From: a virus
Virus record (IMG/VR): IMGVR_UViG_3300045988_100580
Coordinates: 17,594 to 81,593 of that record
Length of the DNA stretch: 64,000 nt
Strand: one strand, 5' to 3'
Part shown: in pieces, positions 1 to 64,000 of the stretch
How the letters are laid out: each line of letters begins with the position of its first letter
How positions within the stretch are numbered: position 1 is the first letter of the stretch
Position numbers and translations under genes: made by a program
The notes under the pieces: model-generated
What the model saw: only the letters and a program-made list of their open reading frames with translations
What the model was told of the DNA's origin: nothing
Database searches by the model: none

Positions 1-90
1 AAAGAAAGCGAAGAAGATAAGAAAATGGCTTTGATTAATGCCGTGCTTCCCAATATACAGCTTCGCATTAAAGGCGTTACCGAAAATTAA
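1..90 (+). CDS. 3' end of an upstream CDS, truncated by the window edge (…KESEEDKKMALINAVLPNIQLRIKGVTEN*)
   Basis: Open frame from position 1 to TAA at 88-90; the start lies outside the window. Confidence 0.4.
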   Translation, partial: KESEEDKKMALINAVLPNIQLRIKGVTEN

Positions 91-124
91 AAAAAGATTG
101 TTTTTTTTCTTCATTAATAAATAG

Positions 125-196
125 AAGCCGGATTTGAGACTCGTTACACGGATACCGAAGGTTGAAGAACGATATCAAGATAATCCGGCTTTTTTG
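125..196 (+). terminator. Long-range inverted repeat AAGCCGGATT (125-134) / AATCCGGCTT (182-191) followed by a T5 run; possible terminator of the upstream gene
   Basis: 10-bp perfect inverted repeat with a 47-nt spacer (inner CGGATACCG mini-hairpin), then TTTTTGTGTG. The loop is longer than in a typical intrinsic terminator. Confidence 0.3.
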
Positions 197-351
197 TGTG
201 ATTTCGTGAAGGATGGAACTATCATCGCCTTGGTTTAACAGAACAGACCTACGTGCTTCCACTGTCCTGACGGTCATGGACGCTCGTCTCGCCTACTTCC
301 TGCCTAATTCTCCACTGGCTACCTAATATAACTATTAACGTCACTCCATCA

Positions 352-374
352 CCTATCTCCCTTCAGTCGATAGG
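352..374 (+). promoter_or_regulatory. Hairpin H1: stem CCTATC/GATAGG, loop TCCCTTCAGTC, followed by TTCAGTCG and T6
   Basis: First of three hairpins sharing an 11-nt loop with different, self-complementary stems. Seen directly in the sequence. Confidence 0.5.
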
Positions 375-409
375 TTCAGTCGTTTTTTAAATGTTATACG
401 TTCTTTCGC

Positions 410-430
410 ATCGTTCCCTTCGGTCACGAT
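410..430 (+). promoter_or_regulatory. Hairpin H2: stem ATCGT/ACGAT, loop TCCCTTCGGTC
   Basis: Same loop as H1 and H3 with a covarying stem; followed by ACTCAATC then TTTT. Confidence 0.5.
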
Positions 431-502
431 ACTCAATCTTTTAACACAATTAGGCAAACAATACAATAGACGGAAAAAGTAATTTGTCAATCCGTTCACT
501 CA

Positions 503-525
503 CTTAACTCCCTTCGGTCGTTAAG
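503..525 (+). promoter_or_regulatory. Hairpin H3: stem CTTAAC/GTTAAG, loop TCCCTTCGGTC
   Basis: Same loop with a covarying stem; followed by TTCATTCAC. Confidence 0.5.
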
Positions 526-749
526 TTCATTCACTGTAAACAATTATATGAATAAATGGTAAAGTATATAAAATAATATAAATAATATAATGAGTAAGAT
601 CATTGAAAATGGTCTTAATATTAAGGAAAACGGAGACTATTCATAGGCGTAGTTTTAATTCAAGATTTGTTGTCCCACCCCTGAAGGTCAGGAGGTTACG
701 TTCAGAACCGTTTTCCTGTCTCTTATCCAAACCGTCATAAAATAAAAAA

Positions 750-804
750 CCTTGTATCCTATTTCTCTCAAACCGGATACAAGGCAGTGCATTTTTTTCT
801 TTTT
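750..804 (+). terminator. Stem CCTTGTATCC (750-759) / GGATACAAGG (775-784) with T-rich tract at 792-804
   Basis: 10-bp perfect stem with a 15-nt loop. The T7 run starts 7 nt after the stem, which is not an ideal spacing. Confidence 0.35.
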
Positions 805-815
805 ATGTAAAATCA

Positions 816-823
816 TATATTTG
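816..823 (+). promoter_or_regulatory. Bacteroidota sigma-A -7 box TATATTTG (consensus TAnnTTTG), 19 nt upstream of ATG 843
   Basis: Exact match to the TAnnTTTG consensus in the right position relative to the first gene of the rightward block. Confidence 0.5.
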
Positions 824-842
824 CACTAAATACAAAAACAAC

Positions 843-1862
843 ATGAAGACAAAAATAACTGAAATAATGAATCCTCACAAGTTACACGACAAGCTCTTCA
901 AGAAAGAGCAGGTCTCTCCGATAGAAGTTATATACAATAGCTTCAGCAACTTAGGGTACAATGTAGTACGCCGTCCATCCGGTCAGTGTTTAGGCAATTT
1001 GAGATATTTTAATCTATTTTATGACAAGCATACTCATCATTTCTATCAGAAAGACAGGAAGTTGAGATATTGTAGCAACTTTCTCATATCTGATTACTGG
1101 AAAGATAGAGTGCGATGTTTCATAGTTTGGAACTTTGGCTTTGGAAGATTCTTTCCGTACAATGACTTTATTGAGGCTATGGTTTACGACTATCTCCGAT
1201 ATGGGAGAAAGTCAGTTCCTTATCTTAAAAGCGTGCAAGAGGCTGAAGAAAAGTGCGTAAGGTTCTATATCCGGTCTCAGATAGATATGCTCCGTAAGGA
1301 AGGATATGCTGCATATCGGGCTAAGTTTAAGGAAGAACGTCCTCAGTATTTCATCGGAGACGATAGGACGGTGTTTAGATGCCTTGACAGCTCTTTGAAA
1401 AGAGAAGAGAAGATTGCTGCATGCGTAGCCCACAAAAGGGCTTTAAAAGAAGGGATAATGACTTCCTTCATCAATCACCTTAAGAAACATCCTACCACTT
1501 TATATTCGTGGTTCTCGTCAGAGGTAGATAGCGAAGGAAAGAATAGGCTCTGTCTATCTGAAAAGGCTGTTTCGTATTTGAATAAGAGACTGGTTCGCAA
1601 TGGGTTAAAGTCTCTTTCTGCATCATATCTTTTTAGAACGTTTAGAAAAATGGTGAAGATCTTGTTCGGTTCCAATGTCAGGTCGTTTTTGAATAGCTGT
1701 CTGATGTCTGTTTCAACAGAAGAGGTTTTAACCAAATCTATGAAGAAAGTAGTTTCCAAGACGGTGCTGTTTTTGTACAAGAGAGCGCTTAAGAACTATC
1801 GCCGGGCATGCGGTCTTAAGTACGACCCTGATTCGGGCGGTTTGTCTGCCGTACATGATTGA
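843..1862 (+). CDS. Hypothetical protein, very basic (K/R-rich), 339 aa
   Basis: Long ORF preceded by a -7 promoter box. No motif recognised. A tyrosine-recombinase reading was considered and not supported. Confidence 0.6.
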   Translation: MKTKITEIMNPHKLHDKLFKKEQVSPIEVIYNSFSNLGYNVVRRPSGQCLGNLRYFNLFYDKHTHHFYQKDRKLRYCSNFLISDYWKDRVRCFIVWNFGFGRFFPYNDFIEAMVYDYLRYGRKSVPYLKSVQEAEEKCVRFYIRSQIDMLRKEGYAAYRAKFKEERPQYFIGDDRTVFRCLDSSLKREEKIAACVAHKRALKEGIMTSFINHLKKHPTTLYSWFSSEVDSEGKNRLCLSEKAVSYLNKRLVRNGLKSLSASYLFRTFRKMVKILFGSNVRSFLNSCLMSVSTEEVLTKSMKKVVSKTVLFLYKRALKNYRRACGLKYDPDSGGLSAVHD

Positions 1863-1930
1863 TTTTTAAACGTATCCCATAACGTTGGATTTTCTCGTTC
1901 GTTTCTCTTATCTTTGTGAAAAAAGATAGT

Positions 1931-4771
1931 ATGAAATTACGAATCATAAAAAATCGTCCGATATTCGCTCCTGGCGGTAGTGTTCAGGATAAGAAACAGG
2001 ATATTAATGTATCCTCTACTCAGTCTATTCTTGATTATGGAACGCCTGTTAATAAATGGGGTGAATCTGATATTCAGAATATATATATGCCTTCTGATGT
2101 GATTTTAGAAACAGAGGAGGGGGAGATAAATCCATTTAGTAGTATGCCTACATCCGATCCGTTTTTTGAAAACAATGATGCAGGATATGCAGGATATCTC
2201 GCTGATAATAGGGGTATGGTTAAAAACGTAGAGAAATCAGTCGTTGATAATACAATGAATGTAGGTGGTGTTGATGCTGATTCCTCTAAAGAAAAACGTT
2301 CCCAAGATGGTAATCCTCTTGATCCTATGACTACCCCATATTATTCACCCGATCTAACCGGCAGAGCTCAAATGTTCGGTACAAGTCTTGGCCGGATAAG
2401 AGCCGGTAATAAGGTCGGTGCTAATGTGGCTCAAGCTGCCTTGTCTGGTGTTAGTTTAGGATTAGGTCTTACCCGTAATATCATGGGAGCTTCATCTGCT
2501 GCGTATGCAGCCAGCAGAGACGAGCAGGCAGCGAGGGAAAAACTTGCCAAGGAGCGTCGTCAGCAATTCATCAAGTGGGAACGTGAAGGTGGTGGCGTGA
2601 ATTTAGGTAACGGTCAGAAGATGGATACGTCTGATATGACCGGCGAATATATTTATCCTCTTCCCAAGTCTATGGAAGATGCTGCGAATGTAGAGATAGA
2701 GAAAGGCGAGTACGTGCTGACTCCTGACTCCGTAGGGCCTATGGAAGCCAAAGGGAACAGACATGAAAATGGTGGCACTCCGGTTGATTTGCCAGAGGCT
2801 TATATTGTTTCCGATTATCGTAAGATAGATGATGAGTTTGCCTCTTACGTTAGAGAAAATTATGGTATTAAGGCAACGTCAAAAGATACATACGCTACAC
2901 TCCTTGATCGATATAAGAAGAAGATTGGTTTGTCTGATAAGTACGAAGATCAGGAGCGTGTATATAAGAGATTAGATAAAAATGAAGATGTAAAAGACAA
3001 AAACACATCTAATCTTAATGCTTCTATTCTTTCCAAGTACGTCAATGAAAACCAGAAAGAGATAGACGAGCTTGAAGCACAATTTCGTTCTTTCGCTGAA
3101 ATCGTTTATGGCAAACAGGAAGAATCTAAGCGTAACGAGAAGATGGATGCTTTTTTCAGGGATGGCGGGGTTGTTGATCTGAATCAGGTAAAGAAACAAG
3201 CTAAGGCTTTTAATATTGCAGAATCAGATGCTAAGAACTGGATATATGACGAGTATGTTAAGCAAACCAGAAAAATGGCTGAAGGTGGACCTACTCAGAA
3301 GGAGCTGGAGGAACTTAGAAAGAATGCTATCGGCTACAATAAGCTTATCAATCAGTTATTTGGACGAACTCTTAATATGACTGTATCTGATGTTAGTGGT
3401 CGTGAGCAGATTCTTAATCCTGATTCCAGTGTCAATGCCAACCAGAATCTCCAACATAGAAGCAATTTAGGATACGGCAGGGTAAATGATAAGGCGGTAT
3501 CTAATTTGCTCGACATAAACCGATGGGCTAACAAGTACAATACGGATGGTGATTTTGATACAGAAGGTTTCCAGAAAGGATACAACAGGCAATTAAATGC
3601 ATTGTGGGCGTTAGCTGATGTAGGCGCTATTACGAATGCTGATGCAGCCAAGAAATTCAGAGATGAATACGGATTCTGGGGCCAGGACGCCGGAAGCTAC
3701 GGAGGGAATCAGGCTTATAATTCATTTGCCGTAGATGATAAGTTTGGTCAGACAACAGCTACTCGTTCTTATTATGGGTTGGACGTTGTTTCGGCAGAGC
3801 AAAAAAGATTGTTAAACGAAAAAGGGATAAAGAATTATGTTGACTTATTTGGTGATAAATCTGATGCCGCTAAGAAGATTCTGGGCTCCGATTATAATAA
3901 GTTTGTTGCTTTAAGAGATAGTGGGTTAATGCCGGAAATAGACTTCGTTCTTGAGTCTGTTAAACCAGAAATGAAGCCTATTGAGGCCGGTCCCATAGCA
4001 CCAGGCCTTACACCGCCTAAGATTGGATCTACTGGAAGGATAGAGGTAAAACCGAAAGCAAGTACGCCTACGACTGCAACCGACACCGATACAGAGGAGG
4101 TGGTTGAAGACAACGGACCTAAAGGACAGGGCAGACCGGCGGCGTTCGTTCCTATTTTCCCGGAGATGCTGAGAACGCTCGATACAGGCTTGGAGATAGA
4201 AGGTCTGGAAAGGCATCAGGCTCCGAGAATAGACCCGGTTCTTCAATCTGCTGATCAGTATATCAACGAGCTCAACCGCGCTACATCGGCTCAGTTGGAC
4301 GCAGTAGGTGACGTGCCCGACTCCCAGCGCTCCGCTATTCTGGCTAATATGAACGCCATAGCCGGAAGCAATATAGCCAAGTACATTAACGAAGTAAATT
4401 TCAATAATGCAAGGCAAATAAACGAAGCTGATAGATTCAATGAAATGGCTTATGTTCAGACAGACGATAAGAACATAGCGGAAAGGCAACGTTACGAATC
4501 TGGGTTATTGAAGGCTATGGCTATAAGGGATGAAAATCTTGCTCGTTATTATGATAGCATAAACAGCGAAATACAGAATAAGTTCAATGTTCGTACATCG
4601 TTGAATGCCATAGCTTCCATAGCTCCGAATATGAGAATGCTTCCAAGTGGCCAAATTATTTACGTTCAAGGTAATCAGGATGTGATGAATATGGGTGATT
4701 ATTCTACACCTTACTTGAGAAGTTTAAATGAAGAAGATGACGAAAATAAAAGAAGAAGGAGGACCAAATAG
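1931..4771 (+). CDS. Large protein (about 946 aa from ATG 1931; the ORF track starts at GTG 1916), putative virion/ejected protein
   Basis: Uninterrupted 2.8-kb ORF with a Gly/Ala-rich N-proximal segment and a basic KRRRR C-terminus. Its stop overlaps the next start (TAGTG). Confidence 0.6.
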   Translation: MKLRIIKNRPIFAPGGSVQDKKQDINVSSTQSILDYGTPVNKWGESDIQNIYMPSDVILETEEGEINPFSSMPTSDPFFENNDAGYAGYLADNRGMVKNVEKSVVDNTMNVGGVDADSSKEKRSQDGNPLDPMTTPYYSPDLTGRAQMFGTSLGRIRAGNKVGANVAQAALSGVSLGLGLTRNIMGASSAAYAASRDEQAAREKLAKERRQQFIKWEREGGGVNLGNGQKMDTSDMTGEYIYPLPKSMEDAANVEIEKGEYVLTPDSVGPMEAKGNRHENGGTPVDLPEAYIVSDYRKIDDEFASYVRENYGIKATSKDTYATLLDRYKKKIGLSDKYEDQERVYKRLDKNEDVKDKNTSNLNASILSKYVNENQKEIDELEAQFRSFAEIVYGKQEESKRNEKMDAFFRDGGVVDLNQVKKQAKAFNIAESDAKNWIYDEYVKQTRKMAEGGPTQKELEELRKNAIGYNKLINQLFGRTLNMTVSDVSGREQILNPDSSVNANQNLQHRSNLGYGRVNDKAVSNLLDINRWANKYNTDGDFDTEGFQKGYNRQLNALWALADVGAITNADAAKKFRDEYGFWGQDAGSYGGNQAYNSFAVDDKFGQTTATRSYYGLDVVSAEQKRLLNEKGIKNYVDLFGDKSDAAKKILGSDYNKFVALRDSGLMPEIDFVLESVKPEMKPIEAGPIAPGLTPPKIGSTGRIEVKPKASTPTTATDTDTEEVVEDNGPKGQGRPAAFVPIFPEMLRTLDTGLEIEGLERHQAPRIDPVLQSADQYINELNRATSAQLDAVGDVPDSQRSAILANMNAIAGSNIAKYINEVNFNNARQINEADRFNEMAYVQTDDKNIAERQRYESGLLKAMAIRDENLARYYDSINSEIQNKFNVRTSLNAIASIAPNMRMLPSGQIIYVQGNQDVMNMGDYSTPYLRSLNEEDDENKRRRRTK

Positions 4772-7700
4772 TGGCTTCACAGTATAGTATTTTAAGGCAA
4801 TATGCCCCGTATGTTAGTCCTTACAACATAGATCTTGTTAAGGACGTCATGATGTACAAACAGCGGAAGGTTGATGCTGCTCGTGAAAAGATCTATACCC
4901 AGGTAGATTATCTTATGGGTCAAGAGATAGATAAGCCTGAAGCCCGCGCTTATATGGAAGATAAGATGTCAGGTGTGATTGCTAACATCAATCAAAAATT
5001 CAAAGGCGTGGATCTTTCTTCTGATGGTGTTACGAGAGCCATACAAGGAGAGATCAGTTCGGTGTTGGATGATACGGTCATTAACGCTATTGCCGGCACA
5101 AAAGAAGGCAGGAGGGTTATGAAGGAAATAGAATCTATAAAACAGAATCATCCTGAACTTTATTCTCCTATTAATGAATGGCATGCTTTGGACCCTTATT
5201 ACAAATGGAGGTCAGATGGTAAAGCAGGATCAAGGTTGGGAGGTCTTCATTATTCTCCTTATGTTGATTATACTAAGGAGATAAATAAGCTGGTTAGTGA
5301 CTTTAGGAAAAACAACGAAGGCAAGAAGATTCAGACAACAGAATATGATGTTAAAGGTAATCCTACTGGTGGAATCATAGAAGTCAACGTAGATGAGCTT
5401 ACTGATTCCCAGATAAGGAATTTTGTGTCTGCTAACTTATCTGAAAACATGAGGAATCAGATGAGAATAGAAGCATCATACATGGCAGCTACCAATCCGG
5501 TGTTCAGTAATCCGGATTTGGTTAGTCAATACATTGGGTCTTATGTCGAAAGATACGATAGGCATATAGGAGCATTGGAAGCAAAAAAGAAATCAGTAGG
5601 GGATAATAAGGATATTATTGATCGTATTGACAGTCAGATACAGGAAGCTAAAAATCAGAAAGCAGAAGCCAAGAGGGAGGCAGATATGATAATAGCTTCA
5701 TCAGATCCGGTAGCGGCTGCTAATTTTGTTGTTACCAATAATCTTTTCGATAAGATGGTTGATGCATGGAGATACGACAATACAAGTTTTGAAAGGAAGA
5801 AAGATGATCTTTATTTTGCAAGGTTGGCAGAGGATAGGGCTCAGCAAAAGTTTTTGACTGACAATGCCAAGTCTATGGTTGAAATATCATTGGCGAATGA
5901 GCAGCTTGCTCAGGCTAAGATTGAAACCGAATACATGCGTACTTACGGTTCCAAGATGGGCACTGAAAGCTCATCCGGAGGCACAAGAGGAGCAGGCGGT
6001 GTAGGAGTGCCGATGGCTCCTATGGACGGGCCTACGGCTATCAATTCTGGAACGGGTAAGATAGGATCTGTTAATTTGGCTAATATCCCTTATGAACAAC
6101 TCACATCTTCTTCCACAGAGCGTAGAGCAAATTTATTGAAATTATATAATTCATTATCTCCTACAGACAGAAGCAATATCGTTGCAGCATCATACGAAGA
6201 AGAAAAAACTGACCCAGGATTGTATGCTAATATGACTCCTGAAGAACGGATATATTCTTATTTAAAAAATAATGGAGGTCAGAAAAACGGATATTTCGGA
6301 CAAGGAAATAACAGATTGTCTGAAGCTTATGATGCTTTACTTCTTTCTGATTCTAAGGCAAATGGAGCTGCAAAGGCTATAAATAACATAACTGATTATC
6401 AAATAGATAATATAGTTACTAAAAAAAATAAGGATATTATCAGGAAAGTTCGTAATGCTAAGTTTATGAAAGGAAATTCTTTTATGAATCTTACCAATAC
6501 AGATGATAAGGCTGGAGCCTTCCTGCTCGCCACAGCCATAACAACTGGTGTATCTGATGCCGTAGGGTTCAGAGAATACATGATGGATCCTTCAAGAGGA
6601 ATAGATATTCTTAGTGCTATATCTCCGTCATTAGGAGCTAAGGTGAGTGCCGGCAAGTTGGGGAAAAACATATCTGATGCTATTACAAGCGAGAATAATG
6701 GTTCTTCTACTGGTACATTGGCTCTTATTAATGGAATGAAGAAACTCAATGGCGATCCTGATTTTAATATATCTGATTATATGACCATAGATAAGGATGG
6801 TGATATAGATTTAAAAGATTATCAGGAAGGTGAACCATTGACTATTACCCAGCTAAGATATGCTGAGAAAAACAGTAGGGTGTCTGATATGATAGCAAGT
6901 CAGATGCAGGATGAGATAAAAATGTCTGTATCTCCCGATCAGATTTCTGATAAGTTATCTCAGTATCATTACCTTGATTCTTACAAAAGATACAATTGGA
7001 ATGCCGATTCGCCGGAAAAGTCTTTGCAGAAGGCTCAGTTTAGAAGATTGTCTGGTTACATGGCAGGAAAGGTAAATAATCTGGATCCTACTGCTATTAA
7101 TGCCATTAATATGGATACCGAGATAGATAATGGCACCGTTAGAAGATTCTTGACTGCTCAAGTAGGTTCCGGTAAAAATTCTTATGTTACAGAAAGGGTT
7201 GAGATTACGAATGACGAGCTTCTTAAGGCGGGTATAGATCCTTCGGTCGAGGAGCGCAATTATCCGGTAGATGGCTACAAATCAAGTTTTGAAACCTGTG
7301 ATTTTGTAGATACCGGAAAGAAGGAAGGTTATTCTTATGATAAGTATCTTATACGTAATGGCCTTCCTCGTTTGGCTTCTAAGGCTGATGTTAAGAATGA
7401 TCTTTATGATATAGTAAAGGTTCATGGTTCTTACCTTAAGCCAGAAGAAATGAATGTTGTTAAAGCCCTTGTTGATAATTTTATTGACATGTCTGATAAT
7501 ATATCAGTTCAGTTGGAGGGAATGGACGATAGGGGTTCAAGAGAGGTAGCGGTCAATTTCTATGACAAAAGGACTAAAAATTCTAAAAATCCTGCATTGT
7601 TGTTCTCGGATTTTGTTCCTTTGGATCCAGGTAATGATGAGTATGCGGATTACTGGAATAGCATTCACCAGAAGTGTCCTCAGTACTTCTTTGTAAAATA

Positions 7701-7830
7701 CGTGAAGGAGGCTGTTCAAGAACGTCTTGATCAGATGAGGGATCCGTATATGAGAGGAATAAATATCACGCCCAACATGAATGACAAGTTTAGTAAGTTG
7801 AACGATTTTTTGCAGAAAATTTATGGCTGA
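4771..7830 (+). CDS. Large protein, 1019 aa, GTG start overlapping the upstream stop; putative virion-associated
   Basis: 3-kb ORF. AGAAGGAGGA lies 8-17 nt upstream of the GTG. Translationally coupled on both ends (TAGTG and ATGGCTGA overlaps). Confidence 0.6.
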   Translation: MASQYSILRQYAPYVSPYNIDLVKDVMMYKQRKVDAAREKIYTQVDYLMGQEIDKPEARAYMEDKMSGVIANINQKFKGVDLSSDGVTRAIQGEISSVLDDTVINAIAGTKEGRRVMKEIESIKQNHPELYSPINEWHALDPYYKWRSDGKAGSRLGGLHYSPYVDYTKEINKLVSDFRKNNEGKKIQTTEYDVKGNPTGGIIEVNVDELTDSQIRNFVSANLSENMRNQMRIEASYMAATNPVFSNPDLVSQYIGSYVERYDRHIGALEAKKKSVGDNKDIIDRIDSQIQEAKNQKAEAKREADMIIASSDPVAAANFVVTNNLFDKMVDAWRYDNTSFERKKDDLYFARLAEDRAQQKFLTDNAKSMVEISLANEQLAQAKIETEYMRTYGSKMGTESSSGGTRGAGGVGVPMAPMDGPTAINSGTGKIGSVNLANIPYEQLTSSSTERRANLLKLYNSLSPTDRSNIVAASYEEEKTDPGLYANMTPEERIYSYLKNNGGQKNGYFGQGNNRLSEAYDALLLSDSKANGAAKAINNITDYQIDNIVTKKNKDIIRKVRNAKFMKGNSFMNLTNTDDKAGAFLLATAITTGVSDAVGFREYMMDPSRGIDILSAISPSLGAKVSAGKLGKNISDAITSENNGSSTGTLALINGMKKLNGDPDFNISDYMTIDKDGDIDLKDYQEGEPLTITQLRYAEKNSRVSDMIASQMQDEIKMSVSPDQISDKLSQYHYLDSYKRYNWNADSPEKSLQKAQFRRLSGYMAGKVNNLDPTAINAINMDTEIDNGTVRRFLTAQVGSGKNSYVTERVEITNDELLKAGIDPSVEERNYPVDGYKSSFETCDFVDTGKKEGYSYDKYLIRNGLPRLASKADVKNDLYDIVKVHGSYLKPEEMNVVKALVDNFIDMSDNISVQLEGMDDRGSREVAVNFYDKRTKNSKNPALLFSDFVPLDPGNDEYADYWNSIHQKCPQYFFVKYVKEAVQERLDQMRDPYMRGINITPNMNDKFSKLNDFLQKIYG

Positions 7831-10800
7831 CAATAATATAGATAGATATAATCCTGCTGCTAAAACCACTTACGAAGATGTGGCAAGGCAAAGAAAATTA
7901 GCCGAAGAAGAGAATTATACTCCGGCTACACTACCAGAGACGACAACGCCTCTGGTTCCTAATTATATGCCTGGTGAAGGTGTGTATGCCCAACCTAAAT
8001 TTCCGGATTACGCATCAAGGATAGCTGCTGCCGAATACGAAGAACCGTATATAGCCAAGGAGATAAGCAACAGCTACTCGGAGGCACTGGCTCGTAACAG
8101 CTACAGGGGGGCTACACCTGCCCCGCCGCCTCTTAATCCCTATGGACCAAAGGTAAGTATCCGTGAAAGTCATCAGATGGGTAATGATGGGGTATGGCGT
8201 ACAAAATATCCCAACTATATTCCGGGTATAAATAATGAGGATTATTATGCCAGGAGACAGAGCGGGTGGAGTAAGTTTTGGAATGGTGTAGGTAAATTCG
8301 CTTTAAAGTCTGCATTGTACGGTGCGCAAGGAGTTGTGTCATTGCCTGACAAACTTATCAATATGGCATCTGAGGGAAGTTACAAAGCTGCGTTAAACAC
8401 TAACATGGATAAGTTTGTAGGTGATCTTGACCAGCAAATAGACATGCTTCTTCCCCATTATTACAAGAAAGAGGTAGAAGATTATAATTTCGGTCAGAAG
8501 CTTTTTAAGGATACCGGTAATTTCTTATGGAATGATGTCCTTGGTAACGGTATGTCTTTTACCGTAGGAGCCATGATATCAGCGTACATGACCGGAGGAC
8601 TTGGAGTTGGATCATTGGGCAATATAGGTGCTAAATTAGGTGGAAGAATCGGAGCTAAGTTGGCAGCAAGGCAAGCTGCCAATAGGGGCATAGGAAGCCT
8701 TAAAAGCGTGTTTAACGACTATGTAAGAAAAGGAGTTGCCACCGGAAGAAATGTAGGGGAGGCGGCTAAGACCATGACGTTGTTGGCTACCAGTGCCGGA
8801 TTCGAGTCATCGGTTGAAGCAAATTCTTTTATGAAGCAATCCGAGTCTGATTTCAAGGATTATTATCGTAAGATTTATGGTCGTGATCCCAATGCAGAGG
8901 AAATGGCTGTTTTTCGTAATTCTAATGCTGATGTAGGTAGTGCTATATTTGCCGCCAATATGGGTATAGTAGGATTATCCAACTGGCTTCTTTTCGGTAA
9001 GTATATAGGGTTAGGAGGCAAGGCTATACCTGGGTTGGAAAAGAAGCTCAACAAGCATTTATTTGGATTAGGGACGGAAGTTGCGAAGCCGGGAGAGATG
9101 GCTATTAAAATAACCAATCCCAATATAGGACAGAAGATAGCAGGCAATGTTTTCAATATCATGAAAAGACCGGTATCTGAAGGATTATGGGAAGAAGGAT
9201 CTCAAGGTGCTGTCCAGAATACGGCTGAGGAATATGTTAAGTCAAGATATGATAATGTCGCCATGAACGGAGCCGTTGATGTTCTTGATGCTATTTCTGA
9301 AGGGTTTAAAAAGCAATATACGTCTAAAGAAGGATGGACTGAAATAGGAATCGGTGCTATTATCGGTTCTTTGTTCGGTATGAGGGAAGGCTTCTTTGGG
9401 GTGAAAGAGTATAGCAATAGTCAGATCTTGCTGGAAAGGCAAGTAAATGAATATAACAAAGCATCTTCTAATCTTAATACGGCGGCTTTGAATACGTTGA
9501 AAAAGTCAATGAGTTTAGGGCCTCAAGTTCGTTCCGATGCTCAGTCTATGACCGGCAAGGAGCTTGATGATGCAATGTTTGAAAAGATGTCGATTGACAA
9601 CCAAATGGGAACCTTAGAGGATTCGGCTGAAAATTTCAGGCAGATGGTTGATATGATGCCTATTTCGGAAATAGCCGAAGCCAACGGAATATCTTTGGAA
9701 GAGGCAAAGAAATACAAGGATTCTATTATTGATAATTATAATAATCGTCTTTCGGATTTCAGATCTGCCCAGAGTTTTGCCGAAGATCTTATAGGTGATG
9801 ATTCTAAGATTGAGTTTAGAAAATACGTGGCTCGTAATGCTTTTCTTGGCCTTCAATCAGAATCAAGGATGAAAGACATAGCTTCTGTCATAGAAACGCT
9901 TTCGGGTCAGCCTCGCGTGGCATATGCACTAAATACGTTCTCCCGGCTGTCAGACAGGGCAAGGGAGCGGGCGATGGCTATCCGTGGCATACGGTCAAGG
10001 ATAGAAGAACTTGAATCCGAAATAGAAGATCTTGCTACCCGCCCTCGTAACGTAGAAGGGAAAGATCCACAAGCTGAATCCATACAACGAAAAACCAAAG
10101 AATTGGAAAGTCTTAGAACCAATTATAACAATTCGTTGTCTGAGTTATCAACGTTAATAGGAAAAGAGTTTTCGATAGAAGAGTTGGTAAGTAAAACCGA
10201 ATCTGTTTTATCATCGCCTCTTTCTCCCATAAGTTCACAAGATGTAATAGAAGCCTATGATACGCTTGTGGCTTTTGATGATTATTTTAATGTAAAATCA
10301 AGACAGGAAAAGAAGTTTACAGCCAAAGACAAAGCCATGAGATCCTTGGTAAACGAATACCGTAGGAGTTTGATGGATTATAGGAATATGAATAACTTCT
10401 TATCTAAGATGCTTGATAAAAGATTCTTAGCTGAGGAAAACAGGGGATTTTCAAAAGCTCTGTCTTCTCTATGGTCTACTCCTTATAAGGGGGATGACAA
10501 GGTTCCTGATTTTGCAGAGCCTAATAAAGTTGGTGAATATGACACTGATGAGGTAGTAGATCAAGCTGTGTCAGAAGGTAAGATTTCGGAAGACGAAGCT
10601 TGGACTATCAAGGCTTTTATGCATGCTCTTGATAGAGTAAGGGAAGATAGGATGAAGGAGACAGAAGATGATATAAAAGAGTCACCGCTTACGGAGTCTG
10701 TATCGGATGAAGATTATGAGGCTGCTATGGATAATCCTATTATGGTTCCGGTAGTAAGGCAGTCTATAATTGATAAACTATATACAGGGAATGCCGATCT

Positions 10801-13800
10801 TCTTACTGCGAGAGAAAAAGATGTGTATGATAAATACAAACAAGATTTTGATGATTATGTATCGTCTTTAGGTGATAGTCCTGTTAATCTCATAAAATCA
10901 TTATCTGAGAAGGCTGATAGGCTTACAAGTCCGAGATCAGTATATGAGGAAAATAAAGCTATTATTGATATGGCTAAGTCTAATTTGGAGCCAGATCAAA
11001 GAAAGGAGCTTGATGATGCTATTTCTTCGTATGTTGATATAATGAACAGACGGGACAAAGGAGAGAAAGTTGACGAAGATAAGCTTGCTGATTCGGTGTT
11101 TACCATAGAAGATCTTGGCCAGGTTGGAAACATCACAGATCTCCTTCCTTATATCGAGCAAAACAGGATTATTGACAAAGGTCGTATTTCCGAATCTACG
11201 TTAAGTGATTTCGGGGAGGATGATGCTAACATAGATTCTCTTGTAAATGAGTTAGATGAATCCGATAATACGCCTGGAGCTAACATAGATAGCGCCCAGA
11301 ATCCAGAGACGTTGATGGTTAGAAGAATATCCAACGATGGCAACGAAAGGTATGAAATTGCAGGTCTTAGAGCCGATAAATTTATATCTTCTATAAAATC
11401 ATTGGTTCCTATTCAAATAAGCTCTGAAACGAACGCTAATGACACTAAAAGGTATTCTCTTAATATAGGTGGAGAAACGGCTACTATAATTGAATTGCCT
11501 TATCATGCGAGATGGTCTATAGACAAAGAATCGGCTCGTGTTCTTAACCGTTACACAGACGTGTCTATTCAGGACGTGGGTAATTCCTATTCTTTGGTTT
11601 ATAAGCGTCTTGATTCAGATGAATTGGTTCCGTACAGAACAGGTGTCGGATTCGGAGAGAATGAGGTAGATAAAATAGATCAGGAAGCATTATCTTCTTT
11701 GAAAAAAGGAGATAAGGTTAATCTCGAAATAGATGTAAATGATACCTATAATCAGTCTCTTTTTGCCGAATACAATGACGCTGTTCAGTCCGGCGATAAA
11801 AAAAGAATAGAATCTGCTGAGAATAAACTGGTATCCAATATGGTTATCAAGGTCATGAGTGGGAACAGATTCGTTTCTGTTGTAAAAGCTGATACAGGAG
11901 GCATAGATGGTATAAGTAAAATAAGAAGAACGGCTTTTAACAAGTGGAAGAAGGACGCCGGCCGGTCGGCTACCATCGGCGTCGGCACGCATGTTGTTGC
12001 CCAGACCCTTCCCGGAAGACCGGTGTTTAACATGAAGGTGAACGGTCAAGGATATGGCCAGGTAGAAAATCTCCCTATTACCGAAAAAGGTGCTGAAAAA
12101 GTATCTGATGTCGGATATGTATTAAATGGCAAAGTCGTGCTTAAGAACGGATCTAAATACACAGGCTTCCCATTTGCTTATTCTATATTAAATGACAAGG
12201 GGAATAATTACAAAAATGTAAGAGTTCCGGTAGTCGTCATCAAAGGTAAAAACGGTCTTAATTATCTTTTCCCAGTTAGCCTACGTTCTGTGGAATCAGA
12301 GGAAGGGCGGAAATGGATGTCTTTTATAGATATGCTGCTTGAATCCGGTGATTCTGAATTGCTACAGATGGGTCAAGATGATATACAAGATCTTAATGCG
12401 TATCTAACCAAGTTAGGTCTTGATCCGGCTTCGTATCAAGTATCGTATTTGAATCCTATTTCAGGTCTTAGAAAAGCTCGTGAGGCTATAGAAGAATTAT
12501 CTACAGTTCCTGATGTTGTTAAGTGGGTAGAAGATGGAAGTAGGAGTGTGAAAGACATTGTGACGTCTGAAGTAGAATCTGGAATAGATTTCGAAGGTGA
12601 GATGTTTGTTGCTCCTAAGATCAGGATTCAGTTTGGTAAATCATCTTCCAGACCTAAATCACTTATAGAGGATGATCTTCCTTTCTCTGATGAGGGTAAG
12701 ACCGTTACTTCTAAAGAAGACGTGGATGTTTATGAAGAGGAAATGCCAGAGGAAGGGGCTGTCCGGGAGACTCAGCCGGCGCCATTAGCTCAGCCGACTC
12801 CTGCGGCACAAGCTGCGCGGTCTTTACCTGGCAAGAAGCGTACCTCCAGGAAAAACTTCTCTCTTATGTTAAACGAAATAGAATCTCATATAGAAAAAGA
12901 AGGATTGCCGTCTTATGCTAATATTTTTGATTTTATAGCAAGGAAGATTGTAGGAGGTGATTTGAGGTTTCTTCGTGAGAGAGGTAACCCTAAAAGCCTT
13001 AAGGAAGAAATGGGATTAGAACCTAAAGGAACAGTAGGTGATAAAATATCCACTCCTTCCAGTAAAGGTGGTAAGACCTTAGAAGAATACGTTTCTTGGC
13101 TTCGTTCTCAAACAGATCAGGTGGTGGTTGATTATGTTGGGCCAAGATCTGACGAACAAATTATATCAGAGTTGAAAAACTTTTTGAAATATATTAATTT
13201 TGTTCCAAGCAAGGCTTTGAATTATTCTCTTAGAGTCAATGGCATGGATACCCTAAAAGAATATGGCACAAAAGAGGAAGTAGAAAAAATGGAATCTGAT
13301 ATCAATAGTTTGGTTTCTAAAGTTTTGCCTACGGTGGATAATAAAACTGTAGAAGATGTTTCTACTGCAATAAAATCAAACAACTTGCCTGCCATATGGG
13401 AGCCCGTGGAAAGCCTTGATATGACAAACGAGGAAAAAATAGAGTTTTTGAATAACGTAGCAGATTTCCTTAGCGGCATACCAGAGTATGATGCTGTCGT
13501 GGAGTCTATAGAGTCAGAATCAGATAATATTTTAAATGATGGAAAAGAAGGAAGTGCAGAAGGCGGTGCAGTACGCACTGAGGAAGATGGCGATAAAAAG
13601 GGAGATGGAGAAGGCAAAGGACAATCCAGAACAAATGTCGAAGTTGAAAGAAATGTCGAATTACCTGGATCTGAAGAAGGAAGAGTAGATAACTATAGGA
13701 AGAACGGAGATAAGTTCTCTGACATTGCTGAAGTTACTTTATGGCTACTTAGAAGGGCTGCCGGCATAACCTCTATCCCGGAAGGAGAAGAGGTTTATGT

Positions 13801-14464
13801 AGAGGGAGATGAGGTTAATAGTATTATGACCGATATGGAATCAAGGTATGGTATAGACACCATCAATCACTCGCATACGACTAAGGCTATAAGGGACCTT
13901 AACGGCGTATCAGGTTATAAAGTAGAATACGGCTTAACCTTTTTGACATACGATCCTTTTATTAGAATATCCAATCTAAGGAAAGGATCTAAGGCTGCGA
14001 AAGACGAACCTCGTATATCCGAAGAGTCGCTTACTCACATATCAAGGGTGACAACCCCTTATTTCCTGTACGGCGGCGATGAAGCATATACATCTGTTCC
14101 GGCTAAGGTAGAACCTATACCGGAGAAGATAATGGGTCGTAATGGCATTAAATTTGGTATGAGTGTAGTCGAGTTAACCAAATTAGGGTACAAAAAAGCT
14201 GGTGGAAACTGGATATATAAATTCTATATGAACTCAGGTGTGTATGATTTGTATAATATCAGTACCGGTGAAGCGTTTAGGGCAAAACCGGATCTTGGAG
14301 TTAAGATAAGTTCCAGCGCATTCATCCGTTCTTTATCTCAATCTGGTAGGAAAATACAAAATATGATTAGTAATATGAGCCAGGAAGAGATAGATAGGAA
14401 TAAGAATCTTGTAGAAGGTTCTGATAATTCGGATTCGATAAATGAGTTAAATAAGGAGTGTTAA
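7823..14464 (+). CDS. Giant protein, 2213 aa; candidate virion-packaged RNA polymerase or cargo protein (hypothesis only)
   Basis: 6.6-kb uninterrupted ORF. No catalytic motif identified by eye. Confidence 0.6.
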   Translation: MADNNIDRYNPAAKTTYEDVARQRKLAEEENYTPATLPETTTPLVPNYMPGEGVYAQPKFPDYASRIAAAEYEEPYIAKEISNSYSEALARNSYRGATPAPPPLNPYGPKVSIRESHQMGNDGVWRTKYPNYIPGINNEDYYARRQSGWSKFWNGVGKFALKSALYGAQGVVSLPDKLINMASEGSYKAALNTNMDKFVGDLDQQIDMLLPHYYKKEVEDYNFGQKLFKDTGNFLWNDVLGNGMSFTVGAMISAYMTGGLGVGSLGNIGAKLGGRIGAKLAARQAANRGIGSLKSVFNDYVRKGVATGRNVGEAAKTMTLLATSAGFESSVEANSFMKQSESDFKDYYRKIYGRDPNAEEMAVFRNSNADVGSAIFAANMGIVGLSNWLLFGKYIGLGGKAIPGLEKKLNKHLFGLGTEVAKPGEMAIKITNPNIGQKIAGNVFNIMKRPVSEGLWEEGSQGAVQNTAEEYVKSRYDNVAMNGAVDVLDAISEGFKKQYTSKEGWTEIGIGAIIGSLFGMREGFFGVKEYSNSQILLERQVNEYNKASSNLNTAALNTLKKSMSLGPQVRSDAQSMTGKELDDAMFEKMSIDNQMGTLEDSAENFRQMVDMMPISEIAEANGISLEEAKKYKDSIIDNYNNRLSDFRSAQSFAEDLIGDDSKIEFRKYVARNAFLGLQSESRMKDIASVIETLSGQPRVAYALNTFSRLSDRARERAMAIRGIRSRIEELESEIEDLATRPRNVEGKDPQAESIQRKTKELESLRTNYNNSLSELSTLIGKEFSIEELVSKTESVLSSPLSPISSQDVIEAYDTLVAFDDYFNVKSRQEKKFTAKDKAMRSLVNEYRRSLMDYRNMNNFLSKMLDKRFLAEENRGFSKALSSLWSTPYKGDDKVPDFAEPNKVGEYDTDEVVDQAVSEGKISEDEAWTIKAFMHALDRVREDRMKETEDDIKESPLTESVSDEDYEAAMDNPIMVPVVRQSIIDKLYTGNADLLTAREKDVYDKYKQDFDDYVSSLGDSPVNLIKSLSEKADRLTSPRSVYEENKAIIDMAKSNLEPDQRKELDDAISSYVDIMNRRDKGEKVDEDKLADSVFTIEDLGQVGNITDLLPYIEQNRIIDKGRISESTLSDFGEDDANIDSLVNELDESDNTPGANIDSAQNPETLMVRRISNDGNERYEIAGLRADKFISSIKSLVPIQISSETNANDTKRYSLNIGGETATIIELPYHARWSIDKESARVLNRYTDVSIQDVGNSYSLVYKRLDSDELVPYRTGVGFGENEVDKIDQEALSSLKKGDKVNLEIDVNDTYNQSLFAEYNDAVQSGDKKRIESAENKLVSNMVIKVMSGNRFVSVVKADTGGIDGISKIRRTAFNKWKKDAGRSATIGVGTHVVAQTLPGRPVFNMKVNGQGYGQVENLPITEKGAEKVSDVGYVLNGKVVLKNGSKYTGFPFAYSILNDKGNNYKNVRVPVVVIKGKNGLNYLFPVSLRSVESEEGRKWMSFIDMLLESGDSELLQMGQDDIQDLNAYLTKLGLDPASYQVSYLNPISGLRKAREAIEELSTVPDVVKWVEDGSRSVKDIVTSEVESGIDFEGEMFVAPKIRIQFGKSSSRPKSLIEDDLPFSDEGKTVTSKEDVDVYEEEMPEEGAVRETQPAPLAQPTPAAQAARSLPGKKRTSRKNFSLMLNEIESHIEKEGLPSYANIFDFIARKIVGGDLRFLRERGNPKSLKEEMGLEPKGTVGDKISTPSSKGGKTLEEYVSWLRSQTDQVVVDYVGPRSDEQIISELKNFLKYINFVPSKALNYSLRVNGMDTLKEYGTKEEVEKMESDINSLVSKVLPTVDNKTVEDVSTAIKSNNLPAIWEPVESLDMTNEEKIEFLNNVADFLSGIPEYDAVVESIESESDNILNDGKEGSAEGGAVRTEEDGDKKGDGEGKGQSRTNVEVERNVELPGSEEGRVDNYRKNGDKFSDIAEVTLWLLRRAAGITSIPEGEEVYVEGDEVNSIMTDMESRYGIDTINHSHTTKAIRDLNGVSGYKVEYGLTFLTYDPFIRISNLRKGSKAAKDEPRISEESLTHISRVTTPYFLYGGDEAYTSVPAKVEPIPEKIMGRNGIKFGMSVVELTKLGYKKAGGNWIYKFYMNSGVYDLYNISTGEAFRAKPDLGVKISSSAFIRSLSQSGRKIQNMISNMSQEEIDRNKNLVEGSDNSDSINELNKEC

Positions 14465-14466
14465 GT

Positions 14467-14997
14467 ATGAGAAGGAGATTTTTTAATGCTGCGGATAATT
14501 TTGTGGGAGGATGTTATAATAAGTTATCCAATGAAGATATAAAAAGGCTTGGAGGAAAAAGACCTTATGTATGTCAGTTTAATAAAATTCATATACATAT
14601 AGGACCTGTATTAAAAGATTATGATTCTGATGTTAGTTACATAATGTTTAATAGTGATTGGAATTATGGTGGTTATGAATCTATGGTTTATAATCATAGC
14701 AATAATGGTATTTTTATATTAGGTGAAAACAAAATTGGTAACATAGAAGATCATATACAAGATCTAACATATTGGTACGAATATGATCCAAGCATTAATG
14801 AAAATTATTGTTATTTTTATTATGAGGCTAATAACAGCGGAAATGCTATCAAGTTGAATGGTGAGTTTGGTGATACCAGTACTGTTTTCAACATTCCCAG
14901 CTTGAAAGTCACCACTCTTCGTGATGGCAGTTTGAGTTTTCCGGAGATTTATATAGAAGGAATTTGGGATCCGTCATTGTATAAGTCGGTTTTATAA
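14467..14997 (+). CDS. Small protein with N-terminal MRRRFF, beta-rich and N/Y/G-rich (177 aa from ATG 14467; the track starts at GTG 14458)
   Basis: AAGGAG 9 nt upstream of ATG 14467. First of three genes beginning MRRRF. Confidence 0.55.
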   Translation: MRRRFFNAADNFVGGCYNKLSNEDIKRLGGKRPYVCQFNKIHIHIGPVLKDYDSDVSYIMFNSDWNYGGYESMVYNHSNNGIFILGENKIGNIEDHIQDLTYWYEYDPSINENYCYFYYEANNSGNAIKLNGEFGDTSTVFNIPSLKVTTLRDGSLSFPEIYIEGIWDPSLYKSVL

Positions 14998-15021
14998 TTA
15001 ACTTTGCAAAAAAGTTAATTA
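14995..15021 (+). promoter_or_regulatory. A/T-only hairpin TAATTAACTT / AAGTTAATTA with 7-nt loop, between the stop at 14997 and ATG 15024
   Basis: 10-bp perfect inverted repeat with no following T-run. Confidence 0.25.
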
Positions 15022-15023
15022 CA

Positions 15024-17282
15024 ATGGGTGTCAAATGTCAGATAGAAAAAAAGGAAAATGAAATAAAACGGGTTAAGGCTCCTAACGGGGAGCCTTCCGT
15101 TCTTTACGAAAGTGCTTTAAAAGTATTAGGAAACAGCGAGCGGGCCCTTCAGGTATGGGCTAAGGCTTACACTCCTGGTTTTTTGTCGTATTACGGTCAT
15201 TGGAATAACCCGGCTCCAGGGGAGATGTTTAACACCGATCCCAATGGCGAACCTCTTTTAGAAGATGTGCTGTCGTATATGAAGCGTCAGACTTATTTTG
15301 CTGATCCTTTAACGGCTCAGGACATTAAGGATGTAAGGGATTTCCTTTTGTCTACTCATTATTTTTTCAATGCGTCTTCATTGTCTAATGCTATTCTCTT
15401 CGATTTTTATGTAGATGGCAGTTTGATACTGAATGAGCAGAAATTAAGGAGATCCGGTTTGTATGATGAAACAGAAATAAGTCGTATTTTATCCGATCCT
15501 TCTGTTTTAAACGAGGTTTCGACTTCCATGAGAAAGTTAATAGATTCTTCTATTAACGAACATGATAGGGAAAAAGATAATTATTTTATGTCTATTGACT
15601 ATCAGTATGGTCCTATTGTTTACAAGGAGGGAGTGTTTAACCAATTTGGTAAAAAAGTACCATATAATCCTTCTGAGCTTTATTGGGCTATGGGCAAAAC
15701 AGTAGCCGGCATAAAAAACTTTTCTGAATTTTCATCTGCTTTTGAATCGTTGAGAAACTCATACCCTGAACTGGTTGAGAAATTCGTTTCTGATAAAGAA
15801 TTTGCCGAATCTATGTTTGATGAGTTCTCATCTACGAATAAGATTCCGGTAATAAACATAGAAGGGGATGATGTGGTAGAAGGCAAGAGAAGATCCTTGT
15901 CTAAGCTACAAGATCTGTCTTATTACAATTCCGGCAAAATAGAGTTCCTAAGAGCTCGTATATCAGCTTATTTACATAGGGCTAATGCCGACACCGAATC
16001 CGACTTAAGAAGCATGATATGGGATATAGAAGAGGCTTGTACGTGGTTTGGCATAGATATAATAGGGACATCGGAAACTTATGATGGCACAGAAGAATCT
16101 TTGAATAAGATAGATAATTTGATGCTGGATCTTGATATTTATGTGGCCAGGCATAATGATGTAAATTATGCTCCAACGCTGGCATCTTCTATAGATGATG
16201 TTCTTGGTGATAGCACAGATTATTATTTTAGATTATTACCGGAGTATATGGATAATTTGAATATCGTTTATTCTGAATCCGATATAGACCCAGTAGAGGC
16301 ATTTGAGAAACATTCATTGCTTAAGGTAGGAGATAATCTATATCAAAGGATCAGCAAAGATGATATTAACGAGATGTATCAAATATCAACAGTGTTAGCC
16401 AAGTACAACCTAACTCATTTTTCTACTAAAATATATCCTGAATCTTGTTTTAAGAACGGCGTTTTGGATAAAGAGAAAGTACGGAACGTAGATAATAATA
16501 CGCTCATGGATTCCATTAAAAAATACGTCAGATCGTTCATGGATTCTCAGAACACAGAGGACATGATAATGACCAGGATGGCGTTTGGACACCCGGCGGT
16601 ACTTGACGTTCCTTACGTGGATGTGGATCGGGAGTATAGTCGATACATGAACAAAAAACAAGATAGCGAAAACCCATTATCCTTATTCGATTTATACCAA
16701 TCTTACCTTGACAACAAACTCCATAAAACAAAATTATATGATAATGCCTATAAGTATCTTGACTTCAAACCTGGTCCATCTTTGGGTCTTATTTCTGATG
16801 ATCCTGATATTTTGAAATCAATAGAATTATCTTTATCTGGAAAAGACAGGTTGATGTTGTTTGATTATAGCATGACCAGTACCGACCCTTCTTTATCAGA
16901 ATTGTTTTATTTGGAGAGGTATGACCCTTCGTATGCTGGGAATGATTTTGAACACTATTTTTACACCAGGCACCCGTATTTGTTAAAAGAAAAATCGGGT
17001 TCTAATATCGTAGAGCAAGATGGTGTTATAACAGCAGAAGGTATTTATGATAATTTTATAAGAGTAGGTAATAAGATATGGTCTAAAGTAAGCGAGAGTA
17101 GTTCCGGCTCTATCTACCAAAATCTGACAGGAACCGAATCGGAGGTGAAATACGATTCTACTCAGAAGGCTAAGACGGTAGAAACTGATTACGCTCCATA
17201 CCAAAACAGATCTGGCTTGACGCAAGACATGACCGTAAGTAAGTCTGAATTGGATGATCTTAACAAATTGGAATGCAGGTAA
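15024..17282 (+). CDS. Hypothetical large protein, 752 aa
   Basis: 2.3-kb ORF with no recognised motif. Confidence 0.6.
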   Translation: MGVKCQIEKKENEIKRVKAPNGEPSVLYESALKVLGNSERALQVWAKAYTPGFLSYYGHWNNPAPGEMFNTDPNGEPLLEDVLSYMKRQTYFADPLTAQDIKDVRDFLLSTHYFFNASSLSNAILFDFYVDGSLILNEQKLRRSGLYDETEISRILSDPSVLNEVSTSMRKLIDSSINEHDREKDNYFMSIDYQYGPIVYKEGVFNQFGKKVPYNPSELYWAMGKTVAGIKNFSEFSSAFESLRNSYPELVEKFVSDKEFAESMFDEFSSTNKIPVINIEGDDVVEGKRRSLSKLQDLSYYNSGKIEFLRARISAYLHRANADTESDLRSMIWDIEEACTWFGIDIIGTSETYDGTEESLNKIDNLMLDLDIYVARHNDVNYAPTLASSIDDVLGDSTDYYFRLLPEYMDNLNIVYSESDIDPVEAFEKHSLLKVGDNLYQRISKDDINEMYQISTVLAKYNLTHFSTKIYPESCFKNGVLDKEKVRNVDNNTLMDSIKKYVRSFMDSQNTEDMIMTRMAFGHPAVLDVPYVDVDREYSRYMNKKQDSENPLSLFDLYQSYLDNKLHKTKLYDNAYKYLDFKPGPSLGLISDDPDILKSIELSLSGKDRLMLFDYSMTSTDPSLSELFYLERYDPSYAGNDFEHYFYTRHPYLLKEKSGSNIVEQDGVITAEGIYDNFIRVGNKIWSKVSESSSGSIYQNLTGTESEVKYDSTQKAKTVETDYAPYQNRSGLTQDMTVSKSELDDLNKLECR

Positions 17283-17324
17283 TTTTTGTATATATATATA
17301 GTTTTTTCATAGTTATAATTTGGG

Positions 17325-17352
17325 AAGTGAGGCTTGTAAAAGTCTCACTTTT
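17325..17352 (+). terminator. Stem AAGTGAG/CTCACTT, 12-nt loop, then TTTTCTT
   Basis: 7-bp perfect stem directly followed by a T-run, downstream of the 752-aa gene. Confidence 0.5.
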
Positions 17353-17788
17353 CTTATATATGCACGTATATCAATAACATACAAGAAAAGTTAGATTTTC
17401 ATTGTTTATGAATTATTTTTGTTAAGTTTGCAATATTAGTTTCAGGAAGGGATTATGGAAATAAGGAAAAAGTAAGAACCGAACGTAACTAATAACAGTA
17501 GGAAATGAGAATCAGTACCATCAAACGTAACAACAGCATTCATCTTATGTATAAAAACATTATGAATGATTTAGGTCAATTAAGAACTGTAGTTTCAAAA
17601 TCCTATATTTATAATCTGATACAAAATCAAACCGGATTAAGTATCATAACTATATCCCATGTACTTAACCATACCAAAGAACAGGATACGGATTCTTTGT
17701 GAAAAGCATGTATTTTCATACATTTGTTCGTTCTTTAGTTTTAGTGGGGAAAAGTTTTTCATGGTATTTTAGTTTAGATTAGTTGAGG

Positions 17789-17823
17789 CAGGATTCGCAG
17801 TGATGCGGATCCTGTTTTGATTT
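17789..17823 (+). promoter_or_regulatory. 11-bp stem CAGGATTCGCA/TGCGGATCCTG (one G-U pair) with GTGA (GNRA) tetraloop, then TTTTGATTT
   Basis: Strong hairpin inside the 750-bp noncoding stretch 17283-18036. Confidence 0.45.
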
Positions 17824-18036
17824 ACAGCGCTTTACCCAAAAAAGGAAAAGCGAAAGTTGCTGATTATCAATTTTTCCCCATAAATGGGGAAAACTACTCG
17901 TTGTATATTATATTTCCGTTTTTACTGAAAATCCTTCCATTTTATCGGAAACAAACTCAGCCTTGTTCCACCCTGCAATCATAATCTTTGTTACGTGCTT
18001 CATGCACGTATGTTTAACAATTAAATACTATAAAAT

Positions 18037-19045
18037 TATGGGTGGTGATAAAATCGTCCTTTTAGATGGAGCCGGGGCTAACGGTGGTGGTGCAGCCACT
18101 AACGGTCTTCTTTCAATGATTCCCGGCATGTTTGCTAATTTGATAGGTGGTAATAAAATGGATCCGAATCTGGTGGCGGCTTTGATGAACGGTCGTAACA
18201 ACCAGGACGGTTTCGGTGGGGCTAACGGTTGGTGGCTCTGGATAATTGTTTTGTTCTGGCTGTGGGGTGGACGCGGCTTCGGTAACGGTTTTGGAAATGG
18301 CGGTGATTGTTGCGCCAATGGTTTGCCGGCTCAGTTGAATAACGATTACGGTCGTGAACTTTTGATGCAGGCAATTCAAGGTAATCGTAGCGCCATAGAT
18401 CAGATTGCTTCTGCTTTGAACTGTTCTACTACTCAACTTCAGAACGCTATCTGCAACGTACAGGGTGCTATTGATAAAGTAGCTGGTCAGGTAGGTATGA
18501 CTTCTCAGGCTGTTATCAACGCAGTTCAACAACAAGGTTGTGAAATAGGAAATCAAATCAGCTCTTGCTGCTGCAATCTGAGTTCGTTGATTAATCAAAG
18601 CACTTGCCAGACTCAGGGAATGATTACTCAGCAAGGTTTTGATAACCAGCTTCGCACGTTGGAACAAACCAATATCTTGCAGAATGGTCTCAACCAAGGT
18701 CTGGCTAACAATCGTGAGCAAGCTACAAGCCAATTCAATATCTTGTCTGCGAAACTTGACGCCCAAACCGTTATGATCAACGACAAATTCTGTCAGTTGG
18801 AAATGAGGGAGATGCAGAACACTATTGCTCAACTTCGTGAAGAAAAAGCGGCTTTGACAGCTTCGGCATTATCTCAGCAACAAACCCAGAATATCGTTGG
18901 TCAATTACGCCCGACGGCCGTCCCGGCCTACCCCTCTTGTTCTCCTTACCAGGCTTATACTTGGGGACAGGTATTCGGAGGAGGTTGCTGTAATAACGGA
19001 TGCGGATGTAACAACGGATGTTGCAATAACAACGCTGCTGTCTGA
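18037..19045 (+). CDS. Low-complexity membrane-associated protein: Gly/Asn/Gln-rich, one Trp-rich TM segment, C-terminal Cys/Gly/Asn repeat CCNNGCGCNNGCCNNN
   Basis: Start taken at ATG 18037 (MGGDKIV); the track begins at 17963. The composition is highly unusual. A mirror ORF at 18113..18832(-) is treated as an artefact. Confidence 0.5.
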
Positions 19046-19068
19046 TTTTATTAAGAAAGGAGGCTAAT

Positions 19069-19482
19069 ATGGCTTGTGTTTCTAAAATAGGATCGTTGTA
19101 TGAGATGGTTACGAAGAATGTTATTGTCAGTACGACAAATACAGTCTTCGGTATTAACCCACGGGCTTGGATCGCCCTTCCGTGTGAGGGTCTTATCCTT
19201 CTTAAGATAAGGCAAGTAGTCCCCACAGCCGGAAGTGCTCTACCGGTACAGATTGCGGTCCCGGCAAACAGCACAGTTTCAACAGTAGGAGCCGACACCT
19301 GTTGCCCGGTTACGGGAGTGAATGTCGTGAACCCTATTAACGTAGCTGTCACGGGTGCTGCTATGGTAAATGGCACAGAACGCCTTCTGTACTTCAATAA
19401 AGTTCGTGGCGTGTTAAGATTAATGGATTGTTGTGTTCCGACAACAACAGCCCAGGCGTCTGAAGTTAAAGCAGGTAAATGA
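19069..19482 (+). CDS. Hypothetical protein, 137 aa
   Basis: AAAGGAGG 9 nt upstream of the ATG, followed by a terminator hairpin. Preferred over the overlapping 18822..19397(-) ORF. Confidence 0.55.
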   Translation: MACVSKIGSLYEMVTKNVIVSTTNTVFGINPRAWIALPCEGLILLKIRQVVPTAGSALPVQIAVPANSTVSTVGADTCCPVTGVNVVNPINVAVTGAAMVNGTERLLYFNKVRGVLRLMDCCVPTTTAQASEVKAGK

Positions 19483-19489
19483 TTTCAGT

Positions 19490-19517
19490 AGGGTGATGAA
19501 GATCATCACCCTATTTT
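19490..19517 (+). terminator. Stem AGGGTGATG/CATCACCCT with 5-nt loop, then ATTTT
   Basis: 9-bp perfect stem with only a T4 run. Confidence 0.45.
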
Positions 19518-19532
19518 CACCTAACTAATATT

Positions 19533-20027
19533 TTGATCATGTTTTCAGATTTGAAGAAAGGGTTTCAGGTACATACCCTTGATACTAATACAGTACCTAA
19601 ATACGAATTGGGAAAGGTAGTAGCCGTATCCGAACCCAGGTATCTTCCTCCTCAGCCAGGTCAGTATCAGGCGATGCAGACCCGCGTGGTGGATCTGACG
19701 GTAGAGCTCACTGGCGAAACCAAGACCTATACGGTCCCGGAATCCCAGAATGTGGCTAAGGCTATGGGCATAACATTATCTACCAGCATAGATCCGATTA
19801 TGAACGAACTGAATGCTATAAAAAACACCAGTCAAGACATAATAAACAGCGTAGATGCCCATCGTGCCAAGATAGAGGCTTGTGAATCTATATTAGAAGA
19901 CATCAATCCGGCATTCAAACAAACGAGAGAGCAGGATCGTAAAATAGCTGGTATAGAAAATAAGGTGAATGACCTTACTGATTCATTCGAAGATTTAAAG
20001 AAGTTAATTGTAGAACGTTTGAAATAA
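19533..20027 (+). CDS. Hypothetical protein, 164 aa
   Basis: ORF track; no motif recognised. Confidence 0.5.
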   Translation: MIMFSDLKKGFQVHTLDTNTVPKYELGKVVAVSEPRYLPPQPGQYQAMQTRVVDLTVELTGETKTYTVPESQNVAKAMGITLSTSIDPIMNELNAIKNTSQDIINSVDAHRAKIEACESILEDINPAFKQTREQDRKIAGIENKVNDLTDSFEDLKKLIVERLK

Positions 20028-20034
20028 GTGTAAT

Positions 20035-20403
20035 ATGATAGTATATGATTTAAATTCAGGACACAGAGAATATCCTGGATATGACGAGATAGAAGACAGA
20101 CGAGGTGGAGGCAGAGGCAGAAGCCGGCGTTCTGATGGGACGTACATGGGGTACGGTGGTGGTATTTACGACCATTACGGTATGCATGAGAAGATGAAGG
20201 AAATGGAAGAACGCGAAAACGAGCTGGAAGAAAGGGAAAGAAGGCTTGAAGAGCGCGAACGTCGTCATGAAATGGAGGACCGGGAATACCGGAGGATGGG
20301 TTACGAATCCTACCCGACCGATTACTATGGAGACGACAGATACTACGGTGACGGACCTCAGATGCGTAGAGGTCGCGGACGTGGCAGAGGTCGTTCTTAT
20401 TGA
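20035..20403 (+). CDS. RGG/RG- and Tyr-rich low-complexity protein with ERE repeats (ends GRGRGRGRGRSY)
   Basis: 122-aa ORF ending at TGA 20401-20403. The same frame continues open to 20790. Confidence 0.5.
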   Translation: MIVYDLNSGHREYPGYDEIEDRRGGGRGRSRRSDGTYMGYGGGIYDHYGMHEKMKEMEERENELEERERRLEERERRHEMEDREYRRMGYESYPTDYYGDDRYYGDGPQMRRGRGRGRGRSY

Positions 20404-20496
20404 GGAGCAGACGCAGAGGATCCAGCTTATCAGAAATATGTAGATACTTACGGCTACCATTTTTCTAATGCTCTCGCTGATGAGGCGGTAAAGAAG

Positions 20497-20790
20497 ATGG
20501 TCAACGTCGATGGATCCAAGAGGATCTGGAAGCAGCCGGAAATAAAAGATATTTTTGAAAAGTGCGGAGCGAAGAAGCCGGATAAAGCGACATGGGGCGA
20601 TGTCCAATATGTCTTTGCAATGTACTATTCGGATGGTTTTCCGAAGGTCTTCAAATGTGAGAACGAGTTGGTGAAAGCTACGTTAATGTATTTGGATGAT
20701 CCGGATGCTCCCGAAGGAGTAGCCTTTATAAGATGGCTTGCCGTGCAAGATTACCTCGGCGAAAAAATAAACTGGAAGGATCTGACCTGA
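20497..20790 (+). CDS. Hypothetical globular protein; the frame is open from 20404, directly after the TGA of the RG-rich ORF
   Basis: First ATG at 20497. The 31 codons between TGA 20401 and ATG 20497 look coding (GADAEDPAYQKYVDTYGYHFSNALADEAVKK). Confidence 0.5.
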   Translation: MVNVDGSKRIWKQPEIKDIFEKCGAKKPDKATWGDVQYVFAMYYSDGFPKVFKCENELVKATLMYLDDPDAPEGVAFIRWLAVQDYLGEKINWKDLT

Positions 20791-20955
20791 GATCCAGATC
20801 CAGGTCCTTCCGGTGGTGCGGGAGCCATAGTAAAAAATATGATTCCCGCATTCCCGTTTTTCCCGTTTGGAAAAAAAAGGAATAAAAATATTATACCGGT
20901 CGGCGGGCAATAGAATACCCGTGGCCGGTTTGTTTCACATAACTTTTTTTGGGAT

Positions 20956-21132
20956 ATGAATATAGCACACGAATCTAAATCGAATAAAACCCCATTGTAT
21001 TTAATAGGAGAGTTGATTGGCGTACCGAATACGGTTATGGACTCAGCATTGCATGAACTGAAAGATAGAATAGACAAAGACCCTAAATATAAAGATGTTA
21101 AAAATTGGCTCGAATCTTTACCCAAGATCTGA
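20956..21132 (+). CDS. Small hypothetical protein, 58 aa (MNIAHESKSNKTPLYLIGEL…)
   Basis: Not in the track (under 60 aa). Translated by hand. Followed by a terminator. Confidence 0.35.
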   Translation: MNIAHESKSNKTPLYLIGELIGVPNTVMDSALHELKDRIDKDPKYKDVKNWLESLPKI

Positions 21133-21154
21133 ACCTATTTTTTTCAATACCAGG

Positions 21155-21190
21155 CCCGATGCGATTTTAACGTATCGGGTTTTTATTTTA
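21155..21190 (+). terminator. Stem CCCGATGCG/CGTATCGGG (one G-U pair), 7-nt loop, then TTTTTATTTTA
   Basis: GC-rich stem immediately followed by a T-run. Confidence 0.55.
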
Positions 21191-21259
21191 ATTCATATTG
21201 TTTTATTTTAAATCTAATTAATTCATGAATGTCGTACTTTTGTTGAAAAAGTATTCTAT

Positions 21260-21487
21260 ATGGAAAATAAGGAAGATTACGTTGGTTACGAGGATCAAGA
21301 ACTGTGTAACCGGTATTACAAAGAGGCTGAAGCCATGAGACAAAAGCAGGACTGGTCTCGGCTTAGGGCTGTCCCTGCTCCGGCCAAGGGAACGCCATCG
21401 CCCGGCTGGGGTCAGCTTGGACGTGGAAATGATGTCCGTGTTAAGTATGTTAGCATCAATTCAGGATTAGGAGGGGACAGATTATGA
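21260..21487 (+). CDS. Hypothetical protein, 75 aa
   Basis: ORF track. Confidence 0.4.
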   Translation: MENKEDYVGYEDQELCNRYYKEAEAMRQKQDWSRLRAVPAPAKGTPSPGWGQLGRGNDVRVKYVSINSGLGGDRL

Positions 21488-21514
21488 CTGTAGAAGAATT
21501 GGCTAATAAAAGAT

Positions 21515-21829
21515 ATGATGGACGGCAATCAGTTGGAGTATGAATTTGACAACATTAATTTAGATCATATCACATTTAAAGGTAATGGCAAAAAATCTTT
21601 TTCATTTAACAGATCCCTTGTTGAAAATTTAATTGAAACATTTGATACTATGCAGGATATATACTCTGATAATTACGGGATTAAGGTTTATACCGGTAAT
21701 TGCATAATTCAACTGAATGTAAATCCAAAGGACTTAAGTGAATCCTTTTTTGACGTATATGACAGAGTTGGGATGAAATTGGTATATAGCATACAAAATA
21801 GTATCTTGAAAGAAATGTTTATCATATGA
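21515..21829 (+). CDS. Hypothetical protein, 104 aa
   Basis: ORF track. A GGAGG at 21470 precedes a different 20-codon frame (ATG 21483), so the start is ambiguous. Confidence 0.45.
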   Translation: MMDGNQLEYEFDNINLDHITFKGNGKKSFSFNRSLVENLIETFDTMQDIYSDNYGIKVYTGNCIIQLNVNPKDLSESFFDVYDRVGMKLVYSIQNSILKEMFII

Positions 21830-22125
21830 TCACCAAGCAGGACATACAAGCAGCAGCATCGTATATTTTTCGAAGCAGTTTTGTCTCGGAAGACCAGGCA
21901 AGGAAAGTAATGGTAAGAGCCGGCAATAACGCTACCAAGATCCTCGTCAAGACCTTTAGAGGCAGGTTGTTCAAGAAAGCTTTTGGAAGAGCTCGTAGAG
22001 GAAAGGATATTAGTTCTTTTGAAAGACAGGAAAAAGAAAGTGGTTTCAATTTTCTACACAATCATAATAATGGTCGTATGCGAAGCGGTCATATTGTAAT
22101 AAACGGAACTGGTCTGTTTAAATAA
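21826..22125 (+). CDS. Hypothetical basic protein, 99 aa
   Basis: ATGA overlap with the upstream gene. Followed by a terminator. Confidence 0.45.
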   Translation: MITKQDIQAAASYIFRSSFVSEDQARKVMVRAGNNATKILVKTFRGRLFKKAFGRARRGKDISSFERQEKESGFNFLHNHNNGRMRSGHIVINGTGLFK

Positions 22126-22131
22126 ATAATG

Positions 22132-22161
22132 AAGTCGGGTACGTAAGTTATCCGACTTTTT
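22132..22161 (+). terminator. Stem AAGTCGG/CCGACTT, 13-nt loop, T5
   Basis: 7-bp stem plus T-run. Confidence 0.5.
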
Positions 22162-22163
22162 CA

Positions 22164-22171
22164 TATATTTG
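22164..22171 (+). promoter_or_regulatory. -7 box TATATTTG ending 4 nt before ATG 22176, implying a leaderless or near-leaderless mRNA
   Basis: Exact TAnnTTTG match immediately upstream of the start codon. Confidence 0.45.
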
Positions 22172-22175
22172 CGTT

Positions 22176-22499
22176 ATGGCAAGAGGTTATTATTGGATAC
22201 CACAGACAGATGAAACGTTAAATGGCATAAGCTATTACGTAGCTAAGATAGTAGGGGATATCACGTTTGATACTAAACGAAAAAGAATCGTATTTCAAGC
22301 TGATAGGTATTTCCCTGTAGGGTCTGTTTTCCATTTTACGCACAATTGCTTCAATTATATCATAACTTGCCGACTTCGCAAGCCGGGGCTTTGGTTTGAA
22401 GCCAGGAGAGAAGATTCGGGCCCTATTTGCCCTGAAGATATTGAGCGCTTTGAATCGGGAAGGTTTATACACCGAGATGGGTACATGCATTACATATAA
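22176..22499 (+). CDS. Hypothetical protein, 107 aa
   Basis: Promoter-proximal ORF, preferred over the overlapping 22218..22523(-). Confidence 0.5.
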   Translation: MARGYYWIPQTDETLNGISYYVAKIVGDITFDTKRKRIVFQADRYFPVGSVFHFTHNCFNYIITCRLRKPGLWFEARREDSGPICPEDIERFESGRFIHRDGYMHYI

Positions 22500-22503
22500 G
22501 CCG

Positions 22504-22539
22504 AACTTGACAATTGGCGTCAAGTTATAATTATTTTTT
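22504..22539 (+). terminator. Stem AACTTGAC/GTCAAGTT, 7-nt loop, then ATAATTATTTTTT
   Basis: 8-bp perfect stem plus T-run. First of two tandem terminators. Confidence 0.45.
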
Positions 22540-22554
22540 CTCCATATTATTTTT

Positions 22555-22593
22555 AAGCCATCAGACTGAGAAGTTAGATGGCTTTATTTTTTA
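22555..22593 (+). terminator. Stem AAGCCATC/GATGGCTT, 14-nt loop, then TATTTTTT
   Basis: 8-bp perfect stem plus T-run. Confidence 0.5.
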
Positions 22594-22613
22594 TGATATG
22601 CTTGATTTTTAAC

Positions 22614-22621
22614 TACCTTTG
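22614..22621 (+). promoter_or_regulatory. -7 box TACCTTTG, 23 nt upstream of ATG 22645
   Basis: Exact match to TAnnTTTG. Confidence 0.45.
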
Positions 22622-22644
22622 TCTCATAACAAAAATGTTTTACT

Positions 22645-25600
22645 ATGACATCAACGTGTATTATTAAAAGAGATAATAAAAATAAAGTTGTTTCTGTCTC
22701 TACCAGATCAGGGGACAGGTCTATGTTGTTTGATAAAATAGCATCTATTCCTCTTATGGAGAATAGGGAACGGGCTACTACTGTTTTTAAAACCGTATTT
22801 TCTAATAAGTTCTTAAAGGCTTTTGGTGACTGGAGAAGGAATGTGCCTATCAACAAACAGGCTTACAATAAGGTAAAATCTAACATCGGCCTTATTCCAG
22901 AGACCTATAGAGAAAGGGTGCTGGATAAGGCTTCTAAGATGAGCAACCCTATTCTTGTGTCGAAATCAGATGCACCTTATGGGATTCAAGAATCAGGCTT
23001 TGGATTTTATAGCCAAGATCTGGGTGATAATATTATGTTGGTGGATGCTATGGTTCCGTCAAGTATCTCCGTGCCGGAAGAACCAGGAATAGACTCAGGG
23101 CAGTATCTACAAGATGCTATATCTTCGGACTTCACTCCCGTATCTATGGTACAGGATAATGATGTTAATTATATGGTTATAAAAGACGGTCTTAAGATAT
23201 TTAGTCCAGAAGAGCTACCAGAAACAGATTCTAATCCTGTGGGTGTAACGTATCAGACTGGAGAACCTCGTTTGTTTTTTATGAATGATCGTAATCAATT
23301 ATTTGAAGATTACGGAGAAGCTCTTCGCTCTGGCGGGAATGATATCAGAATAGGATTCTTATCAGGCATCGTTCAAGAATCTACCGTGGATGGAGTGGCA
23401 GACATTACTTACAAGGCTGGAAAGTATGTTCTTAATAATCCCAAGTCTTTTATACCGGTCATGACCGCTTCTGCTTCTACTTCTTTATCAACAAAAGGCG
23501 GTATAATTAACTACCTTATAAAGAAAGGTCTTTTGTCCGGATCCAAGATATTCGATCCGGAAACAAGAAGCTATTATATTACAGGAGAAGGACATACAGG
23601 ACAAATTAGACTTTTCAATTCAGCCTTATCCTACACTGAGCTCCGTAATCATTTTGGTTCCGATGTTTCCATGAACGACCAGGGTATGATAACCATAAAT
23701 TCATTGGATAATAGTAAGGTAACTATGAGACTCGCCACCGGAGGAACAGAAAGAGTTAGCAAGGAGCAGATAAAGAGCGATCTTAAGTCTGGAAGATACA
23801 ATGAATTGGATGCTAAATACGATCACTTTGATGCGCTTGTAGTTTCATTTATATTAGAAGACAATGATCTTTATGCTGATACTAAAGCTAAGATAGTATC
23901 GGATTATAGCCAAGAGGAACGTAATCAACGAAATTCTATTGTTGAGATACTGAAAACGCTGGGCGTTAGTGTCGTTGGCATGACCGATTATATAGAGAAG
24001 TACCAAACTAAATACGGACACGAACCTTCTGCTAAGGCATTGGCGGATATTGCCAATAACGTAATAGCAGTCGGTGAAGATGCTACTTTGTCTGACTTAG
24101 TAGAAGAAACAGCACACTTTCTCGTAGAGGCGTACAGAGATCAGAATGCTGTTGAATCTGTTTTGCAAGATGTAGAAGGCACTGAAGAATGGAATCAGTA
24201 TGCAGGTCAGTATTATAATACATACGGTAAGGTATATGAAGGCTCTGAACTTGATAATGCTGTTAGGAGAGAAATTCTTGGAAAGATCCTCGCCAGGGAG
24301 ATGCAGACCGGCACAGCACAGGCGCCGGTAGAGCCCACCTCCTTCCTGGGGCGCGTCCGGCAGCTTCTCTCTGGAATTGTAAACTGGCTTAAATCAGCTT
24401 TATCAACCCAAAGACAGGATTTGAATAACGTTATTAAAAATATTCGTGATCTTGCCATTACTGACATAGATAAAGGATTTGACACCTCTCTGTTAAAGGA
24501 TAATGACTTTACATTATACTCCCTTTCTTCTATGAACAAGAACAAGTTTCTTGAGTCCAAGATCAGATCACTAAGAAAAACATTAAGAGACTTACGTCAG
24601 ATAAGCTCTGATAGGGCTGTAACTACGTCTATGACCCTTGCTCAGCTTAAGACCATAGAAGATAAGATAAATAAGGTAGAGACCGAAATAGACAAGAATG
24701 AGATGGCGGCTGCCATGAACAGCATGATCTCCACAGCCGAAGCTCAGGTCAGATACTTAAGTAATGTGGTGAACGCCATCCTTCATGGTGATACCAAAGA
24801 TGGTAAGCTTCACTTCAATACCAATGATCGAAAGAACGTAGATATTATCAACAATCAGGTTCTTCCGATCATGAACGATCTTCGAGGATATATCCGTAAC
24901 AGAAGTACCGAATTTGATGAACGTGAAAAGCAGGATTATACAAATAGGATCAATACCGTCATTGCCGACATCAATGGTATTCAGTCTGATATTAAATCAG
25001 TACAAGACCTTGATGAAAGCACGTTGCTTGATAAGTTAATGAACGAACTTCATGTGCCGGCAGATAAGGTAAAGAGAGTAAAAGAATTTTTTGACAAGGT
25101 TCAACACGATGTTTCTTGGATAAGTAGGTGGTTCGGTATATTAGAGCATTCTTCCAGTCCGTTCAATAACGCTCTTGGAGCTATGATTGCCAAAGACAAT
25201 TACAATGCGATGGTGAATGCCCAGCCCGCCATATCTGACTTCCTGGCATATGCTAAAAAGCATGGTTTTAACAAATCTGAATTTGAAAAACTGCTTCAGA
25301 AAGTAGACGGCAAAACTTCTAATTACCTTCGTAGTGCTCTTGATATGGCTAAATACGATCGTAATAAGAAGTTGGCGCAGATGCGAGCGTTTGCGACTGC
25401 CATGAACATAGAAATATCAGAAGAAGAAATCAATGATGTGGTTGACAATAATCGTAATTACGTATTTAAAAGAGAAGTAGTTGACAAGGACGGAAATACG
25501 GTTACTGAAAACGCTAAATTTAAGCCCTCATCTGACAGGGTTAATACTGATATTTTTACCATCGAGCAGGAAAAGATCTATACAGAACAGATGGAGAAGT

Positions 25601-28600
25601 GGGATGCTGAAAATTCAGAACTGGAATTTAGTGAAAGTTATGCCACAAGAATGGAATCCATATACAAAAAGGCCGAAGAAGAATTAGGGCATCCGGTTTC
25701 TCAAACAACCAAAGAATACCTTAATGCTCTTTCTCGGCAGAAGCGGATATTGAGGCAGCCTTTTATTGATAGCAATGGTAATTTTGATGAGGTTGCTTAC
25801 TATAAGAGTAGTAACTACGAAGAAGAAGGACTGCTTCGTAAACAACGTAAGGAAGCAGCTTCAGAATACATATATGTAGGAACCAGGAGAGTGGAAAAAA
25901 CCGGCGACCAACTTAAGATGGCCAAAGAAATACAAGCTATAAATGAAGTTTGGAGAAAGGAATCAAATAATGTCACTAATGTCGTATCAGAATCGTTTTT
26001 GCAAAAATTGAGAACGATTCAGAACGAGTCAGGAGGAGAAGCTGCGCTGAAGACACTTATGTTGGGGGGGCACCTGTCATTCAACGATCGGTTTTGGAAT
26101 GACGTAGAATCAGAACAATCGGCGCGTACCGAATCAAATAACAAGGCTTCGTATCTTAAAATGGCACAAGACATCATTAGTTCTACGACAAGTGATAGAG
26201 ATGCAACTGACGTGGATTCGATTGTAAAAGATATAGAAAAAAATAAGGCTATTATAAAGGAAATAATCGGAAACAATCGCGATGTGGCTGATATCGGAGA
26301 AATTAATGAAGCGACATTTACCTCATCTGAAAGAGATGCTTTTAGGGCCGCATCTGAAGCTATTGAAGCCGATTACGCTATCTTAATAGATTATGCTAAG
26401 ATGGTGGGTCTTGAAGATATTGATAAGTACCTTACTAAAAGCAGTAAGGCTGAAAACGAAGTAAATCAGTCTTATTTAAATGCTCTTGCTGACTCCAAGG
26501 AAGTGGAATGGAAGTTCGTACAACGTCATACTACGGCGAAGAAAGCAAAAAGGATTCAAGCCTTAAGGGATAAGTTATTCAAAGCTGCTGATAACCGGTA
26601 TCTGTTTACCGTATCTGAAACCAACTACTTGTCAGAAAAGCTTGGAATAAGCAAAGAATTAGACGGTAGAGATTTTAGGAATGCCGTCAATGCTAAAATG
26701 GCCAGCTTGTTTTTAAATAACACAAGAGAATCAGGTATAGAAGAGGCTAATGCTATTGTTAATGAATTTGCCAGGAGCCAGGTCTTTTCATACTATAAAC
26801 GCATGGCGCCTACCGGATATGCGGCTATGATCGACAAAATTGGTCGAGGTGAGATAGATGTGGCGCAGATGGTTAAGGACGTACAAAACGGTACATCCAC
26901 CCAAGATTATGGCATGGACATATCGTACCTGTCTTTCGACCCTGCAAGGGCATGGGTGGCTGAATCTGAAGCCGAAAATAGCGGTCGTAATCCTGATTAT
27001 GTAAAAGATCATGGGTATGGTCATCGCATGCCTAAGAAAAGCCTGTATCGTGATGAATCGTATCTCAATGACTTTGGTATCAAATATGATGCTGATGGTA
27101 ATGAGGTCGCTACTAAAAACGTAGAGCAGTGGAATATGATTCAAAAACTCAAGGAAATAAAAAGACAATCCCTTGATCTATACAAAGAGCAGAGTCCCAA
27201 TTTGTATGCTATTCCACAGATATCAAAACAAGACATAGAACGTATGGAAGGATTGGGTATTAACTTCAAAAATACGGTTCGTAATTTTGTATCAGATCTG
27301 TGCCTGGACAGAGTAGACGATTCTCTATATGGTAAGACCAGGCAAGGGGAAGTATATGACCCGGAAGACAGACTTAGGTCTATACCTAAATACTACATAT
27401 ATGAATTGGAGAACCAAGATGATGTATCTCACGATTTTGGCTACTCTTATTCGATGCTTATGATGCAGTCATCGTTATACAACGAAAAGCAGAAGTCTAT
27501 AGAGCTTGCCCAAGGACTGGAGCAGATGTTGCTGAACAAACAATTTGAGGGCGGTAAGAAGGCTGAAGCAACCCAAGCATATCAGATGTTTAGGGACTTC
27601 TTCAACGATCATTATTATGGCATTAGGATGAACACCAAAAAACTTACGGTGAACATCGGAGGATATGCGGTAGACCTTACAAGAATTATGATGGCTGTTG
27701 AAAGATTTATGTCGGTTATGAACTTGGCACTGTCTCCGTTTGTGGCAGCTACCGGCGCCCTGACAGGTCATATCAACCTCATCATGGAATCTGCCGTAGG
27801 ACAGTATATAAGCAAAGACTCCCTTAAATACGCATCGGCTGAGTTTTCACGTCTTGCGCCATCTTGTATAGCAGAAACCGGAGACATAGATAGGAAAAGC
27901 AAATTATATGTCATAGGTGAGAGAATGGGGATATTCAATATCCGAAATCGTATGTATGGTGCCGGATACAATAGAGCGGCCAGGACCTTAATGCGTTCGC
28001 CTATGTATGCTTTTATGGAAATCCTGAACTACCCTCTTAATCCGCAGGTTATGATTGCTACTATGGACAATGTTCGTTATTACAAAGGCCGGTTCTACAC
28101 GTTCCAAGATTTCAAGATGGAAAAAGAACGCAATAAAGAACAGAGTACCATAAAAAGAGAATGGAACGCATTAAAAGATCGTACTTTATGGAGTATGGTA
28201 GACGTCGTGGATGGAAAGGTGGTTGTAAAGCCGGGATCGGGTGTTACTGTTGAGGAAGTTGAAACCCAGATGGCTATAACCAGGAATCAAGTCCGTAGCT
28301 TGTCGCAGATATGTAACGGATCTTTGAATGAAGAAAACCGAACTGCCGCATCGCGCAACTGGATAGCCAGGTTCATGACCGCCCACCGAGGCTGGCTGGT
28401 GCTGGCAGCTCAACGTCTGTGGAAAAGACGTGGCTTCAATTTCCAAACAATGCAAGAAGAGGAAGGGTTGTCAATTACGTTAAAGAATATGATAGCCAAA
28501 ACATTTAGCTTAGCTTCCGAGTCTGGTATGAAAAACATCATAGATGCCTGGAACGAAAATAAAGATAATATGAATGAGGTAGAGAAAACCAATATAAAAC

Positions 28601-29067
28601 GTCTTAGTGTCTATGCCGGCACGTTCCTTATCATGCAAGCCGTATCCATGCTTCTTGCCGGATGGCGTGATGATGATGAAAACGAAGAAAGTTGGCTTAC
28701 TCAATTTGGATCCTATGTCGGATTCAGAACCATAAACGAAATAGCTTCACAGATGCCGTTTATTATGGAGCTTAACGTTGTAGATATCATTAACGACCCG
28801 TTTGTCATGGGGCGGAAGTTGAAGGATCTTACTGATCTTAGGAATTACTCACTTGATAAAGTAACATCCGGCACATACAAAGGAGAGTTTAAGTTATTTA
28901 GGCAACTCGCCAAACAGACGTTTATCAAACAATGGTATAACATCAAGACGCCGGAAGACATAGCGCGCGCCTATAATTGGTGGCAGCAGACAAACAACAA
29001 GTCAATGATGTTCTTCATCGGCGCCACTCCTGATTCGGAAGGAGACGATGATGTTAGTTACAAATAG
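22645..29067 (+). CDS. Giant protein, 2140 aa; candidate virion-packaged RNAP subunit or ejected cargo protein (hypothesis only)
   Basis: 6.4-kb uninterrupted ORF with its own promoter box and upstream terminators. Confidence 0.6.
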   Translation: MTSTCIIKRDNKNKVVSVSTRSGDRSMLFDKIASIPLMENRERATTVFKTVFSNKFLKAFGDWRRNVPINKQAYNKVKSNIGLIPETYRERVLDKASKMSNPILVSKSDAPYGIQESGFGFYSQDLGDNIMLVDAMVPSSISVPEEPGIDSGQYLQDAISSDFTPVSMVQDNDVNYMVIKDGLKIFSPEELPETDSNPVGVTYQTGEPRLFFMNDRNQLFEDYGEALRSGGNDIRIGFLSGIVQESTVDGVADITYKAGKYVLNNPKSFIPVMTASASTSLSTKGGIINYLIKKGLLSGSKIFDPETRSYYITGEGHTGQIRLFNSALSYTELRNHFGSDVSMNDQGMITINSLDNSKVTMRLATGGTERVSKEQIKSDLKSGRYNELDAKYDHFDALVVSFILEDNDLYADTKAKIVSDYSQEERNQRNSIVEILKTLGVSVVGMTDYIEKYQTKYGHEPSAKALADIANNVIAVGEDATLSDLVEETAHFLVEAYRDQNAVESVLQDVEGTEEWNQYAGQYYNTYGKVYEGSELDNAVRREILGKILAREMQTGTAQAPVEPTSFLGRVRQLLSGIVNWLKSALSTQRQDLNNVIKNIRDLAITDIDKGFDTSLLKDNDFTLYSLSSMNKNKFLESKIRSLRKTLRDLRQISSDRAVTTSMTLAQLKTIEDKINKVETEIDKNEMAAAMNSMISTAEAQVRYLSNVVNAILHGDTKDGKLHFNTNDRKNVDIINNQVLPIMNDLRGYIRNRSTEFDEREKQDYTNRINTVIADINGIQSDIKSVQDLDESTLLDKLMNELHVPADKVKRVKEFFDKVQHDVSWISRWFGILEHSSSPFNNALGAMIAKDNYNAMVNAQPAISDFLAYAKKHGFNKSEFEKLLQKVDGKTSNYLRSALDMAKYDRNKKLAQMRAFATAMNIEISEEEINDVVDNNRNYVFKREVVDKDGNTVTENAKFKPSSDRVNTDIFTIEQEKIYTEQMEKWDAENSELEFSESYATRMESIYKKAEEELGHPVSQTTKEYLNALSRQKRILRQPFIDSNGNFDEVAYYKSSNYEEEGLLRKQRKEAASEYIYVGTRRVEKTGDQLKMAKEIQAINEVWRKESNNVTNVVSESFLQKLRTIQNESGGEAALKTLMLGGHLSFNDRFWNDVESEQSARTESNNKASYLKMAQDIISSTTSDRDATDVDSIVKDIEKNKAIIKEIIGNNRDVADIGEINEATFTSSERDAFRAASEAIEADYAILIDYAKMVGLEDIDKYLTKSSKAENEVNQSYLNALADSKEVEWKFVQRHTTAKKAKRIQALRDKLFKAADNRYLFTVSETNYLSEKLGISKELDGRDFRNAVNAKMASLFLNNTRESGIEEANAIVNEFARSQVFSYYKRMAPTGYAAMIDKIGRGEIDVAQMVKDVQNGTSTQDYGMDISYLSFDPARAWVAESEAENSGRNPDYVKDHGYGHRMPKKSLYRDESYLNDFGIKYDADGNEVATKNVEQWNMIQKLKEIKRQSLDLYKEQSPNLYAIPQISKQDIERMEGLGINFKNTVRNFVSDLCLDRVDDSLYGKTRQGEVYDPEDRLRSIPKYYIYELENQDDVSHDFGYSYSMLMMQSSLYNEKQKSIELAQGLEQMLLNKQFEGGKKAEATQAYQMFRDFFNDHYYGIRMNTKKLTVNIGGYAVDLTRIMMAVERFMSVMNLALSPFVAATGALTGHINLIMESAVGQYISKDSLKYASAEFSRLAPSCIAETGDIDRKSKLYVIGERMGIFNIRNRMYGAGYNRAARTLMRSPMYAFMEILNYPLNPQVMIATMDNVRYYKGRFYTFQDFKMEKERNKEQSTIKREWNALKDRTLWSMVDVVDGKVVVKPGSGVTVEEVETQMAITRNQVRSLSQICNGSLNEENRTAASRNWIARFMTAHRGWLVLAAQRLWKRRGFNFQTMQEEEGLSITLKNMIAKTFSLASESGMKNIIDAWNENKDNMNEVEKTNIKRLSVYAGTFLIMQAVSMLLAGWRDDDENEESWLTQFGSYVGFRTINEIASQMPFIMELNVVDIINDPFVMGRKLKDLTDLRNYSLDKVTSGTYKGEFKLFRQLAKQTFIKQWYNIKTPEDIARAYNWWQQTNNKSMMFFIGATPDSEGDDDVSYK

Positions 29068-29203
29068 ACGAAGAATATCGGACTTGCATTGTTTTTGTAT
29101 GATTCCAATATGTTATATTAGCATCGTCAAAGAGTAGATTGTACGTTTTTTGTTCTTACTTGAAAGATTATGTAGGTTAAATTTTTTCTGAAATTGTTTT
29201 CTT

Positions 29204-29245
29204 ACCGGTTCTCAGTCAGAGATGATAGGGAACCGGTTTCTTTTA
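29204..29245 (+). terminator. Stem ACCGGTTC/GAACCGGT, 18-nt loop, then TTCTTTTAT
   Basis: 8-bp perfect stem plus T-rich tail, downstream of the 2140-aa gene. Confidence 0.4.
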
Positions 29246-29281
29246 TGTTGTCAATTATTGCTATCTTGCAAACAAAAAATC

Positions 29282-29899
29282 ATGAGACGAAGATTTCAAA
29301 TAGGGATGGGGGTAAATCCCTCGCTTATAATCAATAAAGGCATATACATCCAACATGTAGATGGAGGATTATATACAAAAGAAAATTGGTCTAATAAAGG
29401 ATATTCCAATGATCTATGCAATGGAATAGCTCTTGTAGATAAAGTGTGTTTTGTTATAGCCACCGAATATATTGGCACATTTAGTTGGGGTAAGGATGGA
29501 AGAGTAGACAATGTATTTGCACAAAATAGTTCTTATATGGAGACCGTTAAAAAGGATTATTGGGGGCGTGAAAATCAGAATGCGTATCTTGAATATGATA
29601 CCAGTAATGAAAATTACGCTTTTAATAAAGCTAATAGCTATTTATTTAAAAATGGTCAAAATGGATATGTAGGTGGCGCCGGAGAGTTTTTTTTGATATC
29701 ATTGTATGCGAATGAAATAAACGAATGTCTTTTAATGGTAGGAGGTACGATAATGAGTAATAAAATGTGGACATCCACTCAATCTACACAATTTACCTAT
29801 TCGTGGTATTATGATATAAACATCCAAGGAGATCATTTGGATACAAGTACAAGGAGTAATCCACGTTATGTCCGCCCCTTTACCGAATTAATTTTATGA
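29282..29899 (+). CDS. MRRRFQ… protein with a DUF1566-like C-terminus (WTSTQ…SWYYDINIQG…RYVRPF); start taken at ATG 29282
   Basis: C-terminal pattern resembles the DUF1566 signature (YWSST…AWyvnf…VRcVR). The track starts further upstream at 29222. Confidence 0.5.
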   Translation: MRRRFQIGMGVNPSLIINKGIYIQHVDGGLYTKENWSNKGYSNDLCNGIALVDKVCFVIATEYIGTFSWGKDGRVDNVFAQNSSYMETVKKDYWGRENQNAYLEYDTSNENYAFNKANSYLFKNGQNGYVGGAGEFFLISLYANEINECLLMVGGTIMSNKMWTSTQSTQFTYSWYYDINIQGDHLDTSTRSNPRYVRPFTELIL

Positions 29900-29903
29900 A
29901 ATT

Positions 29904-29978
29904 ATGAGAAGAAGATTTGAAAATAATGCTAAACTATATGAGTATAAGATAGTTAGCAATTGTATAGGGGGGGGGTAA
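29904..29978 (+). CDS. ATG-initiated 24-codon frame (MRRRFENNAKLYEYKIVSNCIGGG*) that ends right after a G9 tract; N-terminal part of a frameshift-split gene
   Basis: ATG 29904, G run 29967-29975, TAA 29976-29978. One added G would fuse it to the 29960..30643 frame. Confidence 0.5.
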   Translation: MRRRFENNAKLYEYKIVSNCIGGG

Positions 29979-30643
29979 TCGTAGAAGGAAAGAAAGTAGG
30001 CACCATTCCACAGGGCGGGCAATTTATCTTTCTGTCTAAAAAAGAACGGCTGGATTCCATAAGGGTCCAAGGCGGTGTTCCAATGGATGATAGGCAAGAG
30101 ATCGATAGTCAGGTTGATACGACAGAGGAATTGCTTGAACGGGATTCGGTGGTTCTTGCTATTGCTTTAACAACCTCTCCTTATTATGGATTTAGAGTAA
30201 GTGTGATAGCACCTGATGAGTTTACGCTAAGAACAACCAATAGGATTGATAGAATCTTTTTAATAACAAGATTTACTCCACCTGCTGCTATATACGGTGT
30301 AAACTTTGGTGATCCTATTGTCCTTAATTATGATAGTTACCAATATAAGATGCCAGATCTTGTAACTGATGGACCTCATGATAGAATAGTTAGGGCAGAT
30401 CCTAATCTTACTTGGGGTGTAAGATGTGCAGACGCCGACTTTAAACCTTTGCCATATCCAGAATCATGGTTTGGCCAAGGTTTAAATTCTATGTTCTTAT
30501 CAGATATGAAACAAAGTCTTGCTCCTGGTGATCATCATGTATCATATACAGCTTATATTAATTTGGACTTGATAAATGATGGCGGAAGTAAAGTTCATAC
30601 TGAATATCTGATATTAAAAAAAACACTTAATTTTACGATATGA
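29960..30643 (+). CDS. Body of the frameshift-split gene (227 aa as annotated from TTG); full length would be MRRRFENNAKLYEYKIVSNCIGGGVIVEGKK… with G10
   Basis: Long ORF in a frame offset from the ATG 29904 frame. The track's TTG start lies inside that upstream frame. Confidence 0.5.
   Translation: MYRGGVIVEGKKVGTIPQGGQFIFLSKKERLDSIRVQGGVPMDDRQEIDSQVDTTEELLERDSVVLAIALTTSPYYGFRVSVIAPDEFTLRTTNRIDRIFLITRFTPPAAIYGVNFGDPIVLNYDSYQYKMPDLVTDGPHDRIVRADPNLTWGVRCADADFKPLPYPESWFGQGLNSMFLSDMKQSLAPGDHHVSYTAYINLDLINDGGSKVHTEYLILKKTLNFTI
29967..29975 (+). repeat. Homopolymeric G9 tract (candidate slipped-strand phase-variation switch, or sequencing-error hotspot)
   Basis: Nine consecutive G in an AT-rich genome, exactly at the frame junction. 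Confidence 0.8.
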
Positions 30644-30689
30644 CAACAATCCCCAACCGTACGCCTATTGTATGGTTGGGGATTGTTGT
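30643..30689. terminator. 16-bp perfect inverted repeat ACAACAATCCCCAACC / GGTTGGGGATTGTTGT with 15-nt loop, at the point where the two gene blocks converge
   Basis: Perfect 16-bp stem with a T-rich tail on the plus side (CATCTTTTCTT). Likely bidirectional terminator. Confidence 0.6.
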
Positions 30690-30732
30690 AGTTACCATCT
30701 TTTCTTGTATAAGCAGAACATGAAATAAGTTT

Positions 30733-31221
30733 CTAAGCATTAACTTCATGACCTCCCCTATCTGTGAAAACTAAACCAATACCTTCTATGATATGTCCTA
30801 CTACAGGAGCTTTGTCAAATTCCTCCTTCGTAGCCCAAGTAGCATTATCAGGCATAAGATCCTTGAATGCGTCCGAAACATCACCTTGACACCAGCAGTT
30901 ATTTGATGTAACAATGCCTTTCCCTTCGATATTGATATACATTTTTCTTCCACCACATCCAAGGCTGTTCCATCCGCTCGGTACGTTTTCCACCATAGGC
31001 TTAAGCACCCAGCTTACACCGTCTATCCTAACCCATCCAGGATCGTCTTTGTGCTTGTCGTACAAGTTTTGCCAAAAAGAGCATTCGTAGCACCATCCCC
31101 TGTCTTCCATGACAGTTCTTATCTCACTCCTTTCAAATCCATCTGCATCCATCGTGTGCGGAGAATGAGGCTGGTGAGGGGTGCCACATTTTGGACATAC
31201 GAGTTTTAAATTCTTTTCCAT
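30733..31221 (-). CDS. Cys/His-rich hypothetical protein (CPKCG…H…CYECSFW), 162 aa
   Basis: Last gene of the leftward block. Putative zinc-binding. Confidence 0.5.
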   Translation of the reverse strand: MEKNLKLVCPKCGTPHQPHSPHTMDADGFERSEIRTVMEDRGWCYECSFWQNLYDKHKDDPGWVRIDGVSWVLKPMVENVPSGWNSLGCGGRKMYINIEGKGIVTSNNCWCQGDVSDAFKDLMPDNATWATKEEFDKAPVVGHIIEGIGLVFTDRGGHEVNA

Positions 31222-31222
31222 A

Positions 31223-31459
31223 TTATTTAACTTTTACGATCTTAATAGAATCTCCGATATTGTATTCCCCTTGGTATCCAACGAATTTTATAAGCCTATT
31301 ATTATAAAATATTGAAATTCTTTCGTCTTCACCATAATACATTATACCTCCATCTTCTAAAGGACGTAGATCATATATAACCCATCCGTTATTAACCTGA
31401 CTATCATCATGCGAACATGATGATAACACAAGTGCCATCAATAAAATAAAATACCTCAT
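31223..31459 (-). CDS. Small lipoprotein (signal MRYFILLMALVLSSC, lipobox LSSC), 78 aa
   Basis: Hydrophobic h-region followed by Cys at position 15. Confidence 0.5.
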   Translation of the reverse strand: MRYFILLMALVLSSCSHDDSQVNNGWVIYDLRPLEDGGIMYYGEDERISIFYNNRLIKFVGYQGEYNIGDSIKIVKVK

Positions 31460-31466
31460 ATTATTT

Positions 31467-31658
31467 TCAACATAAAAATTTATAACCTGTTTTTACAGCT
31501 TCCGCTTCTTCTCTCGTATCAAACATTAAGGTAGTGACAGCTCCTATTCCTTCACAAACGTAAAACACTTTCACCCACCACCTAAAAACCCCAGAGCCAT
31601 AATCGTCATAGTACGGCTCGGAAAGAACTTCTTCTACATACCCATCTAAGTAATTCAT
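31467..31658 (-). CDS. Hypothetical protein, 63 aa
   Basis: ORF track. Confidence 0.4.
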   Translation of the reverse strand: MNYLDGYVEEVLSEPYYDDYGSGVFRWWVKVFYVCEGIGAVTTLMFDTREEAEAVKTGYKFLC

Positions 31659-31663
31659 GATCG

Positions 31664-32368
31664 TTACTCCTTATTTTTAGATTCTGCTTCTTCGAGTATG
31701 CTAATTACTTTGTCAACAATATCTGAATCGGACATCTTCTCAATAAAAACATCCATTGCCTTAGTTATGTCATTGGCTTCTTTTTCTTCAAAAGCTATTT
31801 CTCCACCGGTAATAGCATCAGATAATGATGTAGATAAGTGTCTTATCTTATCAATGCTCATAAACGTAAATGGATTACCACCTTGACCTCCACCCATTTC
31901 TTTCATGATCTGATATCCACCTGAAATAAGTCTGCCTGATGTCGTGGCCAAGGAGGATACGATTAGGGACAGTACCGCCACCTCCGTCCGCTCCTCGGAT
32001 ACACCCCTCGACCACACGGCTGCCCTTATAGCGCCGGCCAGGTCGTCTATGTATGGCATGAGGTAATCTTCCATCGCTTGTGTTATATCAGCTATAACCT
32101 CACTACGCTCTTTATTTATGTAGTAGATAGAAGCATTGTACTTCTTTATCTCTTTGTCCATATCATTTAAAAGACGCTTGATATTGTGCTTATACATAGG
32201 ACTGGTTTTAATTACTTCCTTTAGCTTAAGAATGTAATTATAAGCCTGGTCATTTACGAACAACGTCATGGTTTCAACCGTTGAATGAAGCGTGTTGAGG
32301 CTGTTAAGAATCTTATCGAAATTGTTTATCAAATAAGCTTTTCTGGCTTTTGCTGCATAGTTAATCAT
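31664..32368 (-). CDS. Hypothetical protein, 234 aa
   Basis: ORF track; no motif. Confidence 0.5.
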   Translation of the reverse strand: MINYAAKARKAYLINNFDKILNSLNTLHSTVETMTLFVNDQAYNYILKLKEVIKTSPMYKHNIKRLLNDMDKEIKKYNASIYYINKERSEVIADITQAMEDYLMPYIDDLAGAIRAAVWSRGVSEERTEVAVLSLIVSSLATTSGRLISGGYQIMKEMGGGQGGNPFTFMSIDKIRHLSTSLSDAITGGEIAFEEKEANDITKAMDVFIEKMSDSDIVDKVISILEEAESKNKE

Positions 32369-32903
32369 CGCATTCGAATTTTAGATTTTCAAGTTCATGT
32401 ATTTGTAACCTAAGAGACTTAATTAAATTCGTTCTCTGTTCCTCTGCATGTTTTAAAGCCTCTTCCTTGCTTTCAAAAGCACAATCCCCTATCTGATAAG
32501 GGGTGTAACGACCAGGAGTGTCGGCTAATAAAAGACCACCACAATCTTCTATTCTGGCTTTTACCTTTCTTATTTTCCCATCTTTTAGACACATGTCTGT
32601 AACCCATACGAATTTACCATATAATTTATCATACTCTTCTGATCTCTCTTCTTGCAATTCATACCATTTAGGCTTAGGAAATCTTAATGTGAATTTAACC
32701 TCAGTATCTTTTTCTAAGACATTAATATCGTATGCTTCCGGCCACAGCTCTTTTATGCTGTCTTCGTCTTCGGCATACGCTACAAGTATGAATGAATCAT
32801 CGGATTCACCACTACACCAATATGGATATTTTATAGGCCATTTGACTGGACGGTAGTCGTTACCGCAGTCGGATTTTTTAATGTAAAATCTTGCTCTAAT
32901 CAT
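32361..32903 (-). CDS. Hypothetical protein, 180 aa
   Basis: ORF track. Confidence 0.5.
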   Translation of the reverse strand: MIRARFYIKKSDCGNDYRPVKWPIKYPYWCSGESDDSFILVAYAEDEDSIKELWPEAYDINVLEKDTEVKFTLRFPKPKWYELQEERSEEYDKLYGKFVWVTDMCLKDGKIRKVKARIEDCGGLLLADTPGRYTPYQIGDCAFESKEEALKHAEEQRTNLIKSLRLQIHELENLKFECDD

Positions 32904-32910
32904 ATCGTTA

Positions 32911-33222
32911 TTAATCTGATAATTTTTCTATTTTAATTAATTTTGATGATAGATACATATTCCATTTCCCTCTGCCTTTGTCACCTTTTTCGTTTTGTTT
33001 TTGGATTGTCAAGTACAGATCTCCGTCTTCACATACTTCAACTTTTTTCAAGAAGCCTATCATTTCATCTCCTGCTTCGTGTAAAATACGGATCTTATCT
33101 CCTTCTTTTAACCCATAATTGGAATCAAAGTATTCTTTTTTGATTCTATCAATGTTGTCTTTATGGTTTTTTATAGCATAAAGCTCTTTTCTTAATAAAT
33201 AATTTAGTTGTTCTATTGTCAT
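32911..33222 (-). CDS. Hypothetical protein, 103 aa
   Basis: ORF track. Confidence 0.45.
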   Translation of the reverse strand: MTIEQLNYLLRKELYAIKNHKDNIDRIKKEYFDSNYGLKEGDKIRILHEAGDEMIGFLKKVEVCEDGDLYLTIQKQNEKGDKGRGKWNMYLSSKLIKIEKLSD

Positions 33223-33776
33223 TTCTTTTCCTCCTTATTTAATGGTATTAATCCTTTCCCGTGCTTATCATACCACAGCATAGCTATACAATTCCATGCA
33301 CATTGTGCAAGATGAAAAGCTCCTGTATCTGAGTCTATTCTTTCCCCTTTCATGTATTCCATTAGGTGTCTGGCAGCCGCAGCACGATACCGTTCAAACC
33401 CGTTGTCAAGGTTCTGCCATTTATTGGGTCCGTACTTCTTTGCGCCAGCATGATAGACTCTTACAATGTCTTCAATCTCTTCCATAGGAAGTAAATCCCA
33501 TCGTAGTTTGTCGTCTATGATGTCATTTTTCACCGATTTGTTTTCTATGGGGTCTTTGGTAAGAATAATACCCATAATATCCGTTTCTATAACGAACGTC
33601 TCCCCATTGCAACAAACCTCAGCATATTTATCATTTACTTCTATGTCTGATACTGCCTCCGCTATAGCTCCTTTGGCGACTTTAAATTCGGCACTGATTA
33701 TATCATCTTTCAATATGCGAAAAATAGATCCTTTTGGATAAAGGATATTTTTAGTATTATCATCCATCTTTTCCAT
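33219..33776 (-). CDS. dATP/dGTP pyrophosphohydrolase-like (MazG-like) protein
   Basis: Motif KKYGPNKWQN…FERYRAAAARHLMEYMKGERIDSDTGAFHLAQCAWNCIAML matches the phage dNTP diphosphohydrolase N-domain pattern (KYG..NW…RH…D.ESG..HLAH). Confidence 0.55.
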   Translation of the reverse strand: MEKMDDNTKNILYPKGSIFRILKDDIISAEFKVAKGAIAEAVSDIEVNDKYAEVCCNGETFVIETDIMGIILTKDPIENKSVKNDIIDDKLRWDLLPMEEIEDIVRVYHAGAKKYGPNKWQNLDNGFERYRAAAARHLMEYMKGERIDSDTGAFHLAQCAWNCIAMLWYDKHGKGLIPLNKEEKK

Positions 33777-33828
33777 TGTTTTATCGTTGTTTTACCTCAT
33801 TTCGATAGTAATATAATCCATCTTCGTC

Positions 33829-34116
33829 TTATACCCTATCATTTCTGTTTTTCTCAAAATACTGTCTTACGGCTTCAATCGCCTTATCGTCATCAAAAGC
33901 CTCTACAAACCCCTCATAGAATCTATTTCGCTCCATAGAGAACGTATTGCTTCCATCCGGAATGGTTCTGAACACAACTACCTTCTCTCCATCTACGTTC
34001 GTTCCTATGATGTTGTTATGGAGAATAATAGAATACCGCCCAGAGTTTTTGTTCTGGACGACACTATGTTCGAGATTGTAGAGTCTAAGTAGTTCTCTTA
34101 TTTCTTTTACTCCCAT
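33829..34116 (-). CDS. Hypothetical protein, 95 aa
   Basis: ORF track. Confidence 0.45.
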   Translation of the reverse strand: MGVKEIRELLRLYNLEHSVVQNKNSGRYSIILHNNIIGTNVDGEKVVVFRTIPDGSNTFSMERNRFYEGFVEAFDDDKAIEAVRQYFEKNRNDRV

Positions 34117-34117
34117 A

Positions 34118-34834
34118 TTATTTTACGTTTTTAGAAGTTACAGCCTCTTCTCCCCATTTCTTTACATATATAGATCTCATCATGTTCATTAAATTAGAGA
34201 AAGAAGAGATGGTTCCCATTTCTATACAAAATGCAAGATTAGATTGAAGCATTTCAAGTTCTTTTAACTGCTCTTGAGTTGCTCTGTTATCTAAAACATA
34301 TTTATGTTTATTGAATACAATCCAGTTTAACTTATCAGCCATTTCTATATAATCAACATCTTCAAATTTTGATACAGACCTTGAAAGAGTATTGTATTTA
34401 TCCCCTATCTCTATTCTATCCAAAATAAGTTTATCATTTAACCATCCAGTAACTTCTGCATACAGCATAGGATTTAATTCTATAGCGACTAATACCCATA
34501 TGTAGGGATCACACATAACATTTCTGTTTGTTCCTCTTCCTGTAGTCTTATAGGCATTATACCACTTCATTACTTTTATCAAAGAGTTGTTTTCCACTAT
34601 ATCCATAAACTCTTTCAAGGTTTCACTTTTTATGTATTTCTGTTTTTTAAGAATATAAAATATCCTTTCTGCACTCTCCTTGTTCGAAAGAATATTTTCT
34701 ATTCTCTTATCATTCCACCCCATCTCCACTCTTTTTCTTGTATATGCCTCTTGTAATCCAGTTAATGACATAAAGGAAGTTTTAATGTCCTGTCTGATTA
34801 CCACTCCATACAATAACCTGTCTTTAGAAATCAT
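34118..34834 (-). CDS. KilA-N domain DNA-binding protein (putative antirepressor-like)
   Basis: N-terminal about 135 aa ends in GRGTNRNVMCDPYIWVLVAIELNPMLYAEVTGWL, which resembles the KilA-N C-terminal signature (GTWVHPDLA.EFA.WLSPEF). Confidence 0.45.
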   Translation of the reverse strand: MISKDRLLYGVVIRQDIKTSFMSLTGLQEAYTRKRVEMGWNDKRIENILSNKESAERIFYILKKQKYIKSETLKEFMDIVENNSLIKVMKWYNAYKTTGRGTNRNVMCDPYIWVLVAIELNPMLYAEVTGWLNDKLILDRIEIGDKYNTLSRSVSKFEDVDYIEMADKLNWIVFNKHKYVLDNRATQEQLKELEMLQSNLAFCIEMGTISSFSNLMNMMRSIYVKKWGEEAVTSKNVK

Positions 34835-34954
34835 AACTTTTAAATTATTTAATAAAATACGCTTGTATTAAAATTACACGACGTAAAAATATAGATTGTG
34901 TAACTTTAATACAAGCGTATTGTGTTAAATTTTACTTATAGTGTTTTTATAGAC

Positions 34955-35311
34955 TCACATTATTCCTTCTAAATTTACTTTTATAGAACCATTTATGGTT
35001 TTAATGCTCCCATCTATGGTTGAAATCACATCATCTATATCATTTATAATGCCTTCCATGTCATCAACCACCTCCTCCATATCAGTTACAGCCCGATCTG
35101 ATTCCCAATATCTTTCTGAGTCTTGTAACGATTCCGGTATATTATCTCTCGCCTCCGTCTCTTCATCTAAAATCATATCAATATCATCTTTGGCTGAATT
35201 TATGTTGTGCTTTAACTCCGATAACTTTGATTTGATGTATTCAAAATCTGTTTTATACTTATTTGCGTTTTTGATAACATCTGATATTTTTTTTCTTCTC
35301 TTGTTGTTCAT
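34955..35311 (-). CDS. Hypothetical acidic coiled-coil protein, 118 aa
   Basis: ORF track. Confidence 0.45.
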   Translation of the reverse strand: MNNKRRKKISDVIKNANKYKTDFEYIKSKLSELKHNINSAKDDIDMILDEETEARDNIPESLQDSERYWESDRAVTDMEEVVDDMEGIINDIDDVISTIDGSIKTINGSIKVNLEGIM

Positions 35312-36729
35312 GCTTTTATCCTATTATAATATTCGATAATCTTTTCTTTCCTATCTCCCGGTTTTACTGCCATATTCTCAGCCAAGAACCTAAAATACGA
35401 CACCGGTATGTCCTTGAATCTAATTCCTTCATATTTTCCAAACCACATTATTATACTGTCAAGATCGTCTTCTCTCCTACCATCTCCATTCACAGATTTA
35501 AGAGAAGCTGCCCGGCGAAGGATTTCGTCTTTGGTAATAATATCCCCCATCCTTATATTGGATAGAAGCTGATTGCCGGCAAACATACACCAGCCCTTAG
35601 AAGGAAATTGTTCGATCGTTAAATCTTCTATCCGGCCGAAACGCCTCATGTTGTCGCAGCAATCAACTATCAGTGCCTCTTTCTTGTCAGGATGAATACG
35701 AACGCACCTGCCGAGCACCTGGTAATATGTTGAATATGAGAATGTTGGGCGCCCAAACATCACACAATCAAGTTCGGGAAAATCAAATCCGGTAGCAAGC
35801 GTTGAATAATTAAAAACCACCTTCAACTTACCTTCTTTGAAATCGGATATGATTTGTTCTCTTTTCTTTTTGGTTGTTAGCGATGTTACGACGCCGGTTA
35901 TGGCTCCCATCCTGGCATTCATGAACTCTGATATTCTATTACATGATTCGATAGAATCCATGCAAACCAAAATGGCTTTACGCTCGTTCATAAGCTGAAG
36001 AAGACGCTTATAGATAGAGTTGTTTAAGCCATTTCGTACAATACTTTCTTTAATAGATTCGTTGGTGTATTCGGCCCCGGTACTGTTTAACATCAGAGCC
36101 GATTCATCAAAAGACCATCGTTCGTACTTAAGTGGGCACCAAAACCCTTGAGAAGTTAGCTCTTGTATTTGAGTTACGTGAACTATCTTCTTAAAGAAGT
36201 TATGCTCGTCTTTCGTCAGCATATTGAGCTTGCTATAGTTCCCTTCCAGCATGGAACTGTAGGTTCGGAGGCGGCAGGGAGTGGCGGTGAAGCCCAGTAC
36301 CTTCGCCTCTGGAAACCCGTTCATAAACTCCATAAATTCAGAACCTTCTTCAGGAGAATATCCTGAATGACATTCGTCTATCAATAAGGTATCTATCCCT
36401 ATATCCTTCAACCTCGCTACATCTTTCTTTATGCTCTTTAATGTTGCATAAGTCATAGCCGACAGCTCCTTTATACCACATGAAGCAGAATATATAGTAG
36501 GTTTAGAACCGAATGATACGGCCTTTGCATAATTCTGCTCCAGAATCTCTTTTGAGGGCTGTAATACTAATGTCGGTCTATTTATTTCATGTGCTATCTT
36601 GGATATCAGAAGGCTCTTTCCACATCCGCATGGGGCTACGATTATGCCAGGCTTCTTAGATCTTCCTGTAAGAAACTTAAGCCCGGCATCTACTGCCTCT
36701 TTTTGGTAAGGTCTAAGTTCAAAGCCCAT
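35308..36729 (-). CDS. Superfamily-2 DEAD/DEAH-box (type III restriction-res-like) DNA helicase with a small C-terminal FGKYEG…IPVSYFRFL domain
   Basis: Walker A APCGCGKS, motif II DECH, motif VI-like QVLGRCVR. C-terminal MWFGKYEGIRFKDIPVSYFRFLAEN resembles the QSregVF_b-type phage C-terminal module. Confidence 0.8.
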   Translation of the reverse strand: MGFELRPYQKEAVDAGLKFLTGRSKKPGIIVAPCGCGKSLLISKIAHEINRPTLVLQPSKEILEQNYAKAVSFGSKPTIYSASCGIKELSAMTYATLKSIKKDVARLKDIGIDTLLIDECHSGYSPEEGSEFMEFMNGFPEAKVLGFTATPCRLRTYSSMLEGNYSKLNMLTKDEHNFFKKIVHVTQIQELTSQGFWCPLKYERWSFDESALMLNSTGAEYTNESIKESIVRNGLNNSIYKRLLQLMNERKAILVCMDSIESCNRISEFMNARMGAITGVVTSLTTKKKREQIISDFKEGKLKVVFNYSTLATGFDFPELDCVMFGRPTFSYSTYYQVLGRCVRIHPDKKEALIVDCCDNMRRFGRIEDLTIEQFPSKGWCMFAGNQLLSNIRMGDIITKDEILRRAASLKSVNGDGRREDDLDSIIMWFGKYEGIRFKDIPVSYFRFLAENMAVKPGDRKEKIIEYYNRIKA

Positions 36730-37096
36730 CGCAATCTATTTTACTGTTTTTTGAAAGTTCTATTATCGCCTCTTTCAACATTTCCCTTGCTTTATTCTCA
36801 TTATCTTCGAGCAAGCATACACTGCACGATATGCCCATACGATCTCCATAAGCCTCGGCATTACCTAATGTGAATGCGCAGCAGTAATCATAATCCATGT
36901 TTTTTGCTACGGCAATAAACTGATTATCTTCTATCAGTACAGCATATTCAGCATCAGTTTCACACATGATAATGGCTTTATCTTTTTTTATAGACAATAC
37001 CTTGTTTCTGAAAAGTCCGTTATAAATCCATAGTTCCTTTCCTGCATTTTTATAAAACGCAACCATATCTTCCTTGATTGTAACTTCTTTTTTCAT
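36719..37096 (-). CDS. Hypothetical protein, 125 aa
   Basis: ORF track. Confidence 0.45.
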   Translation of the reverse strand: MKKEVTIKEDMVAFYKNAGKELWIYNGLFRNKVLSIKKDKAIIMCETDAEYAVLIEDNQFIAVAKNMDYDYCCAFTLGNAEAYGDRMGISCSVCLLEDNENKAREMLKEAIIELSKNSKIDCDGL

Positions 37097-37099
37097 GAC

Positions 37100-37420
37100 T
37101 TACTTGTGTTTAACATCAGTAATTAAAACATATCTTTTAACAATATCTTCAAGCTCCATAGAAAATAATAAAGTTGGGCTTTTTCCGTACTCGTACAGAG
37201 CGAACCCTTCCTTTATGTCTAATATCTTAATCACATGCTTGCCTCTTTCAAATGGATCCATGAAGTAGCCTTCGTATTCGTATCTTTGACCGACTTTTAT
37301 TTTGTCGGTCTTCTTCTTCATCTTATACCGATCTATTGCCATGCTTATTTTTATAAGAATCGTTACAAACAAGTATAATAATAAAAAGGCCGCTGCTCCT
37401 GCTATCAATACTTCTTTCAT
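37100..37420 (-). CDS. Small membrane protein (N-terminal TM), 106 aa
   Basis: Hydrophobic segment AGAAAFLLLYLFVTILI. Confidence 0.45.
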   Translation of the reverse strand: MKEVLIAGAAAFLLLYLFVTILIKISMAIDRYKMKKKTDKIKVGQRYEYEGYFMDPFERGKHVIKILDIKEGFALYEYGKSPTLLFSMELEDIVKRYVLITDVKHK

Positions 37421-37590
37421 TGCACCTCTTTTAAGTAGTTAAACCATATATCCTCCAGTCTTTCCTGAAGCTCAAATGCTTTCTTAAAATTCCCGCTTCT
37501 TACAGCAACGTCTCTCATGTATTCTACGTTTATAACCTCCGGATCTTGCCGGTATTTTGTTCTTAACTTTTGAACATCCTCGTATTTCAT
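37417..37590 (-). CDS. Small hypothetical protein, 57 aa (MKYEDVQKLRTKYRQDPEV…), ATGA-coupled to both neighbours
   Basis: Hand translation; not in the track. Confidence 0.35.
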   Translation of the reverse strand: MKYEDVQKLRTKYRQDPEVINVEYMRDVAVRSGNFKKAFELQERLEDIWFNYLKEVQ

Positions 37591-38606
37591 CGCTTTATTT
37601 TTTTAGACGGATCCCAATCTGAAGAGAAAGGGCATTCGTTTTTGTTATGTAATCCAAAGTCACAATAATAACACAGTGCTGACGGGCAGGGCAGCTTGTT
37701 TTGCGAAACAGGCTGGCTTAGGGTGGCACGCCGCTTGCTATACCTGGCTTCTTCTGCTCCCTGGATGTACGCTTGAAATGTTTTTACACTATTATCTTCA
37801 AAATCATACATTTTAGACAAAGTGTCATTTAGCATTTCTATAGATTTTGTTTTACGCTCTTCATCTATCTTAACCTTTTGGTACTGCCTGGTTCTGGTAA
37901 AGAAATAGATGTTCATATCTGGCAGAACTCCACCATATTTTCTATAGATGTAAAATGAATATATAGGATGCTGTAAATTCGTTTCCAACTTCTTAGAATC
38001 AAAAATCTTATTCCCTGATTTCCAATCTATGACATAATGGTGAACTACGTTCTTGCTCTTTATAGCCAGATGAAGGTCTACCGATCCTACTATGTACACA
38101 TGAGTATGAATTACTCCATTTATATCAACAGGCTTAGGAAGACGGTACGGCAGCACAAAATCTTCTTCGACTCCAACTATAGCGCCGTGTCTGATAAGTT
38201 TCTCACAGGGATTAAGATCACTATCAGCTATCATAAACCTATTCCCGTCTTTTTTAAACAGATCCACAATCCAAGCAAGAAGCTCCCCAGATTGTTTCAT
38301 GGCTATCATCATATTTTCCGGTGATAGCCAAGGTATGTCTTCTTGGTAAGCATAGTAACTTATTGCTTCTCCAAGGTCTTTACCAGAAGGCTGTCTTCCG
38401 TTCTTGAAGAAGTGTTCCAGTGTCTTATGAATAACCGTACCATAAGACGTAGCTTCTTGTTTTTCCGTAGACCTTTTGCCCTCCACGTAAGTTTTATACC
38501 ATTTCATTGGACAAGTAAGAAACGTATCTATCTGGGAATAAGATATGGCAAGACGTTTCACACCATTAAACTCCTTATATAGCAAATGCGTTTCCGGGAC
38601 CATCAT
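37587..38606 (-). CDS. PD-(D/E)XK nuclease, Cas4/RecB-like, with a C-terminal 4-Cys (Fe-S type) cluster
   Basis: YSQIDTFLTCPMKWY N-motif, catalytic VIDWKSG (D-x-K), C-terminal CPSALCYYCDFG…NECPF. Confidence 0.7.
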   Translation of the reverse strand: MMVPETHLLYKEFNGVKRLAISYSQIDTFLTCPMKWYKTYVEGKRSTEKQEATSYGTVIHKTLEHFFKNGRQPSGKDLGEAISYYAYQEDIPWLSPENMMIAMKQSGELLAWIVDLFKKDGNRFMIADSDLNPCEKLIRHGAIVGVEEDFVLPYRLPKPVDINGVIHTHVYIVGSVDLHLAIKSKNVVHHYVIDWKSGNKIFDSKKLETNLQHPIYSFYIYRKYGGVLPDMNIYFFTRTRQYQKVKIDEERKTKSIEMLNDTLSKMYDFEDNSVKTFQAYIQGAEEARYSKRRATLSQPVSQNKLPCPSALCYYCDFGLHNKNECPFSSDWDPSKKIKR

Positions 38607-38908
38607 AAGTCATTGTCTTTAAATCCTTCCGGGTAATATACGACATACTTCTTACCGTCTTCTGGTGTCATGGCAAACTGCATGTAGTTATTACGATTAC
38701 GATGCTTGCCATCCAATCCTCGTTTCCAATACAGGATACCGTCTATATCCACATAAGATCGGCCGCGGTCGGCTCTAACCACGTCCGTGTGTAGCAGATA
38801 CCCGTCGGAAGACACAATCCACACTTTATCCCCTTTGCTTAAATAAGATATTCTTTTTCTTACAACAACCCTTTTCTTATTATCCAATACAAATTCCTCG
38901 TCAGTCAT
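38603..38908 (-). CDS. Hypothetical protein; probable start at the internal ATG (MTDEEFVL…) preceded by GAGGAGG. The track extends the ORF to 38962
   Basis: SD-like CCTCCTC at forward 38918-38924, 10 nt upstream of ATG 38908. Confidence 0.45.
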   Translation of the reverse strand: MTDEEFVLDNKKRVVVRKRISYLSKGDKVWIVSSDGYLLHTDVVRADRGRSYVDIDGILYWKRGLDGKHRNRNNYMQFAMTPEDGKKYVVYYPEGFKDNDL

Positions 38909-39115
38909 ACTCTTCATCCTCCTCTTCTTCTGTTTCAAAATCGATTCCATAATACTGATCATAATGCTTGGTCAGTTCTTCTGGTTCTAAATCTTGTCCA
39001 AAATCCATGTTAAAAATATCGTAATTAGTAAAGCACTGTTCCTGCCGGCAGGAAATCTATGAATGCTGCTTTTATTTCTTCAATTAGGCCCAAGTGTAAC
39101 CCTGGGCCATTGTAT

Positions 39116-40816
39116 TTATTTTTTGTCATCTCCTTTTAGCTTCTTTAAAGTATCTGCAATCGGAAGCTGATCAATGACTCCCAATGCCGGAGCGACGGTC
39201 TTAACAACATTGTTAAGGAAATTACCGGTACTGTTCTGACCGCCGTCAAATACCGTGATATTTCCGAGGTTAATGTGCTCAAATGCCTTAACCTGTTCTC
39301 CGGCAATTTCTTTCCACTGATTAACCATCTTGTACTGGATGGCGATCTGAGGATTGGATTCTGCTGCTTCCACCATAGCCTTAAATCCGTCGGCTTCTGC
39401 CATTAACGACTTTTTTTTACCTTCGGCTTCTGCCTCCAGCTTCATCTGAATAGCTTTTGCCTCTGCCTCAGCTTTTGCCAAATGTGCTGCTGCCTCAGCC
39501 TCAGCCCGGCGTTTGATCTTCTCGGCCTCGGCATCAGCTTGCAAGATAGCCTCTTCCTTCTGGGTTTCAGCCGGCACAATCTTTTCAGCCTTAAGCGCAG
39601 CCTGAACTTTCTTAGCCTTAGCTTCTTCCACTTCTTTGTCGGCAAGCTCTTTTGCTGTTTTTACAGCCGCTTCCGATTTAACTTTTTCTTCTCCGGCCTT
39701 CTTCTCTGATTGAGCTTTGATGATCTGTAGTTCTGATACTGACACAGCAACCTCCTTCTGGGCATTGTTGTATCCTATAGACGCATTTTTCTCAGCCTCA
39801 GCCTTCTTAATCTGAGCTTCAGAGTCTTGTATTGCTATAGCTGCTTCCTTGTCAGCTTCAGCCTTATTCTTTCCGACTTCTTCCATCCTTTCAGCCTCGG
39901 CTTTATTTACTTCAAGTTCTGCCTTAGATCTTACGATCGCCGATTCCTTGTCGGTTAAAGTTTTTGCGATAACCGCAGCCCTGTCTCTATCTGCTTGAGC
40001 TACACCAATCTGTTTCTCTTTATCGGTTAAAGCTAAAGCTATTTCTTTTTCTTTCTTCGTTTCAGCTACTATCGTTTCCTTTTCTTTTTCAGTACAAGCA
40101 ATTTGAATCTCTTGTTCTTTTTTGGTATTAGCTACAGCCGTTTCTTTCTCCTTCTGCTGTACAGCAATCTTAATAGCACCCAGCTTCTCCTGTTCTTCGA
40201 TATTAGCCTGTGCTTCGTTCAGAGCCCTACTTTCAGCTTCCTTACCAAGGTTCATAATATAACCGGCTTCGTCTCTAATGTCACTGATGTTGATGTTCAG
40301 GAGGTAAAGACCTAACTTATTAAGCTCGTTATCAATGTTCTTTCTTGCCTTATCCAAAAACTCATCCCTGTCAGAATTAAGTTTTTCGATTGTCATTTCA
40401 GCAATAATCAAACGCATCTGACCGTAAACGATGTCCGTAATAAGATTTTCAGTAGATTCGGTATCCATCCCCAAAAGTCTTTCTGCCGCATTTTGCATGA
40501 TTTCGGGATTTGTACTGATAGCTACTGTAATGGTCGTAGGTACATCTACTCTAATATTCTGAGATGACAAAGCACCGGTAAGCTTGCAATCTATTTGCAT
40601 AGGCTCCATTGACAAAACATCATAGCTTTGAATAATAGGCAAGACAAATGCCGCTCCACCATGATATAATTTTGCCGACTTCTTTTCCCCACCTGTCTTA
40701 CCGTAAACGACCAAGACCTGATTAGGCTTACATCTACGATACCTTGATAAGACTCCGATGATTGTCAAAATAATCACTACAGCTAAGATAGCTGACACGT
40801 ACATGATTGTTGTCAT
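39116..40816 (-). CDS. SPFH/band-7 flotillin-like protein (YqiK/FloT-like)
   Basis: N-terminal TM, SPFH core, then a long Ala/Glu/Lys-rich coiled-coil with EA repeats and a C-terminal conserved tail. Confidence 0.7.
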   Translation of the reverse strand: MTTIMYVSAILAVVIILTIIGVLSRYRRCKPNQVLVVYGKTGGEKKSAKLYHGGAAFVLPIIQSYDVLSMEPMQIDCKLTGALSSQNIRVDVPTTITVAISTNPEIMQNAAERLLGMDTESTENLITDIVYGQMRLIIAEMTIEKLNSDRDEFLDKARKNIDNELNKLGLYLLNINISDIRDEAGYIMNLGKEAESRALNEAQANIEEQEKLGAIKIAVQQKEKETAVANTKKEQEIQIACTEKEKETIVAETKKEKEIALALTDKEKQIGVAQADRDRAAVIAKTLTDKESAIVRSKAELEVNKAEAERMEEVGKNKAEADKEAAIAIQDSEAQIKKAEAEKNASIGYNNAQKEVAVSVSELQIIKAQSEKKAGEEKVKSEAAVKTAKELADKEVEEAKAKKVQAALKAEKIVPAETQKEEAILQADAEAEKIKRRAEAEAAAHLAKAEAEAKAIQMKLEAEAEGKKKSLMAEADGFKAMVEAAESNPQIAIQYKMVNQWKEIAGEQVKAFEHINLGNITVFDGGQNSTGNFLNNVVKTVAPALGVIDQLPIADTLKKLKGDDKK

Positions 40817-40847
40817 AACTTTTAAAATTTAATTGTTGATAAAAAAA

Positions 40848-41342
40848 TTAGATACTTAATTCTCCTTCTTCATATTTTATATTCGCCTTGTCGCCGTTTT
40901 TGTAGGTTTTTCCAGACAAGCATCTTACTCTCATTTGCTCTTGTCTTCCATTTTTCGAAATATTTACCATATAATGATTCTTCCCTGATCTAAATACTAT
41001 CTCCACTTCTCTTCCGTTTAAATCTTCCGGACATTCGTACACCATTTCTTGCTTTAACTTAAGAAGTAACTTATATACGTAAAACAAAACGATAAAGAAA
41101 AACGACCCTATCACAACCCCTACTAAATGGGAACCCGAAAAGTAAGTAGTCCAGCTATATCCAAGAATGAAATGTGTTATGCCCTTGAATGATATGATGT
41201 CCGACAAAGACATGCTTAAATCAGAAGCACTGTCAATGTCAATATCCGTATCCAGATCAGATCCTAATATCGACAACAAAAACTGTATAACAAAAGCAAA
41301 TGACGCTATTAAAGCCATGCATAAAATTATATCACTTCCCAT
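40848..41342 (-). CDS. NfeD-like (YqiJ/YuaF-like) membrane protein, the usual flotillin partner
   Basis: Multiple N-terminal TM segments plus a C-terminal beta-barrel-like soluble domain. Encoded immediately upstream of the flotillin gene, as in yqiJ-yqiK operons. Confidence 0.5.
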   Translation of the reverse strand: MGSDIILCMALIASFAFVIQFLLSILGSDLDTDIDIDSASDLSMSLSDIISFKGITHFILGYSWTTYFSGSHLVGVVIGSFFFIVLFYVYKLLLKLKQEMVYECPEDLNGREVEIVFRSGKNHYMVNISKNGRQEQMRVRCLSGKTYKNGDKANIKYEEGELSI

Positions 41343-41583
41343 ATCCTTCTGTTATTATTTTGTAAACAAGATCAGTCATATCTTTGATGGTCTCCATATC
41401 ATAATCAATAATAACAATATTGAATTTTTATTCCACCATCATTTCAAGTTCAATTTGATCAAGAGAATCTAATCCAAGTTCTTTAAACGTCACATCTTCT
41501 TCATGAACTATATCCATTTCTGAATTAAGAAACTGAGTAATAATTATATCCTCTATAATCTTTCTGATTTCTACTTTTTCCAT
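41332..41583 (-). pseudogene. acpP: Acyl carrier protein gene interrupted by an in-frame TAA (at 41428-41430) where ACPs have Glu: MEKVEIRKIIEDIIITQFLNSEMDIVHEEDVTFKELGLDSLDQIELEMMVE*KFNIVIIDYDMETIKDMTDLVYKIITEGYGK
   Basis: Clear ACP signature LGLDSLD (phosphopantetheine Ser) and an overall 82-codon alignment to E. coli ACP. A single in-frame stop (TAA against GAA) splits it. ATGA overlap with NfeD. Confidence 0.6.
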
Positions 41584-42284
41584 TGCTTTCTAATTTTGTT
41601 AAATAAATACGTTTTTATGTTTTTCAATCTCTCTTTGTCTGTTTCAGAACTTCCGGTAAACAAATAATCCGGATTGCCTTTAGCCGGCGGCGTAGGCAAT
41701 TTAGATACGGCAAACAACCAATCCATTTCCTTATTCTTCTTAGACTCCAAATAAGGCTCGGTAGCGATCTTGAATTTTTCAGCTATTAAGTCGAAGAGCT
41801 TTGAGTTTTTAAGGTTCATATGGACTGAAAAAGCCTGAGAAGGCGGTTTCCATATAAAGTTACATAAGCTCATTGTATAATCTCCTGACTCTGCTATATA
41901 AGATTCCGTTACCTGAAGTATGACCTCTTTCTTGAATGAGGTGTTACCCATAAACCAACACAACCTGGATTCCGCTTCTTTTCTGCTGACACCTATGTCT
42001 TTTGAATACGATTCGTACATTCCTATCATAATCTTCAACGTTTCCAGAACCTCGTCTGTCATCTCCGGTGTCTCTATATAATTCACAAAAGACGTTCCTT
42101 TGTTGGTCAATCTCATCACGCCTGATTTTAATTTCTCAACCAGGCCAAGCTCTATATACCTCCCAGCATCTTTTTCCAGCATGGCTTCGATCATAACCGT
42201 ATCCTTCTGTCTTATAGCAAGAAGATTAGCCAGATCATTAGGAGTCATGTCTGATGCTGCAAGTTGTCTGAAATTGATGTACAT
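41571..42284 (-). CDS. Hypothetical protein, 237 aa
   Basis: ORF track. Confidence 0.5.
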   Translation of the reverse strand: MYINFRQLAASDMTPNDLANLLAIRQKDTVMIEAMLEKDAGRYIELGLVEKLKSGVMRLTNKGTSFVNYIETPEMTDEVLETLKIMIGMYESYSKDIGVSRKEAESRLCWFMGNTSFKKEVILQVTESYIAESGDYTMSLCNFIWKPPSQAFSVHMNLKNSKLFDLIAEKFKIATEPYLESKKNKEMDWLFAVSKLPTPPAKGNPDYLFTGSSETDKERLKNIKTYLFNKIRKQWKK

Positions 42285-42286
42285 GC

Positions 42287-42496
42287 CTAATCAGCTTTAA
42301 TAAAAATAACATCCTTACCATCCTCCCTCTCTACGTGATTACACGGGCCTGCGACTACATCTACCGACCCGCATGTAATGTGGTCATTAAATATACATCC
42401 TTCACATCCTAAGTCTGGCTCTGGAGCATCCACACATTTTAATCTCACAAGTCCGGCATCAAACACTTCTCCTACTTTAAATTCCTTCTTTTCCAT
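42287..42496 (-). CDS. Small Cys-rich protein, 69 aa
   Basis: CVD…CEGC…C…C pattern. Confidence 0.4.
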   Translation of the reverse strand: MEKKEFKVGEVFDAGLVRLKCVDAPEPDLGCEGCIFNDHITCGSVDVVAGPCNHVEREDGKDVIFIKAD

Positions 42497-42511
42497 ATTT
42501 CCTCCTTGTTT

Positions 42512-43114
42512 TTAACTGTTGTACCCTTCTTTGATAATCGAATTTCTACCGGTAGATACCGACTGTCGAAGATCGTCATGTACAGAATCTACCGTAGAAT
42601 ACTTGTTTCTGGTTGTAAAAATCACTTCCAGCATCTCCTTGTAATCACCTAAAGCTACTTCATATCTCGGATCTACTTTGGCTTTTCTTTCGGCCTCGGC
42701 ATTACTCTTAGCCAGCTCTCGGTCAAGAAGATCTTCTTTGATTCGGTCAGCAATCATATCAAGTTCTTTTTTTATAACTTCTCCTGCTGCCCGAAGTTGA
42801 CCTTCTACGTCGCCAAGCTGATCTTGGACGGTTCCTATTTCTTTCTTTAGGCGATCGTATTCGTTAATCATACCCATATCACCTGCATAGCCGGAAAAGT
42901 CCTTGATTATTCTGGTTCCTTCTTTAAGGAGTTCAATAACTCGTCTTTTACGTTCTCTGCTTATTAAAGACGGAAGACGATAATTCATATCCGCCACCGC
43001 CTTATCATGTATGGAGTTGATTAAAAACATCTCTCTTTCATCCCCTGCAAACTCAGTAAGAACCAAAAGGAACTTACTTATCAGGTATTCGTTTTCTTCT
43101 ACTGTTAGTCTCAT
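42512..43114 (-). CDS. Hypothetical coiled-coil protein, 200 aa
   Basis: ORF track. Confidence 0.5.
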   Translation of the reverse strand: MRLTVEENEYLISKFLLVLTEFAGDEREMFLINSIHDKAVADMNYRLPSLISRERKRRVIELLKEGTRIIKDFSGYAGDMGMINEYDRLKKEIGTVQDQLGDVEGQLRAAGEVIKKELDMIADRIKEDLLDRELAKSNAEAERKAKVDPRYEVALGDYKEMLEVIFTTRNKYSTVDSVHDDLRQSVSTGRNSIIKEGYNS

Positions 43115-43129
43115 GGTTCTTATTTTTTT

Positions 43130-44263
43130 TTAATACAATGACGGTTCTTCCTTTGTCTCTTGTTCTTGATCTTGATTGTTCGTAACGTCTTCCACAGTAT
43201 AGAGCTTGGGCGGCGTCGGCGGCTGGTTGGGGTTCACGAACTTCGTCCCGCCCTCCCCGTACATCCATCCATGCCCCGGCAGGATCTCTGGGTGGATTGT
43301 ATTAGTAAGCTCTTCCATACTAACTTGCCTTACCTTCAGTATATGATGAAACACCAGTCCGGCTGTCCTGAATGATGTTTTGTTTTCAGTTTTAAACCTA
43401 TCAAGAGTCTGATACCAATCTTTCCCAAATATCATATACTTATCCAGCCCGTACCTACGAGGATTGTGCAAGCCTATCATTAACGTACATAACTGACCCA
43501 GCGTATCAGACTGGTAAAAATCAGAAAGACGCGGAGGCTGCTCTTGTGGGCTTTTTATCCTTCCTTCTATCTCTCTGTTGAATTGTGATATGATGAGGAA
43601 AAATATGTTTTTATATACTAATTTAGCTTCGTTCATAACCGCCACCAAATCATCTATAGCCGACTTAGGATCTAACCCCATTCTTTTTATCAAAGCAATA
43701 TGATCGACTTTAAATATTATAAGACGTTTGTCTTTGTGTTTGGTAGCTATATGATACACAGCCGCCTCAAACTCTTTTACCGTACACGGAGCATCGATGT
43801 ATATTATATTATTCCTGATTTCACCTTGAAGGATTTCAAACATCCTCATCTCTTCCACTGTATTAGAATCTTGCCTTCTTAATATTTCAGGAGCCCGCTT
43901 TTTCATATCCTGGCTCATTCTACGAAGAAGAAGATCTTGAGGATTCATTTCGAACTCGCAATTAACAAGAAAATAATCTTCTGCTTGCGGGTTGATCATC
44001 GGATTCATAACATTTTCCAATATCTTTTGGGCCACATACGATTTACCTACAGATGGCCGGGCTCCTATGGCAATAGCATGCTGAGGGAAAATACCTCCAA
44101 GCAAAGCCTCATCAATATAATCGTATCCGGTTTTAGCGGGGATAAGCTCTCCCCGCCTGTATTTCAAGATATTCTCATACGCCTCTTCCATGACCTGTTT
44201 AGAGGTCTTGAATATCCTTCTTATATCTATCCTATTTGCTATCTCCTCGTGCATTTTTGTCAC
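43130..44263 (-). CDS. dnaB: DnaB-family replicative helicase (C-terminal RecA-like domain)
   Basis: Walker A GARPSVGKS (DnaB has GARPSMGKT), IDHIALI, SQFNREIE (DnaB SQLNR). Confidence 0.75.
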   Translation of the reverse strand: MTKMHEEIANRIDIRRIFKTSKQVMEEAYENILKYRRGELIPAKTGYDYIDEALLGGIFPQHAIAIGARPSVGKSYVAQKILENVMNPMINPQAEDYFLVNCEFEMNPQDLLLRRMSQDMKKRAPEILRRQDSNTVEEMRMFEILQGEIRNNIIYIDAPCTVKEFEAAVYHIATKHKDKRLIIFKVDHIALIKRMGLDPKSAIDDLVAVMNEAKLVYKNIFFLIISQFNREIEGRIKSPQEQPPRLSDFYQSDTLGQLCTLMIGLHNPRRYGLDKYMIFGKDWYQTLDRFKTENKTSFRTAGLVFHHILKVRQVSMEELTNTIHPEILPGHGWMYGEGGTKFVNPNQPPTPPKLYTVEDVTNNQDQEQETKEEPSLY

Positions 44264-44552
44264 CTTTTGTATCCGATTTGGATCCCCTATTAGCTTTTAC
44301 TGATTTATACCTAAGACCGTTCTTGGTATGAGAACAATCCTTGCCTTTTCTCCAGCCCTTACCCTTCTTCTTGTCCGTTTCGTAGTTTTTACGACCAAGC
44401 TCCCGGCGTTTGGCTTTCTGTTCCGGTCTGGCATTTATCTCCTTGTCTTTTTTAGCCTTTTTCTTCCTGGCTTCGGGATGAGTCCTGTAGTACTCTGTTG
44501 ATCTGCCCATCTTCTTACATTTTTTGATTGATAATAGCACAAAGATAGGCAA
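44232..44552 (-). CDS. Lys/Arg-rich low-complexity ORF, 106 aa; possibly a basic DNA-binding protein or a spurious frame
   Basis: ORF track only. Confidence 0.25.
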   Translation of the reverse strand: MPIFVLLSIKKCKKMGRSTEYYRTHPEARKKKAKKDKEINARPEQKAKRRELGRKNYETDKKKGKGWRKGKDCSHTKNGLRYKSVKANRGSKSDTKGDKNARGDSK

Positions 44553-44560
44553 TTCTCGCC

Positions 44561-45127
44561 CTATTTCAACCTGCCGTAACTCATATCAGGATCACACCAG
44601 ACATACCCGTCTTTCTCATCATGAAGATACTCAGGACATCCTCTACATGCGCTACTTCCTGACACTATTTGATTGTTTTTATTAGGGCACTTATCTCCAG
44701 GTTTATGCCATTCTATTTTTGAACCTGACCGTTCTTTGTTTATATAACAGAACTGAAATACTTTTCCCATCGTCTTCTCGCCAAACATACCTATATGCGT
44801 GTACTCTTCCGGTATAGATAGAAATTCAGATAAATCTTTATACATCCTTTCCCGTTCCTCCGGCGTAGACCATAATCTGTCAAGTTCGGCATGGACTCTT
44901 ATCTTAAGAGACCTCAGTGATGGCCCCGCAAGCCGGCCTTTAGCTTTTCCCTTATTCGGCCCTGATTCATGAACACCGACATAAGCGTTGCATGGTTTGC
45001 ACATCATAACCATCCCTAAGCCTTTTCTGCTATATATTTTATCGGCATTTACCAGCTCAGTTTCTCTTCCGCAATAAGGACAAATTTCGCCTCTTAAAAC
45101 CCGTTGTTGGCGCTCATTAAGTTCCAT
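44561..45127 (-). CDS. Zinc-finger protein, DUF3268-like
   Basis: CPYCG…MMCKPCNAYVGVHE…GRLAGPSLRSLKIRVHAELDRLW matches the DUF3268 pattern. Confidence 0.5.
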   Translation of the reverse strand: MELNERQQRVLRGEICPYCGRETELVNADKIYSRKGLGMVMMCKPCNAYVGVHESGPNKGKAKGRLAGPSLRSLKIRVHAELDRLWSTPEERERMYKDLSEFLSIPEEYTHIGMFGEKTMGKVFQFCYINKERSGSKIEWHKPGDKCPNKNNQIVSGSSACRGCPEYLHDEKDGYVWCDPDMSYGRLK

Positions 45128-45372
45128 ACCCTATTCTTTTGTTTTTCTTTAAACTTTTCATACAAACTGCTTTCAGTTTCCATTTCTGAGATCTCTACCT
45201 CTACGTCCTCTCTTTTGAAAATTACTTTCTTGGCTGTCGGATACGCACATTTAGAGATACGAATAGCATTACGAATAGCGTAAACAAAATACGTTTCTGG
45301 TGACGATTCGATCACCACTACCTCATTTAAAGTATTTTTATAATTTTTCATGTTGTTATCTACTTGCTTCAA
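45094..45372 (-). CDS. Hypothetical protein, 92 aa
   Basis: ORF track. Confidence 0.4.
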   Translation of the reverse strand: MKQVDNNMKNYKNTLNEVVVIESSPETYFVYAIRNAIRISKCAYPTAKKVIFKREDVEVEISEMETESSLYEKFKEKQKNRVWNLMSANNGF

Positions 45373-45709
45373 TTATATAACCCGGATGATCTTCACACGC
45401 CTCTTTGTATTTGATAAGAAACTTAAGAAATGAATCATAAGACCCCCATCCGTTTTCCGGCTCGTATCTCAAAAGACTTTTTCTCTTAGAGATCATAATA
45501 CATATACCTTTTGTAAGTACATTCTTCATCTCATTGGTATATATTTCTTTATACAATTCTTCTGGTCTCCAAACATAATCGTACAGCGTTTCTTTATTTT
45601 CCGATACGAATATTCTTTGTGCCATCTTGTTCATGTTGTGGGTGATGTTTGCAACCCATTCACGATCCTCTTCTTTCTTCTTGTTCTTAATATAAACATC
45701 CAGGCTCAT
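45356..45709 (-). CDS. Hypothetical protein, 117 aa
   Basis: ORF track. Confidence 0.45.
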   Translation of the reverse strand: MSLDVYIKNKKKEEDREWVANITHNMNKMAQRIFVSENKETLYDYVWRPEELYKEIYTNEMKNVLTKGICIMISKRKSLLRYEPENGWGSYDSFLKFLIKYKEACEDHPGYIIEASR

Positions 45710-46700
45710 GATATTTCTCTTTTACCTTGTTATTAATTATCAAATCTGCCACATCATCTCCGTCTCCTACATTTTCAACATTTTGAAGATAGTCTGATAC
45801 TTTTATCCTTGACTTCATCATCATCCCATCTATCTTTTTACTCCATGTCTCAAATGCTTGTCCTTTGTCCGGAAAAGCTACAATCTTTCTATCTTTTAAA
45901 ACATCTATCACTTCCGGCCTTAGATTCTGCAACCCACCGGTAGCTACAAATAACTCATCCGGTTTATTCACAGCGCATATAATAGCCGTCTTTTCTGATT
46001 CCACCAAATTAACCACCTTATCCGGATACTGGCTTAGAAGATGCTCTCCGAACAGGCATTGTCTAAACAAGAAGTCTCTTGCATGCAACGAGTGATAAAA
46101 CATAACATGAGGCCGCTCATTGTCACCGTCTTTTTCCTTCACTCTTTTTACATCAATCTCATTCCCCTGGCTGTCGGTCTTTATATAAAAGTCCATGATC
46201 TTGCCGGTTCTACATACAAAGTCCTTATCTATCTGCCAGAATATACAACATCCTTTCCATCCCCATAAGTCCATTGTTCCGACATGATATCTTCTAAATA
46301 CGTCAGATACCCTTTCTTTTCCCCATAGAGACGATAAAAATCTAAATACGGTGTTTCTGTCGTCTGGAACCACAGTCCTCTCAAACTCGCTAAAAGGTAT
46401 GTAATTTACAACGTCAGGATTTACAGGAGGACGATAAGCTCTTATACACTTGTTTCCCGAAATCCAAAGATCTTTGTCGCCCACATCCTTGCCGGTAGGC
46501 CGTTTATCATAACCGCAAGTCCGTTCATGATCGCATCTTCCGAACTCGTTTCCAACAACCTGACCGGTCGCCACATCAATATAAGGAGTAAGGCACCGGC
46601 TTTTTCCGCAAGCCGGGCAGGTCAGCTTTAGTCGGCTCCTGCCAGGCCTGCGGTCAAGTTGAAACCGGGGTACGTTTTCGTATCTTCTAAAATCAAGCAT
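45687..46700 (-). CDS. DNA primase-like protein (N-terminal Cys4 zinc ribbon plus C-terminal TOPRIM-like region)
   Basis: CPACGK…CDHERTC zinc ribbon. ESEKTAI…FPDKGQ in a TOPRIM-like arrangement. Confidence 0.55.
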   Translation of the reverse strand: MLDFRRYENVPRFQLDRRPGRSRLKLTCPACGKSRCLTPYIDVATGQVVGNEFGRCDHERTCGYDKRPTGKDVGDKDLWISGNKCIRAYRPPVNPDVVNYIPFSEFERTVVPDDRNTVFRFLSSLWGKERVSDVFRRYHVGTMDLWGWKGCCIFWQIDKDFVCRTGKIMDFYIKTDSQGNEIDVKRVKEKDGDNERPHVMFYHSLHARDFLFRQCLFGEHLLSQYPDKVVNLVESEKTAIICAVNKPDELFVATGGLQNLRPEVIDVLKDRKIVAFPDKGQAFETWSKKIDGMMMKSRIKVSDYLQNVENVGDGDDVADLIINNKVKEKYHEPGCLY

Positions 46701-46709
46701 AATGCTTAT

Positions 46710-48029
46710 TTATATTACAAATCTTTTAGACATTTCCTCAGCAATATCATATACGACAATATGATCCTCTTCATTGTAAGGCTTATTGATATTCAGCACT
46801 CCCTTTCTCACTTTGAACCTCTTGTCTTTTCTGATATGATTCAACATCCCTTGTTGGAATACACAGTCTGCCTTCTCCATAGCAGCATTTTTATCAGACC
46901 ATTCTTTTAGCGTATAACCTTTACTGTTCGTGCTTTTTGGAGAAAAATTCATAATACGTGCATCAATTCCGTACCAGTTTTTAACCATTCTCCTTTCAGC
47001 CTCCAATTGAAAAGCATGTTCATTTCGTATGTCACCTGATTTAAAATCTAAGATAACAATCTCTTCTTTCTCCACTTCTCTCACTTCCTTCTTCGGATCT
47101 CCTTTTTTGAACTGCCCCGTAGCCCTTTGATACACGGCTCCAAAATAACCTTCTTCTTTGTACTTGAATGTCATTTTAACCATCGCATCTATCGGCGTAG
47201 CTACCAAATAATCTTCTAATGATAATATTCTTTCAATCATCATCGGCTTAACCTTATACTCCGAACAAAATTTAGCAAACTTCATAACCCTAACAATCAT
47301 ATCGTCAAGATCATCTATGCTACCAAAGAATTTGTCAAGATTCTTTTTTGATATTTTAAGCTTGCCTTCTTGCACTGTCTTAACTATAAAACTTCGATTT
47401 AAGACCATATCTCTACCTGTCAAGTATAATCCGTATAGGTAGTGCATGATCGTTCCTTTATCTGCATCATATTCTGATACTTCTTCCGGATTGCGACCAA
47501 TCATCCTCATCTCCTGTCTCCATTCTTGAAGAGCCGTTTTGTCATCTACGAATCCGTCTCTGATCATGGTTGTTACCGAGGCGTATATCTTGGCTGTCCC
47601 ATCGTCCATCTTTCTTACATAAAAACGATTACCGTCTAATGTCAATCTTACGAATTTGGGAGTCTCGATCTTCTTTAACTCATCACAGATATAAAACGGC
47701 TCTAACGTTTCCTGATTTTCTGTAAACGGATTCGAATCTTCTTCTCCAGGGTTAGGAGCGGCTTCCTCCGCCGGAGCTTCCGGTTCCTCCTTCTGGGCCT
47801 GCTCTGGCTCAGAAGCCGGCTCTTCAACTACTGGAACCTGTCCGCCTCTTTCTGCTATGTCTTTGTTTTTTATTAAAGACATAACTTCCTTTCTCAATTG
47901 CTCCGGTGTTTGATTAGGATCTGACACCGACATCACAACATCGTTCATTCTAAACAACGTATTTCCTTTTCCCTCCACCATAGGTACAAACCCTAAATCT
48001 GTCAATATTTTTATTTTCTGTTCTATCAT
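46710..48029 (-). CDS. Putative second PD-(D/E)XK-family nuclease/exonuclease with an acidic low-complexity linker
   Basis: ATPIDAMVK … EIVILDFKSG (D … D-x-K arrangement). N-terminal domain, E/P/A-rich linker, nuclease-like C-terminal domain. Confidence 0.4.
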   Translation of the reverse strand: MIEQKIKILTDLGFVPMVEGKGNTLFRMNDVVMSVSDPNQTPEQLRKEVMSLIKNKDIAERGGQVPVVEEPASEPEQAQKEEPEAPAEEAAPNPGEEDSNPFTENQETLEPFYICDELKKIETPKFVRLTLDGNRFYVRKMDDGTAKIYASVTTMIRDGFVDDKTALQEWRQEMRMIGRNPEEVSEYDADKGTIMHYLYGLYLTGRDMVLNRSFIVKTVQEGKLKISKKNLDKFFGSIDDLDDMIVRVMKFAKFCSEYKVKPMMIERILSLEDYLVATPIDAMVKMTFKYKEEGYFGAVYQRATGQFKKGDPKKEVREVEKEEIVILDFKSGDIRNEHAFQLEAERRMVKNWYGIDARIMNFSPKSTNSKGYTLKEWSDKNAAMEKADCVFQQGMLNHIRKDKRFKVRKGVLNINKPYNEEDHIVVYDIAEEMSKRFVI

Positions 48030-48111
48030 CGCAATTTCTCAATTAATTCCTCTTTAACATAATACAACACAGTTACAGTCTCATCAATATCTGTGGCTGC
48101 TTTCTCAAATA

Positions 48112-48633
48112 CTATTTGGGGTTATATCTGTCAATTATTTCAATAATCAACCTACCTCTTTCTTTAATCATTCCCCTGCTTTCCATATCCAGTACCTTCT
48201 TTACCGCATATTTCCACACAAAAGGAAATTCTGTTTCAAGTTTATCAAATTCTATCCGGTCAAGATACATGTCGAATACCGTATGCTCCGATTCATGTAG
48301 AAAAACTATATTATCTCTGCAAGTGGCAACCGACTTATATATCCTTTTCGGAAGTATGTGACATACGTTACATACTGTAGGAAAATGAATAGCCCTACCA
48401 GTCATAGACATCCGAATACTATTTAGCTCTTCCAGCATAAGACGAAAAAACCCGGATAAATCCGGGCTCTCTAACTTTTTCTTCTTGCTGCTGTTTTTAA
48501 TGGATGTAATTCTGTTTTTCTTCTTCGGAGTCAACTCTTTGCTCCTGCAAGCCTGGCATAAGCCATGACTTCTTATCATCACTTTTCGTCCGCATCGTTC
48601 GCAGACGTATAGCTTCTTTTCCTTGCTTTCCAT
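48112..48633 (-). CDS. Zinc-ribbon protein, possibly HNH-like nuclease
   Basis: CERCG…C..C at the N-terminus; CNVCH…H…H further on. Confidence 0.35.
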   Translation of the reverse strand: MESKEKKLYVCERCGRKVMIRSHGLCQACRSKELTPKKKNRITSIKNSSKKKKLESPDLSGFFRLMLEELNSIRMSMTGRAIHFPTVCNVCHILPKRIYKSVATCRDNIVFLHESEHTVFDMYLDRIEFDKLETEFPFVWKYAVKKVLDMESRGMIKERGRLIIEIIDRYNPK

Positions 48634-48818
48634 TCGAATAATAATGATATTATTGAAAAGAACAATCCCGCTGAAGCCAGTAGATAAGGTACGTTCATTA
48701 ATAATTTAGATACCTCGTCTGTCTTAATCACTATCAGAAGGAAAGCGCCTGCTGAAAACAATGATATTATCGCCACAACAAGCGCTATGTTGGAAACTAC
48801 ATCAGCCTTACTCTTCAC
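48579..48818 (-). CDS. Small two-TM membrane protein, 79 aa
   Basis: Two hydrophobic helices. Confidence 0.4.
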   Translation of the reverse strand: MKSKADVVSNIALVVAIISLFSAGAFLLIVIKTDEVSKLLMNVPYLLASAGLFFSIISLLFEWKARKRSYTSANDADEK

Positions 48819-49305
48819 TCTTCTTCTCGCCTAATTTTTCAGCTCCCTTCTGAAGATCATATTTGAATACGTCAATGATCTTCGTTTCAGCAATAGCTTC
48901 GCAATTCCAGTCGCCTAACGTGCCCTGCATACCTTTAGTCAACACAGCTTCGGCATCCTTAGGATTGCCGGCCTGGACATACATATAGCATGGAGTTTTC
49001 TTTTCTTTACCTTTCTTTTCATCCAGTGTAATGTAATTTACCTTACACTTATACCAGTACTCAGCTTCTCCGTTGAAGAAGATTTCCGACACTTTAATAG
49101 GATTTATTTTAACAATGTCGAACACTTGAAATAAATCCTTGAAAATCTCTAAAGATCTTGATTCTGCCTCTGTATAAGATAAGGCATCTACCAAATACTT
49201 TTCAGTTACTTTCTTTTTTTTGCCGTTCTCGATATTATCAATCTCGGCTTTTACTGTGATTTCAAACCAACGATTCATGTCTATATTTTTATTCAAATTA
49301 ATCAA
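48808..49305 (-). CDS. DUF4494-like protein
   Basis: Pattern EAEYWYKCKVNYITLDEKKGKEKK…YMYVQAGNPKDAEA…DWNCEAIAETKIIDV resembles the DUF4494 family common in Bacteroidota phages. Confidence 0.4.
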   Translation of the reverse strand: MINLNKNIDMNRWFEITVKAEIDNIENGKKKKVTEKYLVDALSYTEAESRSLEIFKDLFQVFDIVKINPIKVSEIFFNGEAEYWYKCKVNYITLDEKKGKEKKTPCYMYVQAGNPKDAEAVLTKGMQGTLGDWNCEAIAETKIIDVFKYDLQKGAEKLGEKKSEE

Positions 49306-49730
49306 TCCATTTCCTTTTGTACCATAAAGCGTTTACACCTTGATAATTTCAATTTCTTGTATGTAATATCTCTTTGGTTTTTACCATCAATATCTCGAAT
49401 ATTAAAACTACCGGTTTTACGCCTTGCGAATATAAAATAATAACTGTTTTCAAACATAACCCTATCAAACAATCGGAAACAACACTTAGGCTAATAATCG
49501 GAATAGCTTTTGGCTATTATGCATAATACAATACAAATTGTTTATGATTTGTATGGGTTATGCATTATTCTCGATTATTCGTGGCCACGAAATACTTACA
49601 CCCCTCTAAGTGCGTCAGGGCTTCAATCATAGCTTCTTTTATCTCTTTTTCTTCCATTCTGTTTGTTTTTTTGGACAAAGATATGCCTTTTGATAATAAA
49701 AAAGATTCAAAATGATTTAATTTAGCTTAA
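49306..49730. promoter_or_regulatory. 425-bp noncoding island inside the leftward gene array, with a 14-bp perfect palindrome TTCGTGGCCACGAA (49579-49592) and several hairpins and direct repeats
   Basis: No ORF over 30 codons. Contains AATAGC/GCTATT and TACAAAT/ATTTGTA hairpins and a TTATGCAT(A/T)AT direct repeat. Confidence 0.45.
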
Positions 49731-50399
49731 TTACTGCTCTTTTGATTCGTCCGGTATAGGCATGTCAAACTTTTTTCTGATAAACGACTCTGTTTCTTCG
49801 TTGAATGGATAGGCCTCCTTGATAAAATTCATAGCTACCTCCATGTCACCGTCTGCTATATCTTTATACCTTTCAAAGATACCAACCAGGTCATTGTTGT
49901 ATGAACGTTCTTGTTTTATGTTGTACACGTATTTCAATACCCTGTCTTTGATTTCATTGGCTTTTTTCACAGTATCATTGAAAGAATTTATACTTTCCAA
50001 TTCTGGATCTTTGTTTTCCTTGTTTACCTTATCAAACTCTTCCTTGCTATATCCCGCTTCTCCTGTAATGGCTGGGCAAACACTTCCATTTATGATCCAA
50101 AACTGCTCATACGATCCTATCAGAAACTTTGATTCCATTTTAAATGCATTATATTTAATAAGCAAATTAGCCACCTCTGTTGCACCTTCTATGGTTCTAA
50201 AACCGATGCCGATATCTTTTAACATAAATACTGGAACTCCAGTTCTTGGATACACGACTTCTTTTTTGTTCTTTATATTCCAGTTTTTAGCTTCAATTGG
50301 AATACCTTTACCAGCAAGCTCTTTGTCTATATACAGATATATCTCTTTGCATGTCAATGACACAATCTCATCTCTGCTTAAATCAAAAACTGTTTTCAT
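49731..50399 (-). CDS. Hypothetical protein, 222 aa
   Basis: Protein-like composition. Preferred over the low-complexity opposite-strand ORF 49819..50421. Confidence 0.55.
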   Translation of the reverse strand: MKTVFDLSRDEIVSLTCKEIYLYIDKELAGKGIPIEAKNWNIKNKKEVVYPRTGVPVFMLKDIGIGFRTIEGATEVANLLIKYNAFKMESKFLIGSYEQFWIINGSVCPAITGEAGYSKEEFDKVNKENKDPELESINSFNDTVKKANEIKDRVLKYVYNIKQERSYNNDLVGIFERYKDIADGDMEVAMNFIKEAYPFNEETESFIRKKFDMPIPDESKEQ

Positions 50400-50599
50400 T
50401 TATTTTTATTTATTAAATTAAACAATCTACCTCTTTGTTCGGGCTCCGTATATTCAACCCATATATCGGCTGCCACATTTCTAAGAAATTCCATAAAGTC
50501 TTGATGATCCCTGTATTCAGCAGAATCAACTTTTCTCACAAAACTTAGAATTTCCTTTAACATCTTATTGTTTTCTTCAAGAAGTTCTCTGTCGGTCAT
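50396..50599 (-). CDS. Hypothetical protein, 67 aa
   Basis: ORF track. Confidence 0.4.
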   Translation of the reverse strand: MTDRELLEENNKMLKEILSFVRKVDSAEYRDHQDFMEFLRNVAADIWVEYTEPEQRGRLFNLINKNK

Positions 50600-50719
50600 A
50601 ACCTTTCATATTTTCTTCTTAAGTCTTTACCTGCCCAGATATCATGATCTTTTTCTTGTTCTTGATAAATCTTTGCTGCTTTTTCAATATCTTCTCTTTT
50701 CATAATTTTATACTTTAAT

Positions 50720-51223
50720 CTAACCTCCAATAAAATCATCGGGAGTTATATATCCTACTGATTCCATACGGTCTATAATCTCATTCGCATTCATTTCTGA
50801 ACCGTTCCATTCAAGTATGATTTCATTTCCTGAAGCCATGCTCAAATTAGGCTCATTATCTCTAAATCCTGAGAAAGCAAGATGTTCCCAAATGGATTGC
50901 AGTGCAAGATCCGCTTCGTTTTGTTTGTTTTCTGCTTTCTTTATGGCATTTCTTAATTTTTTATTCATTATCACCCCCCTTTCTTCTTCGCATGGGAGCA
51001 AGTCCTCGATGTATGCCCAGCGCATATAATGATCCTTTTCTGAAAGTTCTTCCCATGGCTTGCTCTTGGTTAAATAGACCAAATCATAAGCACCGTCAAT
51101 ATCCTCCACAATGAGCAGTTTCCCTTTGTCTGGCTTTTCTCTTGCATCGTGCCACACGCTGTTAATGCGCCATTCTGCACCAGCTTTAAAAAGAGGAACA
51201 GCAAATTCTATATCTTGTTTCAT
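50720..51223 (-). CDS. Hypothetical protein, 167 aa
   Basis: ORF track. Confidence 0.5.
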   Translation of the reverse strand: MKQDIEFAVPLFKAGAEWRINSVWHDAREKPDKGKLLIVEDIDGAYDLVYLTKSKPWEELSEKDHYMRWAYIEDLLPCEEERGVIMNKKLRNAIKKAENKQNEADLALQSIWEHLAFSGFRDNEPNLSMASGNEIILEWNGSEMNANEIIDRMESVGYITPDDFIGG

Positions 51224-51267
51224 GTCTTATTATTGTTTAATTAATTTAAATATTTTTAGTTTTGAAA

Positions 51268-51513
51268 TTATTTAATATGCTTATCGGCTGGATTGATTAT
51301 CAATCCATCGTCACATGAAGGGAATGATATGTTAGATTCTCCATTATCAAGATTAGTCAGTTTAACCGTTCCAGCATATTCATCATCCACAAAAAACAAT
51401 TGATCCGAAGAAACCACAAACCTGCATTGATATGCATTCATCATTGCTCCAAGTTGTCTAATCTTAGTTTTAATCTCTAAAAGTTGAGCGTTGTTGATTA
51501 TATTCTTATTCAT
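51268..51513 (-). CDS. Hypothetical protein, 81 aa
   Basis: ORF track. Confidence 0.4.
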   Translation of the reverse strand: MNKNIINNAQLLEIKTKIRQLGAMMNAYQCRFVVSSDQLFFVDDEYAGTVKLTNLDNGESNISFPSCDDGLIINPADKHIK

Positions 51514-51666
51514 ATTTTATTAAAGTTTATCTATTATTTTGTCACCCATTTCCTGCCATTCATCACTCACGCTTATAACCAATCCTATGACAGTGAATGA
51601 TAATAACAACGTAAAAATAAGCCATAACAGAAAGCAGATAAAAACACATACATACCTTATGATTTT

Positions 51667-52413
51667 TCAGTTGTTAGATAAAAGCAAAATCGGTTCATTT
51701 GACTCCGCAATTGCTTTTATTTGTTCTGGATTGATAAAACTCTTGACTTGTTCACTTATCTTACAAATAGATTTGATCATATCAACGAATAATTTTGAGG
51801 TGCATTCGTTGCATTCCACTTCCATTACCGGCTTATATCGATTGTATGACATACCTGCTACACAATTCAGCCAGTGCGCATAGGTTCCTTTTTCTGTATT
51901 TAACCTGCTGTATTCTACTTTTGTCTCTCCATTTCCATATTCAATTACTCTTTTTAGAAATGGTTTTGCATAAACACTAAAACCGAAAGGTTGGGTGTTT
52001 AAGGCATCTAAACGGGAAGTTCCATCCCTCCATTCTCCATTTTCATCGCCTCCTGTCCATTCCTTAGAGGGGTTAGGGACAATATTTCCGTTTTTGTCAT
52101 AGGAAAACATGCAATTCGTTTCCAGTTGATACTTAATAATAGGCACTTCTTCTACTATTTTATAACTCAAACATCTCTTTAAAACTTCCCTGATTTGACT
52201 TTCCAAATCAGAAAGTGCTATACTATTAAAATATCCTTCATTGCCTAATCTGTTTGTAGGTAATTTGATCCCATAAGAATGAATCTTGTCCACATCTTCT
52301 TTTGACAAGGTAGTGGTAAACACTCCTTCTTTGGTGACATTTACTTTAACAGTTACGGACAAACTGTTGTTAGCATTCTTTTCCGTTATATTTAGTGTTG
52401 TTAATGCTGCCAT
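51667..52413 (-). CDS. Hypothetical protein, 248 aa
   Basis: ORF track. Confidence 0.5.
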   Translation of the reverse strand: MAALTTLNITEKNANNSLSVTVKVNVTKEGVFTTTLSKEDVDKIHSYGIKLPTNRLGNEGYFNSIALSDLESQIREVLKRCLSYKIVEEVPIIKYQLETNCMFSYDKNGNIVPNPSKEWTGGDENGEWRDGTSRLDALNTQPFGFSVYAKPFLKRVIEYGNGETKVEYSRLNTEKGTYAHWLNCVAGMSYNRYKPVMEVECNECTSKLFVDMIKSICKISEQVKSFINPEQIKAIAESNEPILLLSNN

Positions 52414-52431
52414 AATCAGAACTTTTTAAAA

Positions 52432-52683
52432 TCAATTCGAATAAATATAATACATTCCTGCTTCATATACCTTATGTACATCAGGGTCATTCTTGTCTTC
52501 CGGTTCCAATTCACTCTCTTCGCGAGTATAATCCCATTCAGAGTTGTAGTACATATCCTCATTTGTTTTCTCCAAGGAGCAATCTTTCATCAAATTCATA
52601 TTTTCTCCCCATACTGCAACTTCTTGTCGTTGCTCTTCTTCTGTCATAAGGGATATTTTGTCTTTTAATTCTTTCCAGGTCAT
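52432..52683 (-). CDS. Hypothetical acidic protein, 83 aa
   Basis: ORF track. Confidence 0.4.
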   Translation of the reverse strand: MTWKELKDKISLMTEEEQRQEVAVWGENMNLMKDCSLEKTNEDMYYNSEWDYTREESELEPEDKNDPDVHKVYEAGMYYIYSN

Positions 52684-52707
52684 GATTTCTAAAATATGAT
52701 CAATAAT

Positions 52708-53091
52708 TCATTCTACATCAAAAAGTTGATCTAACACCAATAATTCTGCATCCATATCTTCATCTTTCGGGAAACGAACTTTTATATTTCCAAACTTAGA
52801 TGTCTTAAACAAGATGTAGGGGTTCATGTCTTCGGCGGTCACCGGCTTATATTCCTTAACTTCCGACATCTTGAGATACCAGTCACCTATTTTTACAAAC
52901 CCAGAAAAGATAGAACACAGATGCGCTTTTACAGACTGTATCTCCTTTTTATCTTTGAAAGGTATAATTTCGTCCTTTCCCCTTATCCTGATTGACAAGA
53001 AAGGACGAATGTTATCTGTTTCATTTTGAAATTTGAAGCCTGTTATGGCTTGCTTGGGGATTCTTCTTCCCATTAATATAAAATAGCTCAT
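52708..53091 (-). CDS. Hypothetical protein, 127 aa
   Basis: ORF track. Confidence 0.45.
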   Translation of the reverse strand: MSYFILMGRRIPKQAITGFKFQNETDNIRPFLSIRIRGKDEIIPFKDKKEIQSVKAHLCSIFSGFVKIGDWYLKMSEVKEYKPVTAEDMNPYILFKTSKFGNIKVRFPKDEDMDAELLVLDQLFDVE

Positions 53092-53402
53092 TGTGATAAG
53101 TGATTTTGTTTTATATCAGGTAAGTAATTTGTAATAACATCAAGTGATATCCACAACTCTGGCTCTATGCTGTTTTTTATTCTATCACTGAAAAGAGAAT
53201 TATCATCACAATCACAATGAGAGATTGTGACATAACAATCTTGATAATCCCACCAATGAGCCGATTTAAAATCGTCCCCTCCATTCCAGAATCCTATTCT
53301 TATACCTCTTGGGTTGAAATCTTCATCTATCCAACTTGGGTGATAAGCCAACACTTCTTCTCCCTCTGAAGGTTTTTCCTCTTTGAATTTCTTCCAGTTC
53401 AT
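53088..53402 (-). CDS. DUF551-like small protein
   Basis: W-rich pattern WKKFKEEKP…VLAYHPSW…GFWNGG…AHWWDY…VTISH. Confidence 0.35.
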   Translation of the reverse strand: MNWKKFKEEKPSEGEEVLAYHPSWIDEDFNPRGIRIGFWNGGDDFKSAHWWDYQDCYVTISHCDCDDNSLFSDRIKNSIEPELWISLDVITNYLPDIKQNHLSQ

Positions 53403-53413
53403 CTCACCTTTAA

Positions 53414-54211
53414 TTAATTAGACACAAATATACAAGTTTTACTAAGATGCCCTTCTGTCATCTCTATGAAATTCACACAATCTAATTTGCTTAATTTGTA
53501 AATCAATGCCGGATTGTGTACTATGGCTATAATTTGCGTTTGTGGTTTATGGAATGACAATACATTATAAATTTGCATTATATTGTCAATGTCAAGATTC
53601 CTGTCTGGCTCATCCATGAGAACCGTGTATTCAAAACTGCTTTTTGTTAATGTTATGCGATTTCTTTTATAATACTTCAACAGATTATCAATTCTTTTAA
53701 TCCAAAACGCATTTGATTTTTTCTTGTATTCTACAAGATCTTGTATTGGAAACGTATAATCCTTTTGACCGAACATTAAATTGAAAAGTGATTCCAATGA
53801 TAACACCACTTTCTCTCCATAAGATCTTCTAATATTATTCACATACAAATCTAAATTGCTGATGTTTTTCAATACACCATCTCGATTCATCTCCGCCGAC
53901 GGTAATAAACGGAATACTTTCCCTGCATAATCGGATGATATGTCAATCCCATCAAGAACCTTGTCATCATCATCAAATATAGGTGGAAAATCCAGTGCCT
54001 CGATCGGCATTTCAGAGCACATAGACTTCTCACACAACATATACATTGATATGATATTAAGTAAGGTCGATTTTCCACTACCGTTTTTACCTATAATTAC
54101 ATTCACTCCTGGCTTGAAAATAAATTCTCTGCCATTTTCAAATGTTTCTATGTCCGAAACATATTTAAATGGAGTTTTCGTATTGTCTTTTATTTTTACT
54201 GATGTTATCAT
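53414..54211 (-). CDS. Small ABC-type (AAA_21-like) ATPase, 265 aa
   Basis: Walker A GKNGSGKST, Walker B/D-loop LMDEPDRNLD, H-loop IVHNP. Confidence 0.65.
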   Translation of the reverse strand: MITSVKIKDNTKTPFKYVSDIETFENGREFIFKPGVNVIIGKNGSGKSTLLNIISMYMLCEKSMCSEMPIEALDFPPIFDDDDKVLDGIDISSDYAGKVFRLLPSAEMNRDGVLKNISNLDLYVNNIRRSYGEKVVLSLESLFNLMFGQKDYTFPIQDLVEYKKKSNAFWIKRIDNLLKYYKRNRITLTKSSFEYTVLMDEPDRNLDIDNIMQIYNVLSFHKPQTQIIAIVHNPALIYKLSKLDCVNFIEMTEGHLSKTCIFVSN

Positions 54212-54222
54212 TGTAATCCTTT

Positions 54223-55077
54223 TTAAAAATCAATTACCGTCCGAACCATGTCTCCGATGTGCTTGTTGCCGGTGCCCGTGAGGCCACTGGAGAAGACCAC
54301 GTACCACGCGACGGCCTGGCTGCTCTCAGTGCTGGACCAATACCACGTCGAGGAGAGGGGAGATGCCGAAACATAAGCGAATGCTTTGTTTAGTTCGTCC
54401 ATATAATGGGCCATTAAATTTAATTGACCAAGAGATGGTATATACTCGCCATCTTCCAGCAGATTTCTCAATTTTGGATTTCTGGCTACAAGGCGTTCCG
54501 TATTGCCGCGTCCGTCAATGTCAAACAGCGCATCACATTCACGTTCGTAATATGTCCCACTTCCGGATTCTTCACGGCTATCATCGTCAAGCAATTGTAC
54601 GATATCATGCTCCGTCAGTGAGATTGCAAATGACATGTATCTGTGCTTCAACCCGATGTATCGTACACAATCTTTGGAGTTATCGCCGGTAAACGGCTCT
54701 GCATGTCCGTCTTCGTAGATTATATACAGTCCGTCAGTTGACTCTTTCTTATCCTCTTCGGATGGTACTCTGTTTTCACATGTACATTTCTCACTTTTGG
54801 ATCTTACGATTATATTCAATTCATTTAATACATGATTCCTGATGACGCTCTCGCACGCTCTTCTTACAAAATCATGATCTCTTTGTTTGAGTTCATCATT
54901 CACCATGCATCTGATCCAGTTTTCTATCTGGTTGTCACCTCCATATGTATTAACCATGTACCGTTTTACGTGTTTCTCCAATAACGGCTCTATGTTTTTG
55001 ATTATATCTTCTTTGGTAAGGTGAAGTTCATTTAATATACAGTTCCTTACTGCCCTGTATTCTTTACTTGTGCTCAT
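54223..55077 (-). CDS. DUF1566 (Lcl C-terminal domain) protein
   Basis: C-terminal WYWSSTESSQAVAWYVVFSSGLTGTGNKHIGDMVRTVIDF matches the DUF1566 signature. Confidence 0.55.
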   Translation of the reverse strand: MSTSKEYRAVRNCILNELHLTKEDIIKNIEPLLEKHVKRYMVNTYGGDNQIENWIRCMVNDELKQRDHDFVRRACESVIRNHVLNELNIIVRSKSEKCTCENRVPSEEDKKESTDGLYIIYEDGHAEPFTGDNSKDCVRYIGLKHRYMSFAISLTEHDIVQLLDDDSREESGSGTYYERECDALFDIDGRGNTERLVARNPKLRNLLEDGEYIPSLGQLNLMAHYMDELNKAFAYVSASPLSSTWYWSSTESSQAVAWYVVFSSGLTGTGNKHIGDMVRTVIDF

Positions 55078-55099
55078 AATATTCTGTTATTTTTTTTAA

Positions 55100-55762
55100 T
55101 TAATCCCATCCTCCATCAGCATACAAAGAAACATCTTCATCTTCTACGTTTACACCTTTAATAGCCTGTAGAAGTTTTTTCTTTGTCTCCCGGCACATAT
55201 TGTAACCATATCCTTTATACCGATATGAGCGCTCCCATGTACTTACTGGAAAAGGGATATTTTCGTCAATAACCAGCCTCTTCATATGAAGATGTTCGAA
55301 GAATTTCTCATGATAGAGTAGTTTGTACTCGTATGCTACTATACTTGCAGATGAGAATGGAAAATAATCATCTTCTTTTTCTTCGTATTTGGGCTCCTTA
55401 TAGTAAGCCGTTTTTGTCACAGTAAAATCGAAGCTCCTAAGAATCTCTTTCGGCTTTCCAAACTCTGACTCTATGAACTCTATCCATACCTTTTCTCCCT
55501 CTTTCTGGAACGCACATACCTTCTCATTTCTGTACTTAAATCTCCACCCTTCTTTTTGGTGTTTTTCATCATTGAACAAATTGACAGCTTCCTGAAAATC
55601 GCTTTCGCTTTCAAAGAATACATCAATATCTTTCACTTTTTCCTCAGAAAGAATATTCTTAAAACATCCACCAGCTATGAACCCCTTGTGACCTTCCATA
55701 TACTTGTCAAGCCATCTTATTTGCCAGAAATTATCTGGAGTATCTATTACAAAATTATTCAT
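55100..55762 (-). CDS. Pol-beta-superfamily nucleotidyltransferase-like protein
   Basis: GFIAGGCFKNILSEEKVKDIDVFF fits the hG[GS]x9-13DhDh NTase motif, with downstream acidic residues (IEFIESE, SFDFT). Confidence 0.4.
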   Translation of the reverse strand: MNNFVIDTPDNFWQIRWLDKYMEGHKGFIAGGCFKNILSEEKVKDIDVFFESESDFQEAVNLFNDEKHQKEGWRFKYRNEKVCAFQKEGEKVWIEFIESEFGKPKEILRSFDFTVTKTAYYKEPKYEEKEDDYFPFSSASIVAYEYKLLYHEKFFEHLHMKRLVIDENIPFPVSTWERSYRYKGYGYNMCRETKKKLLQAIKGVNVEDEDVSLYADGGWD

Positions 55763-55780
55763 ATTGTTTATGTTTTACCG

Positions 55781-56035
55781 TTACCAAGCGAGATAAAAAT
55801 TCCGCTTCACAATAATACAATGAGTGTAATTACTCAGGTCGATTCCGTTGTCCGTAAATGCATCCAGGACCCGTTTTTCCACGTATTTGAGTTTTACTGT
55901 TATCCCCTTCTTAAACACTTCTATTAACTTCTCATTGCACTCAATAGGTCCAATAAGACAGTATCTATTCGAGGGACTGTCTGATATACAATATGTCTGA
56001 CATCCTAACATGTTGCTTAAAATATTCTCATACAT
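55781..56035 (-). CDS. Hypothetical protein, 84 aa
   Basis: ORF track. Confidence 0.4.
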   Translation of the reverse strand: MYENILSNMLGCQTYCISDSPSNRYCLIGPIECNEKLIEVFKKGITVKLKYVEKRVLDAFTDNGIDLSNYTHCIIVKRNFYLAW

Positions 56036-56160
56036 ATTTTCTATATTTTACAATTCTTAGCTATGTTACTTAATTCAGCGGTCATTATCAAATCTGATAG
56101 TGACCGCCCCGCATGCACATTTTTGAATAAATTTTACTTTTAATAATTTTCTCATTAGAG

Positions 56161-56436
56161 TTATCCTCTATTTACTTTTTTCTTTATTTCTTCCGCGATC
56201 TCTTCTAATGTTGTTGGAGATAAATAATCATCTACCCTCAACTCTCTTACATAACCTAAGCAATCCAGACCCTTAGCGTCTATTTCCTGCCTCTCTTCGT
56301 CGACCCATCTTAAAGTGCCATTTTCTCCACATTCCGGGCATTTATCTGCCCCACATGGAAGAAGCATTTGCGCCCCACATAAGACACATCTCACCCAGTC
56401 TCCATGCTGCACCCCTTCGTATGTTATTGTTTTCAT
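56161..56436 (-). CDS. Zinc-ribbon protein, 91 aa (CVLCG…CPECG)
   Basis: Two CxxC pairs. Confidence 0.45.
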   Translation of the reverse strand: MKTITYEGVQHGDWVRCVLCGAQMLLPCGADKCPECGENGTLRWVDEERQEIDAKGLDCLGYVRELRVDDYLSPTTLEEIAEEIKKKVNRG

Positions 56437-56617
56437 ATTTGTTATCCATTTTTATTAGTTCCCTTTATATCCGACCTCAAAAGCTATCGGGTCATGTTTT
56501 CTAAGCATCCTGCCATAATACAGAGAGCGTGACCGGTCTTTGCCGCCTATTATCCATTCTTCGGAAGACAAGCTGAGACCGATTCCATCCAGATATGACT
56601 CAAATGCTTTTCGGGTA

Positions 56618-57064
56618 TCAGCACGCTGTTTCATATTCTTCCATATATTTTATATGCAGACTGAGGCAAACTTCTTTTGCTGTGTAAGTCCGGTAACTGT
56701 TTCCGAATATCTCTTCCGCTCCATAATAGGAAACCAAATCATATATTCTTGTAGCGACCGGACGAAGCAACCAGTCATTCCAAGTATCACCGACATAGGA
56801 ACAAAACGACTTCAAATCATCTTTTGCCCAACCTGTCAAAAACATCTCACGCATATCTTCCTCGCTTATCCAACTGTACGAAAACTTATTTGGTTCATAA
56901 GGATTGCGGTATATACATTGCCAGCTTTTTTCTTTGGTAATATATCTCACCAATAACCCATACTCAAAAAGGCTGGTAACTTTGTCACAATCCATACCAT
57001 GCCACACGGTTCTATCAAATTTCTTTGTTGCCATATTCAACTCTCCATTTTTAGTTTGCACCAC
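56618..57064 (-). CDS. Hypothetical protein, 148 aa
   Basis: Preferred over the overlapping plus-strand ORFs. Confidence 0.5.
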   Translation of the reverse strand: MVQTKNGELNMATKKFDRTVWHGMDCDKVTSLFEYGLLVRYITKEKSWQCIYRNPYEPNKFSYSWISEEDMREMFLTGWAKDDLKSFCSYVGDTWNDWLLRPVATRIYDLVSYYGAEEIFGNSYRTYTAKEVCLSLHIKYMEEYETAC

Positions 57065-57395
57065 TCACATCCTCGTCACCAGGCAGATAATCTATGATGT
57101 ACGACAAGTGTCCGGCGAATACATCGTTCGGTTCAAATTCTACCACTTCTCTGCTTTCTTTGTCTCTTCCCTTTATTTTAAGCACATTGTTCACAATTTG
57201 AACTTCATATATCTCCACATCTGTCGGATTCAGAGATATACTATCCATGTTTACTGCTATGATTGGATATTCGGCTTCACCATCATATATATCCCATATA
57301 TAGCAACCACCGACAGATTTGATGGCTGCTTTTAATTCACATTGTTCCTGTAACTTGATTTCTTCTATCAGTTTGTAAAAATCGGTATGTTTCAT
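57051..57395 (-). CDS. Hypothetical protein, 114 aa
   Basis: ORF track. Confidence 0.45.
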   Translation of the reverse strand: MKHTDFYKLIEEIKLQEQCELKAAIKSVGGCYIWDIYDGEAEYPIIAVNMDSISLNPTDVEIYEVQIVNNVLKIKGRDKESREVVEFEPNDVFAGHLSYIIDYLPGDEDVSGAN

Positions 57396-57401
57396 GATTA
57401 T

Positions 57402-57710
57402 TCATTTTTCAGTGTTATACATCAAATCTTCTGCTACTCCGTTCGGGCATCGTTCATCAAACCAATGCCATACATCAAACTTGTCTGTCCCTGATGGGAA
57501 GTCCAGAAAATCTTCTTCAATTTCATCGTTCTCGTTCACCGGAAACTGATCATCAAAGTCAAACGCATTATTATCTTCTCCCCATTTTTTAAATTTTAGC
57601 TTTATACTTCCACCGTTCTCCACTAATGCCTCTTTGATGTACTTTAATCTTTTTGCATTCAGATCAATCTCTGCTTTTTCTATTTCTTTGTACAATTCAT
57701 TCAGATCCAT
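57402..57710 (-). CDS. Hypothetical acidic protein, 102 aa
   Basis: ORF track. Confidence 0.45.
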   Translation of the reverse strand: MDLNELYKEIEKAEIDLNAKRLKYIKEALVENGGSIKLKFKKWGEDNNAFDFDDQFPVNENDEIEEDFLDFPSGTDKFDVWHWFDERCPNGVAEDLMYNTEK

Positions 57711-58212
57711 ATTCCACTATATTTATGTTGTCAAATTTTTCTTTTATAACATCCAAGGCTCCACACTCGTTTGTTACCATAACATACTTTCCTGGCTTCA
57801 TTCTCCACAGATTAAAATATCTTGTCACATTTATAATGCTATTAAATAATGATATTTCGTATCTTGTGTTCCCATTTTCATCATGTCCAGCTTTTTTAAA
57901 ATAACATAGGGTCGGCTTGTATTTGAAATAATTAAAAAGCCTATACCATCCCTTCCCGTTACATGTTTCACGATTCCATATTCCAGTAAGCTTCCTATAT
58001 CCCCTTACCGGTATTTTCACTATTTCCCTTGGCACGATTTCAATATACTTTCCTTCTCCGATTGGTATAGTCATATTACCTGTCTCTTCCGTGCAAAAGT
58101 ATTCTATTTCAGATGCCATGTCTTTATATACATAGAACCGGTATAGGTTCCCGTCAGGGTCTACCCGATCCATGTAATATAATATCACTTTGTCTACTTT
58201 TATCTTTTTCAT
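57697..58212 (-). CDS. Hypothetical protein, 171 aa
   Basis: ORF track. Confidence 0.5.
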   Translation of the reverse strand: MKKIKVDKVILYYMDRVDPDGNLYRFYVYKDMASEIEYFCTEETGNMTIPIGEGKYIEIVPREIVKIPVRGYRKLTGIWNRETCNGKGWYRLFNYFKYKPTLCYFKKAGHDENGNTRYEISLFNSIINVTRYFNLWRMKPGKYVMVTNECGALDVIKEKFDNINIVEYGSE

Positions 58213-58460
58213 TCCTTTATTCTACTTATCTTTAAATTGTTATTCTTACAGTATTCCTTCAACCAACTATCTGTTAGATAACGATTGACTCTATCGTATT
58301 TCTTTTTCGGACCCTTGCTCCAGAATTTCCATTCGTTTGTGATATTGTACCCATATTTATCAAACCAATAGATATAATACACTACGTTACCGTATAAATC
58401 CACTCTTTTTCTTTCCTGTATGACTACCTCATAAGGTATCTCCTTGTCTCTTTTTCCCAT
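58209..58460 (-). CDS. Hypothetical protein; start taken at ATG 58460 (MGKRDKEIPYEV…) preceded by AAGGAGG, rather than the track's GTG at 58496
   Basis: SD CCTCCTT at forward 58468-58474. The upstream extension would run into a terminator hairpin. Confidence 0.5.
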   Translation of the reverse strand: MGKRDKEIPYEVVIQERKRVDLYGNVVYYIYWFDKYGYNITNEWKFWSKGPKKKYDRVNRYLTDSWLKEYCKNNNLKISRIKE

Positions 58461-58481
58461 CTTTGTCCTCCTTTCTTGAAT

Positions 58482-58518
58482 AAAAAAAAACGGCACCTAT
58501 CTTCACAGACCAGTGCCG
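58482..58518 (-). terminator. Minus-strand intrinsic terminator: stem CGGCAC/GTGCCG (58491-58496 / 58513-58518) followed by U9 in the minus-sense RNA
   Basis: GC-rich stem. A9 run on the plus strand at 58482-58490. Confidence 0.55.
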
Positions 58519-58539
58519 GCAACTAACTCGCATGGAAAA

Positions 58540-58950
58540 CTACTTAACCTCAACTAATTCTACAGAGCTGTAGAATTTAGTGAAGCTACCAACAAATTCT
58601 CTTATATTTTTATATTCTTCTGGTCGTTTTCTGTTACCGTCTTTTATACAATTCACCCACAGTCTATCCTCTATGTTCTTAATCGCATTCTCTATCGTAA
58701 ATTCGTCGCTGACGCTCATTAAACACGAAGACCCGGTTTTCTTATGTGGTTTATATATCCTTGAAAAAGACCACATTTTTATTCTATCATATATATATCC
58801 GTTGTTGGGATAAACGAATCCTATCCGGCTGTCACCTTCTTTAGCGTAAAACACACCTGGCTCCTTCCCGCCCTTTCTATATACTACAAATCCTTTTTCT
58901 TTTAGGATATTAACCACTTTATCTAATTTATTTTCTACGTTCATTTTCAT
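58540..58950 (-). CDS. Hypothetical protein, 136 aa
   Basis: ORF track. Confidence 0.5.
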   Translation of the reverse strand: MKMNVENKLDKVVNILKEKGFVVYRKGGKEPGVFYAKEGDSRIGFVYPNNGYIYDRIKMWSFSRIYKPHKKTGSSCLMSVSDEFTIENAIKNIEDRLWVNCIKDGNRKRPEEYKNIREFVGSFTKFYSSVELVEVK

Positions 58951-59401
58951 GCAAAAATTTAAAAACGACCCTCATTATAGTTGCGAAGTTCTCTACCTTA
59001 ACCCACTCATGAGCTACTGCTCTAAGTACAGACGTTTCATATGTTGGGACATTGTCTTCTTTAACCACCTTACAAGAAGCCAGAACTCCTTCAGTCGGCT
59101 TTGGTCCTCGGTCATGCAGCTCGCAGAGACCGTCCGGCTGGCGGAATGCGCACCACCCGTCTTTCACTGTTGGCTGGATCATCGCTATTGGTTTTTCTTT
59201 CACTGCAAGATACCCTACCATCCACATTGTTTCTTTTAGCCTGTCAGCGTATCCGGCATCTATGATAGCTTCTATGTCTTTTGGCGTACCAATACAAGGA
59301 ACCTCACACATGTTCTTGCATTTATCACATGTACAAGGCTGCTCCCATCTATTATGATCTATGCCAACCAACTTCTTTATCCGTTCTACTTCCTCTTTCA
59401 T
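58928..59401 (-). CDS. Cys-rich hypothetical protein, 157 aa (CTCDKCKNMCEVPC…)
   Basis: ORF track; putative metal-binding. Confidence 0.5.
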   Translation of the reverse strand: MKEEVERIKKLVGIDHNRWEQPCTCDKCKNMCEVPCIGTPKDIEAIIDAGYADRLKETMWMVGYLAVKEKPIAMIQPTVKDGWCAFRQPDGLCELHDRGPKPTEGVLASCKVVKEDNVPTYETSVLRAVAHEWVKVENFATIMRVVFKFLHENERRK

Positions 59402-59402
59402 A

Positions 59403-59687
59403 TTATACTGTCTCTGTTAGTTTTTCGTAATACAACTTCATTTCCGGTGAAGCGTATTCCATGAATGCTTCGAATAAGTGTGGTACCTCTATTATCATAT
59501 TCACATTACAACCTTCTGTCTGTGAAAGCGATTCAAGATCATTACTGTACAGGCACGTAACATAGGCACCTATATTAAATACATGCAAATCTATCCTTAC
59601 GTATTCTATACATGAAGACAATGCATTAAACAAATTCTTTACTTCATTCTTGTCAAAAAGTTCTACAAATTCTCTCAACCCCATCAT
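59403..59687 (-). CDS. Hypothetical protein, 94 aa
   Basis: ORF track. Confidence 0.45.
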   Translation of the reverse strand: MMGLREFVELFDKNEVKNLFNALSSCIEYVRIDLHVFNIGAYVTCLYSNDLESLSQTEGCNVNMIIEVPHLFEAFMEYASPEMKLYYEKLTETV

Positions 59688-60067
59688 TTTACCACCCTTT
59701 CTATGTGTTTAATTAATACTACTGCTATTCCCTTACCGGTTTTTATCGCACATTCCGACCCTTTTATCCATTCTACACACCCTACATACTTTTCCGTAGC
59801 ATGAAATCCGGGATTGTATTTTCCAGATGTACTGAACTCTACCGTATCCCCTACCCTCAGATCATCAAAAGCAATAGACCATGTGGTCCAAATTCTGTCA
59901 TGTCTCCCAGGCTGAATGGCCCCGATTACGCCTTTTTTACGACCGTTTTTTATTGCCCTTAGTATTATCTTCCTATCACCTTCGATAAGGCTGCAAAAGC
60001 GCCCGTAAAAGGTCAAATCAACCTGTTTTCCTCCTATTTCTTCTCTTATTTTTGTTATTCTGTTCAT
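59684..60067 (-). CDS. Hypothetical protein, 127 aa
   Basis: ORF track. Confidence 0.45.
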   Translation of the reverse strand: MNRITKIREEIGGKQVDLTFYGRFCSLIEGDRKIILRAIKNGRKKGVIGAIQPGRHDRIWTTWSIAFDDLRVGDTVEFSTSGKYNPGFHATEKYVGCVEWIKGSECAIKTGKGIAVVLIKHIERVVK

Positions 60068-60311
60068 TTTCTGATTTTGTTTTATTTTTTTTCTTGTTTT
60101 TTCTATCTTCTATAGAAGATGATAATAACATTATCTTTTCTATGTTACTTTTTGACTGTAAAAAAGAATCGCATTTCATTACTACTACCACCTTCTTAAG
60201 TTTCCCATTATCGTATAGCGATACACGCATCATGTTTTGCACCTCGTCCACTATCAGACCTGGAATAGTCTTAGCCATTTTGCGTAGCTTATTATACTCC
60301 GGTCTTTCCAT
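60018..60311 (-). CDS. Hypothetical protein with a K/R/N-rich tail, 97 aa
   Basis: ORF track. Confidence 0.4.
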   Translation of the reverse strand: MERPEYNKLRKMAKTIPGLIVDEVQNMMRVSLYDNGKLKKVVVVMKCDSFLQSKSNIEKIMLLSSSIEDRKNKKKNKTKSENEQNNKNKRRNRRKTG

Positions 60312-60576
60312 TTCCTCTGTTTATTACTCTATAGTATTTATCCTTATCCCCTTCTTTCAACTTCTCCAGATAGAAAATTCCATCATGTAAATGAGACAAA
60401 CAAAACCTGTATCCGTATTTCTGTACTCTTCTTACATGATCCCGCAGTCTTATCTCTTCACTTTTGTCTTGTACTTTGATTTTAATACTGTCTCCTTCTT
60501 TGATTGTGTATAAAATAGTTTGAATCTCTTCTTTTTTCATCTTATAAAATATTTTAACGGCAGCACCTATACTCAC
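60292..60576 (-). CDS. Hypothetical protein, 94 aa
   Basis: ORF track. Confidence 0.45.
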   Translation of the reverse strand: MSIGAAVKIFYKMKKEEIQTILYTIKEGDSIKIKVQDKSEEIRLRDHVRRVQKYGYRFCLSHLHDGIFYLEKLKEGDKDKYYRVINRGNGKTGV

Positions 60577-60603
60577 GCACCACTACTGCCTTATGTTTAA
60601 CAA

Positions 60604-61413
60604 TTAAATACTTAACTCTTCAATGGTCAAGCCTTTTTCTTTTGCCCACTTTAGCATCGCGCATAATTCTGTTTCTGACTTATATTTCGGATCACGCCAC
60701 GCCCATCCGAATTTATCCAGGACATGATGATATAATTCGTCGGCCTTTGCCGTGTAAATGTCTTTGAATAAATGCTCCGAACCTTCCGGTATAAGCATCT
60801 CTGTTGTTGCAAAATCGGAATACGATAAACATCCGTAAGCATATTCTGTTATTTCACTCCATGCTTCTCCGGCTTTAAATCCAAATTCTTTTACAAAAGC
60901 CAAAGTTAGATACATATTTAATAATATTGTTACATCATATCCGGAATCCGACTTTCTTTCTATTATTTCCTTTTCAAATTCCTTTAAATCTTCAGGTCCT
61001 AAAAAGATGTATCCTGATACCGACCGGTAATTAGTCTCCGCATACTTCTTGCATTTATCATCATTGACAATCTTACTAATGTTAGATAACATCTTTTGCC
61101 TCCATTCATCACAAAACTCTACCTCTACGTTCATCCAATCAGTACCATAATTATATTCTTTCGGATATCCGACCGATGTTACCTTTATACTATTCACGCC
61201 ATATCCGTAAAGGCGTTCGCCCACCTTATTCGCCCATTCCTGTACAAAAGAAATAAACTTATTGCAATAAGAATCAAAATCAAAATCTAATTCCTCCTCA
61301 TATTCCGGCATCTCTTCATAATCTTGTTCAAAGAAACATCGAGGATCTGCTATTGTTTCATAGAAACTTACGTTAATGAAACAAAACTCGTTGGTTGTCG
61401 TTTTTAATATCAT
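60604..61413 (-). CDS. Hypothetical acidic protein, 269 aa
   Basis: ORF track. ArdA-like anti-restriction was considered, with no support. Confidence 0.5.
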   Translation of the reverse strand: MILKTTTNEFCFINVSFYETIADPRCFFEQDYEEMPEYEEELDFDFDSYCNKFISFVQEWANKVGERLYGYGVNSIKVTSVGYPKEYNYGTDWMNVEVEFCDEWRQKMLSNISKIVNDDKCKKYAETNYRSVSGYIFLGPEDLKEFEKEIIERKSDSGYDVTILLNMYLTLAFVKEFGFKAGEAWSEITEYAYGCLSYSDFATTEMLIPEGSEHLFKDIYTAKADELYHHVLDKFGWAWRDPKYKSETELCAMLKWAKEKGLTIEELSI

Positions 61414-61664
61414 AGCTTTTTGTATTTACGTACATTTTTCTTGCCATAGAATCTACACATGGCACGAATCTGACTATAAAATACTTTTGTCCTCCTGGCC
61501 TCAAAGTATTTAAACATTTCTTCATTCTTTGTTTCCCACACGTAATCCGTTTGAGAACTCATGTGATTTTTGTCCTTGCGTGAATAATGGTAATATGATA
61601 CCACAACACGTTTCGCACCATTCTTTACAGGTACGATATTCACATCTATGTTATTATCTGTCAT
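61410..61664 (-). CDS. Hypothetical protein, 84 aa
   Basis: ORF track. Confidence 0.4.
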   Translation of the reverse strand: MTDNNIDVNIVPVKNGAKRVVVSYYHYSRKDKNHMSSQTDYVWETKNEEMFKYFEARRTKVFYSQIRAMCRFYGKKNVRKYKKL

Positions 61665-61710
61665 ATTATTATCGTTTTATATATTATACAAATACAAAGA
61701 GCGCATACCT

Positions 61711-62016
61711 TCACAGGCCGGCGCTCTTTTCAATAAAAATGAAAAAACTAACATTACATAAACATATTGTTTTCTGCTCTTTATTACAATACTTTGTCCC
61801 ACAATTGTTATATCGTCCGTACTCTTTTTTCGTATCATTCAAGATTTCAAACACCATCTTCTTATGATCTTTGTTTGGTAACTTGTCTTTAACAGCCGAT
61901 ATCACGCTCGCTATAGACGTAAAGCCTGAATCTGTTATTGAACACAACAACAAACCTCTGTCGTCGTCTGTGCTTATCGCTGACGCCTTTATAATATCAT
62001 TCCTATATATTCTCAT
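61711..62016 (-). CDS. Hypothetical protein, 101 aa
   Basis: ORF track. Confidence 0.4.
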   Translation of the reverse strand: MRIYRNDIIKASAISTDDDRGLLLCSITDSGFTSIASVISAVKDKLPNKDHKKMVFEILNDTKKEYGRYNNCGTKYCNKEQKTICLCNVSFFIFIEKSAGL

Positions 62017-62194
62017 AATCTTTCGTTTTATTGTCTACAAACTTATCTATATCGTCTCTTATTCTTTTTAGCACTCCGGCTATAATTTCCGGCATCTCTC
62101 CTTCGGTACGGTTCAGAGTTTCTATCACCCCATCAATCCTACCAATTTGACGCCATAAGAAATTGGCGTCTTTCGCATTAAATTCCCTCATCAT
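62003..62194 (-). CDS. Hypothetical protein, 63 aa
   Basis: ORF track. Confidence 0.35.
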   Translation of the reverse strand: MMREFNAKDANFLWRQIGRIDGVIETLNRTEGEMPEIIAGVLKRIRDDIDKFVDNKTKDYENI

Positions 62195-62426
62195 GTCTTA
62201 TTTTACAGTAAACAACTTGCTTTTTTAAGCACCAGTCTTGCGATTCTGAGAGTGAACACCGTTCGGAGTTGTTAAAAAATATACAATCTTTGCAGAACAT
62301 AAGAGGATCTTCGTCGTCACCAACTACTTTGACATCATACTCTATACCATACAATTTTAATCTAAATACATCTCCTGTTTTTTTAGAAGACAAATCCATG
62401 TTCGGACCGAATGTTATTACTTCCAT
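62178..62426 (-). CDS. Hypothetical Cys-containing protein, 82 aa
   Basis: ORF track. Immediately downstream (in the minus sense) of tRNA-T-arm-like element 1. Confidence 0.45.
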   Translation of the reverse strand: MEVITFGPNMDLSSKKTGDVFRLKLYGIEYDVKVVGDDEDPLMFCKDCIFFNNSERCSLSESQDWCLKKQVVYCKIRHDEGI

Positions 62427-62446
62427 ATAATTATGTTTTATTGTTT

Positions 62447-62520
62447 GTGAGATGCCCAGAATCGAACCAGGACCGGCACATACATACCGGCACGCCGCGC
62501 CATCTCTCTATGATACACAA
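62447..62520 (-). ncRNA. tRNA-like fragment or structured leader element 1: minus-sense …CCTGG-TTCGATT-CTGGG-CATCTCACAA…
   Basis: T-arm-like hairpin with a GGTTCGATTC loop motif plus a 7-nt acceptor-like tail. I could not fold a full cloverleaf; the sequence is about 12 nt too short and no anticodon arm was found. Confidence 0.3.
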
Positions 62521-62599
62521 ATAGACATGCCTATTCTCACGAACCGACATGCCAAAACCCAAAACTTAATTTGATGAATAAAATAGATTAACAAAAATA

Positions 62600-62914
62600 C
62601 TATTCTAATTCTTTTATAATATCTTTCACAATATTCAGCCTTACCTCCTTCGTTTCTGGACTAAGACAACCAAACCACCCATAAAACGTTCTTGTTTCCT
62701 CTGGTTCTGTGGCCATACTTATCTTCTCTTCCAATTCCGGGAAATATATTCTTACCATTTCGTCTGAACTAAACTCATAGATATTTTTATGTGTTTTGAA
62801 ATACATAAACACTACATTTCTTAACGCAACACATATATATTCCCCATCCTCTAACCTATCAATCATCTTATATACCTTTTCCCATATGAATAATCGCTCT
62901 TCTTTTGTAAACAT
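62600..62914 (-). CDS. Hypothetical protein, 104 aa
   Basis: ORF track. Confidence 0.45.
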   Translation of the reverse strand: MFTKEERLFIWEKVYKMIDRLEDGEYICVALRNVVFMYFKTHKNIYEFSSDEMVRIYFPELEEKISMATEPEETRTFYGWFGCLSPETKEVRLNIVKDIIKELE

Positions 62915-62922
62915 ATCCTTCT

Positions 62923-63270
62923 TTATTTTTGTGGTATTATTTGACTGTATGCAGACTTTTCCATGTACACAACACTATGCTCCTGTCCAAGTATTTTCTT
63001 TGCTGCCTCTTTCTTTATCGCACAATATCTCCCTGTACGATACGGATTCTTTTGATCTGATCCATCCTCGACTTCGATAATAAAACAGCCTCCGTCATCT
63101 ATTATCTTTTTGCAATTGTCACATACTCCTCCCGTGCATATATGATGCGGCGCCTGACCTTTGATGTTATTCCCTAATAAAGCAATCCCCATCTCTTCTC
63201 CACATATCATGCAGACTTCTATAGACGGATTCAATCCGTGTTCTGGATGTAATGTAATACTGTCTTTCAT
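62923..63270 (-). CDS. Cys-rich (zinc-finger-like) protein, 115 aa
   Basis: CxxC pairs (CMICGEE, CTGGVCDNC). AAAGGAGG SD upstream. Confidence 0.5.
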   Translation of the reverse strand: MKDSITLHPEHGLNPSIEVCMICGEEMGIALLGNNIKGQAPHHICTGGVCDNCKKIIDDGGCFIIEVEDGSDQKNPYRTGRYCAIKKEAAKKILGQEHSVVYMEKSAYSQIIPQK

Positions 63271-63296
63271 TTTCTTTCCTCCTTTGTTTTTAATAT

Positions 63297-63381
63297 TGTG
63301 TGAGATCGCCGGAATCGAACCGACCTACCGCACCATGAATCCCATAAAGCAAATGCTCCGATCTTCGCAGACGGGAGCATT
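63297..63381 (-). ncRNA. tRNA-like fragment or structured leader element 2: minus-sense hairpin ATGCTCC-(14 nt)-GGAGCAT, then GTCGG-TTCGATT-CCGGC-GATCTCACACAA, directly upstream of the SD of gene 62923..63270
   Basis: Same GGTTCGATTC…ATCTCACA motif as element 1 with a covarying stem. No cloverleaf could be folded. Confidence 0.3.
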
Positions 63382-63424
63382 CTGTCTAAAGCATAAGAAA
63401 ATTAATGAAGAAAATCTTCCTCAC

Positions 63425-63505
63425 TTACGCCATAGCATCTAAAATAGCTATCAGCACTATTTCTATGACAAACATAATAGAAAATATCTTAAATGCCTTT
63501 TTCAT
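63425..63505 (-). CDS. 26-aa hydrophobic micro-peptide MKKAFKIFSIMFVIEIVLIAILDAMA with a strong SD (GGAGGAG)
   Basis: Base-by-base hand translation. SD CTCCTCC at forward 63514-63520. Single predicted TM helix. Confidence 0.4.
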   Translation of the reverse strand: MKKAFKIFSIMFVIEIVLIAILDAMA

Positions 63506-63611
63506 ATCGCTATCTCCTCCTTTTTATTTTTTTAGTTCCACAATAAACTGTTCCGGCTCTGCCCCGACCTACGTTCCACCTACAACCGCAGGCCTTAGCC
63601 CAAGGCGCCGC

Positions 63612-63872
63612 CTATTCCCCCTCTATGGCAGCCTGTTCGTACCTACAAAGCCAATCTCCTTCCATACAACTATTACTACGCGATAACAAACATTTATCCT
63701 TATAATAATCATAAAAAATACTCCTCTCACAACTGTAATCCCTAATTTCTATACAGCTAACTACCTTAGCATATACTATACCATCACTACCTTCTATTCC
63801 TCTTACCCCAAAAATAGAACCTTCTCCCTCCTTACTCAAATCTAAGTCAGGCGCAAAGTCATATACGTTCAT
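63612..63872 (-). CDS. Hypothetical protein, 86 aa
   Basis: ORF track. Confidence 0.45.
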   Translation of the reverse strand: MNVYDFAPDLDLSKEGEGSIFGVRGIEGSDGIVYAKVVSCIEIRDYSCERSIFYDYYKDKCLLSRSNSCMEGDWLCRYEQAAIEGE

Positions 63873-64000
63873 GTTGTTTATGTTTTAATTGTTATACATT
63901 CCGATTGAAAAAAAATACTCACATAATGCAGTCCTTAACTCTTACCTACAGAATACCGTTTTAAAAACGCTGATCTGTTGAATTTTGTTGAAAGAGAGTT

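Follow-up and report, generated by a model that had tools for sequence, protein, structure and literature searches.

What could three hairpins with one common core and unrelated stems be doing in a gene-free interval among the late genes of a gut phage? The DNA analyzed here, hereafter called the window, is a stretch of 64,000 nt from a viral record of IMG/VR, the first 5,000 positions of which are 97.7% identical to phage crAssE-Sib (OR575929, 151,256 bp), window position 1 corresponding to position 77,579 of that genome. CrAssE-Sib is an epsilon crAss-like phage of the human gut, an environment in which few viruses are as abundant as the Crassvirales; to our knowledge, hardly anything has been learned so far about the cis-regulatory signals or the non-coding RNAs of this group. 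As the initial annotation had proposed, the hairpins sit in a region of 750 nt that is free of genes, which extends from the end of a tail-lysozyme gene (near window position 90) to an open reading frame of 339 amino acids (843–1862). This annotation also placed the region at the head of a rightward block, a placement that has to be abandoned, since the tail-lysozyme gene lies on the plus strand like the 339-aa ORF, and so do the genes upstream of it for tens of kilobases. The locus is found within the late structural block, between the tail lysozyme and virion-protein genes, 78 kb into the 151 kb counted from the PhageTerm-predicted start, that is, in mid-genome. A Ro60 gene lies 3 kb upstream of the locus in crAssE-Sib, and TnpB genes are found 13–18 kb from the hairpin block. 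The interval goes unmentioned in the published genome paper of crAssE-Sib, and neither the hairpin element nor the cassette formed by this leader and the 339-aa gene is described in the literature that we searched.

The three hairpins, at 351–375, 408–432, and 502–526, were recovered where they had first been drawn, and they do share their supposed loop, the core TCCCTTCRGTC. With up to one mismatch, this core occurs in the 64-kb window at 358, 415, and 509 only, i.e., three matches within 162 nt, and a scan of 150 kb of the 151-kb crAssE-Sib genome returned the three homologous sites only. The motif count alone is not significant, at least three matches being obtained in 25 of 100 shuffles; what makes the cluster unusual is rather the combination of a fixed core with complementary flanking arms. 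A generic scan for clusters of hairpins in which the stems differ and the loop, 6 nt or longer, is identical detected this cluster alone in the window, added only tRNA T-arms when extended to the whole genome, and yielded a single cluster in ten shuffles (one in the fifth, none in each of the nine others). A covariance model built on 11 units matched the three copies at E-values of ~1e-12 to 1e-13, with a next match at E = 0.04, and gave no credible match beyond these three copies in the window and the genome, a match at 59635 being judged unconvincing. Other CCGAAGG sites (20641 and 20711) lie in coding sequence, have no arms, and were attributed to chance. The 289-nt block that holds the units is itself single-copy in the genome.

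Each copy is part of a larger unit, given here in minus-strand sense:

345..381, minus strand: unit H1, ACCUAUC / GA-CU-GAA-GG-GA / GAUAGGU (covariance model 42.9 bits, E = 7e-12)
402..438, minus strand: unit H2, GUAUCGU / GA-CC-GAA-GG-GA / ACGAUGC, with one U.G pair (45.9 bits)
496..532, minus strand: unit H3, ACUUAAC / GA-CC-GAA-GG-GA / GUUAAGU (47.3 bits)

The stems had been described as 5–6 bp long and self-complementary; the self-complementarity stands, and their length has to be revised to seven pairs if G.U is allowed (351–357/369–375, 408–414/426–432, and 502–508/520–526), on the minus strand only. In the same manner, the 11-nt loop of the initial annotation does have a fixed sequence but is not unpaired, as it can be read on the minus strand as GA-CC-GAA-GG-GA, i.e., two base pairs capped by a GNA triloop and bracketed by GA/GA. 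From what is established about RNA and DNA structure, we propose that this symmetrical bracket would form tandem sheared G.A pairs. The (T)TCA said to trail each hairpin is present as well and turns out to belong to flanks that are conserved on both sides (CGTTCTYTC … YTCANTC in plus sense), which bring the units to ~37–45 nt; in minus sense, a unit reads GAYUGA, stem-loop, GARAGAACG, with the purine-rich flanks GACUGA … GAUGGA in H1.

The minus-strand folds of all three copies range from −10.8 to −11.8 kcal/mol (z from −3.4 to −5), against −5 to −7.3 kcal/mol for the plus-strand folds (z = −1.8 for H2), in which U.C/C.U mismatches remain. Across ~280 related loci, seven independent stem positions show a G.U on the minus strand and one an A.C (by our own arithmetic, 7 vs. 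1 sites give a one-sided binomial p of ~0.035), and the G.U alleles are the majority state among these loci. Since seven of the sites wobble on the bottom strand and one on the other, the bottom strand is taken to be the folded one, a call based on these eight polymorphic sites and on the folding energies.

To place the units in their context, the remaining parts of the cassette are listed below:

125..197, plus strand: intrinsic terminator of the tail-lysozyme gene, with an outer stem 125–134/182–191 followed by T6
240..330, no strand assigned: conserved block, pyrimidine-rich on the plus strand, GCCTCGCCTAC..CCTGCC..TTMTCCACTGGCTAC, purine fraction 0.30–0.43
314..602, no strand assigned: 289-nt block with the three units and an AT-rich stretch, cleanly missing in lineage L060, where its flanks are intact
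540..602, no strand assigned: AT-rich stretch, 83–90% A+T, with (A)TGAATAA-type repeats, found after the last unit in every lineage
603..738, no strand assigned: conserved block, among the best-conserved leader parts in close relatives, nearly invariant over 603–680
739..784, minus strand: leftward intrinsic terminator, with a stem 750–759/775–784, a conserved loop, and a U-run (749–739) directly after the stem
816..823, plus strand: −7 promoter box of the Bacteroidetes type, TATATTTG, which precedes the ATG by 20 nt and is kept in each of the six lineages examined
843..1862, plus strand: gene of a basic 339-aa protein (pI 9.8, no family assigned), the constant partner of the leader

The terminator of the lysozyme gene contains, on its plus strand, a nested capped stem (154–162, ACC-GAA-GGU) that resembles the core of the units; between the window and lineage L208, four compensatory pairs are seen in its outer stem and one in its inner stem, and this arrangement is found only in cassettes at the genome position occupied in the window. 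The plus-strand sequence 155–161 is complementary to the hairpin cores. At the other end of the leader, the 750–784 hairpin was identified as a leftward intrinsic terminator on the grounds of its minus-strand fold and adjoining U-run: its stems covary across lineages, and in L210 it folds on the minus strand only, through G.U pairs (−17.2 vs. −6.8 kcal/mol). Between these two landmarks, the segment 240–540 is purine-rich on the minus strand, resembling the sense strands of the genome, and the segment 655–700 is conserved across distant lineages, with a small CUGA-NNN-UCAG hairpin at 681–691. No consensus fold was obtained for the 240–330 block on either strand (RNAalifold −7.4 and −5.6 kcal/mol), and no conserved fold in the leader beyond the hairpins. 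Inside the leader, we found no Bacteroidetes-type promoter (TAnnTTTG) on either strand, and a scan for sigma-70-like promoters gave matches only at chance level, the −10-like hexamers to the right of the last unit included; leftward of H1, no clear terminator was found for the minus strand.

Does this organization extend to relatives? A search of INPHARED matched crAssE-Sib alone, and IMG/VR provided ~200 contigs near-identical to the window locus, while searches with the 339-aa protein brought further lineages at 83%, 61%, 44%, 41%, 25%, and 22% identity. A gene-free leader of 540–1,100 nt precedes every homolog with available upstream sequence (the 41% lineage, cut off at a contig end, being left out of this count), and long leaders are also present before homologs with as little as 22–25% identity (L214–L216). 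The order of the parts is common to lineages down to 44% identity and largely to L216 too: a C-rich block, two to four copies of the motif, the AT-rich stretch, the conserved block, the hairpin with a conserved loop, TAnnTTTG, and the ATG. In every one of the 60 informative loci, a family member with the same orientation lies 350–590 nt downstream of the array. As a separate observation, the purine-strand hairpins of L214 may be flipped relative to the gene. The cassette of the 61% lineage is located elsewhere in the genome, with a DUF6808 gene on one side and a structural gene on the other, a site at which crAssE-Sib has 84 nt only; according to the motif scan, cassettes are found at these two positions, and many contigs carry both. 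As for the protein itself, it has no recognizable RNA-binding domain, a structure comparison returned no match, and Rep3_C was hit weakly by two of 11 family members (E = 0.03).

The number of copies in the array is two, three, or four among relatives, and none in L060, in which window positions 314–602 are missing, so that all three copies and the AT-rich stretch are gone. We rejected the possibility that L060 represents an insertion-free ancestor: there is no target duplication, and the breakpoint cuts a block that is conserved in all lineages, which implies that the L060 state is a deletion and not the trace of an insertion elsewhere.

The different lineages also provided the 11 units of the covariation alignment, in which 77.8% of the cells are paired, against 64% in shuffles and 32–48% when the partners are slid. 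Changes on both sides are seen in seven of nine pairs, and the covariation score of 0.477, against 0.234, was reached by none of 500 shuffles. The arms are as unrelated in sequence, and each as self-complementary, as first reported, and they covary among relatives. For example, the middle copy has ATCGT/ACGAT in the window and ATATC/GATAT in L208, i.e., three double compensatory changes, and the inner pair 3:9, which is C:G in most copies, is G:C in copy a of L204 and A:U in copy c of L208. The inner pair 4:8 of H1 is U.G in the window and C-G, U.G, or U-A among close relatives, and the H3 variants of relatives have three further G.U pairs on the minus strand. Among near-identical contigs, the stems are invariant and the cap is polymorphic; some relatives carry AAA, GUA, or GGA loops, and in L211 (44% identity) the cap has turned into C-GUGA-G, a GNRA tetraloop that still stands between two GA dinucleotides.

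Not all copies are palindromic. Copies a and c of L204 and L208, as well as both copies of L211, have only ~3–7 Watson–Crick pairs, their closure depending on G.A pairs and a bulge. When paired by hand, the non-palindromic copies of these three lineages can still be closed on the purine strand by a second tandem G.A together with Watson–Crick pairs, and one pair changes from C-G to U-A in a compensatory manner; RNAfold did not find the proposed folds of these copies significant. Closure through G.A on the purine strand implies that these copies need a strand that is already single. The search of relatives to which the initial annotation had pointed did find arrays of the motif, yet with flanking inverted repeats that are imperfect in L204, L208, and L211, and with no array in L060. 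Its suggestion of a protein-recognized DNA or RNA hairpin holds in its core: the stems change while their pairing is kept (77.8% vs. 64%) around a fixed cap sequence, the mark of a single-stranded hairpin recognized by some factor. Overall, the hairpins exist, covary, favor the minus strand, vary in copy number, and are strictly linked to a protein family.

What, then, might these elements be? We tentatively read them as repeated protein-binding stem-loop modules of a leftward non-coding RNA. A two-part cassette, made of the leader and the 339-aa gene, would give rise to a leftward non-coding transcript from its leader, whose transcription across the array would perhaps start in the AT-rich stretch, near 536–545. 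Each module would then stack a variable 7-bp stem, the tandem sheared G.A, two G-C-type pairs, and the GNA triloop, with conserved single strands rich in purines on either side (GAYUGA … GARAGAACG); cap and flanks together would offer a recognition surface to a protein. We infer such protein binding from the constancy of these parts; the most economical binder would be the neighboring 339-aa basic protein or, failing that, a host factor titrated by the RNA. Stems that differ between copies would allow each module to fold locally, without pairing to its neighbors.

Several features lead us to favor RNA modules of this kind, and RNA rather than single-stranded DNA as the probable folded molecule. 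The G.U alleles are the majority state, the non-palindromic copies require a single strand from the outset in order to fold, a GNRA tetraloop can replace the cap, the neighboring RNA terminator encloses a related stem capped by CC-GAA-GG, the 240–540 segment has the purine-rich composition of sense strands, and a copy number that varies (0, 2–4) suits titrating or multi-site RNAs with redundant modules. The strict linkage between array and gene in the 60 loci is also counted on this side. Against a leftward RNA, one has to count the absence of TAnnTTTG from the leader, sigma-70-like matches that do not exceed chance, the lack of a clear leftward terminator beyond H1, and the strong leftward terminator at 784–739, which blocks transcripts coming from the side of the gene. 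The lack of a conserved leader fold outside the hairpins and of a recognizable RNA-binding domain in the neighboring protein count on this side too. Moreover, G.T pairs, tandem G.A, and GNA loops are stable in single-stranded DNA too, so the choice between RNA and DNA is not settled by them.

This last point matters because the initial annotation had envisaged hairpin promoters of the N4 type, that is, single-stranded DNA hairpins whose bottom strand would be the template and which would be recognized by the virion-packaged RNA polymerase (RNAP) of the phage. Rightward transcription would then start at the conserved YTCANTC past the stem and proceed through the leader into the 339-aa gene, making of the whole an autonomous early-expression cassette. 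In N4, the rule is a 3-nt loop on the template strand (5′ G, 3′ A) with a C:G closing pair, within a GC-rich heptamer and inverted repeats (PMC4496689), and the bottom-strand caps do obey it, with CC-GAA-GG in H2 and H3, CU-GAA-GG in H1, and arms of seven pairs. There are three copies here, the sequence of the inverted repeats is free, transcription toward the adjacent gene would use the folded strand as its template, the orientation of the array relative to this gene is fixed (60/60 loci), and the 739–784 hairpin terminates leftward transcription only, so that rightward transcripts could pass. Single-stranded and denatured DNA can serve as templates for the crAss-type RNAP of phi14:2, and a virion polymerase of this kind is reported for crAssE-Sib, according to the HHpred result published in its genome paper; in the giant ORFs of the window, a DFDxD motif and a PDB match for the virion RNAP were not confirmed. 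However, if the three copies of the window are inverted repeats good enough for cruciform extrusion, most copies of L204, L208, and L211 are so imperfect that they could not extrude from duplex DNA, and the G.T pairs of the majority alleles penalize extrusion further. The array is also located in mid-genome from the PhageTerm-predicted start, inside the late structural block and not at the first-entering end; the motif occurs nowhere else in the genome, presumptive early regions included, and is confined to an accessory cassette; and one relative, L060, is devoid of the whole array. Both flanks are conserved, and not the start-site side alone, YTCANTC lying 1–3 nt past the stem and the opposite flank being equally conserved. 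In phi14:2, the early transcripts have no common motif, our scan of the early region (first 12 kb) found no comparable hairpins, and the crAss RNAP is unrelated to the T7-like enzyme of N4. The cap rule and the three copies thus fit N4-type promoters, whereas the extrudable repeats fail in relatives and the genome position does not fit. On balance, N4-type promoters appear to us rather unlikely, and it is with the same doubt that we mention what they would represent, namely the first recognizable promoters of a crAss-type (two-barrel) virion RNAP, convergent with those of N4.

Two other readings are less supported than either leftward RNA modules or N4-type promoters. The hairpins could form an origin-like or other DNA-level cis site, with iteron-like or hairpin/cruciform sites for the adjacent basic protein, in which the AT-rich stretch would help to unwind the duplex, or the hairpins would signal priming on single-stranded DNA. 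With respect to the features of iteron origins, such a stretch is present, the repeats are irregularly spaced, their arms show covariation that favors one strand, and toward a Rep-family initiator there is the Rep3_C hit of two of 11 family members, with no structural match; the packaging or origin element put forward initially gained no positive support beyond the AT-rich stretch, and we regard a site of this kind as quite improbable. It is slightly more improbable still that the elements act in plus-strand RNA, as pause, processing, or stability sites of a rightward read-through or leader RNA, with the C-rich upstream block loading Rho and thereby shielding the cassette from the late operon. 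A plus-sense RNA is the easiest to imagine, since all neighboring genes are rightward; the upstream block has much C and little G and, in L204, contains CCTAC-type repeats at intervals of ~12 nt, and the complementarity of plus-strand positions 155–161 to the hairpin cores could be counted in its favor. But the plus-strand folds are weak (−5 to −7.3 kcal/mol) and leave U.C/C.U mismatches, the non-canonical positions would be C.A at seven of the eight sites, and the copies without palindromic arms fail to fold on that strand.

A number of known identities were also considered and set aside. Searched with cmscan against Rfam (E up to 10), window positions 1–1200 gave chance matches only, with none above noise over the hairpins. 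A Y RNA or YrlA associated with the Ro60 gene was rejected, given that no model matched and that a long distance separates the second cassette position from Ro60. No tRNA was predicted in the window by ARAGORN, and an isolated T-arm (TTCRANY with a 5-bp stem) does not fit, the plus-strand TTCRGTC being without A58 and asymmetric in the loop. In L154, the loop of H1 carries an indel of 2 nt that rules out an overlapping 48-aa ORF, from which it follows that the hairpins are not coding, and non-triplet indels also separate the lineages. Ends of mobile elements (IS200/IS605, REP/RAYT, or MITE) were rejected because the 289-nt block is single-copy and the TnpB genes are 13–18 kb off; no copies of this block were found in representative bacterial genomes either. 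An invertible promoter was dismissed on account of the inverted repeat 265–279/679–693 not being conserved in other lineages, and a large structured RNA over the GC-rich block on account of the missing consensus fold on either strand.

On the basis of sequence comparison, we rate the array as repeated, presumably protein-recognized stem-loops attached to a new protein family. Whatever its nature, the element is sharply delimited, conserved, and covarying; its strand is clear, and it comes with a defined candidate recognition surface and a constant protein partner. If it acts as RNA, it would define a new phage non-coding RNA, paired with a protein and spreading with it as a cassette. If it were a DNA hairpin promoter, it would answer how the virion polymerase of crAss-like phages finds its start sites, a promoter specificity that has long been missing, and would imply an early rightward expression of a movable cassette gene.

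Among known systems, the hairpin promoters P1–P3 of N4 come to mind at once: there too, three copies lie close together, with a GC-rich heptamer, a 3-nt G-N-A loop closed by C:G, and a single strand involved; there too, the inverted repeats are free in sequence as long as they pair, conserved sequence lies beside the stem, and the phage carries a virion RNAP (reported, in the present case) that prefers single-stranded templates. Unlike P1–P3, the stems are longer here (~11 stacked pairs) and include tandem G.A, most copies in relatives are not palindromic in duplex DNA, and the array is located in mid-genome, in a late block instead of the first-injected end, and only in an accessory cassette that can be lost. 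Besides, the two-barrel RNAP of crAss-like phages and the vRNAP of N4 are unrelated enzymes. As extrudable repeats fail in the relatives and position fails here, membership in the N4 class cannot be claimed.

The array likewise recalls the hairpin/cruciform that follows the variable repeat of diversity-generating retroelements (DGRs), of which the same phage has a version with three tandem hairpins, different stems, and an identical C-GCA-G cap (crAssE-Sib 45915–45975); that set is on the sense strand of the target gene and next to VR/IMH, whereas the array described here adjoins no VR, TR, or reverse transcriptase. The boxB of lambda nut is also a short phage hairpin, in which a basic protein reads a fixed loop rich in purines, but it has a GNRA-like pentaloop and a conserved stem, occurs once per operon, and lies downstream of an early promoter along with boxA, when the present array is beyond a terminator and not before it. 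With RNAs of the CsrB/RsmZ type and with coat-protein operator hairpins, it shares one short motif on unrelated stems, a variable copy number, and stems that differ so that each module folds alone; the motif differs, being GA / CC-GNA-GG / GA here and a GGA loop in Csr/Rsm RNAs, and we know of no CsrA in Bacteroidales. Several hairpins with one motif on variable, covarying stems are what one expects of a multi-hairpin protein-binding RNA, and this is what the array displays; as with N4, membership in this class cannot be claimed. In design, it is thus closest to the P1–P3 promoters of N4, and in its likely behavior, to multi-hairpin protein-binding RNAs.

The array of three hairpins (H1-H3) is missing from the related contig L060 (IMGVR_UViG_3300045988_114765), where a clean 289-nt deletion, equivalent to positions 314-602 of the window, takes out all three units together with the AT-rich stretch. 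The deletion leaves intact the conserved flanks as well as the downstream gene and its promoter. Array size was also observed to vary between close relatives: L273 has two copies and lacks the middle one, L274 has four by way of a 106-nt tandem duplication, and in L268 the middle copy is partly duplicated internally.

From a wider perspective, the cassette formed by the non-coding leader and its gene (window 90-1862) has a paralogue (L204-L207, L210, L219-L280), the proteins being 61% identical and the two cassettes occupying separate genome positions at a distance of about 37 kb; both are present in many contigs, and crAssE-Sib has one. The proteins P0002 and P0009 share their N-terminal half and differ in their C-terminal half, a pattern that indicates recombination within the gene. 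We also found a homologue with 25% identity (L214/L215, 2905-4001), whose leader is 1.1 kb long. This leader harbors a GTAGG-repeat block and GA-bracketed mini-hairpins on the plus strand, and because of this strand, both elements may be inverted with respect to the gene; whether this leader is homologous to that of the window is uncertain.

Two further structured elements are found on either side of the array:

739-784, minus strand: hairpin separating the array from the gene, with stems that covary and a loop that is conserved (plus-sense CTATTTCTCTCAAACC)
125-197, plus strand: tail-lysozyme terminator with an unusually large conserved interior of 47 nt

As the counterpart of the 739-784 hairpin in L210 folds on the minus strand only, and as a U-run follows the hairpin on that same strand, this element is a one-way intrinsic terminator, acting leftward. 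A TAnnTTTG box also lies on the minus strand at 857-850, with equivalents in L204 and L211; a short antisense RNA, about 100 nt long and ending at this terminator, could be transcribed from it. As for the tail-lysozyme terminator, comparison of the window with L208 reveals four compensatory pairs in its outer stem. Its 47-nt interior forms a nested stem with an ACC-GAA-GGU cap; this nested stem is similar to the core of H1-H3, except that it is on the other strand, and it gave no match to the covariance model of the hairpin unit.

Between this terminator and the array in the window (240-345), and at 4300-4440 in L204, there is a block whose plus strand is strongly C-rich and G-poor, with CCTAC-type repeats about 12 nt apart in L204 and a DnaA-box-like TTATCCACT, the window version of which is TTCTCCACT. 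This block is conserved in sequence but has no conserved fold; it may serve for Rho loading or for the binding of a protein.

A virion RNAP has been reported for crAssE-Sib (published genome paper), and the window encodes two giant ORFs:

7823-14464: ORF of 2213 aa
22645-29067: ORF of 2140 aa

Both matched only PHROGs annotated as 'virion structural protein' or unknown, both lack the DFDxD motif, and neither had a sequence match in the PDB.

Other genes of crAssE-Sib are located before the window, all at most 20 kb upstream of the array, and a second set of hairpins lies outside the window in the same record:

crAssE-Sib (L083) 58986-65413 and 72756-74725: two TnpB genes, two tRNAs and one Ro60-related protein gene (reference annotation)
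crAssE-Sib (L082) 45915-45975: three tandem hairpins with an identical C-GCA-G cap

The latter hairpins, whose stems differ (TGATGG, TAAGG and ACGG), stand directly downstream of the variable repeat and IMH annotated for the DGR and, like H1-H3, combine three copies and a same cap with different stems.

Follow-up and report, generated by a model that had tools for sequence, protein, structure and literature searches.

Three small genes of a gut phage begin with nearly the same five codons, which raises the question of whether this start is a functional peptide, a DNA signal or a remnant of common descent. The 64,000-nucleotide stretch analysed here (hereafter the window), taken from IMG/VR record IMGVR_UViG_3300045988_100580, is on sequence grounds that of an epsilon crAss-like phage of the gut, with ~95% identity to crAssE-Sib. 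In the window, the shared DNA reads ATGAGA-MGR-AGATTT, encodes MRRRF and opens three genes (Table 1). With no more than one mismatch allowed, ATGAGAAGRAGATTT has just three matches in the window, at 14467, 29282 and 29904, each on the + strand. The original prediction that this start is unique to the three genes was thus borne out; 0.09 matches are expected by chance, and none of 100 dinucleotide-preserving shuffles gave three or more. A six-frame search for ORFs of 30 aa or more opening with M[RK][RK][RK] gave MRRR at two positions alone, 14467 (176 aa) and 29282 (205 aa), and in the large proteins encoded nearby, 7,420 residues in total, RRR occurs only twice.

Table 1. Positions in the window of the tagged genes, their tags and tracts, and the flanking features
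Feature	Position	Strand	Remark
2213-aa virion-type giant (context)	7823..14464	+	phrog_32390; upstream of cassette 1
Gene A, 176 aa, MRRRFFNAAD...	14467..14997	+	intact in window; 2 nt after 2213-aa gene stop
Tag 1, ATG AGA AGG AGA TTT (MRRRF)	14467..14481	+
T6 tract directly after tag 1	14479..14484	+	T7 gives MRRRFF-stop
AT-rich hairpin at cassette 1 3' boundary	14992-15024
Cassette 1 3' boundary	14998..15023	+	A/B genome homology resumes just before ATG of 752-aa gene (15024)
2140-aa virion structural giant (context)	22645..29067	+	phrog_37651 'virion structural protein', E=8e-76; upstream of cassettes 2 and 3
Imperfect hairpin	29204..29237	+	in 214-nt spacer between giant and tag 2
Gene C, 205 aa, MRRRFQIGMG...	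29282..29899	+	intact in window
Tag 2, ATG AGA CGA AGA TTT	29282..29296	+
G5 tract, gene C codons 9-11	29308..29312	+	length change gives 18-19 aa product
T8 tract in gene C	29687..29694	+	T7 or T9 gives ~137-147 aa product
Gene D	29904..30643	+	OFF in window; 24 codons, frameshift at G9, rest in frame of ORF 29960-30643
Tag 3, ATG AGA AGA AGA TTT	29904..29918	+	shared stretch extends to GAAAATA (MRRRFEN)
G9 homopolymer, candidate phase-variation switch	29967..29975	+	G10 in frame; G9 and G8 out of frame
Hairpin, 20-nt arms	30643..30689	.	between end of + strand late block and convergent - strand block

The tag in other Crassvirales

The complete genome of crAssE-Sib contains six ORF starts of the form Met(/Met-Ser)-RRR-F/Y (five MRRR[FY] and one MSRRRY), every one of them within the late/structural block on the + strand, and three of these lie outside the coverage of the window, upstream of it and of the muzzle gene. 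The tagged genes, up to 6-8 per genome and each individually dispensable, form three clusters, located upstream of the muzzle gene (I), after the 2213-aa gene (II) and after the 2140-aa gene (III). The prediction had placed every tagged gene directly after a giant gene, which holds for gene A; gene C is separated from the 2140-aa gene by a hairpin-bearing spacer, and gene D is preceded by gene C, not by a giant. Such a position is no defining property of the family, because other members precede the muzzle gene or follow a 966-aa fibre gene. The 2213-aa giant, which has no Pfam or PDB sequence match, is 96-100% identical at its C-terminus over 80 loci. The 2140-aa giant has a C-terminal dN/dS of 0.01 and distant homologues in Cellulophaga phages phi17:2 and phi4:1 and in crAss-like phages.

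In a search of 1.84 billion representatives, each standing for a cluster at 50% identity, matches from residue 1 nearly all begin with MRRR. The tag is kept at the N-terminus of homologues less than 50% identical on other Crassvirales contigs, and the distant members (among them P0186, P0187, P0202, P0205, P0215, P0218, P0219, P0224 and P0228) adjoin genes for ring, muzzle, BACON or fibre proteins. Where the same PEGA-like domain occurs internally, its copies are devoid of the arginines. No MRRR start was found in crAss001, the one crassvirus whose virion has been solved, or beside the homologous giant of phi17:2. Across sites and lineages the arginines are encoded by AGA, AGG, CGA, CGT and CGC, and AGG CGT CGT TTC occurs in the same genome as the AGA-type tags. 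Exchanges between F and Y and between R and K are tolerated, the latter only occasionally and singly (MKRR). Judged from these comparisons, what is conserved in MRRR(F/Y), in many cases lengthened to MRRRFEN, is the peptide, and this tag is the sole element common to at least eight unrelated bodies in the three late-module clusters. The start is rare in the genome and present in relatives as distant as other Crassvirales, contrary to the outcome that had been named beforehand as refuting the prediction. The suggestion that it serves as an initiation tag appears unlikely, because the arginine codons vary.

Exchange, loss and switching of the cassettes

We compared ~240 related contigs, which provided 80 loci at site 1 and 74 loci after the 2140-aa giant. 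At site 1, body A (~55 loci) and an unrelated body B (~24 loci; MRRRYEDVS, 192 aa) occupy the same position. The two alleles are the same through ATGAGAAGGAGAT and unrelated from the following base, diverging after nt 13 of the gene. At site 3, at least three bodies diverge after codon 7, and alleles D and E part after ATGAGAAGAAGATTTGAAAATA. The alleles there comprise D, D' (27% identity to D), E and one of P0187 type, and the giant beside them is 96.7-99% identical; within the D family itself, 224 clusters show 78-95% identity beside a giant that is 98-99% identical. The hairpin at 30643..30689 marks the right-hand boundary of the cassette region, and is kept in crAssE-Sib 3' of a different cassette.

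Tags 2 and 3 lie within a 24-nt direct repeat (29277-29300 and 29899-29922; 88% identical, 622 nt apart). Three loci (L111, L128 and L143) carry tag 2, recognised by its CGA codon, joined to a site-3 gene body, and these chimeric tags indicate that gene C was lost by crossover within the tag. Overall, 24 of the 74 loci have an intact gene C, 27 have a frameshifted one and 23 lack it, and 16 of the 74 have no tagged gene at all after the giant. Cassettes may also stand in tandem, up to 3-4 per array, and the hybrid proteins P0183 and P0193 combine domains from different cassettes. In natural populations, bodies are therefore replaced, deleted and shuffled, with the junctions at or inside the tag codons throughout the ~240 contigs. 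The alignment of related loci thus supports the proposal of a family of exchangeable modules, of which only the N-terminus is common. The companion idea of a recombination hotspot survives in part: the tag DNA acts as microhomology, and no dedicated recombinase or site was seen.

Frame is a further source of variation. Among the site-1 loci, the tract after the tag is T6 in 50-53 (two counts) and T7 in three, and MRRRFF-stop ORFs were found in L003, L004 and L025. The G-tract of gene C, not counting the G of ATG, measures 5 in 46 loci, 6 in seven, 4 in two and 9 in two, and its T-tract is T8 in 34 loci, T7 in six and T9 in seven. In gene D, all nine loci with G10 encode a single intact protein of 244-245 aa (245 aa in relatives with the full-length form), 14 of the 15 with G9 yield a 24-aa product and the five with G8 yield 26-45 aa. 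Counted per contig, not per independent event, on consensus metagenome assemblies, D is OFF in 23 of 40 loci and C in 27 of 51, and every ON/OFF combination occurs. More than half of the genomes thus carry OFF forms of genes C and D, in most cases through a homopolymer tract. Allele E, which has no long tract, is intact in 14 of 15 loci, and the 6-7 nt homopolymers of conserved genes, which are shorter than the G8-G10 of D, are invariant in up to 73 loci. The third gene behaves as its earlier label 'phase-variable' suggested, with G-tract length setting the frame across related loci.

Bodies and selection

The recognisable bodies are of adhesin type: PEGA-like, an Ig-like sandwich, Gly_rich_2, BACON, DUF5977 and a weak Lcl_C. 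Significant matches are Gly_rich_2 (E=5e-16), three DUF5977 with two BACON domains, and BACON in P0218; the PEGA and Lcl_C matches are weak. In bodies A, C and E, no domain could be recognised with Pfam or PHROG, and homologues of gene A were found only within this phage lineage. The gene C protein had been labelled 'DUF1566-like', which finds no backing in Pfam (no match at E<=1); a sub-threshold Lcl_C match in its sister cassette is the sole trace of such a domain, and its structure model is unusable (pLDDT 27.7). The AlphaFold model of D (pLDDT 75) is all-beta, an Ig/FN3-like sandwich with the tag disordered.

As crude Nei-Gojobori means over 13-44 related, recombining sequences, dN/dS is 0.18 for gene A, 0.85 for gene C and 1.15 for gene D, rising to ~3.7 in the C-terminal domain of D (codons 151-245) and falling to ~0.1 in its first 20 codons. 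Set beside the 0.01 of the neighbouring giant, the value for the C-terminal domain of D looks like the mark of an arms race. Over the first 20 codons, the values are 0.00-0.11 in A, C and D, and 0.65 in B. Thus, the tag-bearing first ~20 codons of A, C and D are under purifying selection, and some bodies are under positive selection. The value for gene C, together with its frequent frameshifts and deletions, is also compatible with simple decay.

What the tag may do

The tagged genes are dispensable and fast-evolving, and from their sequences are probably interchangeable surface-binding modules with one attachment tag. Our preferred reading, to which we give a probability of about one half, is that the peptide marks late adhesin-type modules, which are docked via the tag and varied by slippage and recombination. 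A free basic N-terminal peptide would plug each module into one conserved acidic socket of the virion, such that any tag-bearing body could be mounted. For docking, 4-5 residues would be a very short element. A parallel is offered by the same virus order, in which the fibres of crAss001 are held by N-terminal segments (gp21 residues 1-38, gp29 1-58 and gp22 1-26; Bayfield et al. 2023, PMC10172136). There too, a short N-terminal anchor sits on the capsid or tail hub and the remainder is a free binding module. Nevertheless, the crAss001 anchors are longer (26-58 residues), mutually different and without an MRRR start, whereas here a single arginine-rich tag of 4-7 residues, whose attachment we infer from sequence, is borne by many unrelated bodies. 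Modular receptor-binding proteins, such as the tail spikes of T7/SP6/K1-5-like phages, the two-RBP systems of Klebsiella phages KP32/KP34 and the gp38 adhesins of T-even phages, likewise keep the N-terminus, swap the receptor-binding bodies by recombination at the domain boundary, and have a hypervariable, positively selected distal part. In the present case, the conserved part amounts to only a few residues, and up to 6-8 genes are tagged, several under homopolymer tracts.

The internal proteins of T4 offer a different model. They are packaged into the head, undergo cleavage by the prohead protease and function in the cytoplasm of the host, and their loci are hyperplastic and dispensable (Repoila/Krisch-type IP polymorphism). 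If the tag were a packaging or ejection signal like the T4 capsid-targeting sequence, it would send accessory cargo, for instance anti-defence factors, into the capsid or tail lumen, to travel with the giant ejected proteins encoded next to it and to be injected into the host. The T4 proteins resemble the present genes in having a very short (~10-residue) N-terminal tag on otherwise unrelated small proteins at hyperplastic, dispensable loci; an arginine-rich peptide could bind DNA, and positive selection suits anti-defence proteins as well as adhesins. Clusters II and III also adjoin giant virion proteins resembling crAss-like ejected proteins (PMC11054128). We nevertheless regard this model as unlikely, as the recognisable bodies are of extracellular binding type, cluster I and the distant members are located among ring, muzzle, fibre and BACON genes and not among cargo genes, and no conserved protease-cleavage-type motif follows the tag in the sequences inspected.

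About equally improbable is a functionless tag, in which diverged paralogues have kept their first codons by common descent and gene conversion while the bodies largely decay, or a variant in which purine-rich AUG AGA AGR AGA is retained because it serves to initiate or couple translation in a host that does not rely on Shine-Dalgarno sequences. All three tags of the window have AGA as codons 2 and 4, whereas only 35% of arginine codons are AGA, which suggests a degree of nucleotide-level identity. Of the three starts, two are closely coupled to the stop codon before them; gene C, with a dN/dS of 0.85, is frequently disrupted or lost, and the whole cluster is missing from 16 of the 74 loci. 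Against this stand the five arginine codons, the persistence of the tag in homologues that have otherwise changed and its absence from internal domain copies. Lysine codons would suit an A-rich start equally, but R-to-K changes are sporadic and affect one residue at a time (MKRR). Moreover, the purifying selection on A and the positive selection on D indicate that the tagged genes are not junk. Least probable is that the tag DNA is the site of a dedicated cassette-shuffling system of integron or shufflon type, the peptide being incidental. The tandem arrays and the junctions at or within a 15-24 nt repeat would fit such a system, but crAssE-Sib has no annotated integrase or invertase close to the clusters, the cassettes have no conserved 3' site or bounding inverted repeat, and the tag DNA differs between sites. 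The 3' junction of cassette 1 is a mere start of flanking homology, consistent with co-infecting relatives recombining in the ordinary way, through homology or microhomology.

Receptor-binding genes of Campylobacter Fletchervirus contain hypermutable polyG tracts, according to Sorensen et al. (2021, Cell Rep 35:109214) as cited in PMC10877375. As far as that citation describes them, these genes and bacterial contingency loci share with the tagged genes a homopolymer in the 5' part of a host-interaction gene, of which length variants shift the frame and produce a mixed ON/OFF population. The phages here differ in being crAss-like phages of gut Bacteroidota, and their switching is deduced from differences between assembled genomes, not within one lineage. 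If docking through the tag is genuine, the near-identical tag DNA would be a side effect that also supplies microhomology through which cassettes are lost and exchanged. Glycans on host or gut surfaces would be the targets of the bodies, and homopolymer slippage together with tag-mediated recombination would vary the modules displayed within a phage population.

The tagged genes and their distribution in Crassvirales

Three genes of the window, designated A, C and D, start with the peptide MRRRF; we call this N-terminus, MRRR(F/Y), the tag, the remainder of the protein the body, and the gene as a whole a cassette. When up to one mismatch was allowed, ATGAGAAGRAGATTT matched the 64-kb window only at these three starts (table), for a chance expectation of 0.09 matches, and none of 100 dinucleotide-preserving shuffles reached three. 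A six-frame scan of the window detected no further M-R-R-R start, consistent with the original prediction that no other gene in the window begins in this way. The same prediction placed each gene directly after a giant gene. This holds for gene A, which starts 2 nt past the stop of the 2213-aa giant, and fails for the other two, as gene C starts 214 nt 3' of the 2140-aa gene with a hairpin in between and gene D comes after gene C. The late block on the + strand ends at 30643 with a 20-nt-arm hairpin, beyond which lies a convergent replication block. Codons 2 and 4 are AGA in all three window tags, as compared with 35% AGA among Arg codons, and this sharing fits a recent exchange between the tags.

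Tagged genes and homopolymer tracts of the window, and tagged genes found upstream of the muzzle gene in related loci
Feature	Position	Strand	Description
Tagged gene A	14467	+	intact ORF, 176 aa
Tagged gene C	29282	+	intact ORF, 205 aa
Tagged gene D	29904	+	24 codons, then G9; remainder open in a different frame (ORF 29960-30643)
T6 tract	14479-14484	+	in gene A
G5 tract	29308-29312	+	in gene C
T8 tract	29687-29694	+	in gene C
G9 tract	29967-29975	+	in gene D
Muzzle-upstream cluster member			MSRRRYFEE, 153 aa
Muzzle-upstream cluster member			Gly-rich protein, several tag variants
Muzzle-upstream cluster member			MRRRFENVN, 169 aa
Muzzle-upstream cluster member			MRRRFEFDNN, 218 aa
Muzzle-upstream cluster member			772-aa MRRRFLYDLEKF protein, one locus

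The window is ~95% identical to crAssE-Sib (OR575929, 151 kb, human gut), an epsilon crAss-like phage (PMC11054128). Across the complete crAssE-Sib genome, Met(-Ser)-RRR-F/Y opens just six ORFs, five as MRRR[FY] and one as MSRRRY, and all six lie within the late + strand block. Three of these genes are clustered just upstream of the muzzle gene, beyond the part covered by the window, and the corresponding cluster comprises up to four tagged genes in 80 related loci. The crAssE-Sib cluster (62743-65413; our stretches L001/L164) encodes the MSRRRYFEE protein, the Gly-rich MRRRF protein and the MRRRFENVN protein; the last is cut to 32 aa directly before a TnpB (IS605-family) gene and is 169 aa long in untruncated relatives. 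The only part common to A, C, D, the alternative bodies B, D' and E described below, and the Gly-rich, 169-aa, 218-aa and 772-aa BACON proteins is MRRR[FYL].

A D-family profile was searched against 1.84 billion cluster representatives (one per 50%-identity cluster), and retrieved distant proteins of 194-753 aa with a PEGA-like N-terminal domain (YxYxIxSNCxGGxVxVDG..vGtI). Nearly all of the proteins aligned from residue 1 start with MRRR, a few with MRRN, MRRS or MKRRF, and internal repeats of the PEGA-like domain carry no arginines. Their contigs belong to Crassvirales, as judged from matches to CrAss_Ring_1/2 and crAss_MUZ; one tagged gene adjoins a BACON gene and the muzzle gene, and another lies directly 3' of a 966-aa fibre-repeat gene. 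With six starts in crAssE-Sib and its presence in distant Crassvirales, the tag is neither common genome-wide nor absent from relatives. In Cellulophaga phage phi17:2, the region 3' of the homologous giant contains no MRRR start, word-indexed homologue searches with A, C and D recovered members of the same phage lineage only, and tblastn searches of 50,697 phage records gave no informative relatives for either the tag-plus-PEGA N-terminus or the giant C-terminus.

The PHROG matches of the two giants are 'virion structural protein' or of unknown function. Distant homologues of the 2140-aa protein are encoded by Cellulophaga phages phi17:2 and phi4:1 and by several crAss-like phages; neither a PDB sequence search nor Pfam returned anything for the giant proteins. 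Megablast against crAssE-Sib aligned 6 pieces that together cover 91% of the query. Between the giant-gene regions, the gene content of 17300-22600 is unlike that of the crAssE-Sib block (L001 11300-20300), which holds an antirepressor, a DUF2829 gene and others, and this is another plastic stretch of the late module. In the window it encodes on the + strand a 360-aa Gly/Gln/Cys-rich protein of unusual composition with terminal CCNNGCGCNNGCCNN repeats (17963-19045; phrog_16490, unknown function; annotated 'spike protein/glycoprotein' in crAssE-Sib) and a 122-aa low-complexity, R/E/G/Y-rich protein with RGRGRGR ends and an ERERR(L/H)EE repeat core (20035-20403). A scan of 28900-30800 for sigma-70 promoters and terminators gave matches no more than shuffles did; Bacteroidota promoters lie outside the models used.

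Exchange of bodies at the tag

We compared 80 IMG/VR loci taken around the C-terminus of each giant, in which the giant C-termini are 96-100% (2213-aa gene) and 98-99% (2140-aa gene) identical to those of the window. At site 1, after the 2213-aa gene, body A (MRRRFFNAAD) occurs in ~55 loci and an unrelated body B (MRRRYEDVS, 192 aa), which is also carried by crAssE-Sib, in ~24. The A and B types are identical through ATGAGAAGGAGAT, show no similarity from the following base on, and become homologous again just 5' of the next gene's ATG. Site 3, that of gene D, is occupied by at least four bodies, namely D (245 aa), D' (27% identical to D), E (149 aa) and the type represented by P0187; D and E diverge past ATGAGAAGAAGATTTGAAAATA. 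At both sites, the breakpoints of allelic exchange in related loci fall at the boundary between tag and body. These data show a cassette family with tag-delimited exchange, in which, as originally predicted, unrelated bodies sharing an N-terminus are swapped.

Cassettes are also lost. Three loci (L111, L128 and L143) carry the upstream spacer of site 2, that of gene C, and its CGA-containing tag fused to the body of site 3, which means that the 622-bp gene C was lost through a crossover within the tag. Clearly, the tag DNA serves as microhomology for deletion, and the alignment of homologous loci places both exchange and deletion junctions at or inside the MRRRF codons. No tagged gene follows the 2140-aa giant in 16 of the 74 full-length loci. 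Two further proteins are hybrids, P0183 with parts of E and C, and P0193 with the N-domain of D and a D'-like C-domain. In one locus (L252:7694-9496; giant 96.7% identical to that of the window), three consecutive tagged genes follow the giant, an E-like gene (139 aa), a frameshifted C and the D-like P0187, so that the capacity of the array exceeds the slots of the window; the P0187 representative and window-type D fall in separate 50%-identity clusters. The 3' ends of cassettes C and D (29888-29902 and 30627-30641) have in common a 15-nt stretch, TTAATTTTA[TC]GA[AT]AT (87%), which is absent from the ends of A, B and E and is possibly due to chance.

The tag is conserved at the peptide level. 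Its arginines are written with AGA, AGG, CGA, CGT and CGC, a tag reading ATG AGG CGT CGT TTC is found in the same genome as others, and F/Y swaps and single R-to-K changes are seen. By crude Nei-Gojobori means, codons 1-20 have a dN/dS of 0.07 (A), 0.00 (C) and 0.11 (D), with B (0.65) as the exception. For the entire genes the means are 0.18 (A), 0.41 (B), 0.85 (C) and 1.15 (D), rising to 3.7 in D codons 151-245, and 0.01 for the giant C-terminus; a 752-aa downstream gene was dropped, as indels misaligned its sequences. The D family breaks up into 224 clusters at a threshold of 90% identity, with a span of 78-95%; the neighbouring giant is 98-99% identical. A diversity-generating retroelement (DGR) was considered as the source of this hypervariability and rejected, because the template repeat of crAssE-Sib matches its annotated variable repeat only, with nothing above chance in the window. 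The DGR itself (45751-47816, stretch L163; annotated VR/TR/IMH and reverse transcriptase) targets a tail-fibre gene, and the phage therefore owns a separate, known diversification system.

Homopolymer tracts and the nature of the bodies

ON/OFF states were read from consensus assemblies of related genomes. The tract of gene D is an in-frame G10 in nine loci and out of frame as G9 in 15 (and the window) or G8 in five; where gene C is OFF, the break mostly lies in its G5 or T8 tract. The OFF state was scored in 23 of 40 loci for D and in 27 of 51 for C, with every ON/OFF combination of the two genes; E, which has no long tracts, is intact in 14 of 15. As a control, tracts of 6-7 nt in conserved genes, which are shorter than the G9 of D, were invariant in up to 73 loci; intergenic tracts do vary. 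The original description of gene D as phase-variable is borne out to the extent that, between consensus assemblies, its tract length differs from one close relative to the next and shifts the reading frame in and out, as in gene C. The pattern suggests that contingency loci operate in the phage itself.

Between the 2140-aa gene and the tag of gene C, the tract at 29146-29151 is T6, the length found in the window, in 52 loci and T7 in 22, and that at 29274-29279 (A6 in the window), 3 nt before the start codon of gene C, is A5 in 42 and A6 in 11; the latter could have an effect on expression. In crAssE-Sib, a G11 tract (~63254-63264; L164 ~13254-13264) lies 20 nt before the start of the Gly-rich tagged gene and could be a phase-variable promoter or leader; an exact-flank search recovered it in 1 of 80 related loci.

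A, B, C, D and E gave no significant Pfam or PHROG match. Other tagged members match Gly_rich_2 (E=5e-16) or three DUF5977 and two BACON domains, P0218 (a distant D-family representative) matches BACON, and PEGA and Lcl_C matches were both sub-threshold. Protein C had been described as DUF1566-like (DUF1566/Lcl_C, PF07603), a resemblance that we did not recover, as it has no Pfam match at E<=1; a sister cassette (L187:6749-7402) scores 15.9 bits for Lcl_C against a cutoff of 34.9. An AlphaFold model of protein C, based on a 7-sequence alignment, was too poor to use (pLDDT 27.7). A Tat or lipoprotein signal peptide was rejected on inspection, as the stretch that follows the tag is polar or charged (FFNAADNF, FQIGMGVNPS, FENNAKLYEYK) and lacks an uninterrupted hydrophobic h-region, and no shared motif of the protease-cleavage type was seen past MRRRFEN in the tagged sequences read by eye.

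Putative role of the tag

We infer, from sequence comparison, that the tag may best be read as an N-terminal docking peptide which small, optional surface-binding modules have in common. This reading draws on the adhesin-type domains of some members, the position in the late module among ring, muzzle and fibre genes, the positive selection on bodies while the tag is under purifying selection, and the precedent of crAss001, in which N-terminal residues 1-38, 1-58 and 1-26 alone hold the head and tail fibres (PMC10172136). Against it stand the unusual shortness of the tag and the fact that crAss001 itself has no MRRR start in 49 kb. If the tag were instead a T4-like packaging signal for injected cargo, giants would be suitable neighbours, but the domain types of the bodies disfavour this idea. 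A purely translational or ancestral signal is likewise disfavoured, given that the arginine codons are diverse and that the tag is kept across homologues of <50% identity.

The tag DNA might also be a dedicated recombination site, as its part in exchange would invite one to think. Nevertheless, no recombinase is annotated near the cassettes and no conserved sites bound them, on which grounds an integron- or shufflon-type cassette system is disfavoured; the sole meaningful repeat is the tag itself, and the 3' junction of cassette 1 is merely where flanking homology returns. The original prediction offered a docking tag or a recombination hotspot as alternatives, and since the tag DNA acts as deletion microhomology, both are partly right, the hotspot without a dedicated recombinase or bounding sites.

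If the docking reading is extended to Crassvirales, it is attractive to speculate on a 'plug-and-play' display, to which we would give a probability of about 0.3. A single conserved virion socket would mount any protein starting with MRRR(F/Y), small adhesins would be hot-swapped through recombination at the tag, and each would be phase-varied separately via homopolymer slippage. The resulting repertoire would shift within each phage population and mirror, on the phage side, the phase-variable capsules of the Bacteroidota hosts.

A conserved N-terminal anchor with exchangeable bodies is a known principle, and polyG switching in phage receptor-binding genes has already been described (Sorensen 2021, as cited in PMC10877375). 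What is new is an Arg-rich tag of 4-7 residues common to many unrelated bodies, its occurrence in three clusters with up to 6-8 tagged genes per genome, its spread across Crassvirales, and, in a gut crAss-like phage, its occurrence together with presence/absence polymorphism and homopolymer switching. The terms hypervariable, frameshift and homopolymer are absent from the genome paper on this phage group, and full-text searches of the literature found nothing on the motif.

In the human gut, crAss-like phages rank among the dominant viruses. The tagged genes show the highest plasticity and the strongest positive selection in a late module that is otherwise highly conserved. They bear on how these phages recognize their hosts and persist beside hosts with phase-varying surfaces, and any late gene starting with MRRR now becomes a candidate for an accessory binding protein, a class that is easy to search for. 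As a docking peptide, should it prove to be one, the tag would offer crassvirus engineering a minimal handle, either to change the host range or to put foreign domains on display at the virion.

Follow-up and report, generated by a model that had tools for sequence, protein, structure and literature searches.

The window analysed here, a 64,000-nucleotide stretch of a viral genome record, contains on its plus strand a short run of genes of uncharacterised families, bounded by terminator-like hairpins. The gene of interest, here called C0, encodes a protein of 335 amino acids with a single membrane-like helix, a long helical middle part and a Cys-rich C-terminal tail. The genes and features of the locus are listed below by their positions in the window.

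17322-17353, plus strand: terminator-like hairpin with a 14-bp stem and a T-rich tail, after an upstream 752-aa gene
17505-17702, plus strand: small helix-turn-helix (HTH) gene, 65 aa, cluster c57/c12, annotated as "lactose operon repressor" in phage csAssE-Sib
17789-17814, plus strand: inverted repeat CAGGATTCGCA/TGCGGATCCTG followed by TTTTG, forming a terminator-like hairpin that separates the HTH gene from C0
17872-17893, no strand assigned: perfect palindrome TTTTCCCCAT-AA-ATGGGGAAAA, upstream of C0
18038-19045, plus strand: C0, the gene of interest, a phrog_16490 member of 335 aa
18227-18265, plus strand: hydrophobic core of C0 (WWLWIIVLFWLW-type, codons 64-76), a single membrane-like helix with Gly/Asn/aromatic flanks
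18545-18907, plus strand: long predicted helix of C0 (codons 170-290), the putative Q/N-rich stalk, with an AlphaFold2 pLDDT of ~82-95 over residues 200-290
18566-18574, plus strand: CCC motif of C0 (codons 177-179); among 34 diverse homologues C179 never varies, and conservation reaches at least 90% for C177 and C178
18926-19042, plus strand: variable C-terminal tail of C0 (codons 297-335), whose class tracks the C1 subtype and is here Cys-rich (CCNNGCGCNNGCC)
19069-19482, plus strand: C1, 137 aa, phrog_31654-type, a predicted all-beta sandwich of the "long" subtype, the one that pairs with Cys-rich C0 tails
19539-20027, plus strand: C2, ~162 aa, phrog_28898, beta-rich towards the N-terminus and a coiled coil towards the C-terminus
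20035-20403, plus strand: C5-like gene, 122 aa, acidic with Arg/Gly/Tyr low complexity, ending in RGRGRGRGRSY
20404-20790, plus strand: C4, DUF7841 (PF25223), with the first ATG at 20497, giving 97 aa
21152-21182, plus strand: terminator-like hairpin with a 12-bp stem (six GC pairs) and a T-rich tail, 3' of the operon

The C0 gene and its product

A first-pass annotation of this DNA had placed an open reading frame of roughly 335 codons on the plus strand at 18037-19045. Its strand, its length and its end at 19045 hold, and only the start has to be moved to the ATG at 18038. The gene differs from its 99%-identical counterpart in phage csAssE-Sib by nine substitutions, of which seven fall at third codon positions and seven are synonymous (the remaining two are not). 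Since these changes are mostly third-position and synonymous, the substitution pattern indicates that C0 is a real coding gene under purifying selection. The assignment to the plus strand is thus borne out by the ATG-to-stop reading frame, by this selection and by a large family of homologues. Two minus-strand reading frames, at 18113-18832 and 18822-19397, fall by position inside the conserved plus-strand genes.

The composition of the product (13.1% Gly, 11.6% Asn, 10.7% Gln and 5.1% Cys, with 17 Cys residues in all) agrees with its initial description as a protein rich in these four residues. It begins with MGGDKIVLL and has no lipobox. The N-terminal part, previously described as a series of Gly/Asn-rich repeats, is indeed rich in both residues, but real repeats are absent from it. 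The hydrophobic stretch GWWLWIIVLFWLWGG covers residues 63-78, with Trp at both ends of the helix, and the Trp-rich transmembrane helix proposed earlier is therefore retained as a single membrane-like helix, although its strictly hydrophobic core is short, only ~13 residues. In all 107 homologues examined this core measures 13-16 residues and has Gly-rich flanks on both sides, and a positive-inside analysis of the same set found these flanks to be nearly uncharged (K+R of 0.54 upstream and 0.69 downstream), a pattern that favours neither orientation of the helix.

Two Cys residues stand together at positions 91-92 and three at 177-179, and among all Cys motifs of C0 only this CCC is invariant, or nearly so, across the family. 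The CxxC motif reported alongside CCC is not a true one, and the tail instead holds CC, CxC and CxxxC. In an AlphaFold2 model built with 34 diverse homologues, helices are predicted at residues 65-76, 96-165 and 170-290, with both termini disordered, in a model that is poor overall (mean pLDDT 60.6, pTM 0.28). The long Q/N-rich, coiled-coil-like middle recognized at first reading is upheld in this model as a long helical middle. The protein of the window phage ends in the tail GGGCCNNGCGCNNGCCNNNAAV, where the Cys-Gly-Asn repeat described before exists as a pseudo-repeat at the protein level; Tandem Repeats Finder detected no tandem repeat in the DNA beneath it. This Cys-rich tail is a minority variant, as most homologues end in a Gly/aromatic sequence ("...FWG") with 0-2 Cys. 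The best conserved parts of C0 are the N-terminal part, with a "DPNLVAALMN" motif and the putative anchor, and residues 96-180, whereas the C-terminus is variable. Every homologue has the hydrophobic core, the Gly-rich flanks, the CCC motif, the long predicted helix (~170-290) and a variable tail.

The C0 family is catalogued yet uncharacterised. Residues 37-328 match the profile of phrog_16490, which is listed with function unknown, over positions 6-284 of 286 (E=2.5e-43), and homologues amount to 3,285 proteins at E≤1e-3, or 935 representatives after clustering at 50%. Almost all of them belong to phages and prophages of gut and rumen Bacteroidales. These include crAss-like phages of several families (cr116_1, cr52_1, cr1_1 and others), many viral contigs of 35-75 kb, and Bacteroides phage C3_41T2LP, the sole cultured carrier found, whose host is B. 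uniformis MB20-41 and whose C0, C1 and C2 are WLZ21182.1, WLZ21181.1 and WLZ21180.1. A survey with one genome per species gave 47 loci, nearly all in Bacteroidales (Bacteroides, Parabacteroides, Paraprevotella, Prevotella, Alistipes, Muribaculaceae and Paludibacteraceae), and these loci appear to be prophages. Paraprevotella xylaniphila YIT 11841 and Parabacteroides segnis BX2 are strains with an apparent prophage that carries the operon. Homologues with the same architecture and the same PHROG annotation also occur in viruses assigned to Methanomassiliicoccales. The phage crAss001 has neither C0 nor any other part of the operon. The literature searched does not mention the C0 family, and the papers on BV01 and Salyersviridae do not mention the operon.

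The absence of a match to standard phage structural or lysis families, noted at first reading, was confirmed by negative results with Pfam, NCBIfam, PADLOC and the PDB. Scans of C0 and 34 family members against Pfam, NCBIfam and PADLOC returned only scattered coiled-coil noise. The PADLOC defence models gave no domain match, and the matches that were obtained stayed at the level of coiled coils (the ZorA tail with E=7e-4, and LmuB and DruC for C2). Against the PDB, both the single sequence and the family profile produced only sub-threshold matches to the HR1 region of coronaviruses, and a Foldseek search of the poor C0 model against viral structures gave nothing at E≤0.001. The family profile matches the HR1 helix of several coronavirus S2 proteins over ~40 residues (positions 96-136, best E=0.011), and matches to CoV_S2 (one member) and Spike_torovirin (two members) appear among the 34 members at E≥0.012. 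This sub-threshold coiled-coil similarity to HR1 of S2 accounts for the "spike protein/glycoprotein" label that C0 bears in public records. An identity as a class I fusion protein or coronavirus S2 was rejected: the E-value of 0.011 falls below significance and is explained by composition, and there is no fold match. Both proteins have heptad helices rich in Gln, Asn, Ala and Leu. C0 also shares with class I viral fusion proteins an overall logic of a hydrophobic Gly-rich segment, a coiled coil and a separate binding subunit, but the phages that carry it have no envelope and nothing points to fusion activity.

A conserved operon with a variable tail-and-partner pair

Open reading frames were clustered in ~140 loci that carry C0. 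The resulting order, C0-C1-C2-RGG-DUF7841-HExxH, is constant down to 25-30% identity between C0 proteins, and on this comparison of loci C0 is the first gene of a conserved operon. The operon occurs in crAss-like phages, in temperate prophages and in the 150-kb phage. The earlier reading of the DNA had missed both this leading position of C0 and the co-variation of its tail with the next gene.

Across the family, C0 measures ~300-335 aa and in relatives is always preceded by an HTH gene of ~65-130 aa, for which three unrelated families alternate (DnaA_C-like, LacI-like and Xis/TerS-like). C1 belongs to phrog_31654 and varies between ~110 and 200 aa; that of the window begins with MACVSK and has no signal peptide. 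Its predicted beta-sandwich resembles, at the level of the model, the distal or tip domains of tail-fibre and collagen-like fibre proteins, and one C1 relative has a weak BclA_C match. C1 showed no similarity to the head-fibre protein gp29 of crAss001 or, by BLASTP, to its neighbour in cr116_1. C2 has ~170 aa across loci, and the window copy is 34% identical to its cr116_1 counterpart. C5 is an acidic RGG protein of ~90-120 aa, and C4, the DUF7841 protein, has ~140 aa. C3 (~140 aa) carries an invariant H-E-x-x-H...E and a C-terminal Cys cluster, CxCxCC. Inspection by eye showed no obvious N-terminal signal peptide in any of C1 to C5. PDB profile searches with C1, C2 and the HExxH protein gave nothing meaningful, and NCBIfam scans of the operon partners gave no match.

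The window contains a reduced version of this operon, consisting of the HTH gene, C0, C1, C2, the RGG protein and DUF7841, with no counterpart of the HExxH gene. The N-terminal part of DUF7841 is encoded at 20404-20496, in frame directly behind the TGA of the C5-like gene. The hairpin at 17322-17353 is likely the left boundary of the transcription unit and that at 21152-21182 the right boundary of the operon. The palindrome at 17872-17893 is a candidate operator, because TGGGGAAAA, which occurs six times in the window, has three of its copies grouped within 17745-17893. An exact Bacteroides -7 motif (TAnnTTTG) is present between -90 and -26 of C0 in 31 of 57 loci, against 3.1% of random windows, an excess that is indicative only, since the loci are related to one another; in the window no exact copy of it was found. 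In temperate elements, the operon is followed by an integrase gene on the opposite strand.

The C-terminal tail of C0 and the subtype of C1 co-vary. All 12 distinct pairs with a Cys-rich tail ("...GCGC", or CCNNGCGC in the window phage) have a long C1, 137-202 aa in length, and the C1 proteins in such pairs contain Cys themselves. Tails ending in "...FWG" or "...FWY" are found with a short C1 in 35 pairs and with a subtype of 128-142 aa in 8 pairs, and F-ended tails go with a further short C1 subtype. In two loci (L089 and L090) C0 is near-identical to that of two others (L026 and L038) as far as the stalk reaches, after which the tail and C1 switch together. As the tail class tracks the C1 subtype, the C0 tail would dock C1 in the manner of a stalk and a knob, and direct contact between the two proteins is suggested by this co-variation.

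The operon is also dispensable. Public assemblies of the 150-kb lineage include many deletion variants, in which C0 is cut between residues 122 and 305 and joined to C1, C2, C5 or C4, often in frame, or C1 is joined to C4. In genomes of 150-152 kb, in-frame deletions remove half of C1 together with C2 and C5, or fuse C0 to C2, and the latter fusion was verified on a 150.5-kb contig that represents a near-complete genome. A fusion of C1 to DUF7841 that lacks C2 and C5, likewise verified on near-complete genomes, is present on at least 23 contigs, 14 of which are 50-200 kb long. These natural deletions indicate that the operon is accessory and a hot spot of rearrangement.

The relation of the operon to the lysis genes differs between lineages. 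In most related phages it lies just downstream of the lysis cassette, with the HTH gene and the promoter motif in between. The cassette of these relatives consists of a holin (PF05105, Phage_holin_4_1), one of various endolysins, and either a spanin-like gene, with an N-terminal lipobox and a C-terminal membrane helix, or a DUF6808 gene that alternates with it. Positions 17000-21000 of the window are 96.8% identical to csAssE-Sib (OR575929, 151 kb), a large crAss-like virus in which ring and muzzle proteins are annotated and C0 is labelled "spike protein/glycoprotein". Its lysis cassette, at 40137-41636 of the record, encodes an M15 endopeptidase, a membrane protein and a signal-peptide protein, and C0 follows at ~96.6 kb, ~56 kb away; the counterpart of this cassette lies outside the window.

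Readings of C0 and its partners

The reading preferred here, with a probability of about 0.35, is that C0 is the anchor-and-stalk subunit of an accessory stalk-and-knob complex at the host envelope. The protein architecture, the conserved operon, the co-variation of tail and C1, the dispensability and the promoter motif come from the observations above; membrane insertion, topology, oligomer state, C0-C1 contact and biological role we infer as follows. The Trp-flanked helix (residues 64-76), placed between flexible Gly-rich linkers, would insert into the host cytoplasmic membrane. The Q/N-rich helices (~96-290) would oligomerise into a stalk of ~20 nm, in which the invariant CCC layer may bridge the C0 chains via a metal or disulfides, and the variable tail would dock the separately encoded knob C1. 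C0, C1, C2, the RGG protein and DUF7841, in most relatives together with the small HExxH metallopeptidase, would be produced as one operon from its own promoter, downstream of the small HTH regulator gene. Since the partners have no signal peptide that is obvious by eye, stalk and knob would most likely face the cytoplasm of the producing cell. The complex would probably act at the envelope in a role that is dispensable and directed at the host, for instance superinfection exclusion or the control of membrane events late in infection.

In favour of this membrane-anchored complex, the hydrophobic core with its Gly-rich flanks recurs in all 107 homologues and the CCC motif is invariant, and the operon, with a regulator and a host-type promoter of its own, takes a moron-like position beside attP and the integrase. 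The N-terminus of C0 is common to phages with unrelated virions that infect one host order, and the conservation of the anchor across unrelated lineages, together with the near-confinement to Bacteroidales, argues for a host partner that stays the same, such as the membrane. On the other hand, bacterial membrane helices usually have a longer hydrophobic core than this one, its flanks are nearly uncharged, and the C0 model is poor as a whole. A knob that looks like a fibre tip, and a tail with conserved Cys pairs and Pro-rich linkers, would be expected of an extracellular or virion protein more than of a cytoplasmic one. The vicinity of lysis genes in most lineages could also mean a lysis-linked role, and to our knowledge a six-gene exclusion system has no close precedent. 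It is still more tentative to regard the operon as a new spike-like membrane apparatus, formed by the stalk C0, the exchangeable knob C1 and four cofactors, which would serve as an exclusion or envelope-remodelling device, would have its specificity reset by tail-knob swaps, and in the 150-kb lineage would obtain DUF7841 by read-through of the TGA, which is conserved and in frame.

The close rival of the membrane-anchored complex, possible if less favoured, is that C0 and C1 form an accessory virion fibre of the head or of the side (whisker) type, with C0 as a trimeric coiled-coil shaft and C1 as the receptor-binding tip. The other operon genes would then be assembly factors, and the hydrophobic N-terminus would lie hidden in the particle or be protected by a chaperone. 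The predicted C1 fold, like that of the distal domains of fibre proteins, and the BclA_C match of its relative speak for such a fibre, as does the exchange of tail and C1 as a cassette, a pattern of fibre-tip and adhesin genes. Disulfides are used in crAss001 virions, and the tail has Cys pairs as well as Pro-rich linkers. The operon is part of the late/structural region and on the same strand, the head-fibre gene gp29 of crAss001 occupies the equivalent interval between lysis and capsid genes, and dispensability is typical of accessory fibres. However, a strongly hydrophobic, Trp-flanked helix is unexpected in a soluble fibre. True fibre anchors are lineage-specific, while this anchor is conserved across unrelated virions, from crAss-like phages to temperate prophages of 35-75 kb and a 74-kb phage. 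Structural genes do not usually come with an HTH gene of their own, a host-type promoter and terminators, and none of the RGG protein, DUF7841 and the HExxH protein is known to take part in fibre assembly.

A role in lysis was among the first suggestions for C0, in the form of a spanin or a holin-like factor of a new type, and this suggestion is now weakened, as the cassettes of relatives already have a holin, an endolysin and a spanin-like lipoprotein. The cassettes are thus complete without C0, which has its own promoter and regulator, no lipoprotein partner and, in the window phage, no linkage to lysis genes; C0 is probably not a cell-lysis protein. Holins usually have less than 150 aa, one to four membrane helices and a charged C-terminus. 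A holin identity was rejected for a protein of 335 aa with one short hydrophobic core and a helical remainder of 250 aa. A releasable anchor of the SAR type was rejected too, the core being strongly hydrophobic and not Gly/Ala-rich, and so was a C-terminal outer-membrane beta-signal, given that most tails end in W-G and not in F. As for spanin features, C0 is located outside the cassette and has neither a lipoprotein partner nor a lipobox of its own. It is nonetheless conceivable, though unlikely, that C0 works as a periplasm-spanning accessory lysis or envelope factor, in the manner of a spanin-like tether, with a cytoplasmic N-terminus, the helix in the inner membrane, the coiled coil across the periplasm and the tail at the outer membrane, where its signal-less partners would reach it only once the holin opens the membrane. 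The position directly after the lysis cassette in most lineages agrees with such a tether, and so do a predicted stalk length of ~18 nm or more, suited to the width of the periplasm, and a Gly/aromatic tail, ending in an aromatic residue, that resembles the C-terminus of the DUF6808 protein. The membrane helix and long Cys-bearing coiled coil recall lambda Rz, which forms intermolecular disulfides. Yet the cassettes already hold a spanin-like or DUF6808 gene, from which C0 is separated by the HTH gene and its own promoter, and in the lineage of the window phage the lysis genes are ~56 kb away. There is no lipoprotein partner and, by eye, no obvious signal peptide in C1 to C5, the positive charge usual on the N-side of a type II anchor is absent, and deletion variants persist in nature.

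Less probable again is a virion membrane-penetration protein, another of the first suggestions, in which C0 would travel in the virion, be ejected and insert its helix into the recipient membrane as a pilot or channel. Some ejected phage proteins do have hydrophobic helices, such as gp45 of crAss001, which has a predicted membrane helix and has been proposed to form the channel. C0 in the window comes directly after a block of very large proteins annotated as structural, and C2 or DUF7841 could be chaperones. But ejection proteins are normally essential and lineage-specific, while this operon is absent from crAss001 and common to unrelated phage types, and its natural deletions are a poor fit; the variable pair of tail and knob would also be left unexplained. 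Very improbable, finally, is a metal-binding or redox-active membrane protein, also suggested at first, with the Cys tail and CCC as functional sites. The 17 Cys with a metallothionein-like tail (CC, CxC, CxxxC), the invariant CCC and the CxCxCC cluster at the end of the HExxH partner of relatives would suit it. Against it, the Cys-rich tail is a minority variant among tails with mostly 0-2 Cys, the Pfam and NCBIfam scans gave no similarity to any metal or redox family, and the co-variation of the tail with C1 suggests docking instead.

The design resembles fibre-plus-tip cassettes, spanins and, by analogy only, the anchor and binding subunits of enveloped-virus spikes, and it does not fit any of these classes in full. 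Pairs of a fibre gene and a separate tip, adhesin or chaperone gene are known from T4 (gp37/gp38), Mu (S/U) and lambda (stf/tfa). As in these, the gene of a predicted fibrous shaft is followed by that of a small partner, the C-terminus of the shaft and the partner are exchanged together, the partner has a predicted fold like a fibre tip, and the module is dispensable. Unlike them, C0 has a membrane-like helix, an N-terminus conserved in unrelated phages and a predicted shaft of alpha-helical Q/N-rich coiled coil, and is accompanied by a regulator and four more conserved genes; no homology in sequence was found. With spanins (lambda Rz/Rz1, or the unimolecular gp11 of T1) C0 shares the membrane helix, the long coiled coil with Cys and the usual place beside the lysis cassette. 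It is neither embedded in the cassette nor overlapping it, has its own promoter and HTH gene but no lipoprotein partner, and is two to three times longer than an i-spanin. The protein p16.7 of phi29, which consists of a membrane helix, a coiled coil and a C-terminal binding domain, serves to organise phage processes on the inner side of the membrane. It offers a parallel for the bitopic anchor, the oligomerisation through a coiled coil, the functional end facing the cytoplasm and the accessory role proposed for C0. C0 differs from it in lacking homology, in being much longer and in having as its functional end a separate variable protein, and no DNA-binding domain was identified in it.

Significance for gut phages

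The crAss-like and temperate phages of Bacteroidales are among the most abundant viruses of the human gut, and most of their genes are functionally uncharacterised. Here, an odd open reading frame becomes part of a defined six-gene operon of uncharacterised families (phrog_16490, phrog_31654, phrog_28898, RGG, DUF7841 and HExxH), and a misleading "spike glycoprotein" annotation that is spreading in public records is corrected. The operon is common to unrelated phages of one host order, has an exchangeable cassette that may set specificity, and is often deleted naturally. In whichever of the roles it serves, exclusion, accessory fibre or lysis accessory, the operon would bear on the competition between gut phages and on their choice of host.

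The region upstream of the operon

The 335-aa protein C0 is encoded by the first gene of the operon, downstream of a small HTH gene. A short motif, TGGGGAAAA, is found in six copies in the window, where 0.95 copies would be expected by chance, and half of these (3/6) are clustered at 17745-17893, upstream of C0. This cluster includes the following feature:

Window 17872-17893: perfect palindrome, TTTTCCCCAT-AA-ATGGGGAAAA

This palindrome is a candidate operator at which the small HTH protein encoded next to it would bind. In the near-identical crAss-like relative csAssE-Sib, a Bro-N/KilAC-type antirepressor gene lies between the HTH gene and C0 (L001 13940-14824), while the equivalent place in the window (17703-18037) lacks it. 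Given this difference, together with the antirepressor-C1 or antirepressor-C0 chimeras that occur among database proteins, mobile antirepressor genes seem to enter and leave this site.

Deletions and a possible read-through within the operon

The operon region is a deletion hot spot. Many distinct deletions are found in natural populations of the 150-kb lineage (window 18038-20790; L140 4001-5176; L142 4001-4597), and a single one of these variants is present on at least 23 contigs. The deletions are frequently in frame, and their products join C0 to C1, C2, the acidic RGG protein C5 or the DUF7841 protein C4, or C1 to C4. Selection against the operon products in some hosts is possibly the cause.

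A different kind of fusion is suggested at the junction of the last two genes. The RGG-protein gene (20035-20403) ends in a TGA, after which 31 codons continue in the same frame (window 20401-20496). None of them is an ATG, GTG or TTG, and their translation gives the conserved N-terminal portion of DUF7841, ahead of the first ATG at 20497. The TGA and the in-frame layout are likewise kept in a relative with only 69% nucleotide identity (L140 5544-5675). The conservation of this arrangement, with no start codon, suggests read-through or recoding of the TGA, which would yield a C5-DUF7841 fusion.

Surroundings of the operon in temperate relatives

In the temperate relatives (loci L021-L092), which carry the operon downstream of the lysis cassette, two alternative genes occupy the same position in that cassette (for example, L028 6974-7381 and L061 6771-7235). 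One encodes a protein of 125-200 aa that has a lipobox at its N-terminus and a membrane helix at its C-terminus, the same architecture as a unimolecular spanin. The other encodes a DUF6808 protein whose C-terminus is a Gly/aromatic segment; this protein may be an alternative outer-membrane-disrupting factor.

Variable cargo genes fill the interval between the operon and the integrase in these relatives, as in the following examples:

L030 11257-12269: post-operon cargo
L035 11568-12338: post-operon cargo
L067 11503-12783: post-operon cargo

The cargo includes a DUF4065/Panacea-like gene that forms a pair with one for a membrane protein, as well as one protein taken to be NYN/LabA-like. The interval has the look of an island of defence or moron genes.

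Reach of the C0 family

Two database relatives of C0 (window 18038-19045), P0141 and P0219, begin with foreign sequence that meets the C0-type sequence at the Gly-rich region. The foreign parts are an acyl-CoA-dehydrogenase-like segment and a DnaJ J-domain plus G/F region. Both are probably assembly chimeras formed via low-complexity Gly codons, and database "homologues" of this type should be used with caution. By contrast, BK063680 (Caudoviricetes sp. vir335; L008 6857-7780), whose assigned host order is the archaeal Methanomassiliicoccales, encodes a true homologue of C0. This protein has the Gly-rich anchor, "FCQIKSRE" and two copies of the CCC motif, and no recognisable C1 or C2 partners accompany it. 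Either this host assignment is doubtful, or the C0 family spans the boundary between bacteria and archaea.

Follow-up and report, generated by a model that had tools for sequence, protein, structure and literature searches.

A poly-G tract splitting a late gene of an epsilon crAss-like gut phage: a candidate slipped-strand contingency locus

The split gene and its surroundings

The window, a stretch of 64,000 nucleotides (64 kb) from an epsilon crAss-like gut phage, carries a plus-strand block of very large late genes (2213 aa, 2140 aa), which finishes at position 30643 and is followed from 30733 by a minus-strand block, with a flip of the GC skew between them. The last gene of the late block is split (Table 1). 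Reading the sequence directly, we find the arrangement that an earlier, sequence-only reading of this DNA had described: an ATG opens a frame of 24 codons for the peptide MRRRFENNAKLYEYKIVSNCIGGG, which is closed by a TAA directly abutting a run of exactly nine G with A and T on its flanks, and the rest of the gene follows in the -1 frame, within a 227-aa open reading frame (ORF) with a TTG start. Also as described there, a run of ten G joins the short frame to the long one, giving an uninterrupted 246-aa protein with the junction …CIGGGVIVEGKK… (junction peptide of the full-length product, IVSNCIGGGVIVEGK), and the loss of two G (G7) likewise puts the frame back. In the main sequence subtype among the relatives of this phage, the product is 245/246 aa long with G10, 24 aa with G9 and 44 aa with G8. 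Alleles with the gene in frame are called ON in the following and those with the gene out of frame OFF, the window carrying an OFF allele.

The G9 run occupies codons 22-24 of the gene and lies above the instability threshold of about seven or more G/C within an ORF. It is the sole run of at least 8 G or C in the 64 kb, in which 0.012 runs of at least 9 bases are expected for G and 0.028 for C. GGG is the rarest glycine codon of the phage (14.4% of Gly codons); in the window's other genes, GGG-GGG is used at one of 78 Gly-Gly pairs and GGG at none of the six Gly-Gly-Gly triplets, and the probability of three successive GGG codons is about 0.003. Both the expected run counts and the rarity of GGG thus place the run beyond chance.

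Table 1. Features of the split gene and its neighbourhood, with positions in the window
Feature	Position	Strand	Description
Upstream MRRRF gene	29282..29899	+	MRRRFQIGMGV…, 205 aa; intact in the window; same variable cassette array
G5 run of the upstream gene	29308-29312	+	Varies in relatives
T8 run of the upstream gene	29687-29694	+	Varies in relatives
5' part of the split gene, OFF allele	29904..29978	+	ATG, 24 codons, TAA; equals residues 1-24 of the 245/246-aa ON protein
Poly-G tract, G9 (OFF), probably hypermutable	29967..29975	+	Judged from length spectrum, differences between near-identical genomes, codon usage and distant homologs
Zero-frame stop TAA	29976..29978	+	Directly 3' of the tract
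Gene body, -1 frame	29975..30643	+	VIVEGKKVGT…TLNFTI, 222 codons + stop; intact in the window; within ORF 29960-30643
Perfect 21-bp stem-loop	30643..30689		-35.1 kcal/mol, z = -7.1; between the convergent plus- and minus-strand gene blocks

The split gene starts 4 nt after the stop codon of the upstream MRRRF gene, which is itself disrupted in 34 of 73 relatives; its G run measures 4, 5, 6, 8, 9 or 10 bases in these genomes and its T run 7, 8 or 9. Between the proteins of the two adjacent genes, BLASTP finds only the first six residues in common. At the nucleotide level the genes share the motif ATAGGG..GGGGGTAA, and two relatives (L042 and L046) carry hybrids that pass from the upstream gene's leader, MRRRFQIGMG, into the body of the split gene, VIVEGKK…, with the transition at the G run; the hybrids and the shared motif suggest that the G run also marks a recombination joint. 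Intergenic A/T runs vary in length, as expected of real unconstrained slippage.

Over 58% of a 1.7-kb query, the region matches the human gut phage csAssE-Sib (OR575929, 151 kb) at 95% identity. This phage is placed among the epsilon crAss-like phages, in the proposed genus Epsilonunovirus, and related prophage-like sequences occur in Parabacteroides, a candidate host (PMC11054128). As csAssE-Sib has the same start, ATGAGAAGAAGATTTGAAAATA (MRRRFEN), followed by an unrelated body of 149 aa, the split gene is one cassette at a variable site. It is also dispensable, since no MRRR-initiated gene follows the 2140-aa gene in 23 of 80 close relatives; inspection of five of these showed minus-strand genes directly 3' of the 2140-aa gene. 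The stem-loop that follows the split gene, to which csAssE-Sib has a similar inverted repeat, probably acts as a bidirectional terminator and delimits the variable cassette region on its 3' side. A scan for sigma-70 and intrinsic-terminator patterns returned 0 terminator matches, despite the presence of this 21-bp hairpin.

The fused protein and its relatives

A search with the fused sequence in 5.8 billion proteins gave 231 matches. Among the best 120 of these, about 100 are 245-247 aa long and cover the whole query (100%) at 75-91% identity, and about a dozen shorter ones, of 221-227 aa, begin just 3' of the tract. In the full-length homologs, the junction reads CIGGGVIVE, CIGGEVIVE or CIGGGEVIVE and the 24 N-terminal residues are nearly invariant; an AlphaFold model of the fused protein (mean pLDDT 75.6) places residues 12-17 in a strand of the first small β domain. 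To judge from these homologs, the in-frame fusion is the real and usual product. Separate translation of the body from the TTG of the 227-aa ORF, which the sequence-only reading had set against its own proposal, is unlikely, because the conserved N-terminal residues contribute a strand to the predicted first domain; there is also no conserved start codon at the position of the TTG. The window's ORF falls into a 90% protein cluster of 2,677 members, in which forms of 226-227 aa stand beside forms of 245 aa. One 226-aa member is found on 23 contigs, and the exact 227-aa ORF of the window is recorded from a single contig only.

Neither the Pfam scan (E up to 1) nor the PHROGs scan gave a match for the fused protein, and for the product of the neighbouring gene the two gave nothing except PHROG 26312 at E = 0.12. 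No match came from tblastn against 50,697 phage records or from Foldseek against the PDB at E < 0.04, and Foldseek against BFVD returned only an uncharacterised homolog of 221 aa, itself a truncated form. An exhaustive profile search of 1.84 billion representatives yielded just 45 relatives. The first ~60 residues, with the pattern MRRR..Y.Y.I.SNC.GG.V.VDG..VGTIP.G.F.F., form a domain found in two settings: in proteins of 236-590 aa it heads C-terminal parts of several unrelated kinds, and in BACON-domain proteins of 650-1270 aa it recurs in the form of internal repeats. These large proteins have no PHROGs matches and show matches to PEGA at 18-20 bits, below the cut-off of 20.8; an assignment of the N-terminal ~60 residues to the PEGA domain (PF08308) was rejected, the fused protein itself being without a Pfam match in the scan above.

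The product of the split gene is, as modelled, a modular, all-β late accessory protein. Its conserved N-terminal module, its exchangeable C-terminal modules, its place as the last gene of the late operon and its fast evolution hint at a surface-exposed (virion) protein with a binding or decoration function, a role that we consider possible but rather doubtful. The role in host recognition brought up by the sequence-only reading is a guess.

Tract length among relatives and its possible causes

We compared the tract across ~100 related assemblies, a check that the sequence-only reading had called for, and found that it is variable, spanning 7 to 12 G, with the gene intact in roughly half of them. 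The assemblies form two sets, 69 IMG/VR loci with the gene and 29 gut-metagenome contigs from ENA, which may overlap in their underlying samples. The IMG/VR loci comprise 30 ON and 39 OFF alleles. In their main subtype (…TAATCG), G10 (ON) occurs 22 times, G9 (OFF) 23 times and G8 (OFF) 8 times, and in a second subtype (…TGTTATG), G9 is the ON form (3 loci) and G8 the OFF form (4 loci). Also in this set are one in-frame G11 that arose by a T>G change, in-frame tracts with interruptions (GGGGGTGGGG, GGGGGGAGGG, GGGGGAGGGG and GGGGGGGAGG) and OFF tracts with interruptions (G8AGG and G8AAG); at one locus (L037), the contig ends inside the G run, which is the one hint of switching inside a population. 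The ENA contigs have G8 (4 cases), G9 (7), G10 (5) and G12 (1), as well as an AGG subtype in which G7AGG is ON and G9AGG is OFF, and two of them, of subtypes other than that of the window, are OFF at ~150x coverage. Among the ENA assemblies, ERZ824978 NODE_78 (~154x) and ERZ826146 NODE_38 (~150x) are OFF, and ERZ779874 NODE_535 (36x) is ON. Within the window's subtype, G10 is ON, and G8, G9 and G12 are OFF. Loci picked through the neighbouring 2140-aa gene, a selection blind to the state of the split gene, are evenly divided (15 ON, 15-16 OFF).

Different tracts are found even in nearly identical surroundings, although such differences are between assemblies and could partly reflect which allele the assembler chose: G10 is found in one relative and G9 in another with flanks 0.25% apart (L004 and L040), G10 and G6AG3 with flanks 0.23% apart (L004 and L017), and G10 and G11 with flanks that do not differ at all (L011 and L015, 0.00%). 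On a neighbour-joining tree of the flanks (68 tips), at least 20 changes between ON and OFF are needed, compared with a mean of 22 when the states are shuffled, so that tract state is essentially without phylogenetic signal. Mutual exclusion between the states of the split gene and its upstream neighbour was considered and rejected: the four combinations of ON and OFF occur 19, 17, 9 and 16 times (Fisher p = 0.30), which points to independent states of the two genes.

Library PCR and sequencing are prone to errors at homopolymers of 9-10 G, and the split in the window could accordingly be an artefact of a true G10, as the sequence-only reading had pointed out. The record of the exact 227-aa ORF from a single contig would fit this, as would an A-run deletion in one relative (L023), a hint of imperfect assembly. 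Yet the same G9 is present in 23 IMG/VR and 7 ENA assemblies of the subtype, OFF alleles of other subtypes stand in the high-coverage contigs mentioned above, proteins of the OFF form recur (as in the 226-aa cluster member), and consensus calling by majority would not be expected to convert a true G10 to G9 or G8 in over half of the assemblies. Control runs in conserved genes, which have 7-8 bases (A/T) or 6-7 bases (G) and are hence shorter than the G9-G10 that err more in library PCR, show 0 length changes in 23-80 assemblies each: two coding T8 runs are fixed in 36/36 (at 35287) and 68/68 relatives (at 49214), a T7 run in 23/23 (at 36983) and an A7 run in 80/80 (at 26237), and the Gly-Gly site TTG GGG GGG CAC at 26064, in the essential gene for the 2140-aa protein, is without length change in 80 relatives. 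We consider an error in the window very unlikely, and assembly error is unlikely also as a general explanation of the OFF alleles, given near-identical flanks with different tracts, the lack of phylogenetic signal and the length-fixed controls. A different possibility, akin to the programmed transcriptional slippage suggested earlier, is that G9 is itself functional and the full-length protein is made by recoding, either through -1 ribosomal frameshifting on G_GGG_GGG or through the addition of a G by RNA polymerase. A -1 slip would indeed re-pair perfectly and yield the exact G10 product (…IGGGVIVE…), the zero-frame stop lies directly 3' of the run, and a hairpin (29982-30038; -27.3 kcal/mol, z = -2.65) starts 6 nt past the run. 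The out-of-frame state, however, is not conserved, half of the homologs being in frame and G10 being as common as G9; G8 and G12 also occur, and G8 would require a shift in the opposite direction. Nor is the hairpin conserved: it is limited to the window's subtype, with z ~0 in the other subtypes and in the distant homologs that keep the tract, for which reason we rejected the idea of a conserved RNA structure that stimulates frameshifting. In bacteria, moreover, the known sites of transcriptional slippage are mostly A/T runs. Recoding as the conserved mode of expression is therefore most unlikely, although slippage may rescue OFF alleles at a low level without being the organising principle of the locus.

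The variation may also be real but without adaptive value, the run being a hotspot that slips, and the OFF alleles plain losses of function in an accessory gene that drifts to loss, with no selected bet-hedging. Since the gene is dispensable and the constraint on it is weak overall (pairwise dN/dS of ~0.55 between OFF alleles and 0.64 between ON alleles, in a range of ~0.55-0.65), such a hotspot would give a similar picture. The relatives without the gene, the disruption of the neighbouring gene in many genomes, partly at its T8 run, and second lesions in a few alleles (L023, L066, L073 and P0133) are in line with it. Against it stand the OFF alleles themselves, of which 37 of 39 have an otherwise intact body ORF and which, by their similar dN/dS, are no more relaxed than the ON alleles, and the upkeep of the run. 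A pure run of at least 8 G is kept in 67 of 73 sequences (92%), despite the rare codon, and distant homologs from separate 50%-identity clusters (≤50% identity) hold the run at the same codons: three have G10 and are ON (L162, L163 and L164), one is ON with an in-frame G9 (GGG GGG GGT; L166), two are OFF with G9 (L160 and L161), and in one the tract is interrupted as GGGTGGGGG (L165). In a sister cassette, the conserved Gly-Gly is written ATA GGC GGA ACC, so that the homopolymer is not needed for coding, yet the pure G run persists. At the Gly-Gly site of the essential 2140-aa gene, by contrast, the codons across 80 relatives (GGA GGT in 43, GGG GGT in 14, GGG GGG in 14, GGA GGG in 8 and GGG GGC in 1) reveal ordinary synonymous drift, which has broken up the run in most lineages. 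The homopolymer of the split gene thus looks maintained against codon bias and synonymous drift, and a purely non-adaptive hotspot appears unlikely to us.

A proposed switch and its known counterparts

Among the viruses of the human gut, crAss-like phages rank with the most abundant, and they persist there for years beside hosts with phase-variable surface structures. In the late gene studied here, we observe an interrupted reading frame, tract polymorphism in close relatives, OFF alleles with intact bodies and a conserved homopolymer. A tract of 7-12 G and an intact gene in about half of ~100 assemblies argue for a genuine slippage switch rather than an error, and we assign a probability of roughly 0.7 to the reading that this is a slipped-strand contingency locus toggling a dispensable, modular, all-β late protein, the window holding its OFF allele. 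The ON/OFF phase variation that the sequence-only reading had proposed thereby gains support from comparison, through the common fusion, the range of tract lengths, the different states of near-identical genomes, the intact OFF alleles and the fixed controls. Among the marks by which contingency loci are recognised, we find a run above the instability threshold, toggling of the frame, polymorphism independent of phylogeny, intact OFF alleles, which are a sign of reversibility, and upkeep of the run; frequent, reversible switching in a clonal population and a phenotype with a fitness trade-off would be further marks.

Under the proposed mechanism, the polymerase would slip on the G run while the phage DNA replicates, adding or dropping G's and thus shifting the gene between in-frame and out-of-frame states. 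The in-frame state (G10 in the window's subtype) would give the 245/246-aa all-β protein, and from the out-of-frame states (G8, G9 and G12) nothing longer than a peptide of 24 to 45 aa would be made. The neighbouring MRRRF gene would switch in like manner and independently, so that in a phage population some particles would have a given accessory protein and others would lack it. Going by the comparison of assemblies, switching may be reversible and frequent within a single population, and the resulting heterogeneity may represent adaptive bet-hedging.

These elements can be joined into a broader picture, which we put forward tentatively and at somewhat less than even odds. Epsilon crAss-like phages, which belong to the phage order most abundant in the human gut, would carry, at the end of the structural operon, an array of late-protein cassettes with MRRRF starts, of which at least two adjacent genes are switched independently by homopolymer slippage and in which the G run serves as the joint for the exchange of leaders and bodies, as in the hybrids L042 and L046. 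Beside a lectin diversified by a diversity-generating retroelement (DGR), the array would provide combinatorial, heritable and reversible virion heterogeneity, a form of bet-hedging over hosts or gut surfaces, and would represent the first description of a contingency-locus system in Crassvirales. The split also matters in practice: gene callers split the gene in about half of the assemblies, a behaviour that annotation pipelines should expect, and in longitudinal metagenomes the dynamics of phage populations could be followed at read level with tract length as the marker.

The mechanism as such is already known from other systems, both as phase variation through simple sequence repeats (SSRs) and from phage loci with polyG or A runs, and our literature search found no report tying crAss-like phages to homopolymer phase variation. 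The closest counterparts are the hypermutable polyG tracts of 7-11 G in receptor-binding-protein genes of Campylobacter phages of the genus Fletchervirus (Sorensen et al., 2021, Cell Rep 35:109214; summarised in PMC12633550). The two systems have in common a phage poly-G run of 7-11 bases in a late gene, whose changes in length shift the frame and lead to a mixed population, and the presence of more than one such gene per genome; switching was shown experimentally in Fletchervirus, whereas it is deduced here from comparing assemblies. The epsilon crAss-like phages of the human gut differ from Fletchervirus in phage order, host phylum and environment, and the product of the split gene has no sequence relationship to the receptor-binding proteins that could be found by Pfam, PHROGs or tblastn against the phage records, so that homology does not place it among them.

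In phages T2 and T4, contingency loci have been described in A runs of agt and rIIA (Gomez, Barrick and Waters, 2025, bioRxiv, PMC12633550). There, too, mononucleotide runs in phage ORFs undergo reversible +/-1 frameshifts by polymerase slippage, which the authors read as bet-hedging. The T2/T4 runs, however, are A runs of 6-9 bases with minority alleles at ~1e-4 to 1e-3 in reads, and the genes serve DNA modification and lysis inhibition; here the runs are G8-G12, the gene is a late accessory one and about half of the genomes have the OFF state as their assembled consensus, which suggests much faster switching than in T2/T4 or strong alternating selection. If the switch proposed here holds, Crassvirales would join the Campylobacter phages and the T-even phages among the phages with contingency loci. 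Phase variation by SSRs is well known in bacteria, where polyG/C tracts are found in surface genes of Campylobacter, Neisseria and Haemophilus (PMC4965091, PMC11868660). The likeness extends to a G/C run of at least 7 near the 5' end of an ORF, ON/OFF control by frame, several independently switching loci with combinatorial phasotypes, and OFF alleles that are otherwise intact. The present locus, in contrast, is encoded by a virus and copied by the phage's own polymerase, and its product is a phage late protein.

Within the same phage group, a DGR of Epsilonunovirus phages acts on their C-type-lectin receptor-binding protein (Babkin et al., 2024, PMC11054128). Both systems presumably serve the diversification of late or surface proteins, but the DGR has a different target gene and works through reverse-transcriptase mutagenic homing, altering the sequence without switching it ON and OFF. 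The poly-G switch, if true, would therefore be a third mechanism of diversification in crAss-like phages, after DGRs and cassette exchange.

MRRRF genes and the variable cassette site

Three genes in the window start with MRRRF (see table), among them the target gene split by the G9 tract. Each is directly preceded by a giant gene, of either 2213 or 2140 amino acids. Among related phage assemblies (loci L197-L276), the site after the 2140-aa gene, equivalent to window positions 29070-30700, is a mosaic region assembled from at least six types of cassette, in combinations that differ from locus to locus. Common to all cassette types is the MRRR[FY] start, and no MRRR-initiated gene at all follows the 2140-aa gene in 23 of 80 relatives. 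The MRRRF N-terminus could act in targeting, as a translation signal or as a handle for recombination.

The N-terminal domain of the target protein (about 60 residues, SNC.GG.V.VDG…) is also found within large BACON-domain proteins (P0143, P0145, P0147, P0152 and P0154; 650-1270 aa), in 2-4 copies per protein; there, matches to the Pfam PEGA family fall slightly under threshold.

Coordinates of MRRRF genes and hairpins in the window
Feature	Position	Strand	Properties
MRRRF gene	14467-14997	+	
Upstream MRRRF gene	29282-29899	+	G run 29308-29312, T run 29687-29694; intact in window
Target MRRRF gene	29904-30643	+	
Hairpin	29982-30038		starts 6 nt downstream of G tract; z = -2.65
Stem-loop	30643-30689		perfect 21-bp stem, between convergent gene blocks; -35.1 kcal/mol, z = -7.1

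Frameshifts and hybrids at homopolymeric tracts

Of the 73 copies of the adjacent MRRRF gene in relatives, 34 are frameshifted. The length changes lie in that gene's G run (4, 5, 6, 8, 9 or 10 G) and in its T8 run (T7 or T9), and its ON/OFF state is independent of that of the target gene. Two IMG/VR loci, L042 (3000-3700) and L046 (2972-3100), carry hybrids that combine the leader of this upstream gene (MRRRFQIGMG) with the body of the target (VIVEGKK…), joined exactly at the G run; the L042 hybrid is in frame and encodes 231 aa, while that of L046 has G9 and is OFF. The motif ATAGGG..GGGGGTAA, common to both genes, resembles a recombination joint.

Elsewhere, three intergenic A/T runs differ in length from one relative to another (7-9 at 40841, A7 in the window; 8-10 at 43123, T9; and 6-10 at 49666, T7); coding runs of similar length are invariant. 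One 100-kb IMG/VR contig (L037) ends, at positions 1-11, in a run of 11 G that is exactly the tract of the target gene, the pattern that would be expected if reads disagreed on tract length.

Hairpins near the G tract and at the end of the target gene

The hairpin closest to the G tract is limited to the sequence subtype of the window and is not conserved in the other subtypes compared. The stem-loop at the end of the target gene was overlooked by a simple terminator scan because it lacks a T tail, and it is also present in csAssE-Sib, a related epsilon crAss-like phage.
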